64,000 nucleotides of DNA. Source: Okamejei kenojei (Eukaryota). The translations under genes were made by a program, and so were the position numbers. The notes beneath the pieces were generated by a model that saw only the letters and a list, made by a program, of their open reading frames with translations, made no database searches and was not told where the DNA came from. The stretch lies in NCBI GenBank assembly GCA_035221665.1, contig CM069141.1, positions 27,590,001-27,654,000 on the forward strand. Reading direction: 5' to 3'. Of the stretch, positions 1 through 64,000 are shown one piece after another (position 1 is the first letter of the stretch; each line of letters opens with the position of its first letter).

Positions 1-22
1 CAGAAGTGGGATTTGAACCCAC
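1..22 (+). other. tRNA-Leu(CAA)-complementary primer-binding-site sequence
   Basis: cagaagtgggatttgaacccac is the reverse complement (1 mismatch) of the vertebrate tRNA-Leu-CAA 3' region GTGGGTTCGAATCCCACTTCTG. It is the PBS type TGGTGTCAGAAGTGGGAT used by many fish Gypsy elements. The 5' part is cut off by the window edge. Confidence 0.7.
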
Positions 23-2352
23 TTTGGCATTAACTCTGCTAGTGAAGTATTCCAACGCACAATGGAACAATTATTTGCGGGATATCCGTGCGCCATCACT
101 GTCGATGAAATTCTCATTGCTGGATGCAACACGGCTGAACAAGATGCCAACTTGAAAAAACTACTAGATTGTGCCAAAGACATCCATCTCAAGCTCAACC
201 CTCTAAAATGCAAATTTTGTGTCAAGGAGATCAACTATGGGTCGGACACGTATTCACCATTGATGCCCTCAGATTAGACCCATCCAAGACCACTGCCATC
301 AACGAGATGCCAGCTCCCACTGACGTTACGAGTTTACATAGATTTCTGGGAATGGTCAACTACTTGGCGAAATTCATTCCCAACCTCAGCTAAATATCTG
401 CTCCCCTGTGACAACTGACTCACAAGAATACTGCCCGGTCCTGGTACCCACAACACCAGAGAGCATTTGAAATCCTCAAATTGCAATTGTCCAGTGCTCC
501 AACCCTCGCCTACTCGGCTTTGAAGTGACCGGTGACGCTCACGTGTGATGCATCCTAATATGGAATTGGTGCTGCTTGCCTACAGACTTCCACCGAAGAG
601 ACTGCAGACCTATTGCTTACGCCTCGTGCACCCTGTCTGAGACTGAACAATGTTATGCCCAGATTGAAAAGGTTTTTGCCTGCATGAAATTCAAGGACTT
701 TATTTTTGGCAAGTCCGTGACTGTTGAAACAGACCATCAGCCACTGGTCACCATTCTGAACAAACCGGCACACCTACAACGGATGATGATGCAGCTACAG
801 TGTTTCAATTTCACCATAGTCTCCAAAAAGGACAAGGACATGCACCTAGCTGACACGCTATCAAGAGTCCCACGTAAAACCTGCGAGCAACTGCCGTCAG
901 AACATGACCAGTTCACAGTAATGATGGTGTCGTATGTACCTACTGAATGCCTAAGCAGCCTGGCAGGGCACACGGCTGCAGATACAACTCTACAACTACT
1001 GTCCTCAGTCATCCGTCGTGGCTGACCGGATAAACAACATAGTGCCCCACTTGCAATTTGCCCATACTACCTGGTTCGCGACGAACTGGTGCTACAGGAC
1101 GTGGTCATAATCAAGGGTCACAAAGCATTCATCCCAGCTGTTCAACAGGACAAGTACTTTGACGCCGTCCACAGGGGCCACCCCAGTGTGGAAGTGACCT
1201 TACAATGAGCAAAGAGCAAGTTTTACTGGCCCGGGATGACCGAGTATATACGTGAAAAAGTTGAAGCCTGCACTGTCTGTAAGAGCCTAATGCCACACCA
1301 ACAGAAGCAGCCCTTGCTCTCACACCCTGTTCCTCCTCTGCTGTGGTCCACGGTCGCTACCGACATATTCGAGTGGCGTGGAAAACACTATCTGGTTCTC
1401 GTTGACTCATATTCGGGCTTGTTCGAAATCGACCTACTCCAAAACATCACATCCGATACAGTCATTCAAAAGCTGTCATGCCAGTTCTCCATACAGGGCA
1501 CCCCTGCACGCCTCCTGTCTGATAGCGGCAGTCAGTTCACCAGCCAGTGTTTCAAAAACTTTGCTAAACAATGGGATTTTCACCATGTCACCAGCAGTCC
1601 TGAATTTCCACAGTCCAATGGACTCGCAGAATGGGAGGTCCGTAGCGTTAAACGATTAATGGAGCGCTCACACCTTGCTAAATCTGATGTGTTCTTGGAC
1701 CTGCTCAACTTAAGGAACATCGCCTGTGACCCAATACTGGGGTCTCCAGCCCAATGCCTGATATCTCGGCAGACCCATGCTGCTCTGCCTGTGCCGCGGC
1801 AGCTGCTACAGGCACAGGTCCGTTCACCTGTTGTCCAGAAACAACTCCAACTGAAACGCAATGCACAGAAGCGATTTTTCGACAAGTCCAGCAAACCACT
1901 TAAAACTCTCTCCAGTGGGCAAGTTGTTCGCCTTCAGGCCGACAAGGGCTATGGCCATTTGGGTCACATCCACAGCCCTGCAAAAGAGCTGCGCTCGTAC
2001 CTGGTAAGCGCCGCTGGAGGAATTTTCAGACGCAAATGTTAACATCTCCTTCCTGTGAAGGAACCAGATCCTGCAGTTTAGTACCAGAAGCCGCGCATCC
2101 GATCTACCCTTCTACTTTCGGACTGTCTCTTCCCTCACGCTCTGCTGCTGCAGACCAACCATCGGCTATGCCCCCTACGCCCTCACCACAACGTTCGGTG
2201 CCCCGCTCATCGGCTTCACCGTGTTTACCCCCCGGGTCTCCAGTGCGCTCCCTGCATGGGTCCCCAGTTACTTCCCCGGTGAACGGAGGGGATGCGGATC
2301 TATACCGCATGCACGCGGGACGGGTTTGTAGGCCGCCCTTTAGATACGGAGA
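23..2352 (+). mobile_element. Decayed Ty3/Gypsy LTR retrotransposon pol (RT C-half, RNase H, integrase)
   Basis: RT motifs FGINSASEVFQR and VDEILI (YxDD degenerate), FLGMVNYLAKFIPNLS. RNase H motifs TCDAS, IAYAS, YAQIEK, ETDHQPL, ADTLSR. Integrase zinc finger (GHP..C..C) and DDE core (ATDIF, VDSYS, SDSGSQF, PQSNGLAE), then a Pro-rich tail with GRVCRPP. Many stops and frameshifts. Confidence 0.95.
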
Positions 2353-2462
2353 TTTGACAGGATTTATATATGTATGTGCTATAGTTGGCATGATATGGTG
2401 TGCCATAGGTCCTGTATCTCTGGTGCGTAACCCTATGACTCCAAAATATTTCTTCAGCAATT

Positions 2463-2748
2463 AGGCAGCTCAATGGTGCAGTGGTAGAGTTGCTGCATTA
2501 CAGCTCCAGAGACCTGGGTTCGACCCTGACTACAAGTGCTGTCTGTACAGAGTTTGTACATTCTCCCTATGACCGTCTGGGTTTTCTCTGGGTGCTCCAG
2601 TTTCCTCCCACATTCCAAAGATGTGGCTAATTGGCTTCTGTAAATTGTCCTTAGTGTGAATGATAGAACTAGTGTACGGATGATTGCTGATTGGGGCAGG
2701 CTCGGTGAGCCGAAGGGCCGTTTTTTTCACTGTATCTCTAAACTAAAC
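2463..2748 (+). mobile_element. tRNA-derived SINE (HE1/V-SINE type)
   Basis: A box tggtgcagtgg, B box ggttcgaccc, V-domain gggttttctctgggtgctccagtttcctcccacattccaaaga, (ctaaa)n tail. Confidence 0.85.
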
Positions 2749-2795
2749 AATATATATTGCATGTCTGTAACATTTAACTTTCATTTAGCTCTAGA

Positions 2796-3138
2796 TCTAT
2801 AGAGGTATATAAAATTATGAGAGGCGTTAATAGGGTAGCCAATCAGAACCTTTTTTTCCAGGGTGGAAATGTCAAAGACCAGAGGATATAGCTTGAAGCT
2901 CAGAGGGAGATTGTTTAAATGTCGCCTATCTCCTTCGCTCCTTAGATGCTGCTGCACCCGCTGAGTTTCTCCAGCTTTTTGTGTAACCCTTGTTTAAAGG
3001 AGATGTGGGTGGCAAGCCTTTTTTTCACAGAGAGTGATGGTTGCCTGGAACGTGTTGCCAGGGAGCCGAGAGTTGTATTTAAGAGGCTTTTAGATAGGCA
3101 CATGAAATATGCAATGCATAGAGGGGTATGGATCACAT
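2796..3138 (+). mobile_element. CR1 LINE 3' fragment, with a Penelope-type repeat fragment nested at ~2921-2988
   Basis: gaggtatataaaattatgagagg...agagtgatggttgcctggaac...gaggggtatgga matches the end of CR1 ORF2 and the 3' UTR. Confidence 0.75.
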
Positions 3139-3140
3139 AT

Positions 3141-3608
3141 AACCATATAACCATATAACAATTACAGCACGGAAACAGGCCCTGTCGGCCCTTCCAGTCT
3201 GTGCCGACCATTTGTTTTCCCCTAGTCCCATCTACCTGTACTCAGACCATACCCCTCCATTCCCTTCACGTCCATATACCTATCCACTTTACTCTTAAAT
3301 GTTAAAATCGATCCTGCCTCCACCACTTCTGCTGGAAGGTCATTCCACACAGCCACCACCCTCTGAGTAAAGAAGTTCCCCCTCACGTTACCCCGAAACC
3401 TCTGTCCCTTAATTCTCATGTCATGCCCTCTTGTTTGAATCTTCCCTACCCTCAATGGGAAAAACGTATCCACGTTAACTCTGTCTATCCCTTTCATCAT
3501 TTTAAAGACCTCAATCAAGTCCCCCCTTAACCTTCTGCGCTCTAAAGAATAAGGACCTAACTTGTTCAACCTTTCTCTGTAACATAGTTGCTGGAAACCT
3601 GGCAACAT
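3141..3608 (-). mobile_element. CR1 LINE 3' fragment
   Basis: ORF 3222-3608 reads YSLERRRLRGDLIEVFK...FFTQRVV..WN.LP, the CR1 ORF2 C-terminus. Tail repeat (atatggtt)n. Confidence 0.9.
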
Positions 3609-3925
3609 ACTGGCAAAGGAGAATAGTTTAACCTGGCATTACATTCAGCACAAATGTTGTGGATCAAATGTTGTAGATTCTTGTCTATGTAAAATATTTA
3701 CACTATTTTTACCTATGATGTGCAACAATGTTGTACCTTGCAAAGATTTCGGCCTGGTTTACAGCATTAAGCTCTGACCTAATCAAGTTTGCGACTTCTC
3801 AAAATGCCACAAGATTTTCTGTTTAAAAATATCATTGATTCAAACTGGCGCAAGGAGAAAAAATATTTTAATGAAAATGTGACTGATTCAGGACTTTGCC
3901 TCTTTATTCAATTCATCCACACTTA

Positions 3926-4673
3926 AGGGGCTGTCCCACTGCAGCGACCTAATCCGCGAGTAAAGAAGAGTGCCTTCGACTTTCAAGCTCGAGGGCACTT
4001 GCCTGGAAAACCTCGAGCTGGATCAACCGTCCGCGTTGAAACCGCAAGCTGGAGCGACCGACTGCTCACACACGCACACACACACACAAATACATCGTAA
4101 AGGCGGGGGCCGGCCAGGGAGAGCGGGGGAGCGCTGTCTGAAATTCACGCCAGCGATGAACAGGAAGTAAACGGCTGCCACAGTGCACGGTAAGTCCTTT
4201 TGAGAGCGGAGAGTGGGGGGGGGGGGGGGGGGGGGGTAGAGAAGGAGAGAGGGGGGGGGGGAAGAAGGAGTGGAGACACTTTTAAGAAGTATAATAACGT
4301 TTAGCGAGCATTTTATCTTCCAGTCGGGTTTCCCTAGTCCTGAAAACTCCAATGAGCCAATGAAAATATTCGGTCAGCAAAGGAGATTGCCTATGGCTGC
4401 CCTCGACTGCCTGTAACTAAATAGCAACCCCACTCCACTGCACTACGAGTCAAAAAGAACCATGTCGACCAAATTTATTCGCGAAAATGTTATCAACATG
4501 CTGTAAATTTTTCAGCGACGTAGCTGAGGCCATGGGTATTCGGGAACTTCCCTCAAGCATGAAGGAGAGTTCCAGTGACCTCACAGGACCTCGTGTCAAC
4601 CATGCTGCGAGTTTGAGTCAAGGGCAAACTCGTCTAAACGCACATATTAGGTCGCCGCAGTGGGACAGTCCCT
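3926..4673. mobile_element. Non-autonomous PIF/Harbinger DNA transposon (MITE)
   Basis: ~28-bp TIRs aggggctgtcccactgcagcgacctaat / attaggtcgccgcagtgggacagtccct. TTA target duplication at 3923-3925 and 4674-4676. No transposase ORF. Confidence 0.85.
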
Positions 4674-5679
4674 TTAGAACCCACTTTTGCCAGACGATAT
4701 AAATTGGTCTTGATTCTCAATGATTATTTATAATATGACTGCAAAAGAGAATTATGATTAATAACTCACATTACTAATCATATTAAATATCAAAGGGCAA
4801 AATTACAATGGCAATTTCATTGATAGGCATTTTTGTATTAGATATTGTCTTTAGCTCAAGATCATTAGAGACAGACCTCAGGTACCCTGCTAATTTGAAA
4901 GCATTATCCTTATCCAATATCCATCTGAATGCTCACACCACACAGGAATTATAATTGATGGGTATTGTGACCTTAGATGATTTGTCATGTTTTCCCTTGA
5001 CTTTACAGATTGGTTGTTCTTAAATTAATGCTCTCAAATGTTCTGATTATAAGAAGCCTGTAAGGTCATTCCATTGTGCTGCCGTTGCCTTGGAAAATTG
5101 TGTAGTTTAAATCCTATCTATTGCCATCATCCACATTAATTTCTGAAAATCCATTGTCTCAAAGAATTGCAATTATGTAAGCAATGTTTATTCATCTGTT
5201 TTTCTTTGATTCATTAAATACCAATTCAAAACATCTTTGTTCTGTATCTGCACTGAATACTACAACAATAATATTATTTGATGCATAAGAAACAGTGTGA
5301 GCATGCATTATGTGTGCAGGTAGATACAGAAATGCCTTAAGAGGCATACATGGCTTCATACTGTGGAAGGAAAACTAACAGATATACACCCGGAGCAAAG
5401 GTTGCTGTTCATCAAGAACATGCATTTGTTACAATTCAAAGCAAAATAAAATATATTCTACTATCTTAACAATTTGACTAAATTTTGCTTATTGCTAGCT
5501 TCCTTTTCTCAATTATATTGTGCAATTTTACAGAAAAATAAATGCCTCAAAGACATTCTATAAAAAAATATAATTTCCATCAAAGCAAGTGAAAATACTT
5601 AACTCAGGCAGCTGATTTTGTAATCTCTTACATTAGGATACATTTTTAGCAGTGCACGAGAATTGTTGATTTCCATTAT

Positions 5680-5808
5680 AGAACCATAGTGTCTCATAGT
5701 TTGCAAATACACCCTTTGGCTCACTGAGTCCATGGCAACCATCAGTTACCCATTTATAATTAATCTTACACAGATCCCACTTTCTTCTCACAGCATCTCT
5801 ATCAAAGC

Positions 5809-5850
<42 letters not shown>

Positions 5851-6025
5851 GATTTTGCCACACTGCTATACATTAGGGCCAATAACCAACCAAACTGATA
5901 TTATTTGAGAAGTGGGTGGAAACCAGAGGACTGAGAGAATACCCACACAGTCACAAGGTGAATACACAAACCCCGGGTACTGCAACTGTGAGACATGGGG
6001 TATATCAGTGGTGTCACTGTGATGC
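5680..6025 (-). mobile_element. Degraded tRNA SINE (V-SINE type) interrupted by a poly-C tract
   Basis: gtggaaaccagag...acccacacagtcacaagg is the reverse complement of the V domain. Poly-C run at about 5812-5842. Confidence 0.55.
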
Positions 6026-6404
6026 CCTTTTATTTAGTCCTATTCTTTTACATTTCGTTCCAACCTCTTTCTCACAGCCATCAACTTCCAGTTGTCCTGC
6101 CACCCACTTACACGGGAGTCAATTTACAGTGTAGAAAGGAACTGCAGATACTGGTTTAAACCAAAGATAGACACAAAATACTGCAGTAATTCAGTGGGAC
6201 AGGCAGCACGTGGGGGGTGTCAGGGGTGAGACTGGAGAACCTGAAGGCAACATTATATGGTCAGGTGGCGAACATGGAAACTTCACACTGGCAACACTGA
6301 GTTCAGGATTAAATCCCAGTCTTTGGAACTGTGAAGCGGCATCACTAATTTAATGTTCCAATGTCTCCAGTTTTAACACTTGTAGTTACAAAGCACTGGG
6401 GTGT

Positions 6405-6690
6405 GTTAGTAGTAGTTATCCAGGGATCTAGACTGAAAATCCAAATATATTTATTAAAATCCCACCATGACAGATGTGGAGTTACAAATCAGAAATTTGG
6501 AACATAGTCCAAATAATAATGAACTCGAAAGCTATAGGATTGTTGCAAATACCATCTATTGCACTAATGTCTTTCAGTGGAGAAACCTATCATCTTCACG
6601 TGGTCTGGGCTTCATGTGCTATGTTATTGTCGTCGAGTTATGTCATTGATGCATAAATGCCTTCTGAAATGGTCAAGCAAGTCAATTGTG
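6405..6690 (+). mobile_element. Old chondrichthyan tRNA-derived SINE
   Basis: aaatcccaccatgacagatg...ttgttgcaaataccatctattgcactaatgtctttcagtgg...tggtctgggcttcatgtg resembles an abundant shark SINE as I recall it. Not verified by search. Confidence 0.5.
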
Positions 6691-6918
6691 CCACTGCATT
6701 CTGAAGAGATTATCTTGTGTGGACAATTAATGTAGGTGTGATTTTTTTAAATTCTCAAAGTGCTATTGTGATTGTAATAGGACAAAGATAATAATGAACA
6801 TTGACATCAGTCAACAATTGATATTTTGGGATGATTTATAGCCCTTGTTGACTCTATCCATCATTAGACATGAGAAATTGGGGATCAAATTAAAGGTACA
6901 AATAACTGAACCACATAT

Positions 6919-7056
6919 AAGTAGGAAGGCACTGCAGATGCTGGTTTAAACCTTTACAGTCTGAAGAAGGGTCTCGACCTGAAACGTTACCCATTCTTTC
7001 TCTCCAGAGATGCTGCATGCCCTGCAGTTACTCCAGCTTTTTGTCTCTAACTTTGG
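6919..7056 (+). mobile_element. Penelope-type short repeat with hammerhead core
   Basis: ctgaaga-agggtctcgacct-gaaacgtt at 6961-6988. Flanking direct repeat accacatat (6910-6918, 7057-7065). Confidence 0.75.
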
Positions 7057-7423
7057 ACCACATATGTGCCTTTTATATTTTAAACTGTGGAATTTAGCCC
7101 AAGGCTGTCACTCATAAAAGTCAGATGGGAACTAATTAACGTACCAAATTTATGTTCCATGCATTGCGAGGCTTCAGGGCGAAGCCCAATCCATACAGGA
7201 GGTAAAGAGCCATGCTGCCAGAGCAGTTTGTGCAGACCCAGCATTGTAGATGTGTCCCGTCAGATACATGATATCTCTTGGTGAATAAACTCTGACATTC
7301 CCTGGTATTCCGATTGAATCATTGGAGCTTTATCTTAAAGTTAACAGAGAGTGAAGTGAGTCGTTGGGTCAGATACTGTGTGATTTACAGCAGCAGGTCC
7401 ATGACCAGCTTCTAAAAATAATT

Positions 7424-7610
7424 CACGTTCATACGTTCTAGGAGCAGAATGAGGCCATTCGGCCCATCAAGTCTACTCCACCATTCAATCATGGCTGATC
7501 TATTTTTCCCTCTCAACGCCATTCTGCTGCCTTCACTCCATAACCCTTGACACCCTTACTAATCAAGAATGTGTAAACATCCTCTACACTTTCACTCTAT
7601 TCTGGCTGTT
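7424..7610 (-). mobile_element. CR1 3' UTR fragment
   Basis: ggagcagaatgaggccattcggcccatcaagtctactcc...ccccttgacacccttactaatcaag is the reverse complement of the CR1 3' end seen at 33.8-34.2 kb. Confidence 0.8.
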
Positions 7611-8154
7611 CCAATCTAAGCCCTCATCACTTCAAGCCTTCCTTTCCAATGGAATTGTTTGCTTATCATGTGTAACAACAAGTGAGTTTTGTATGCAGTG
7701 AACAGACCTGTGCTTACGTATTGATTTTTTAGGAGATCTGGTGCAGGAGAACAGCAAGGGCTGAAGGTTGTTCATCCTGCAAAAGATCAAAAGGCTGAAC
7801 CACAAAAGAAAATGTCCACTGTTAAAATGAGAAAACACAAATAGCACATAAGTAATACTTTAATTGTGATAGTGATGCAGCTTGCAGAGATGCGGGAGCT
7901 GAAATGTATAATAAATGTATCAAAATAAATCAAAGAAGTAATCAGCAGATGATCTTGAGTGAATTTCAACTGTCTGAAATGCACTTGATAAAACGACTTG
8001 AAAAAATAAAATACTAGGTTTCATTGGTAAAGAGGGTGAAAACGTACAAATAGTTATGGAAAAAAAAAGCTTCACAGAGATGAAAGTCAACACCAAGCAG
8101 TAAATAAAGTGGGAGGATGCAATTGAAGCTCACGGTCTTGTTGTCAATTAGTAA

Positions 8155-8619
8155 AGGGCCTGTCCCACCAGCATGCAACTCCATGCAATGAGCGCGACCT
8201 AACGTGGTCACTTGAGCCGTCCGGCGTCGCGGGGCCGGTCCCATTTCAATCGCCGAAGCCGTGCGGAATTGTGCGGAGTTCGTCCCGACATCACGCGGGG
8301 CTCCGTAAAACTGACCATGTTCAAAAATTACGCGCGGCAACGGTTTGTCGGCTTGCAGTCGCCTCGACGCATTACACACCGCCTCGACGTCATGCCTCCA
8401 TGAACCTCTCTGTAGGTGCCTCCGTGACCCTCTCTATGTGTGGCTCCATGGCCCTCTCTGTGTGTCCCTCTCTGTCCTGGCGAACTTACCTTTCAGACTT
8501 CGCTCCAAGTTCGCCTCACTTTGCGCCGCGTTGTGCCACTCACCCGACCTCCGCGCGGCCCCCGCTGTCGGTTTGGTCGCGCTCACCGCATGGAGTCGGA
8601 TGCTGGTAGGACAGGCCCT
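8155..8619. mobile_element. Non-autonomous PIF/Harbinger DNA transposon (MITE)
   Basis: ~33-bp TIRs agggcctgtcccaccagcatgcaactccatgc / gcatggagtcggatgctggtaggacaggccct. Flanks are TAA and TTA (TWA target). GC/CpG-rich interior with ccctctctgtgt repeats at ~8400-8475. Confidence 0.85.
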
Positions 8620-10367
8620 TTAGAATCGTACAGCACAGATGCATGTTCTTTTGGATTCTGAAGGAGTGGGCGACATCGCCCATTTTTCTCCTGACTTCCT
8701 ATTTCTTATCCATCATACAAACCTTTCAATCCTTTTCAATCTAAGGCTTTGATGACTTACTGAGCTGATTCATTTAATTTAACACCATTTCTATTCATAC
8801 CTGCTTTAGATAATTCTCATTCTCTTTTGCTTTTGCATGCCCCTTGTCCTCTTTATATTAGACTCTTTATGTTAGACTCCTTGCCCTCTTTATATTAGAC
8901 TAGTTGGTAGGAGGCCGCCCCATTGGAGCTCGGTTGTTAAATTTGGCAAAATCTTCACATTCTTAAACTAGCTCGATTTTCAGCAGATTTTAACTTCATC
9001 CACACCCTTCCCACAGGAATATTTATTCATGCAGCATGGGTGATTGCTGTAAGTAATAGAGTCATGCAATACAACAAATGTGCTCATAGTTGATGGTACA
9101 CGTACTGATCCAGGCACAGTGTTACATTATTGAGAATGAGCAAAGAATTCTGTTGTTCATTTTAGCTAGGCAAACCTCTGTTTATTCAGTAATATTTCAC
9201 ACCAATTATACTTATCAATTTCACAATGAACCATGATTTTTTTTTTAAATTCCTACTATCTCTTTGAAAGTGTTCTGATATCAAAATTGTTGGCTATCGA
9301 AAATTGACAATGATAAATCCCTGTTGATGTTGATTTGAGGGCAGTACTTGGAATTATTCTGGGAGATTCAGGTTGGCAGGTGGCAGTGGGGAGTACAATG
9401 GATGTAGGTGGTGGGAAATGCCGTTCGGCAAAATAATCATGAGTAACAACGAGTGAGTTTTGGATGCAGTGAACAGAGTTGCTGTATATGACTCCAGAAT
9501 TTCAATGGCACGTGTAATAACCACATGCCAGACCGGAATAGGCTTCAATATACTCAACAATATGTCTCTGAAACTCCCTTACAAGGCAATGCAATGGCAA
9601 AGTCAGTATGGGTGGGAACTTCCTATGCAATGTACTGGCTTCCATTTTACAGGGCTTTCTATGCCACCTCTACCTGCCTCTGCTCACATGCCTATTCATA
9701 CAGACATTTCAGAGTTTCTATTTAAGATAAGCAGGATGCTGATTTCTATTCAGGATGACGTGATTAATGGTGCATTGTTATCAAGGCTTATGCTTAATTC
9801 TATCTTGCATTAGTCTCTTGAGTCATCAAATAAATGAAAAGATATACCACTGCAACAGAGGTTAAGATTTGTAGCTTCCTTGCTAAATGCATTTAATATC
9901 AGACAGGGTGTTATGATTAGGTGATGAGACAGGGTTTGAGTTAAAGAGGATTTGAAGAAGGTGGCAAAGAGAAAGAGAAGTGACAACAGATCTCTACACT
10001 CTTCAATGAACTCAGACTTTCAACTCTGCCATCTCCAACACTGGCCATCTCCTGCCAAAATACCAGTGGTAGCCTCTCCAGCAGATGTGTGGGTTAAAAG
10101 TGCAAGAGGACTATTGGCTGTCACTCTGGTTGCTGGGAAGCATATTTTATGACAAGATAGTACCATAGAAGTATCTCTTCTGGGGAAATGTTTTCAAGTT
10201 GCCTCAGTTTATGCTAGATTACCACAGTGCATTTATTAGTAAGAAACAAGAGCAAATTTGTTGAAGCGGGGACTTCCAGCTTTTCATTGTGTAAATGCAA
10301 GCAGAAGAGGCAGAGATAATAATTATTTATCTACAAATTGAGCTTGTTTATGTGTATCTGAACAGAC

Positions 10368-10622
10368 CATAAGACTATAAGACCTCAGTAGGAGCAGAAT
10401 CAAGTCATTTGGCCCATCAAGGCTGCTCAGCCATTCGATCATGGTTGATCTATGTTTCCCCCTTTCTCCTTCCTTCTTCCCATAACCTTACTGCCCTTAC
10501 TAATCAAGAACCTATCAATCTCCGCTTTAAAAATAAGCGGAGATTGATAGGCTCTTGATTAATAGAGGCTGTGCCACTATTCCACTACTAGAAACATCCT
10601 CTTCACATTCACTCTATCCAGA
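10368..10622 (-). mobile_element. CR1 3' UTR fragment with internal fold-back inversion
   Basis: ggagcagaatcaagtcatttggcccatc... matches the CR1 3' end. Inverted duplication at 10501-10561. Confidence 0.75.
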
Positions 10623-11776
10623 CCTCAGAAACAGAAACATCAGGAAAAATGACAAGGATATTTATCTTTCTTGCAGTGTTGGCAAGGTCATTACATCTCT
10701 TACTGCACAGGAATCAGGTAAATGTACTTGATTTAGAGACCATGCCATGTCTGTTTATCGGGTATCTTATAAACATCTCCAAGAAGAACAATGCATTCCT
10801 CTTCCCCACAGAGCAAAACTAGACTTGTGGAAATGTTTACATATGAATAGGATACCCATTGGGATCCATAACTACATGAGAATTCACATGGGTTTTCAGT
10901 GTTGAATGACAAAGAACAACAATAATATTCCTATTTCTTCCACCTCAGGTAAAGATTCAGTGATTATTAGGCAATATTCTGAATCAGTTGCAAAAATTTT
11001 ATCATGTGATCCATAGATCTATGCTGCTACACCAATAGATGGCAACATTGTACTATGTAATCTTTATGCTATGGATTATTGGTGACATTTTAACTGTAGA
11101 ATCCTAATTTTCAATGATAATTTGGTGTGGTCAAAAAGTCAAATTCTTTCCAAAATATTAACAAATTGTCCTAAACAACTTGATTGACAAAATACACCAT
11201 TGTTCTTTACACCTTCTTTGATGCTTCTCAAATTCCTTAGATTCCTCTGAAGACCCGAAAAGTCACCCATACCTTCTATCCAGAGATGCTGCCTGCCCGC
11301 TGAGTTACTCCAGCATTTTGTGTCTATCTTCCTCAGATTACATTCTGCTATCTTAGATTAGAATTGTAAGATCGTTGCAACAATCTATTTTAATCTATAT
11401 AATTTAGACATTGTATTGCTCTGCTAGTTATTGTAATTTCTCACCAGATAATTCTGCACCTTCAACTAAATTATTCTCAATGTACATTTTTTATAGTTTC
11501 AAAATTTTGTTCTTTGCCAAAATCCACAATAGTAAGTATTTCTAAACAATATTACCCTTTTTTTCTGCACAAAGCAGATATTAATTCATTATATGCTAAA
11601 TCCCATACTAAATGTACTGGGTAGAATTATTTTCTGCTGTGGTTCATTGTTTTATACTGAATGACCAGAATAAGCCTTAATATCTTTGAATTTCATACTT
11701 ATGTTTCGAAAGTAAATTAACAGGTACTCTAAACTCCATGGCCCATCAAAGCTTTGTTCACAAGTAATATTTGGCT

Positions 11777-11914
11777 AGTGTAAGAAGGAACTGCAGATGC
11801 TGGTTTAAACTGAAGATAGACAGAAAAAGCAGGAGTAACTCAGCGGGACAGTCAGCAGCAGAAAGGGTGACTGTTTGGATCGAGACCCTTCTTCAGACTC
11901 GGTAGAATCTAATC
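11777..11914 (-). mobile_element. Penelope-type short repeat with degenerate hammerhead
   Basis: gaaggaactgcagatgctgg...gagacccttcttcagact. 12-bp direct repeat taatatttggct (11765-11776, 11915-11926). Confidence 0.75.
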
Positions 11915-12095
11915 TAATATTTGGCTCAGCGAAATTTAATGTCCCAAAGAAATAAGTGAGGAATTCACCTCAATCATAGATGCATACCACATAGAAACAG
12001 ACCATTCGGCCTGCCATGACCATTTTCACCATTGTACTTATCTGCACTAGCCCCATCCAGCTACATTTAGTCTCTAATCTTTTTCTGCCTTGACA

Positions 12096-36228: not shown

Positions 36229-39200
36229 ACATTCTGGATCAAGATGTTGGAATGACTTTTAAAGTATGCTGCAAAAAGATATATGTGTTGCACCCCAAAC
36301 ACACTGGTACCCTCAGCTCAATTACCAATGGATTCAAGATTATAACATTAAATTGTTTGTTATACAGTATGATCTGGCATGAAATTGATTTTGTTTCTCA
36401 GTGGCATGAGGATTATTTGTATTGGCTGCATATAATTCTCATATCAGAGAAGAGCGAGGCACTGCTTCTCGGCATCTGATCTATATTTCACATCCGAGCT
36501 GCTGGTACAATATGAAGTCAATAAATCACAACAGCAAGTTTCATTTCAGAAAAAAATGATACATTTTACATCAACGGCCACTAACATTCAAAATATTAAA
36601 TTTAAATAACCCAAAAAACAAATTAATAGTAATTAAATTGAACATTTTATCTTTTTATGAAAAAGTTTAACAATGGAATTAGATTTCTTGAGACTAAAAG
36701 TGGAGGTGATTTATTTTGATTGCTACTTACTGTTTGTCCAACTTGCTATAGACGATGATAAGGAAACCCTCTTCCAAAAATGCATGTTCAATTTTGTTGC
36801 CATCTTACAACTTGCAATGATGGGACAACTACTACATTATTAAAAAAAATCTATTGCACAGTTCTTCAGCTCCACATGAGCAAACTGGGTAACAAGATAC
36901 AGAAGGAATGAATACATCTGAGAAAAGTTGCTTTCAAGAAGCACCTTAAAGAAGGTGAGGGTGGAAAGAGAATGGCAGCTTTAAGAAGATAATTGGCCAC
37001 TGAAAGTGCAGTTTCCAAAGTGCTGGGAGTGGGGGGAGGAGTGCGGGGGAGGGGGGGTGGGGGGTGGTGGTGAAGATCACGACTAATACAGAGGATGAAG
37101 CCGTGGGAGGATTTAGGACTGAGCTGATGCAGATATATTGTCCAAGTGCTGATCATCACTGGACATAATAAAGAGTGGGCATATAAACCGTTGAGAAGCC
37201 ACACAACTGAAGCTAACTGACTCTTGCCTGATGCACTTTCATGTCAATTGCCACGGAAGTCACGTAAAAAAATCACAAAGAGCCATCTCAGCAGCTTTTG
37301 CAGAGTTTTCACTCAGGTGTCATGTGGCACCAATGCCTGTTGTGATCTTGATCTGCAATGTCAGCATAGATTAAATAATGTGTTTGGCCACATATGATAC
37401 CTGCCTTTAAGCAATTACCTGCTTAAGGACTTATTTTTTACCATATTTATTTTATCAGTCCAAGCATAATTACAAAATTCTCAATTTCCCTATCCTATTT
37501 GCATTGCTGCATATATATGTAAGTTTTATTCTGAGAGTAAAACATTTGATAGCCTTGCATTATTTATTTGCTTCAGTTATATTATTCTATCCTCATGGGC
37601 AAACTTGACATATATTTTCTTTTCCTTAGGCATTCTCCAGGGATCAAGGATGACTTGCTTTCACTCCCAATAAGGAAGTGGATGATATCACATTTTCCAT
37701 ATGTATTCCATGTGACATGTACTTGCACATTCGCCTACCTGTATACATCCCCTGATGCTTCTCTGCAATCTCCTCACAACTCATGCTGTCACCTAGTTTT
37801 GTATCATCACTCAAGTTAGAAATACTTAATCCTCTTCTTTAACCATTCGTATAGATGGGGAACAGCTGAAGCTCCAGCACCAATCACTGCTGTGCACCAC
37901 TAGAATCCCCAACACATAACTGGCATCTTTATTCCTATTTTTCACATTTTCCCTGTTAATCAATCCGCTCTCGACACCAATGGTTTCCCCATACTGTGCA
38001 CTCTAAATGTATTTAATAATCTGTGTTGAACCTTCTTTGAAGAACTTCTGTAGGGCCAAACAAAAAGCACATTTATTTGACACCACCATTATTGACGTCT
38101 GTAGGAACAATGGGTTGGGCCAGTAATGGACCTCTAGATTGGACCCTCTCACCTCTCACACAAGGTTTTCATTTCAAAGACTGATGCAACTAAAACTGGT
38201 GAGAAAGAGCAATTAATGAAACCTAATTGTGAAAACCTGTAGATTTCCAATGCATTTCACATTAAATTAAAGTTGACAGGAAAAAAGAAACTCCATTGTA
38301 TTCAGCACTGGAAAGTTTTCATAGTTTTCTTATCATATGCCGATCATCAGTAGCTAGATTCAGTGTCAGTGTTCATTACCATTTATTGGTAAGGATACAC
38401 TCTACAAAGTTGTAGTGGGCAATTTTGGTAATGGGATTCTTATCACTGGCAGGTTTTAAAAAATAGATATATAAAAACTTTAGTAAGGAATTATGTTAAT
38501 ATATTCATATAATGCCAATTCAAAATTAGGGAACACAAAGCAAATGCCAATTTTTAATAAGGGTTAAACACAAAAAAAAAGCTCAATTTTTTCAAAATTG
38601 TAAATTCATGCAGAATGATAGCTGACTAAAGAAATGCACAATAATGAATGTAATCCTGTTAATGTATTTATGAATGCATTAGTCTTAACAATGAACACCT
38701 GTCATTAATAATTCACTCTTGGCTTATGTTATTCTGTTGCCAACTGGTTGAACTGCATGTGGAGTTTTATAATATAACTATTTTCAGTCAGGACCAATTC
38801 TGTTCGGCATCTTAGATCCTACCACTACAGTGCAGTTGATCCATTATTTCCAATGTGCTACGAGAGATTAGAACTATACCTGGGTGCCCTTGAGAATCAT
38901 TGTTGCATAGCCAATGTTACAGTACAATGGAAAAAGTACAAAGCCATCCTGCGGTCTAGAAAAATCTGAGTTCAAAGTTCGAATTAATTTTAATTAGGTA
39001 GAATTCTAATTATAACTTAAACTGGTATAATCAAATTATATTTCTTAGTATTTTTAAATCACTTCTAAATGGCTCCACCAGAATTATCTTCCTAAACAAC
39101 AGCATTCCTTTGTTAGGTTCTAAAATATACCCATTTGCTGTGTTAAAATTATATCATTAACTTGGTTAATCTCTCTCACCCACTTTCCCTAAATTTTACT

Positions 39201-40764
39201 TCAAAAATCAATCTGTTTTGTATTTTGCAGGCTGACCCAATGCTTTGTAGATAGCATCGTGGATATGAATTTCTCGATGGCCATCTTTCCATTCTTGCTC
39301 AAAGTGAGGGATCTCTTCCCATCACAGTCTACCATCAAAAACTGACTTGGCTTCAGTGCTTTAGAATGCAGTGCCTTGCCTTCTGGAGTTTATTGAAGAA
39401 AGACACCGGCTGCTACTGTAGAGCATCCCTCCACCAGAAGAACAGCACTGCTTGTCACAATCTGAAAGCGAATATCTTTGATATCTTTGTAAATAGATCC
39501 TTCCAGGTGACATAATGTGGACTTTGTTCTAGGGTTTGGCGCCCTTTTTACTTCTACAACAGGAGGCCTGGTCAACGCATATCTTTCCCAATGATACCAG
39601 CCAACGAAACAGCGAGCTTACCAATTCTGCAGGGTGATCATTATCACAAGAACCATCAGCTTACATTTGGCAGTCAAAGCACCATATGACAAAGAATAAC
39701 AAGTGATTTCATTGCTACTAATGTGCAGCTAGCAAGCAATACCACTCACTTTATCTTGCATGTCAGTGTCAATGATTCAGAAGACCACCAAGGCACTTCC
39801 CTTATATGGCATCTCAGCCCTCAAGGTGAATTGAAGGGAATATTATAATGCAATAAATCATTCTGTACCATTGTTGAAATCCACGATTTTTGACCACTTA
39901 GCCCAGAAGGGGAGATGATTGTAGTTTAGCTGGGCTACGGCCATTTCTGGGGAGTCTCAGGACTAATAGACAAAGCATCTTTGTAACCATTCGATAGTAA
40001 GAGAAAATGGAACTGCTGGAATAAACAACTAGTACATAAATTAAACTTCTTTAAAAACAATGGGATTCACATTGATAATGGCATTTGAGTACAGAAAAGG
40101 GGGTCCCAACACATTCAACAATTCCCAGTGATATTCATCTAGGAATGTTTGCTTTTTACATGGCTCAGCATGGCCCAGCTAAATAGATCATAATGGCAAC
40201 AGAATTCAGGACAAAATGTCAGACAGTTGATATATTTAGCCTCCCATTTAGTGACGCAGACTACTTTGTTATTTTCCATGGTGAGATGCGTTATAGAAGA
40301 GTTTAATTGGCACTCTACTTAAATTTGCAAAATGAATCAGTTAATTGAATTTCAATTGGCCTTTTACACCAGCGTGCTCATCAGTCCGCCTTTCAGAACA
40401 CTGAAAAAAGTTATCATGAAGTTCACAATATTCCGCTCACATAGCAATATGTGAACAGTGTTACACCGATCCACACAGTCAGATGTAGCTTACAATTGTA
40501 AAGTCCTGACCATAAACAATGCAGGGTTTCTCCAGAGAGATGACTGATGTTGACTGAAAAATACTGCCCTCAATGGTGTCATGTAGCATTCAATGTTCAT
40601 TCTTATCCACAAGTGTATCCAGGTTGCCTGGAAAGATGCAACCAAGGTCATAATAGTCATGAACCATTTTCATGAACCGAGTCTAAATAATGATGCCAAA
40701 AGGGATACTATTTTACTTTGATCCCCAGAGTGCAGCTGAACAAACCACAAACCACATTCTCATC

Positions 40765-41006
40765 TTTCGCAGCCAACAATGGATCATTATGGGCTCTACC
40801 CTTTCTTGGTCATCTGTTGCCGGCCATGTTTTATTTTCAGGCCTTTTCTTACCCCCAGCTCCCTCCCTCTATTTTTACAGAAGAAGGGTCCCGACCCGAA
40901 ACGTAACCCATCTTTTTTCTCCAGAGATGCTGCCTGACCAGCTGAGTTACTCCAGCACTTTGTGACCGTCTTCAGTATGAAACAACATCTGCAATTCATT
41001 TCTACA
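40765..41006 (+). mobile_element. Penelope-type 3' fragment with degenerate hammerhead
   Basis: cagaagaagggtcccgacccgaaacgta followed by the shared ccagagatgctgcc...ctgcaattc end. Confidence 0.7.
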
Positions 41007-44000
41007 TCCTAAATCACATTAGCAATTGGATTCAGGGTGAAAGTTAATTTGTTATATATTTAGTGTGCCAATTGGACATGAATGATTTTCAGATGTTCCA
41101 TACTTACATGATGGAATCTCAAACTTAGTAGCCGAGTTTGTCCAGCCAGCTCCACTCCAGCACTAAATCTCACAGTCATAAGAATATTAAGAAATAGGAG
41201 CAGGAATAGGCAATTTGACCTTCAAACCTGTTTTGCCAATTGTTAAATCCACGGCTGATGTACATTCTGAGTGCTATATCCTTTGATTTCCTCATGATCG
41301 CTATTTGCAGTAGTCTATTGTAGCCTTCCTCCACTCAACAACATTTTGCCTGCCAAAGTGGATAACCTCACATTTCCCTCCGTTATATTTCATCTTCCAA
41401 ATCTGCCCACTCACACCTCCTTCATATCTTCCTCACAACTAGTTTTACCACTATCAAGATTTACATGGCTGAAATTGGTTAGTTTTTATTTTTTTTTAAT
41501 CATTTACATGGAAAGGAAACCTGCACAACATGATACATTTAAGTCAGGACCACTAAATGCAAGGGAACATTTTAAAATAGCGCCCAATGTATTTTGGCAC
41601 ATAGCCCTGCAAATACAGCATTTCTTTTGCCTACAGCACTTTGCTAATGTTTTCTCTCTCCCCTAATTATTGAATTCCCAACTATTATTACACCAATGTT
41701 CTCTGCTTTCTCCTCCTTTCTCCTGCTGTTCTTCCATAACTCTTTATCTTGCATCTGACAGGTGGCAAGTATACTGTAACTTTTGAATAGGCCATTTTAT
41801 GTGGATTCTCATTCTCTATGCTATTTGCGTTCCCCCTTTACCTCTACTCTATTCGTCAAATCATCTCCATTCTAATGCTTGCACCCTAGTAAGCTCTGCA
41901 ACTGACATTTCAGATAATCATCTGCCCCATTATGATCTTATGAAAATTCTAAACAAGAGTGATTTGAGGAGGCAACATCTATTGATGATATGCTTGCTTG
42001 GAGCTATAACAATTCACAGAATCTCAAATACTGTGTCATTCATAATTTTTACTGTTATATATTTGTTTCCATTATTTTTATTTTATCTCTTGCAACTTAG
42101 TCAATTTTAAGAACATGCTAATTCGCACCAAGCACTAAAACAATGGAAAAAAATCACTATGCAGAAATTATACTGTTGCAACAATTAGAGACCAAAAAAC
42201 CGTATCCCACTGACCCTGACTTCTATGTTAGATATTCTATTTTGGAAATATGCATGAGAGCACTCTCTATTTGCAGTTGCATAAATCATATTATCAAGTT
42301 GAGCATCATTCCTTGTATTCTTTTACGGTCTAGCCAATTTAATATTTATTTAGTCTCTTTCCCTTGCATGTCAGTTGTTTCACTTTGAAATTGAGTTGTT
42401 TCACTTTGTTGTTGTACGGCCTTTTATGAAATTTGAGATTTAATTCAATGCACATTTGAAGAGCAAACCTGCAGGCAAGACAACACATAACCAGTTGTCC
42501 AACATTTCATCAATGAATTAGCTAATTATGTTATGCATGCAAATTATAGAGGGAATCACTTTATATAATCGGAAGGGCAAAATTATTTCAAAGTAATTTG
42601 CATCATGTTCTTTGTTTTGGTTTCTTTATGGCTTAGGAGTTTATTCTCCAGCGATTAAATGTATTTTTCTTGAATTTTGACTGAACTTTCAATCCATTCC
42701 CCCAGGAAAAACTTTTACATTTGAATCTAAAGGTATAAAATAAACCTCTTTTCTTACACCCTCCTGAGAAGCTTTAAATGGCACGGTTTTGTTTCACTGA
42801 CATGCAGCATCACACAGCAGCCTCATAAGGGTTTTCCAGTGGGAATAACCAGTCTATCAGTGATCAATCGTACAATAGAGAAGTGCTATATACAAAGGAA
42901 ATTCTAGATTATTGCAACAATACATAGGAACATAGTTTTGAAATGCTGCTCTTTTACATTTAATGTTCCTGACTTAAATTTATCATGTGTTACAGGTTTC
43001 CTATATCTGTAAATGATTAACATTTTTTTTAAGTTAGCAATTTTAGCCATTGCACTTGGTAGGTAAGGTACTGAGTACAATTCTTTCCCAAACCCAAACA
43101 GTTCTTAATTCATTTTGTAGAAGCATTGAATGAAGCTGTCATTTGTCCAATCTTGAGTACTTTATTCATCCTATTTTTAATTGTTTTTTAGCAGGAATAT
43201 ACCTTTCAGTTTACCCTCTAAAATATAACTTATTTAGTTGACATTGCTATGCAATACAGTCAATTACTAAATTATTCTTGCTTGCATACCATGTTATCTA
43301 AATATACTAATCATTTAAAATGATATCATTTTCTGTCAAATAAATTAGGCATCCACTTTTTATCTAAGTCAGTTAGCATAAATCCCAACTAATTGTAATA
43401 TCTGTACTCTTAGAAAGGACAATTAGTACATCAGTTTGACAGTAATGGACAGCACATTATTCTCACAACTGATTCAAATTAATTCCATGTTTGAATTTGT
43501 GCAAGAAATAGTTGGAAGGTTATATTTTAATCACTTTAAAGTGTTTGGTAACTATGTAGGCCAATTAACCAATTAACATGAGACGGAAGCAGCACAAAAT
43601 TAATGATATGGATGCCTGTTATTTGAAAGTCCTTGACATGCAAAAGGATTTGTGGAAATTGGTATTCCAGGTTCTCTAAAGTTGTCATGTTATAGATTAA
43701 TGCTAAACTAAATTTACAGGGTTCACTATTCGATTAAAGTGGAAGAAATATATTTTTAATTGCTGCCATCACATTTGTAAAGAAGTAATGGGCACCCACT
43801 ATACTTCACTCACTATATTCAGTAACATTACATCAAAGGATCTTATAATGAAATAATAAAAATGGCAGATGATGCACTGGGATCTGCTTCAAGCTATTAG
43901 CCAATGCTGGAGTTCTGCTACAATGACTCTCCCAAATTGAACACATTGCACCTACAATTGCTTCTTGCTATTTAACATATGAAATTACTTCTCAAGAAAT

Positions 44001-44385
44001 GTTTCAGGCTTGTTTTCACAATGTGCTAATAATTTTGGTAAGCAATATTATGATAAGGTTAGCAACAAATCCTCTCAAAAATGGATGCGTGCATCAAAGC
44101 CTAACTTTAATTCAGGCAAATATGGCTAACTCTTTCATTGTCGGGGTGTAAAGCAGCTGTTAAATTACATTGCAGCCATTTTCACCCATACCAACATTTT
44201 CCATCTGTGGATTGAGTATCACCCAATTGATTGCACATTCCAGTCAATATTTTCTTTGGAGTTCCATGGACATCAAAGTGGCCAAATAATGCACATACTT
44301 TGTGGAAGGATGGCTGACTATGTCCTGCATTCTGCAAAACAGGTATAGTTGCAGAAAGTACATAACTCACTCTACTTAAATACAT

Positions 44386-44719
44386 AAAGCTGGAGTAACT
44401 CAGCGGGACAGGCAGCATCTCTGGAGAGAAGGAATGGGTGATGTTTCAGGTTGAGACCCTTCTTCAGACTAGTCAGGGAAAACGGAAACGAGAGATATAG
44501 ACGAAGACGTAGAGAGATAAGGAACAAAGAATGAAAGATATGCAAAATAGTAACAAATGTAAAGGAAACAGGCCATTGTTAGCTGACTCAACTGAAGAAG
44601 GGTCTCGACCTGAAACATCACCCATTCCTTCTCTCCAGAGATGCTGCCTGTCCCGTTGAGTTACTTCAGCTGTTGGTGTCTATATTCGGTTAAACCAGCA
44701 TCTGCAGTTCCTTCCTACA
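44386..44719. mobile_element. Palindromic Penelope-type repeat with two opposed hammerhead-like cores
   Basis: ~90-bp inverted arms around a ~120-bp spacer shared with 20272-20353. Cores at ~44438-44470 (-) and ~44591-44620 (+). Direct repeat taaatacat flanks the element. Confidence 0.8.
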
Positions 44720-46052
44720 TAAATACATTGTTGTTTTTTCTTTTCTTTTATTATTTAGATTTATTATTCATTTCCTCTTGCACGGTAACTATCTCTTCCT
44801 TTTGAATCATGTTTTCCACATGGGCTTCTCTAAAATTCCTTCTCAAATGCAACGAACCAAAGAACCACCATATGGAAAAAAGACTGATTGCATATAATTT
44901 GGCAAAATGCCTCATTATTGAAACATCTGATATTTTTCAGTCTCGCCTTAGATAATTATAAAAGTAAGCTTGCTCCAAAGTATTTTGTTACGTCTGTTTG
45001 CTTTGTTTATGGCTTGTGATTTTTGAAACAATACCATTTATCCTCTTGTATCATTCCACCCAGAGGTTTCACAGTTACACTCTGCTCCCTGAAGTAAAGT
45101 TCTTAAATTTGAATCTCAGGCTATAGAATAAACAATTTTTCTTACCCCCTCCAAAGGGTCTTGAAATGGCACTGTTTTGTTTATTGAAGACTTTTGCTCA
45201 CAAAACTATTATTACCAACCACGTAGACTAGGCGACAAGCTAACAGGACATATATTCAAACTTTAGAAACTCGCATTATGTTTGAAAAGTTTCAATATAA
45301 CAATTTTCATATTATGCTGAATATCACTGAACATCTGCAACCCTTACTTCAAAGTGCAACTCTGTAATACTATTCTTATCAACATCATGTAATGCAAAAG
45401 TGATTTTTCATTGGAATTAATAGCAATAAGGAGTATTTCTTGGTTGTGTCACATCACCCTGGAAATTTTACTGTGCATTTCCATGCATGTCACCCTTGAG
45501 ACCCCAAGGAACAGCAACAGATGGTATTTTTCATATAGAAATTGGTGCCTGCTGAATTGAGATGACAGCGATCTCTCTAAAGAACTTCATTACAGTAATA
45601 GCAGTCAAACATTTAACTTCTGTCCAAATGTCATCGTTTTTTTTGGCAGTTCTCTTAAAAAACATCCCCTTCCTTCAAGATTGCAATGGGAGAAACACAT
45701 TATGTGATATATTCCACCATTTTCCACTGCAAATGTAATGAGTTATTGAGGATTTACTGAACACTATCAGCCCAGACTGATGAATTTCTGATCAGGATAC
45801 AAAGGGCTTGGGTAGATCCTGTGATATGTTCCTCTCTTGTCTGTCTAAATATAACAACCCTATTAATCCATAATTGAAGGAGCTTCAGGTTACTTCCTAT
45901 TAGACAAAGGGGTTGGGACTTCACCTGGCTGTGCCCTGATTGTGTGGCTCACTACCCATTGTAGAATCTTTGATGAAATCTGTAGCATTTCCTTTGGTTG
46001 CATTCAACTATAAGTAGACCATTCTCAAATCTGTCTATTCAGTTCTGATGAT

Positions 46053-46932
46053 AGATATCAAATGCTGGAATAACTCAAGGGACAGGCAGCATCTCTGGAA
46101 AGAAGGAATGGGTGACGGTTCGGGTGGAGACTGTTCTTCCGACCCGAAACGTTACCCATTCCTTCTCTCCAGAGATGCTGCCTGTCCTGTTGAGTTAAGG
46201 GCCTGTCCTACTTGGCTGCCTTTCTCGCGCCATTTATGCGACCAGCTAGCGTGTGGGTAGTGCGTGGGTAGCATGGGGACAGGTGCATGGAGTAGTATGG
46301 AGTGATGTGGAGGAGTGTGGAGTGGCTTGGAGGAATGTGGACTTTGTCCTGCCTGAAATCTTCGCGCGCCACCGGCCTGTCGCGTAACCGACAGCCAAAG
46401 TGGGACAGGCCCAAGACCCTGGTGCGATGCAACGTCTCACCTCCAACAGCAGAAGCAGGCAAATGATCGTCGAACTCAGCCTGGGGCTCACGGCCGTTGC
46501 GGATCCGGATCCGCCCCCACTCCTACTCCCAGAGCGGGGCCAAGACGATTGGAGATAGACACAAAATGCAGGAGTAACTCAGCGGGACCAGCAGCATCTC
46601 TGGAGAGAAGGAATGGGTGATGTTTTGGATCAAGACCCTTCTTTCAGACTGATGAAGGGTCTTGACCTGAAACATCATCCATTGCTTCTCTCCAGAGATG
46701 CTGCCGGTCCTGCTGAGTTACTCCTGCATTTTGTGTCTATCTTCAAATGACGTCATGCGCTCCAGATGGCTGTGCGGGCGCATGATGACGCGAGCGACTC
46801 TCACAGGACCGTTGCGCGACCATCACTACTGGCTTGTCGCGTAAGTGATGGCCCAAGTGGGACAGGCCCTTTACTCCAGCATTTTGTGTCCATCTTTGGT
46901 GTAAAGCAGCATCTGCAGTTTCTTCTTACACA
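46053..46932. mobile_element. Palindromic Penelope-type repeat split by a Harbinger insertion
   Basis: 17-bp TSD tattcagttctgatgat (46036-46052, 46933-46949). The arm gagtta|ctccagc is interrupted at its TTA. Confidence 0.8.
46198..46870. mobile_element. Non-autonomous PIF/Harbinger element containing a palindromic hammerhead repeat (~46551-46745)
   Basis: TIRs agggcctgtcctacttgg / ccaagtgggacaggccct. TTA TSD at 46195-46197 and 46871-46873. Extra internal TIR-like aagtgggacaggccc at ~46398-46412. Confidence 0.85.
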
Positions 46933-48409
46933 TATTCAGTTCTGATGATGTGAAATGGTAACTCATTCTTTATACCGATGTTGCCTGACCATGCATTTCC
47001 AGCATTTTCACGTTTTACTTCAGCTTTGAACATCAGCTACCTTTCTTTTGTAGGCATTCCATGGCACTGGAGTCTTTTAATGTTATTACTCAAGAAATTA
47101 GATTAAGTTCCAGTGTTCCTGTTGTGGCATTATCGTTTTGAGTTTGAAGCAAACTGTTTCATGAATCACATTTCACAATTGAAACAGTCTTCCAGCAGTG
47201 TTACCACTAGTGTGTTGACTGTGTGACATCTGTAAAGCTGAATTCAGGCTTATTACCACAAAGTGCCAATTCCTAAACTGACGCTTCTTTGCATCTGTAC
47301 CCAATCTCTCTTTGATATTTCATTCAAAATGTTTTTTGATGAAAACAAGTTGGAAAGGGTGAGACGTCTGCTGTTTTTACATTTTTATGTTACATTTCGT
47401 CCTAGCACCTTCTGCTGATACAAACCCTTTGCTTCCTCTTTGAGCCCTCCCCCCTCCTCCATTCCCCGGAAACTCAAAACAACATGAAGAATGCCATCAT
47501 CCATATGTCTCTGTCCCGCCTTCCTATGCTCCGTCGGAAAAATAAGCACTCAGGTTAAGTTTTGTATAAATATATTGATGAAGTTAATGTGAAAATGTCA
47601 AACGATCATGAAGGTCCAAATAATTGGTTACTAATGTAACATGTTAAAATATATCAGTATTCCTCTAATTCTATACAATCCATATCAAAATATTTATTTG
47701 ATCTAAAAAAATCAGTCATCACTCGATGCCACTACTTGCGTTCAAGAATAAGGGTGCTCCGTTCAATTATAATTAACTAGGTCAAGGCTTATTAGAAGTC
47801 TGGTGCGACAGGTTCAAAGATCCAAATGACAAATTTCTGTTCTTATGGGCTGACTGTTTTGATTTCCATTTCCACTCAAGAGCACATACTTAGCTCATTT
47901 GAACTGCACTGATCTATATTGGCTTATGTGTCATATTCCATATCACAATATATACTTTGGATCACATAATTGATTTTTTTAAATGGAGGCATATATCTTA
48001 GACTGTGGTTGTTCTGATTTTCATCAAATGTACCAAAGCTCCCTCAGCTGTAATTCTCAAAATAACAATGTTACTTTGTAACAATGGGCCGTTGATGCAA
48101 AGGGATTATGAAAGCTTCCCACCAATTCACACACAAACTGGACTTAAAACTATATATTTGTTTCTTCATCTCATCATTGAGTCTACACACTGGGGAGGTC
48201 CTTAACAGCAGTGTTGGAATATGTTCAGCACACAAACCCATAGTGCTATTATAAAAAACGGCTCACTTACATTCCTTCTAAGGTAAATATGGATGGACAA
48301 TTTGATGCTGGCCAGGTTAATAAAGCTCAGATCCCACAAATACATAAAGAACATTAAGTGGAACAATAGTTTCTTCCAAGTGGTAGCCTTAACTTCATGT
48401 AGTTCTCCC

Positions 48410-48640
48410 ATTTGTGGGTCAAAATGTCAGGAACCCCAGAGTTTGGAGCATTCCATCCAGGACCAGGCATGAGTACTGAGGGACTGCTGAATATCAGACA
48501 TACAGGTTTTCAGAAGAGAAAGTAAATCAATGCCACATCTACAGCCCTGTGCAATTAAAAGATCCCATGGTACTGTTATCAGAAAAGGATTAGAATTCTC
48601 CAGGTTTTACGGTCAATATTTAACCCTCAGTCATGTTCAC
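48410..48640 (+). mobile_element. Deu-domain SINE remnant (SacSINE1/AmnSINE1-like)
   Basis: gtactgagggactgctg...taaaagatcccatggtact...ggtcaatatttaaccctca match the DeuSINE central domain motifs. Confidence 0.7.
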
Positions 48641-48736
48641 TGTGGATTAAAATATTAATATACTTTCTTACTTAATTTTGATTGGAATTGAACTAGGTAA
48701 CGAAAGGGTGACAATTGGCATCTCTCGTTGACCAGT

Positions 48737-49313
48737 TGTAGAAGAGGTTTGTGGGAATCGGCAAAGTAAGATCAGACATATTACCTCTGGTGAAAGAATG
48801 TGTTGAAGGGTGGATGGTAAATGTAAACATGAAATAGTAGACGGAGATAAGGAAGCTTGTTTCTATCAGCAGTGTGTTACAGAAGACCACCCATGCCCCT
48901 ACCACTAGTAGCGTAGATACGTTGCAGAAAATAGGGGGCTTATGATTGGCTCGGAGGGGGGATGGTGATTCAGGCAGCCTAAAAGGTGAGATAAAATAAT
49001 GTCAAGACGCCCTTGTATTATCTTTGACTTGTATTAACCATCTGTTGTTGAATAAGATTGACATAAACAAAAAGTATGTTATGACTAATGAAATAATTGG
49101 TACCCTTGTAGTAGATACTATAGTTTTGTATAGTTGTATCTAAAAAAACAATTGTTTACTGCACAATATAACTGTAGGCTAATTGTGCTGTGAAGGCAGA
49201 GAACTGGTGAGCAGTTAACTGCTGCCAATTCTCCATGATCTTCATGCAATAAAGTCTCTTGAAGCAAACCTGCAAAATCTCCGCTTTTTATTTCACTTTA
49301 ATTTCCCTCTACA
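48737..49313 (+). mobile_element. Candidate solo LTR
   Basis: TGTAGA...TCTACA inverted termini, TATA-like aatataac (~49165) and AATAAA (~49249). No matching TSD. Confidence 0.5.
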
Positions 49314-49862
49314 TTAATTTCTTCCACATTCACTAACAATAATAATAAAGGGTCATTGATTCAGAACATTGATTCAGCTTTTCTTTCCACAGAATACTGT
49401 CCTAACCTGCTGAGACTTTACAGTACTTTAATTTTATTTAAGATTTGTGGCATCTGTGTTTTTACTGAATTTCAATGACTAAGGAGACATTGGACAAAGC
49501 ATTTAATTCTGTTGTGTGTCTTTTTTGCAATGATGTGACTGAACTGAAGTGTAACATTGAATCACTAAACACAACCAGCACTTCCAGCATTCCATTACAT
49601 AAAGGGATTGCGAACTCAGCCCTTCAATCATCAGCCTAAGCACCATGATAGTTTAGTTTATTATTGTCACATGTACCAAGGTACAGTGAAAAGCTATTTT
49701 GTAGTGAATTGAATACATGAAATTAATTACATCACTAAAGTCCAATTTAACTGTGCAGTCATTAAATCTGCTATCACAATCTACCTACTTGGTGATAGCT
49801 GGCATTGTTCCCAGTATGACAAGGGTACAAATGTGGTACATGCTTGTCATGCAGGGGCACTG

Positions 49863-50608
49863 CACGATTGGCAGCCCCGCCAACAGTCTGTTTGTTTTTT
49901 TGTCTTTATTTTTATTTTTAGTGTGTGTCAAAAGTGTGTGTAAATGTTCCCTGGTTTGTTTTATGTGCGGGGAGAGGGTGGAGGTCAGGGGAAACTTTTT
50001 TTTCCAGTTCTTACCTTGCCGGAGATGCGATTAATTTACGGATCGTGTCTCCAGTGGCTCTGTGGCCTACCATCGATGGAGCTGGAGGCATCCTCGGACT
50101 GACCTTGGGCCCCGCTGCGGGGTGTGGACCTAACATCGGAGTCTATCTCTTGCCTGGGATCGCCCCAACCGCAGCCTGCCGACTTTACATCGGGAGGTCG
50201 CAGTCTCGGGAGAGGCTACTCGGAAGCTCCAATGACGCAGAGGCTCGACCAGCCCCGACGCGGGGTTCGATCACCGGCAGGGGGCAGCAGACATACCCCG
50301 ATGCAAGAGCTGATCACCCCGATGTGGAGGGCCAAAATGCCACTAGCTACAGGAGTCAAGACCGTCCCGTCAACGGAAGGCTCGAGGACCCCGACCGCGG
50401 GAGAGCAAAGGGAAGAGATTGAACTTTTTGTTGCCTTCCATCACAGTGAGAAATGTGGCGGAGTCACTGTGGTGGATGTTTATGTTAAAATGTGTTATGT
50501 GTGTTCCGTTGCTTTTTATTGTATGACTGACTTGGCAAATTAAATTCCTCATATGTTGCAAAACATTCTTGGCTAATAAAGTATTATTGTGATTGTGACT
50601 GATTGTGA
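49863..50608 (+). mobile_element. GC-rich non-autonomous retroposon (LINE-dependent SINE-like)
   Basis: CpG-rich body, 3' hairpin catcacagtga...tcactgtggtg, aataaa and a (gattgt)n tail. Shares its 3' part with 60812-61504. Confidence 0.65.
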
Positions 50609-51496
50609 TATCCATCAAAATTGAACTCTATTTGCACCTAAAGTATTTAAGTAAAGAAAACATTATATAGAGCTAAATTTGATTGTCCATTAGGTTCTTA
50701 GCAAGTAAATATCTTCAACTTGGTTAATTGCAAAAGGAATACCAGTACCAAGAATCTTTAAAACTCTCAGATCATTCAGGGTTAACATAATTGTTCCTTC
50801 TCTGATTGTTGTTGCTATTGCTTTTGCTGCAACAAGGAACGTACAATTTATATACAAGTCATTTTCAATTTATGTCAACGATAATAACTCACTAAAAATC
50901 ATTAATGTAGAAATGTATTGATTTAACAACTTTGATGTAGTGTGCTTCATGGCATTGGTATAGCAAGCTCTTATAACCTGGAATATGACCTTTATTTTGT
51001 GTCAAAACAGTCAATAATGTGTTGATATCTTCAGCCTACCCCAATATTTACGAGGGTTGTTCAGTATGTCCATAATTTTATCAATAAAACTGTACCTTTT
51101 CTGAGACTTATTTTTAAACAACAGTGTTAAATCTATGAATAATTTCATTAGAACTTCAGGCAATAAACGAGTTCGGTATTCCGAAAAACGCAAGGAGTCA
51201 TGGGATTTGTCAAAGGTTATTTGTGATAAAGAAAACACGAACAAAGCGCTGGCTGCATAAACTGTGTATAAAATGTTAACTATTCTACCAATTAATTAAT
51301 CTAGAATTCTCTCAACTCAATACTTGACAGGCGTCGCTCTTTCATGAATATTAATTCAATCTTATTTCTATCTCATTTCACAACCCAACTTCTGGAATAC
51401 CGCATTACCTCTCCCGGCAGCATTGGAGGACATTCTCTCTCTCTCTCGAGTTTAATTGATATTTGATAGGGTAATCGATATCCCAGTAATTACCAT

Positions 51497-51668
51497 GTAG
51501 GAAGGAACTGCAGATGCTGGTTTACACTGAAGGTAGACACAACGTGCTGAAGTAACTCGGCGGGACAGGCAGCATCTTTGGAGAAAGGGAATAGGTGATA
51601 TTTCGGGTCGAGACCCTTCTCCAGAGATGTTGCCTGACCCACTGAGTTTCTGCAGCATTTTGCGTGTA
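51497..51668. mobile_element. Palindromic Penelope-type repeat
   Basis: gtaggaaggaactgcagatgctgg...tttcgggtcgagacccttct, followed by a partial second arm. Confidence 0.75.
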
Positions 51669-51829
51669 TTCCCGTTGATGACTGGTGCTCGGCATTCACC
51701 GGCACCAAGGGGGTTAACCGACAGCCACTGGATAAGGCAAGAGGTGCAGCTGACGCTCCCTGGCCCGTCGGGGAACAGGTTTCTCATGAGTTGGAGCAGA
51801 GTTGAGCTGGAGTTAACGCTTCTTCTCCG

Positions 51830-52370
51830 CGCTGGCTGTAAGCCTGGGGCCACCACTCCTCTTATACCTGCTTTAGTAACTTCCCCACCACGTACTGAGT
51901 GAAAAAAGTTGAACATCAGGTTCTTATTAAATCTTTCCCCTCACACCTAAGCCCCTTGGTTCTTTTTGGTCCCAGAATTTGGTCCAAACAACTTTTCTTC
52001 CACCGTTCAATCCCATCTGTTCCTGTGTCCACCCTCCCTGTGTCCTCCGATGACTTACCTTTACCTAGTTAGGTTAATTTGGTTTAGGGACACAGCACGG
52101 AAGCAGGCCCTTGGTTATGGTTTGTAGCCTAAGGCCTTTCTCTTCCTGTGAATAGTCCCCACCATCTTGCATGTCATCACCTCCACCCAAACTCCGATAT
52201 TAATGCTGAGAAATTGTCCCTCTCACGCACGTTTGTCACATGCAGTTTGTGCACATTAGATTGTCACTGCTGAGAACCTGACTACGGATGAAACGCAGGT
52301 GTGTATACACGCAGCAGCTCAGCTGCCGAGAATGCTTATCTCGAGTGACCTATGACCTGGGCATGCGCAG
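51830..52370 (-). promoter_or_regulatory. Candidate promoter/enhancer: TATA, DR1 nuclear-receptor element, NRF1-like site
   Basis: Minus-strand GTATAAGAGG (~51858-51867) upstream of a CpG-rich segment. TGACCT-A-TGACCT at 52346-52358, gggcatgcgca at 52359-52369. Confidence 0.4.
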
Positions 52371-53947
52371 TTGAAATACCGAACTCGCTCATCTTGCTCA
52401 TCTTCCTCCACATTATTGAGATCTTAAGTTTTGTTGTCCGATGGTGGGCAAAAACAAAGTTCATAACAACTATCCACTAATAAGGAAGTGCAGACAAGGA
52501 GATCATATCAGGTCCTCTCTTGGTTGCTCACGTGTAATGGATTCCCATACAGTTTTAATGGCAGAAACTTCCTCAAACCTTCTCTCTAAACTTTGCACCC
52601 AATGCTTTCTTGTTTATTTCCCTCCAATTCAATAGAACCTACATTGAAGCAGGAAAATATGAAATTACATTATTGTGCTAAACTTTGAGAGTAGATAACA
52701 TTTGGATATATAAACCAATTAATGATGTACAACAAATGAAATCATATAGTTATTTTGGAGAAAGATAGCCTTGTATGTTTAGCTCAACTATGGCTCTTGA
52801 CTAGCACTCAAATAATAAATGTATGATATTATGTGCGTAATATGTGTAAAGTAATGTTAAAGCAGTCCTGCTGAGCTACATTCAATACAAATAAATCAAC
52901 TGAAAAAGTTTTCCAGATCGGCTATAGTTTGCAATCCAACATCTTTTATATTTATTTGGCTGGTGTACTGCAGTGCCAATAAAATTATATAATCAGCAGC
53001 TAATTAAATTGTTTTGTTAAATAGGGCATTAGTCCACCCTGTGTCCATCAACCTGCTAATACTTGGCTAAAGATAACGGAAATTTTACAGACATTTTGTT
53101 TATAAATCTGAGGGGAATTAACTAATTATTCAATTTACACGCATAATATTTTCTAATTCATTGTTCTTCGGACATAGAAATCAAGGTGATAAAAAGAGCT
53201 ACAGGGAACAAGTGTCTGTGACAGTGGTTTAGGGAATGGATACAATCTGGGTGTAGAGTGAAATAATGTTCCTGTCCCCCTCTCCATCTGCTTCTCTAAG
53301 ACACTTTCAAAAATATATCTGCATCTTTGAACAACCTTTCCTTTATCTGTCCAAAAATATCCAAACATGATTCCTTTACATTTTGTTTGGTGATACTTCT
53401 GGATAACAGTTTGGGTCCTGATATTAGTCACATTTTATAAATGGAAAATGTTACTGCTGAACTGTACAGAAAATTAATGTTACGGTATGAATCCCTGGTC
53501 GGCGTTGTTTCCCATTAGAAAAGGTGGTGATCACTATTCCAATAAAATTGCCAAAACATGGCTTTATCAGAGCAGGAATGGACTTAGTTGTGGTATCACA
53601 CTTTAAAAATCAATACAATATCATGGAATAATCACTCGAACCTCAAGATTGTTAGTAACTCAAGCAACAAATTCAGCATGAACTTCTGCCCTCCAATCAG
53701 AAGAGCAGATAATTGAAAGACAGAATCAGGTAATTGTTTTTCTAATTATGTTCTATTTCTGTGGATATAGAAAGTACTGTCAGTTATTATTCTGACAGGC
53801 AAACATGAAAAATCAACACCAAATAAACACTTGCGGTGATAAGTAGCCATTAAAAAACGTGTCACATTTTAAAAGACTTTGATATGTGTGGTAAAACATT
53901 TTTTTTTAACAAAAGAAATGCTGTCAATCCATGAACAATTTATTTTA

Positions 53948-54116
53948 AAGGTAGACATAAACTACTGGAGTAACTCAACATTTCAGTAACTGAAGAAGGG
54001 TCTCGACCCGAAATGTTACCCATTCCTTCTCTCCAGAGATGCTGACTGTCCTGCTGAGTTACTCCAGCATTTTGTGTCTACTTTCGATTTAAACCAGCAT
54101 CTGCAGCTCTTTCCCA
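53948..54116 (+). mobile_element. Penelope-type repeat with hammerhead core
   Basis: ctgaagaagggtctcgacccgaaatgtt. 14-bp TSD aacaatttatttta (53934-53947, 54117-54130). Confidence 0.8.
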
Positions 54117-54892
54117 AACAATTTATTTTACGTGGAAGCCAGGTTTCAGTTTCCTAAGCGCTTTCTAAATAATTTGGCCTTAATAAATGTAATGTGAAAT
54201 GTTAACATTTACAATCATTTTAGTTTTTGTTTAATGCAACTCTCGGATCGGTTGACATTTTTTTTAGTGTGGTTTTTGTTTAAAGAAATGTTATAAGCAA
54301 CAGTTTGTGTTGCTTATAAACATGTATTTCCAAACTTTAGAGCCCTGGTTTACTTTGGAAATATAAAGATTTCAATATTGTTGAAGAATAAGACTGAATA
54401 TTCATACCTCTCGGGCTTTGACATTTAAGAGATTTACAATCATTGTCACAAAGGAAAGTGGTATTTTTACAAGTGTTAGGTGACTGAAAACTGACTTAAT
54501 TCTGGAGCAAAATACAATAATAACCATTTCTGTGTCATGGGATATCACCGTTGAAATTTGACCAGCTCTTTCTGGTGTGACTCACGTTTGTAATCCTATA
54601 TCCATTAACACTGGTCCAAGCTTCCCCACCACAATTCATGGTTAGTGATCTATCACTCTCAGTTAGCCTTTGATATGCTGACCACGCACCATCATGTGAA
54701 AAACCACATTGCCCCATCCCTGGCTACAGCAAGTCCCAATTGATCCTATCTCTGCAAATCCCTTGATACTGGCCTACTGGCCTCCAAAAGAATTGTCAGG
54801 GAAACCATTTTAGGTTCAGAAATTGCTGTGCCATTTGCACCTGATGCCTGCAAGCTAAGTTTTCAGTGTAGTGCTCACATAGAAGAGTGTTG

Positions 54893-55300
54893 CATAGAAC
54901 ATAGAACAGTGTAGCATAGGAAAATACACTTCGACCCCACAATGTCTGCGCCGAACAAGATTACCAAGTTAAACCAATCTACTCTGCCTGTATATCATCG
55001 ATAACCCTCCATTTATGTGCCTATCAAAAAGCCTCTTAAAAACAACAATCTTATTTGCCTCAACCACCATCCTCGGCAGTGTGTTCCTAACACTAACATA
55101 GTGACACCTAGACACCTAACTGTGCACAAAACCTGCCCCACACCTCCTTTAAACTCCTCGCACCATATAACTATGTTGTCTCATCTTTGACATTTCCACC
55201 CTATGAAAAATGATCCTCCTGTCTATCCCATCTATGCCTTTCATAGTTTTATATACTTTTAATATGTTATCCCTCAGCCTTCTAAGCTCCAGAAAAAAAT
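54893..55300 (-). mobile_element. CR1 3' fragment
   Basis: (catagaa)n tail and ctgtctatcccatctatgcctttcatagttttatatac match the reverse complement of the CR1 end. Confidence 0.7.
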
Positions 55301-55689
55301 AGTTAATCCTCCTCTAGACCCATTGGCTCTCAGTACAAGCTGAAATTGGTGCACTCAAATGTTACTTCTTAAAGATTGTAACTATTTAAAATATGAGATT
55401 TTTGTTCACGTTTCCAGTGACTGGAACAGTGTAGGTAGATGAGGTCAGTGTGTGACTAGGCTGAAGAGTTAAAGTGAATGGAGAGAAGTGTTCCAACGAA
55501 CTGTCAATGCAATCAGAGTTTGTCTTACAAAGAAGATAAAAGTATTCTTCTCGCAGGTTGTCTTGACCTTGTTTGTGGACATATTTCCTCCAACCTTCAA
55601 GCTCACAATAATCTGAGAAGGGGACGACAATAGCCATTGTGGTACCAATGGGCTATGTGCTTCAAGTTGGTGCATCGATGACCTTCATA

Positions 55690-55890
55690 GGTGATGACAC
55701 TAAGGCTAGTTGAAGAAATTGCAGGAGCCCTGGCTGAGATATATGCATTATCGTTAGCCACGAGTGAAATGCCAGAAGATTGGAGTGTGGCTGGTGTTTT
55801 GGCTTTAATTAAGAAGGGCAACTAAGAAAAAGCTGGGAATTTTAGGCCAGTAAGCCTAACATCTAAAGTAGTTAAATTACTGGAGTTGAT
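55690..55890 (+). mobile_element. CR1 RT N-terminal fragment
   Basis: EEIAGALAEI...PEDWSVA.V..LIKKG...GNFRPVSLTS. A short continuation at ~56350-56445 follows an inserted CR1. Confidence 0.75.
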
Positions 55891-55904
55891 ACTGATGCAT
55901 AATA

Positions 55905-56345
55905 GCATCATAGACTCTTACAGGCCTTTTGGCCCAACTTGCCCACACAGGCCAATATGTCCCATTTACATTAGTCTCACCTGCCTGCATCTGGCCCATA
56001 TCTCTCTAAACCTGTCCTTTCCATATAACTCTTTAAATGTTTCTGAAACATTGCAATAGTTCCTGCCTTAAAGAACTCATCCAACACCTCATTCCGCACA
56101 CCCACCATCCTTTGCGTGACAAAGTTACCTCTCAGGTACTTAGTAAATCTTTCCCGCTCACCGTAAACCTATGTCCTCTCGTTCCCGATTCCCCTACTCT
56201 GGGCACGAGACTCTGTGCATCTACCCGATCTATTCCTCTCGTGATTTTGTGCACGTCTATAAGATCACCTCTCTTCCTCCTGCACTCTAAGGAATAGAGT
56301 GCTAGCGTGCACCCCCTGTTCTTATAGCTCCCTATAGCTCTCCCT
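55905..56345 (-). mobile_element. CR1 3' fragment
   Basis: LYSLECRRKRGDLIDVHKITRGIDRVD...SGTRGHRF. Confidence 0.88.
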
Positions 56346-56550
56346 ATAAGGTAAAATATATATGCATTTGGAAAGGTGGGTTGATTAGGGATAATCAGCA
56401 CTGTACTATGTATGGCAGATCATGTCTTGTATTTGATTGAATTTCAAGTCAGACTACACCTCCAACAAGTCAGAAAGATGCAGAACAGAAATAAGACATT
56501 GCACCAACCATCACGCACCTAGTTTTTACACAAATTCTACCCTAACAATA

Positions 56551-56773
56551 TGTTTATGATTAGGTTTACGTACACTATTGTAGATTAATGACTCATGCTA
56601 AGAGTCGTGCATTTGTAGTTACGCCCACTAGCTTTTCAGTATCGCGGTCTGCTGCATTCCTTTAGTATAAGTGGAACTCTTAAGAGAGAAGTTGTGTTTG
56701 GTATGTAGTTAATAAAGTCTATGAATCCTTATCTTGGTGTAAGGTTACTGTTATTATAAGGACACCAATAACA
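56551..56773 (+). mobile_element. Candidate Gypsy-type solo LTR
   Basis: TGTT...AACA termini, ~220 bp long, gtataag TATA-like and aataaa. TSD is imperfect. Confidence 0.5.
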
Positions 56774-57097
56774 ACTATTGCCATGTGTACTGAGGTAGAA
56801 TGAAAAGTTTTGTATTGCATGCTATCTAAATAGACAGGTAATACGATACATAAATACATTCAAGTCAAACTCAAGTACAATAGAGCGAAGGGGAAGATAC
56901 AGAGTGCAGAATGTAGTACTCAACATTGTAGCGCATCAGTCCCAATGACAAAGTCCAATATCTGCAATGGGTTAGAAGTGAATCGGATGATATCCTAGTA
57001 TATGGAAGGACTGATCAGAAGCCTGATAACAGAGGGGAAGAAGCTGTTACCGAGTTTGGTGGTGCACACATTCAAAACTCTGTACCTTCTGCCACAG
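56774..57097 (-). mobile_element. Rex1/Babar 3' fragment
   Basis: tattgccatgtgtactgagg tail and ataacagaggggaagaagctgttaccgagtttgg...ctgtaccttctgcc. Confidence 0.7.
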
Positions 57098-57180
57098 GGA
57101 GAACATGCAAATTCCACACAGGCAGCAACCAAAACCAGGACTCTGACGTTGTAGGCACCAGCTCTACTAACTGCACTATC

Positions 57181-60100
57181 AAGAACCTAAGATGGTGCCT
57201 ACCTGCGGCAACATTTTGCGAATGGCACAACGAAAAATAGTCAAATACAGCATTTTTGAACTCACCTGCATCAGAGAATCCACTTAAATCAACGCTGTAA
57301 GTAGCGAGCTGCTACCACATTTAAATGCATTAGCGCTACTGCGAACTCCCGATGTTAGCGACGGTAAGGGAATCCCCGATCAGAGCGATGGTAAGCGAAT
57401 CCCCGACCTCGTGGAGGAATGCATGTACAATAAGAACCTTGCCTGTGTACACCGGGGAGGCCTTCATAGAGTCCGGAATTGAGGCCGTCGGGCAGGATCT
57501 CCCAGCAGCAACGATGCTGGAGGTATGGGCTGTAAGGGAATCCCCAATCTCAGGCCGTCGGGCAGGACTACAAGTATGAAGGGGAGGGGACTTCGCCCCC
57601 CTCTCCCTACTATCCTATTGGCCAACGTACAGTCACTTGAAAACAAATTGGAGGACTTAATGGCAAGGCTGCTTTATCAAAGGGAGCTGAGGGAATGCTC
57701 TGTGTTCTGTTTCACAGAGACATGGCTCATCCCCAGCTCCCCAGACGCAGCGGTCCAGCCTGAACGGTTCTCCATCCACCGTATGGACCATACGCAGGCA
57801 TCTGGTAAAGGGAGAGGAGGGGACATCTGCCTCATGGTCAATTCTGCGTGGTGCTCAGACGTGGCAGTCCTATTCAACTCCTGCTCTCCACACCTTGAAC
57901 ATCCAGCGGTGAAGTGCCGCCCCATCTACCTTCCGAGGGAATTCACCTCCATCTTCATGACCGCGGTCTACATCCCACCCCAGGCAGACATCCGTCTGGC
58001 ATTGGAGAAGCTGCACGCCGTGGTCAACAAAAACCAGACGTCTTACCCCGAGGCTTTTACCACCATAGCTGGGGACTTCAACAAAGCAAACCTCAAGAAA
58101 TCGCTCTCTATCTTCCACCAACATGTCTCCTGCTGCACCAGAGGACCAAACACTCTCGACCACTGCTACACCACCATCAAGGATGCCCACCGCTCTATCC
58201 CTCGCCCTCACTTCAGTAAATCCGACCATACCACGGTGCTGCTTCTTCCTGATTACAGGCAGCAATTAAAGAGCTCACCCCCAGAGGTGAGGACTGTACA
58301 GAGATGATCGGGGAGGGCAGAGGAACAACTCCAGGACTGTTTGGTGTCTGTAGATTGAGCAATGTTCAGGGACTCGGCAACGGACCTGAATTAATACGTC
58401 ACAGTCGTTACAGACTTCATAAAGAAATGTGTGGAGGAACAAAAACCTTCCAAGTGTTTCCCAATCAGAAGCCTTGGATGAACTATGAGATCCGCACTGG
58501 GCATTCATGTCTGAAGATACCGAGGAGTACAAGAGGTCCAGACACGACCTTAGTAAGGCCACCAAAAAGGCCAAAAGAGACCTGCTCCAAGCTGGAGGAT
58601 GAGACAGATGTTCGGCAGCTGTGGTGGGGCCTGAATGCAATCACCTCCTATAAGTCGAAACCAGGAGGCAGCACACATATCAGCAAAACATCGCTCCCTG
58701 ACGAGCACAATGCGTTTTACGCTTTGATAGGAAGAACACTGATGTGCCTTCTCGGGCCCCCATTCGCTGTGATGGTATTTCGGTCACAGTCAGAGAGGTC
58801 AACGTCAGAAAATCCTTCAGAGGGGTGAACCCTCGGAAAGCGCCTGGACCTGATGGCATACCCGGTCGTGTTCTAAAAACCTGTGTGGACCAATTGGCTG
58901 GAGTTTTTACGGACATTTTCAACCTCTCAATTCAGAGGTCTGAGTTTCCCAACTGCTTTAAAAGGGCTTCAATTATACCGGTACCCAAGAAGAGCAAAGT
59001 GACGTGCCTCAATAACTATTGACCAGTGGCACTAACGTCGGTGCTGATGAAGTGCTTTGAGAGGTTGATCATGGCGCAAATCAACTCCTACCTCGACAAA
59101 AACCTAGACTCACTGCAATTCGCTTACCGCCACAACAGATCAACGGTAGATGCAATCTCGCTGGCCCTCCACTCTGCTCTGGACCACTTGGACAACAAAA
59201 ATTCATATGTCAGGCTGTTATTCATTGACTACAGCTCAGCATTTAATACAATCATCCCCTCCAAACTGGTTACCAAACTCTCAGAATTGGGTCTCACTGC
59301 ATCCCTCTGCAATTGGATCCTCGACTTCCTCATTCACAGACCACAGTCTGTCCGTATTGGTGGAAATGTGTCAGCCTCAATAACAATCAGCACGGGAGCA
59401 CCTCAAGGTGGCGTGCTCAGCCCCCTGCTGTACTCACTCTATACTCATGACTGTGTAGCCGGTCATAGTGCGAACTCGATCATCAAGTTTGCTGACGACA
59501 CCACTGTTGTGGGATGTATCACTGATGGAGATGAGTCAGAGTATAGAAGTGAGATTGACCGTTTGACCAAATGGTGCCAGCACAATAACCTGGCTCTCAA
59601 CCCCAGCAAAACCAAGTAATTGATTGTGGACTTCAGAAGGGGTAGGATGGGGACCCATAGTCCCGTTTATAACAACGGGTCGATGGTGGAGAGGGTCAAG
59701 AGCTTCAAATTCCTGGGCTTGCATATCTCTGAAGATCTCTCCTGGTCTGAGAACACTGATGCAATTATAAAGAAAGCACATCAGCACCTCTACTTCTTGA
59801 GAATATTACGGAGAGTCGGTCTGTCAAGGAGGACTCTCTCGAACTTCTACAGGTGCACAATAGAGAGCATTCTGACCGGTTGCATCGTGGCTTGGTTCGG
59901 CAACTTGAGCGCCCAGGAGCAGGAAAGACTACAAAAAGTCGTAAACACTGCCCAGTCCATCGTCGGCTCTGACCTTCCTACCATCGAGGGGATCTATCGC
60001 AGTTGCTGCCTCAAAAAGGCTGCCAGCATCATCAAGGATACACAAGATCTTGGCCACTCACTCATCTCCCCGCTGCCTTTAGGTAGAAGGTACAGGAGCC

Positions 60101-60377
60101 TGAAATCTGCAACATCCAGGTTCAGGAATAGATACTTCCCCACAGCCATCAGGCTATTAAACACAACTCAAACAAAGCTCTGGACATTAATAGCCCATTG
60201 CACTTTATCTGATTATTTATGTGTGTATATATATATATTCAATGGTATATGGTCACACTGATCTGTTCTGTATTTATTTATGCCTACTATATTCTGTTGT
60301 GCTGAAGCAAAGCAAGAATTTAATTGTCCTATCTGGGACACATGACAATAAACTCTCTTGGATCTTGAATCTTGAAT
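57181..60377 (+). mobile_element. Near full-length Rex1/Babar LINE (APE endonuclease + RT), inactivated
   Basis: APE motifs LLANVQSL, CFTETWL, AVYIPP, IAGDFN, TLDHCY, SDH. RT motifs [47 protein letters not shown]. aataaa and (cttgaat)n tail. Several stops and frameshifts split the single ORF. Confidence 0.95.
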
Positions 60378-60811
60378 GCTGCTCAGCTGCAGTTAGTTCT
60401 CAGGACAGACGGGCAATGGTCTAATTTATGTCACTTCCATTGAAGAACCAACATTGGTTATTGAGCTGCATAAAGATCTTAGTTTGCATGCATGTTTAGA
60501 CGTGGGGTTCTTTGTCATTCACCGAAGCATGAAAGGCAATGGACACTACACTGTCCACTTGTCTGCTTGGTCAAGTATTTCCTAACCCACCCATGGCTGG
60601 ATCTCCAGATTCCGCATTGGCCTCATTAACCACCTCAGAAACCACCAAACTGATGTGAAAACAAGTAATTCTTAACTCCAAGTGTTACTGATGGATACCT
60701 AAGGTACACATGACAATGCAAAAATTCACAATGTCAAGAGAGCCAAGAATCTTTAATTGTCTTATACACTGGGACTGGAAGAATGAAGTTCCTACTTACT
60801 AACATGCTGGT

Positions 60812-61504
60812 AAACGTTTTAATCTCTTCCTGTACGGGGGCCCGACTTTTTCCTTGTCGAGTCTCCGTTGCCATTGTCATTGGGCCTAACATCCTGGAGC
60901 TGGCGGCCTCCAACCGGAATTGACCTGGGGCTCCAGTCGCGAAGCCCGCGGACTCACCATCGCGGAGCTGGCCGAATTCTGAGAGCGGAGCGCTGTGGTG
61001 GCGCGCGGCTGCGACCCAACTTCGGAGCTTCGGAGGCTTAGGCTGCAGGCCCTGTGGACGGTAACATCGGGAGCTCGCGGGTCACTGGTGGGAGACCGCT
61101 TTTCGGAACTCCCGCCACGGCAAACTTCGCCCGCCCGAATCGAGAGGTTTAAATCGACCCAGAGCAGGGCCTTACATCGCCCAGCGCGGCTTAAACGGCC
61201 GCGGGACTTACCATCGCCCACCGGGGGGCTCTAACATCTAACATCAGGAGCCTCGATCGGCTCGATGCATCAGTTTGGCTGCTTGACTACGGGAGAGGAA
61301 TGGGTACAGAGAACAGGGAAGAGATAAGACTTTTGCCTTCCAACACAGTGAGGAAGTGTTTGGGGATTCACTGTGATGGATGTTTTGTGTGGAATTGTGT
61401 TAATTGTATGTTTTGGGGTTTTTTTTGTTTGATGATGACTGCAGAAACGCAGTTTAGTTTGAACTGATGTTCAAATAACAATAAACGATTCTGATTCTGA
61501 TTCA
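60812..61504 (+). mobile_element. GC-rich non-autonomous retroposon, related to 49863-50608
   Basis: Shared gcctaacatc..ggagctgg and ttgccttcca.cacagtgag...tcactgtg.tggatgttt. aataaa and (gattct)n tail. Confidence 0.65.
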
Positions 61505-61733
61505 AGTAATGAAAAAATAAACGCATTCTGGGAGGGATCAGCACACACTGAAGAACCTTGCCTCTGTTACTAGACACTGAAGAAAGAAGAGAAAAAAAGC
61601 CAATCGAACAATAATATGAAGAATATCCTCACTTAAAAATGATTTTGACATGACAAAGTTGTTACATATGGTAAAAAAACATGATTTTTCTTTAATTTAT
61701 AATCTAGTATTATTTATGGTATGCCCAAACATT

Positions 61734-61807
61734 TGATGATGATGATGATGATGATGAAGATGATGATGATGATGATACTGATCATCATCATTATCATCAT
61801 GATGATA
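61734..61807. repeat. (GAT)n/(CAT)n microsatellite
   Basis: Direct reading. Confidence 0.9.
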
Positions 61808-63299
61808 CATTTACACGTGTGTACTAAAATATGTTTTTAATCTTTGGATTAGAAACTATTTCGCTTCTAAAATCTGTCATTTGAACTTGCCATTTTTGTT
61901 CATTTGAATGAATAAATGTGTTAATTCAGCTTTCACTAGGTAATTCATTGTTTTAGATTTATTCAGTGTAACATTTTGGGACTTTTACCTATATGGCCTG
62001 GAAATAAATTAGTTTTAATTCATGTTATTATAAAAGACTGCATTCATTTTCCAAAAGGTTAACTCCCAAATGTATAACAATTTGTAACTTAACATTTAGA
62101 AACATTTAGGATGCTAATTGGGAAGCAATAGGGAGTCATTAAATACATCTCGTAGCAGTTCACATGGTGGTGTTAGAATGATTTTTATTCATTATGCCCA
62201 GCAGGAATCTGAGCCGAATAGTTTTCAAGTGGTGTCAGCTTCCAAATCAAGTAATCTTCATTCAAGGTGGTAAATTTGATAGGCAGTTTGGTAGAATTAT
62301 TATTTTAAAATCCAGGGATGTGAGAGGTTAGGGTAGAGTCTAGGGTATTATTTTCTCTCTGAAGGAGCCGGCTGAGATCGAAGGAGTTTCTTTACCGCTA
62401 GATTATGAACATGTAGATCATGGAAGCTTCATAATGCTTGTGGCTTACACTTAAGACCACTTCACGTGGAGGATAGATGGGCCTGCAATAGTTCGTACCA
62501 AGATACAGTGAAAGCTGTATGTTATCAGACATGGATGTGAAATAGATCATTTATACTGCCAAACTACTTTGTTCATTCATGCACTTCAAGTAATTGCGTT
62601 ATTCCGGGATGTACTATCAGCAATCCTCAAAAGAAAAGAAAATGCATAAGGTGGCCCTCACAAAATGATAGCAGGCAGTATACTTGACAATCAATCCTGC
62701 AGTTGCAGAGTACAACAAGCATGGTTTCATAAAACAAAAAGTGCACAATATTATCACGCCTCTATCATGCATGTGACCTAGGACAAATGTCAACTTTTTC
62801 TAATTCTGGAATGGTGTTCTACAAATAAATGAACTGCCGTGATTGTGGTAGTAGGAGTCAGCAGAAATCCATTAGCAACAAATAAGAAAACACCTGTTGT
62901 CCCTCTAAATAAGGCTGGTGGAGGGTCCTTCTTAGTGTCCAAGTTATGTAGAGGCATGTGTGATTAAAAGAGAGCATTAGCTGCAGCATTAAAGCCTCAA
63001 ATAGCAATGCTGCCTTTAAATCATTATTATACGTTGTGAGTTCTGACAGGTATTGGCAAAGAATGTGCAAAATCCTTAACACTTAGGCTATCACCTCGAC
63101 CCAGCTAACAAAAAACAAACATTTGTTTTTAGTAATAACAAATTGTTACACAGATTAACTGGTGCAATTATACTTGTACTTCAAAACTAAAGTGGCAACC
63201 ATGGTATCCAAAAATGTGCTTCAAATGTACATTTTAGTTATGTGTTTGATCTCAGTAAGTCCTGCCAACTCAGCTCTCCAACCCAGATTGACCACGCAT

Positions 63300-63525
63300 T
63301 GTTTAGTTTAGAAATACAGCCTGGAAACAGGCTTCAGCTCACTAAGTCCACATGGACCATCGGTCTTTGGGATGTGGAAGGAAACCGGAGCCCCCTCCCC
63401 AGTGGAAACCCATGTAGTCACATGGAGAACGTGCAAACTACACAGACAGTGTCCGAAGTCAGGATTGAACCCAGGTCTCTGGTGCTGTGAGGCAGTAACT
63501 GTATTGGCTGTGTCACTGCATTGCC
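63300..63525 (-). mobile_element. tRNA-derived SINE (V-SINE type)
   Basis: gtttagttta tail, gtctttgggatgtggaaggaaaccggag, caggattgaacccaggtctctggtgctgtgaggcag. Confidence 0.8.
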
Positions 63526-64000
63526 CTTAAACAAATTAACTGTTATCATTATTACCCATACCCCCCTTTTTTTACTGTAACCTTTGAATTACCTTAGCAA
63601 TTCTGCTGTCTATATTTCTATGCCTTTGAACTTTCACAGCATTTAGCTCCCATACTTGCCAGACCTAATTCAGATCATTTGTACATCAACATCCATTCAT
63701 TCCCTTCTCTTCCAAATACTTCCCATTACTCCATTTCCTATTCCACAGATAAAACTTTCTCGCATGCCTTTTTTAATATGATGTTCAATTACCCGTCCCT
63801 TCTCACCTCTCCTACTCATTCACGCAAGTTGTGTTGTATTCAACTATTTATTGACATTAATTATACTGAAATATTTAAATGTCTAATGCAATTAAATTTT
63901 TAATGCAAGAGAATTAAATATCTGGTCAAGCAGCATATTAATCTTTACAGCCAGTTTTCCCTATCTTTATAAAACTGCTCCTGAACTGCACTCATTTAAC

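Follow-up and report, generated by a model that had tools for sequence, protein, structure and literature searches.

Short hammerhead-bearing repeats of Okamejei kenojei are probably decayed ends of Penelope-like retrotransposons

A stretch of 64,000 nucleotides from Okamejei kenojei (contig CM069141.1; hereafter the window) contains a dispersed family of short repeats. These are probably the pseudo-LTR (pLTR) ends of an EN-containing Penelope-like retrotransposon (PLE), in several subfamilies, that were inserted by TPRT and have since decayed. The copies are best read as 5'-truncated and often inverted. Minimal hammerheads in PLE pLTRs have been known since 2014, when solo motifs were reported by the thousand from fish and amphibian genomes (PMC4209133), and the element type is therefore no surprise. 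About 5% of the window would be MITE-like PLE debris, which matters for repeat annotation in such genomes, and where the copies begin and end is a testable clue to how PLEs copy themselves. PMC8557442 names as open questions both how inverted pLTRs arise and what the PLE hammerhead does.

Extent and architecture of the repeat family

An nhmmer profile made from 10 window copies gave 34 matches at a cut-off of E<=0.01 versus none in the reversed window, which bears out the dispersed repeat family reported in the first-pass annotation. The matches represent 33 arms in 23 loci and cover 3,133 bp (4.9% of the window). About 20 copies of a 140-350 bp unit had been described; the family stands, with its 23 loci. 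Inserts range from ~70 to 400 bp with no single fixed unit, the one exception (880 bp) owing its length to a MITE nested inside.

Thirteen of the 23 loci are single arms and 10 are pairs, all of them head-to-head with 3' ends outward and all with different internal junctions. From 5' to 3', an arm has an upstream region rich in pyrimidines, then the minimal type-I hammerhead and ~65 nt that are conserved; a tail of ~35 nt follows in some arms. The outward-facing 3' ends abut AT-rich duplications of 9-17 bp. Identity among subfamilies A, B, C and F is 37-60% upstream (85% for the A-B pair) and 79-87% at the hammerhead. CpG decay affects 58 of 108 sites, so the copies are old. In three of the nine two-arm loci tested, at least one arm lay outside its partner's five nearest neighbours. 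A 25-nt motif of the repeat had 0 matches in a GTDB genome scan, a null that is expected because this is a vertebrate repeat. A coding role for an ATG located 21 nt past the cleavage site was rejected, because in subfamilies A and C its frame closes within 16 codons. The loci are listed below with their target-site duplications (TSDs); head-to-head loci are given without a strand.

2920-2989, plus: single arm, subfamily B, 5'-truncated within the hammerhead, short 3' end; 9-bp TSD (2911-2919 / 2990-2998)
6127-6210, minus: single arm with tail, truncated 3' of the hammerhead; TSD not above background
6919-7053: head-to-head locus, arms scarcely overlapping; left arm (minus, 6919-6952) tail-only; right arm (plus) with descriptor-positive hammerhead at 6961-6988 and short end; 12-bp TSD with 1 mismatch
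11244-11328, plus: single arm beginning at the hammerhead 5' edge, internal deletion in helix II, short end; 11-bp TSD with 1 mismatch
11777-11914, minus: single arm with tail, hammerhead G12>A; exact 12-bp TSD
12884-12941, minus: old divergent arm, subfamily E, ends not assignable
14070-14469, plus: longest single arm, subfamily C, pyrimidine-rich upstream region of ~270 nt (start approximate), decayed hammerhead at 14338, tail
15328-15520: head-to-head locus, only left arm tailed, this being the sole arm that may begin at the cleavage site; exact 10-bp TSD
20178-20353, minus: single arm, subfamily B, ~80 nt upstream region, short end; minimal, fully intact hammerhead at 20241-20268, predicted scissile bond between 20241 and 20240; exact 13-bp TSD
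22888-22972, minus: old divergent arm, subfamily E
23744-23812, minus: single short arm with tail, subfamily C, without hammerhead
25562-25663, plus: old divergent arm, subfamily E
25698-25828: head-to-head locus lacking the hammerhead, with truncation on its 3' side in both arms; only left arm tailed
26855-27071: head-to-head locus, subfamily C, only right arm tailed, decayed hammerhead at 26941; 12-bp TSD with 1 mismatch
29041-29113, minus: old divergent arm, subfamily E
31497-31585, minus: old divergent arm adjoining a LINE RT fragment, weakest match
36033-36228: head-to-head locus, decayed hammerhead at 36098-36125 (minus), tail on right only; exact 14-bp TSD
40760-41007, plus: single arm with tail, subfamily F, upstream region (start approximate), hammerhead 5' edge deleted at ~40877
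44386-44714: head-to-head locus; left arm (minus) with hammerhead at 44440-44467, ~115 nt upstream region and short end; right arm (plus) with hammerhead at 44592-44619 and tail; 14-bp TSD with 1 mismatch
46053-46932: head-to-head locus, left arm short, right arm tailed and interrupted (46197/46871) by a true MITE nested in it; exact 17-bp TSD
46550-46746: near-perfect palindromic locus nested in the MITE within 46053-46932, both arms short; CUGAUGA core at 46649, ACAU replacing ACGU, junction centred on the hammerhead 5' edge; no TSD found
51492-51670: head-to-head locus, tail on left only
53948-54116: head-to-head locus, left arm short, right arm with hammerhead at 53990-54017 (C15.2>U) and tail; exact 14-bp TSD

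The hammerhead motif

As had been proposed, the motif belongs to the minimal type-I hammerheads typical of PLEs, as defined in PMC4209133. The majority consensus satisfies a strict minimal-hammerhead descriptor, with a CUGANGA core, helix II closed by G10.1-C11.1, and GAAA...UH all present; the chance rate of this descriptor, estimated from 300 dinucleotide shuffles, is 1 match per 38.3 Mb. All six cores named at first were located, at 6961-6988(+), 20241-20268(-), 44440-44467(-), 44592-44619(+), 46649-46676(+) and 53990-54017(+), and the degenerate cores at ~11875, ~14338, ~36100 and ~40878 are family members. The one at ~31560, beside a LINE fragment, also belongs to the family, albeit as a weak and old member (E=0.0015).

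The strict descriptor was passed by two of the 15 core-spanning arms. The palindromic ACGU that replaces helix III is found in the consensus and in four of these 15 arms, and departures from it are mostly CpG decay. The named copies had been said to carry GAAAC-GUH with this palindrome, which is literally so in two of six (6961, 20268), three others reading ACAU and one AUGU. Helix II has 4 bp and a 4-nt loop rather than the 5 bp and 2-nt loop first given, with 93% of cells paired. Helix I is as short as annotated (2 bp in the consensus, 64% of cells paired).

Helix covariation was not above that of shuffles (145/500), and conservation of the core relative to the flanks is marginal (7/130 vs 80/702, Fisher p=0.04; base-matched p=0.067). 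An earlier value of p=0.001 was biased by alignment edges and base composition; it was set aside and the test redone. Checking by Rfam or descriptor had been suggested: the descriptor recognized the consensus, and the Rfam covariance models matched none of the hammerhead families at a cut-off of E<=10, whether over the window or over 20170-20360. Such a miss would be expected for motifs without helix III. Weak matches to Rfam miRNA families were dismissed as hairpins of repeats. Modelled as a monomer, the best copy (20178-20353) did not form the hammerhead: z was +0.93, and its helices had pair probabilities near 0. RNAalifold on nine long arms yielded just a 4-bp hairpin with no meaningful covariation, and so no evidence that structure around the RT start sites is conserved. 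PLE hammerhead dimers are credited to Lunse 2017 in a review (PMC6765202). The two cores of a locus lie on opposite strands and therefore cannot form a dimer in cis; a read-through transcript of a two-core locus is a single long hairpin. To act at all, the hammerhead would have to dimerise or be assisted by a protein. Nearly all genomic hammerhead copies are probably dead, and the motif is probably inherited pLTR cargo that is kept up in source lineages.

Insertion ends and the origin of the copies

TSDs were found at 11 of the 23 loci and vary in length from 9 to 17 bp. Seven loci had scores of at least 10 (10-17 bp) and exceeded all controls (0/397 random, 0/254 swapped-flank); four further loci scored 8-9, a level reached by 10/397 and 3/254 controls, respectively, and the remaining 12 had no TSD above background. 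The duplicated bases are 75% AT (103/138), versus 60% for the window. The 3' ends are bimodal, ~35 nt apart, with 14 of 28 arms ending at model positions 95-106 and 14 at 134-139, and exactly one tail is present in nine of the 10 two-arm loci (p ~0.01). Several 3' junctions, judged by eye, have 3-5 nt in common with the TSD.

The inverted-repeat look of 10 of the 23 loci, one of which folds as a near-perfect hairpin, might suggest a MITE of a DNA transposon that carries a hammerhead-like motif by chance. This explanation is almost certainly wrong and is refuted by the variable TSD length and the TSD-bounded single arms (four of 13 single-arm loci); the paired arms are unequal, the hammerhead match is far above chance, and the genuine MITEs of the window have symmetric TIRs and 3-bp TTA/TAA flanks. 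The variable AT-rich TSDs, unequal arms and one-sided tail agree with the original view of a retroposon that is easily taken for a MITE. An empty-site comparison of the palindrome at 46550 with the MITE at 8152 found the two MITE interiors to be unrelated.

The 5' ends bear on ribozyme processing. Twenty of 28 arms extend across the cleavage site, at most one begins there and seven stop short; the read-through in 20 arms indicates that uncleaved RNA was copied, contrary to the first-pass description of the repeats as ribozyme-processed. They had also been called retrozyme-like, a term that does not apply, as retrozymes are by definition head-to-tail tandems (PMC7229834; bioRxiv 10.64898/2026.07.22.740005), an arrangement absent from the window. 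A true non-LTR retrozyme, whose tandem units would be hammerhead-cut, circularised and reinserted, would share with these repeats the type-I hammerhead and the long TSDs known from metazoan retrozymes (PMC7229834); one survey reported retrozymes in a chondrichthyan genome, and a religated circle would likewise read through the cleavage site. Such an origin is nonetheless highly improbable and already contradicted within the window: the 34 matches include 0 head-to-tail copies, no tandem array of the unit was seen in the window, the hammerhead is of the minimal PLE type rather than the canonical retrozyme type, and the near absence of arms starting at the cleavage site also counts against it.

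The TSDs, two-site 3' ends and one-sided tails match published PLE insertion signatures. These include a 5'-truncated copy in inverted orientation, with a tail of 30-40 bp that is frequently confined to one end (PMC8557442); inverted pLTRs with 8-10 bp TSDs (PMC3846280); two internal RT start sites, nicking and extension of both strands, AT-rich targets, and unprocessed RNA as the dominant substrate (PMC11167929). Dual minimal hammerheads on opposite strands, 100-700 bp apart, have been ascribed to truncated PLEs (PMC4209133). On the pLTR reading, a PLE RT/GIY-YIG protein would nick both target strands with a stagger of 9-17 nt, and each nick would prime cDNA synthesis on RNA uncleaved by the hammerhead, starting at either of two internal sites that give the short end or the tail end. 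The two short cDNAs would then be joined 5' to 5', giving a product that resembles a MITE. The ends of such short insertions would constitute an in vivo record of the PLE reaction, preserving two RT start sites, one per target strand, as well as templating by uncleaved RNA and a hot spot for 5' ends beside the ribozyme.

We infer the PLE link, because no PLE ORF was found in the window. Pfam detected no PLE RT or GIY-YIG domain among 303 stop-to-stop ORFs of at least 58 aa (out of 737 of at least 40 aa), a motif grep of the window for PLE enzyme motifs found none, and no direct pLTRs (partial tandem) around an ORF were seen in the window. Every window copy ends short of where the ORF would lie. 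Eleven peptides from other contigs, retrieved with a 43-aa arm translation, were discarded as spurious, none having a Pfam domain.

The hot spot lies just before the ribozyme core, at model positions -7 to 15, and holds the starts of 11 of 28 arms, tailed and untailed. Termination there is 0.046 per base versus 0.007 elsewhere (p=1e-6; 9e-6 counting the palindrome once). Of the other arms, four include 75-270 nt of the upstream region and 13 end at dispersed positions downstream of the hot spot. The hammerhead core is immediately preceded by a pyrimidine tract plus AG. The hot spot is possibly the 5' end of the RNA.

Arms that begin in the hot spot, with or without a tail, could also derive from a dedicated short non-autonomous PLE derivative, namely a 100-135 nt RNA that starts at the hammerhead 5' edge, is made by solo pLTRs and is mobilised in trans. 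This is the idea of the first-pass annotation minus ribozyme processing. An ORF-bearing copy is absent from the 64 kb, as such a derivative would have it, and pLTR-related non-autonomous elements have been published (bioRxiv 10.64898/2026.07.22.740005; PMC8557442). We consider this origin unlikely given the four long arms, the 13 scattered ends and the differences among 10 of 10 internal junctions; moreover, the hot spot is also expected if the autonomous mRNA itself starts there.

Returning to pLTR ends of an autonomous element, we tentatively raise the possibility, itself rather doubtful, that the short arms are complete run-off cDNAs, not random truncations, from RNA starting beside the hammerhead. 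On this model, transcription of the PLE would begin 2-3 nt before the core, at a site resembling an initiator, which would also account for the 2-bp helix I. This site reads CTAGTCT, CCAGTCT or TCAGTCT in the copies, and the initiator consensus is YYANWYY. Since PLE RT initiates internally, it could use the start-site copy near the 5' end of its own mRNA, running off after ~95 or 130 nt. With the RNP acting as a dimer, the two nicked strands would each be primed at a different start site, and the products would be fused head-to-head. If so, PLEs would mass-produce MITE mimics, the classic inverted upstream pLTR would have a simple origin, and the hammerhead would be a switch at the capped 5' end, not the releaser of the transposition template. 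No match for this model was found in the open-access literature searched.

Comparison with known systems

Metazoan non-LTR retrozymes (PMC7229834; bioRxiv 10.64898/2026.07.22.740005) resemble the window repeats in being non-coding and PLE-pLTR-related, with type-I hammerheads and long TSDs. They form head-to-tail tandems of 150-450 bp units and express circles, whereas the copies here are single or head-to-head with ends off the cleavage site. The S. mansoni hammerhead has a helix II of 7-8 bp and a helix I of 4-5 bp, compared with 4 bp and 2 bp here. A 2-bp helix I also occurs in the D. virilis Penelope variant (PMC4209133; PMC2377424), where the intron ends at the position of the pyrimidine tract plus AG; unlike in D. 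virilis, no splice donor or spliced copy was seen in the window repeats, and the D. virilis hammerhead differs in its small helix III and 6-bp helix II.

Poseidon_Ac (PAc) of Anolis, studied in vitro (PMC11167929), likewise has two tail-defining RT start sites downstream of the hammerhead, AT-rich targets, priming on both strands and use of uncleaved RNA. In vitro, its RT starts without target homology, in contrast to the junctional identity with the TSD at several loci here, and its ORF begins in hammerhead stem II, with no such start established for the window repeats. EN+ PLEs of the Penelope/Poseidon and Neptune clades (PMC4209133; PMC8557442; PMC3846280) differ in that the window has no ORF-bearing or head-to-tail partial-tandem copy, for which reason the PLE clade cannot be assigned. 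The repeats share with them the minimal type-I hammerhead in pLTRs, including the extra base before helix II, the G10.1-C11.1 pair and the palindromic ACGU, and also 5' truncation, an inverted upstream copy, a one-sided 30-40 nt tail, variable TSDs, and motifs that are mostly solo and decayed. Both arms are usually <140 nt here, and the whole insertion therefore looks like a MITE.

The short repeat family and its hammerhead motif

Self-BLAST of the window, which is repeat-rich animal DNA of about 40% GC, revealed a single dominant short family. In its SINEs and LINEs, the window is similar to the DNA of cartilaginous fishes such as skates and rays. A search profile was made from 10 copies and applied with a match threshold of E<=0.01, with the reversed window serving as a control. 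The 34 matches (0 in the reversed window) correspond to 33 arms, an arm being one repeat copy with a pyrimidine-rich upstream region, a minimal type-I hammerhead, approximately 65 nt of further sequence and an optional tail of approximately 35 nt. These arms make up 23 loci (insertions of one arm or of two arms head-to-head) and 4.9% of the window. The dispersed, hammerhead-carrying family proposed in the first-pass annotation is therefore real, and every coordinate assigned to it there belongs to it. The family consensus matches a strict minimal-hammerhead descriptor that is found in shuffled sequence once per 38.3 Mb, with the following elements in model numbering:

Positions 11-17, CUGANGA core
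Position 18, additional A
Positions 19-22/27-30, helix II
Positions 31-34, GAAA
Positions 34-37, ACGU palindrome
After position 38, predicted cleavage

Only two genomic copies (6961, + strand, and 20268, - strand) match the strict descriptor, and no hammerhead was detected by the Rfam scan. The ACGU ascribed to six named copies does not hold for four of them, which carry ACAU (three copies) or AUGU (one copy), while the very short helix I (2-3 bp) was confirmed, with 2 bp measured. G12 is mutated in 4/13 arms and 58 of 108 CpG sites have decayed, indicating that the insertions are old. Subfamily B (20229-20260, - strand) has G in place of A at two model positions, 27 and 39, each opposite U, such that helix II and helix I pairing is kept; its positions 39-42 also duplicate 27-30, providing an alternative partner for the 5' strand of helix II. 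Just 3' of the cleavage site, every subfamily has a second pyrimidine tract and AG, followed by ATG (positions 47-59; e.g. 44628-44640, + strand), that could be a splice acceptor.

Insertion ends and neighboring repeats

Target-site duplications (TSDs) of 10-17 bp were found at 7 of the 23 loci, with scores that none of the 397 random or 254 swapped-flank controls reached. Four further loci have TSDs of 9-12 bp, at a score reached by 10/397 random and 3/254 swapped-flank controls, and at 12/23 loci TSDs above background were absent. The TSDs are 75% AT, as compared to 60% for the window. Ends were analyzed for 28 arms, with coordinates read by eye, after five old, divergent single arms whose ends were not assignable had been dropped. 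The 3' ends are bimodal, with 14/28 at model positions 95-106 (short end) and 14/28 at 134-139 (tail end), and 3-5 nt are common to several 3' ends and the TSD start, as judged by eye. All ten two-arm loci are head-to-head with 3' ends pointing outward, and their internal junctions are all distinct (10/10). A tail occurs on exactly one arm in nine of these loci, on neither in one and on both in none (p about 0.01). At 6919-7053, the left arm has only the tail and the right arm everything else, the arrangement expected from twin priming on a single RNA.

The first-pass annotation also held that the repeat is easily mistaken for a MITE and is a retro-insertion related to Penelope-like elements (PLEs). 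This is borne out by the 9-17 bp TSDs and one-sided tail, in contrast to the symmetric TIRs and 3-bp flanks of the true MITEs in the window. The latter have TIRs of approximately 14 bp, TTA/TAA flanks and interiors that are unlike between copies, and are presumably PIF/Harbinger-like:

3922-4677, MITE
8152-8622, MITE
46197-46870, MITE that splits locus 46053-46932 and harbors palindrome 46550-46746, forming with the two hammerhead loci a nest of three layers

Other features of the window are:

1-2040 (+), remnant of a Gypsy-type pol with RVT_1 (RT), RNase H and integrase domains, broken up by stops and spread over several frames
57483-60260 (+), long broken LINE, presumably Rex1/L2-type, with endonuclease-like, RT and ALKBH8_N-matching segments
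31580-32810 (+) and 3222-3638 (-), LINE fragments that we take to be CR1-like
31474-32112, LINE RT fragment
2468-2747, 23835-24111 and 27911-28203, tRNA-like SINE copies of about 280 bp that, we assume, resemble elasmobranch V-SINE/HE1 elements
10497-10567, near-perfect 70-bp hairpin made by a LINE-like 3' fragment folding back on itself, the source of the top spurious Rfam miRNA match
50402-50526 and 61308-61432, 125-bp end common to an unclassified dispersed repeat
23326-23486, assembly gap (161 N)

The LINE fragment at 31580-32810 opens with a 27-bp triplication (31584-31665) directly adjoining an old hammerhead arm, and part of the CUGA in the ~31560 core may thus be LINE-derived.

Arm starts and conservation around the ribozyme core

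Eleven of the 28 arms start at model positions -7 to 15, just upstream of the core, and it is a partner arm or TSD that delimits them there, rather than homology running out. Per base, arms terminate at a rate of 0.046 in this hot spot versus 0.007 on either side (p=1e-6; 9e-6 with the palindrome counted once), although the interval was picked after data inspection, making the p-value optimistic. Arms starting here occur both with (five) and without (six) a tail, tying the effect to position rather than length. By eye, at least four database peptides also show an arm starting at this point, immediately following its partner, the query itself having begun there. The RNA 5' end may lie at the hot spot, on a heptamer that resembles the initiator consensus and has a background frequency of 1.3% per base; PLE promoters have been described in the pseudo-LTR (pLTR) (PMC2377424). 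In that case, short arms would be complete run-off products of RT initiation at the 5' start-site pair, a model we consider possible but rather doubtful. Alternatively, the pyrimidine tract and AG upstream of the core may be a splice acceptor, as described in D. virilis (PMC4209133). Starts may also reflect RT dissociation or fold-back at a TCAG/CTGA quasi-palindrome, an explanation that suits locus 46550 well but other loci poorly.

In the 13 core-spanning arms, 7/130 non-CpG core positions are mismatched, versus 80/702 for the downstream flanking sequence (p=0.04 by Fisher test, p=0.067 by permutation with bases matched); an earlier core-versus-flank test over all arms (p=0.001) was biased. 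The core appears to be better conserved than its flanks, as the ribozyme proposal entails, by a modest margin that is marginal once bases are matched. Helix covariation showed no excess over shuffles. With one copy compared per subfamily (A, B, C and F), identity is 79-87% in the motif, 66-83% in the downstream 60 nt and 37-60% in the 74 nt upstream (A-B 85%), such that conservation starts at the ribozyme 5' edge, yet reaches beyond the ribozyme. Judged from sequence, this appears to be better evidence on ribozyme selection than the within-family mismatch or covariation tests.

Template processing and relation to PLEs

Retrozymes are described as head-to-tail tandems (PMC7229834; bioRxiv 10.64898/2026.07.22.740005). 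No head-to-tail tandem of the repeat occurs in the window, leaving the proposed retrozyme affinity unsupported. Paired cores of a locus lie on opposite strands, and a read-through transcript of 46549-46746 is predicted to form one hairpin (-168 kcal/mol). Ribozyme processing likewise found no support, as 20/28 arms extend across the cleavage site, seven end short and at most one may begin there; the termination rate at the site (1/125) equals background. The RNAs used as templates had thus either escaped cleavage or been rejoined after it, and no other observation favors rejoining.

No PLE RT or GIY-YIG domain was detected among 303 window ORFs scanned, so the PLE assignment rests on nucleotide architecture; Pfam gave 0 matches for 11 database peptides reading through the repeat. 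On this architecture, the family probably represents decayed pLTR ends of a PLE. Penelope elements are reported from the whale shark genome (PMC8455134). Rotifer PLEs are described with inverted pLTRs, 8-10 bp TSDs and palindromic junctions (PMC3846280). An Anolis PLE protein is reported to nick and extend both strands of AT-rich DNA, with two internal initiation sites setting the tail, on a template of mainly unprocessed RNA whose hammerhead cleaves only with protein (PMC11167929). PLE insertions are described as 5'-truncated, with a tail of 30-40 bp that is frequently confined to one end, and many bear a truncated copy in inverted orientation at the 5' end (PMC8557442). Minimal hammerheads were reported in 2014 in pLTRs, as solo motifs and as opposite-strand pairs 100-700 bp apart (PMC4209133). 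The anatomy of the window repeat agrees with that of PLEs in its 5' truncation, inverted copy, one-sided tail, TSDs and minimal hammerheads.
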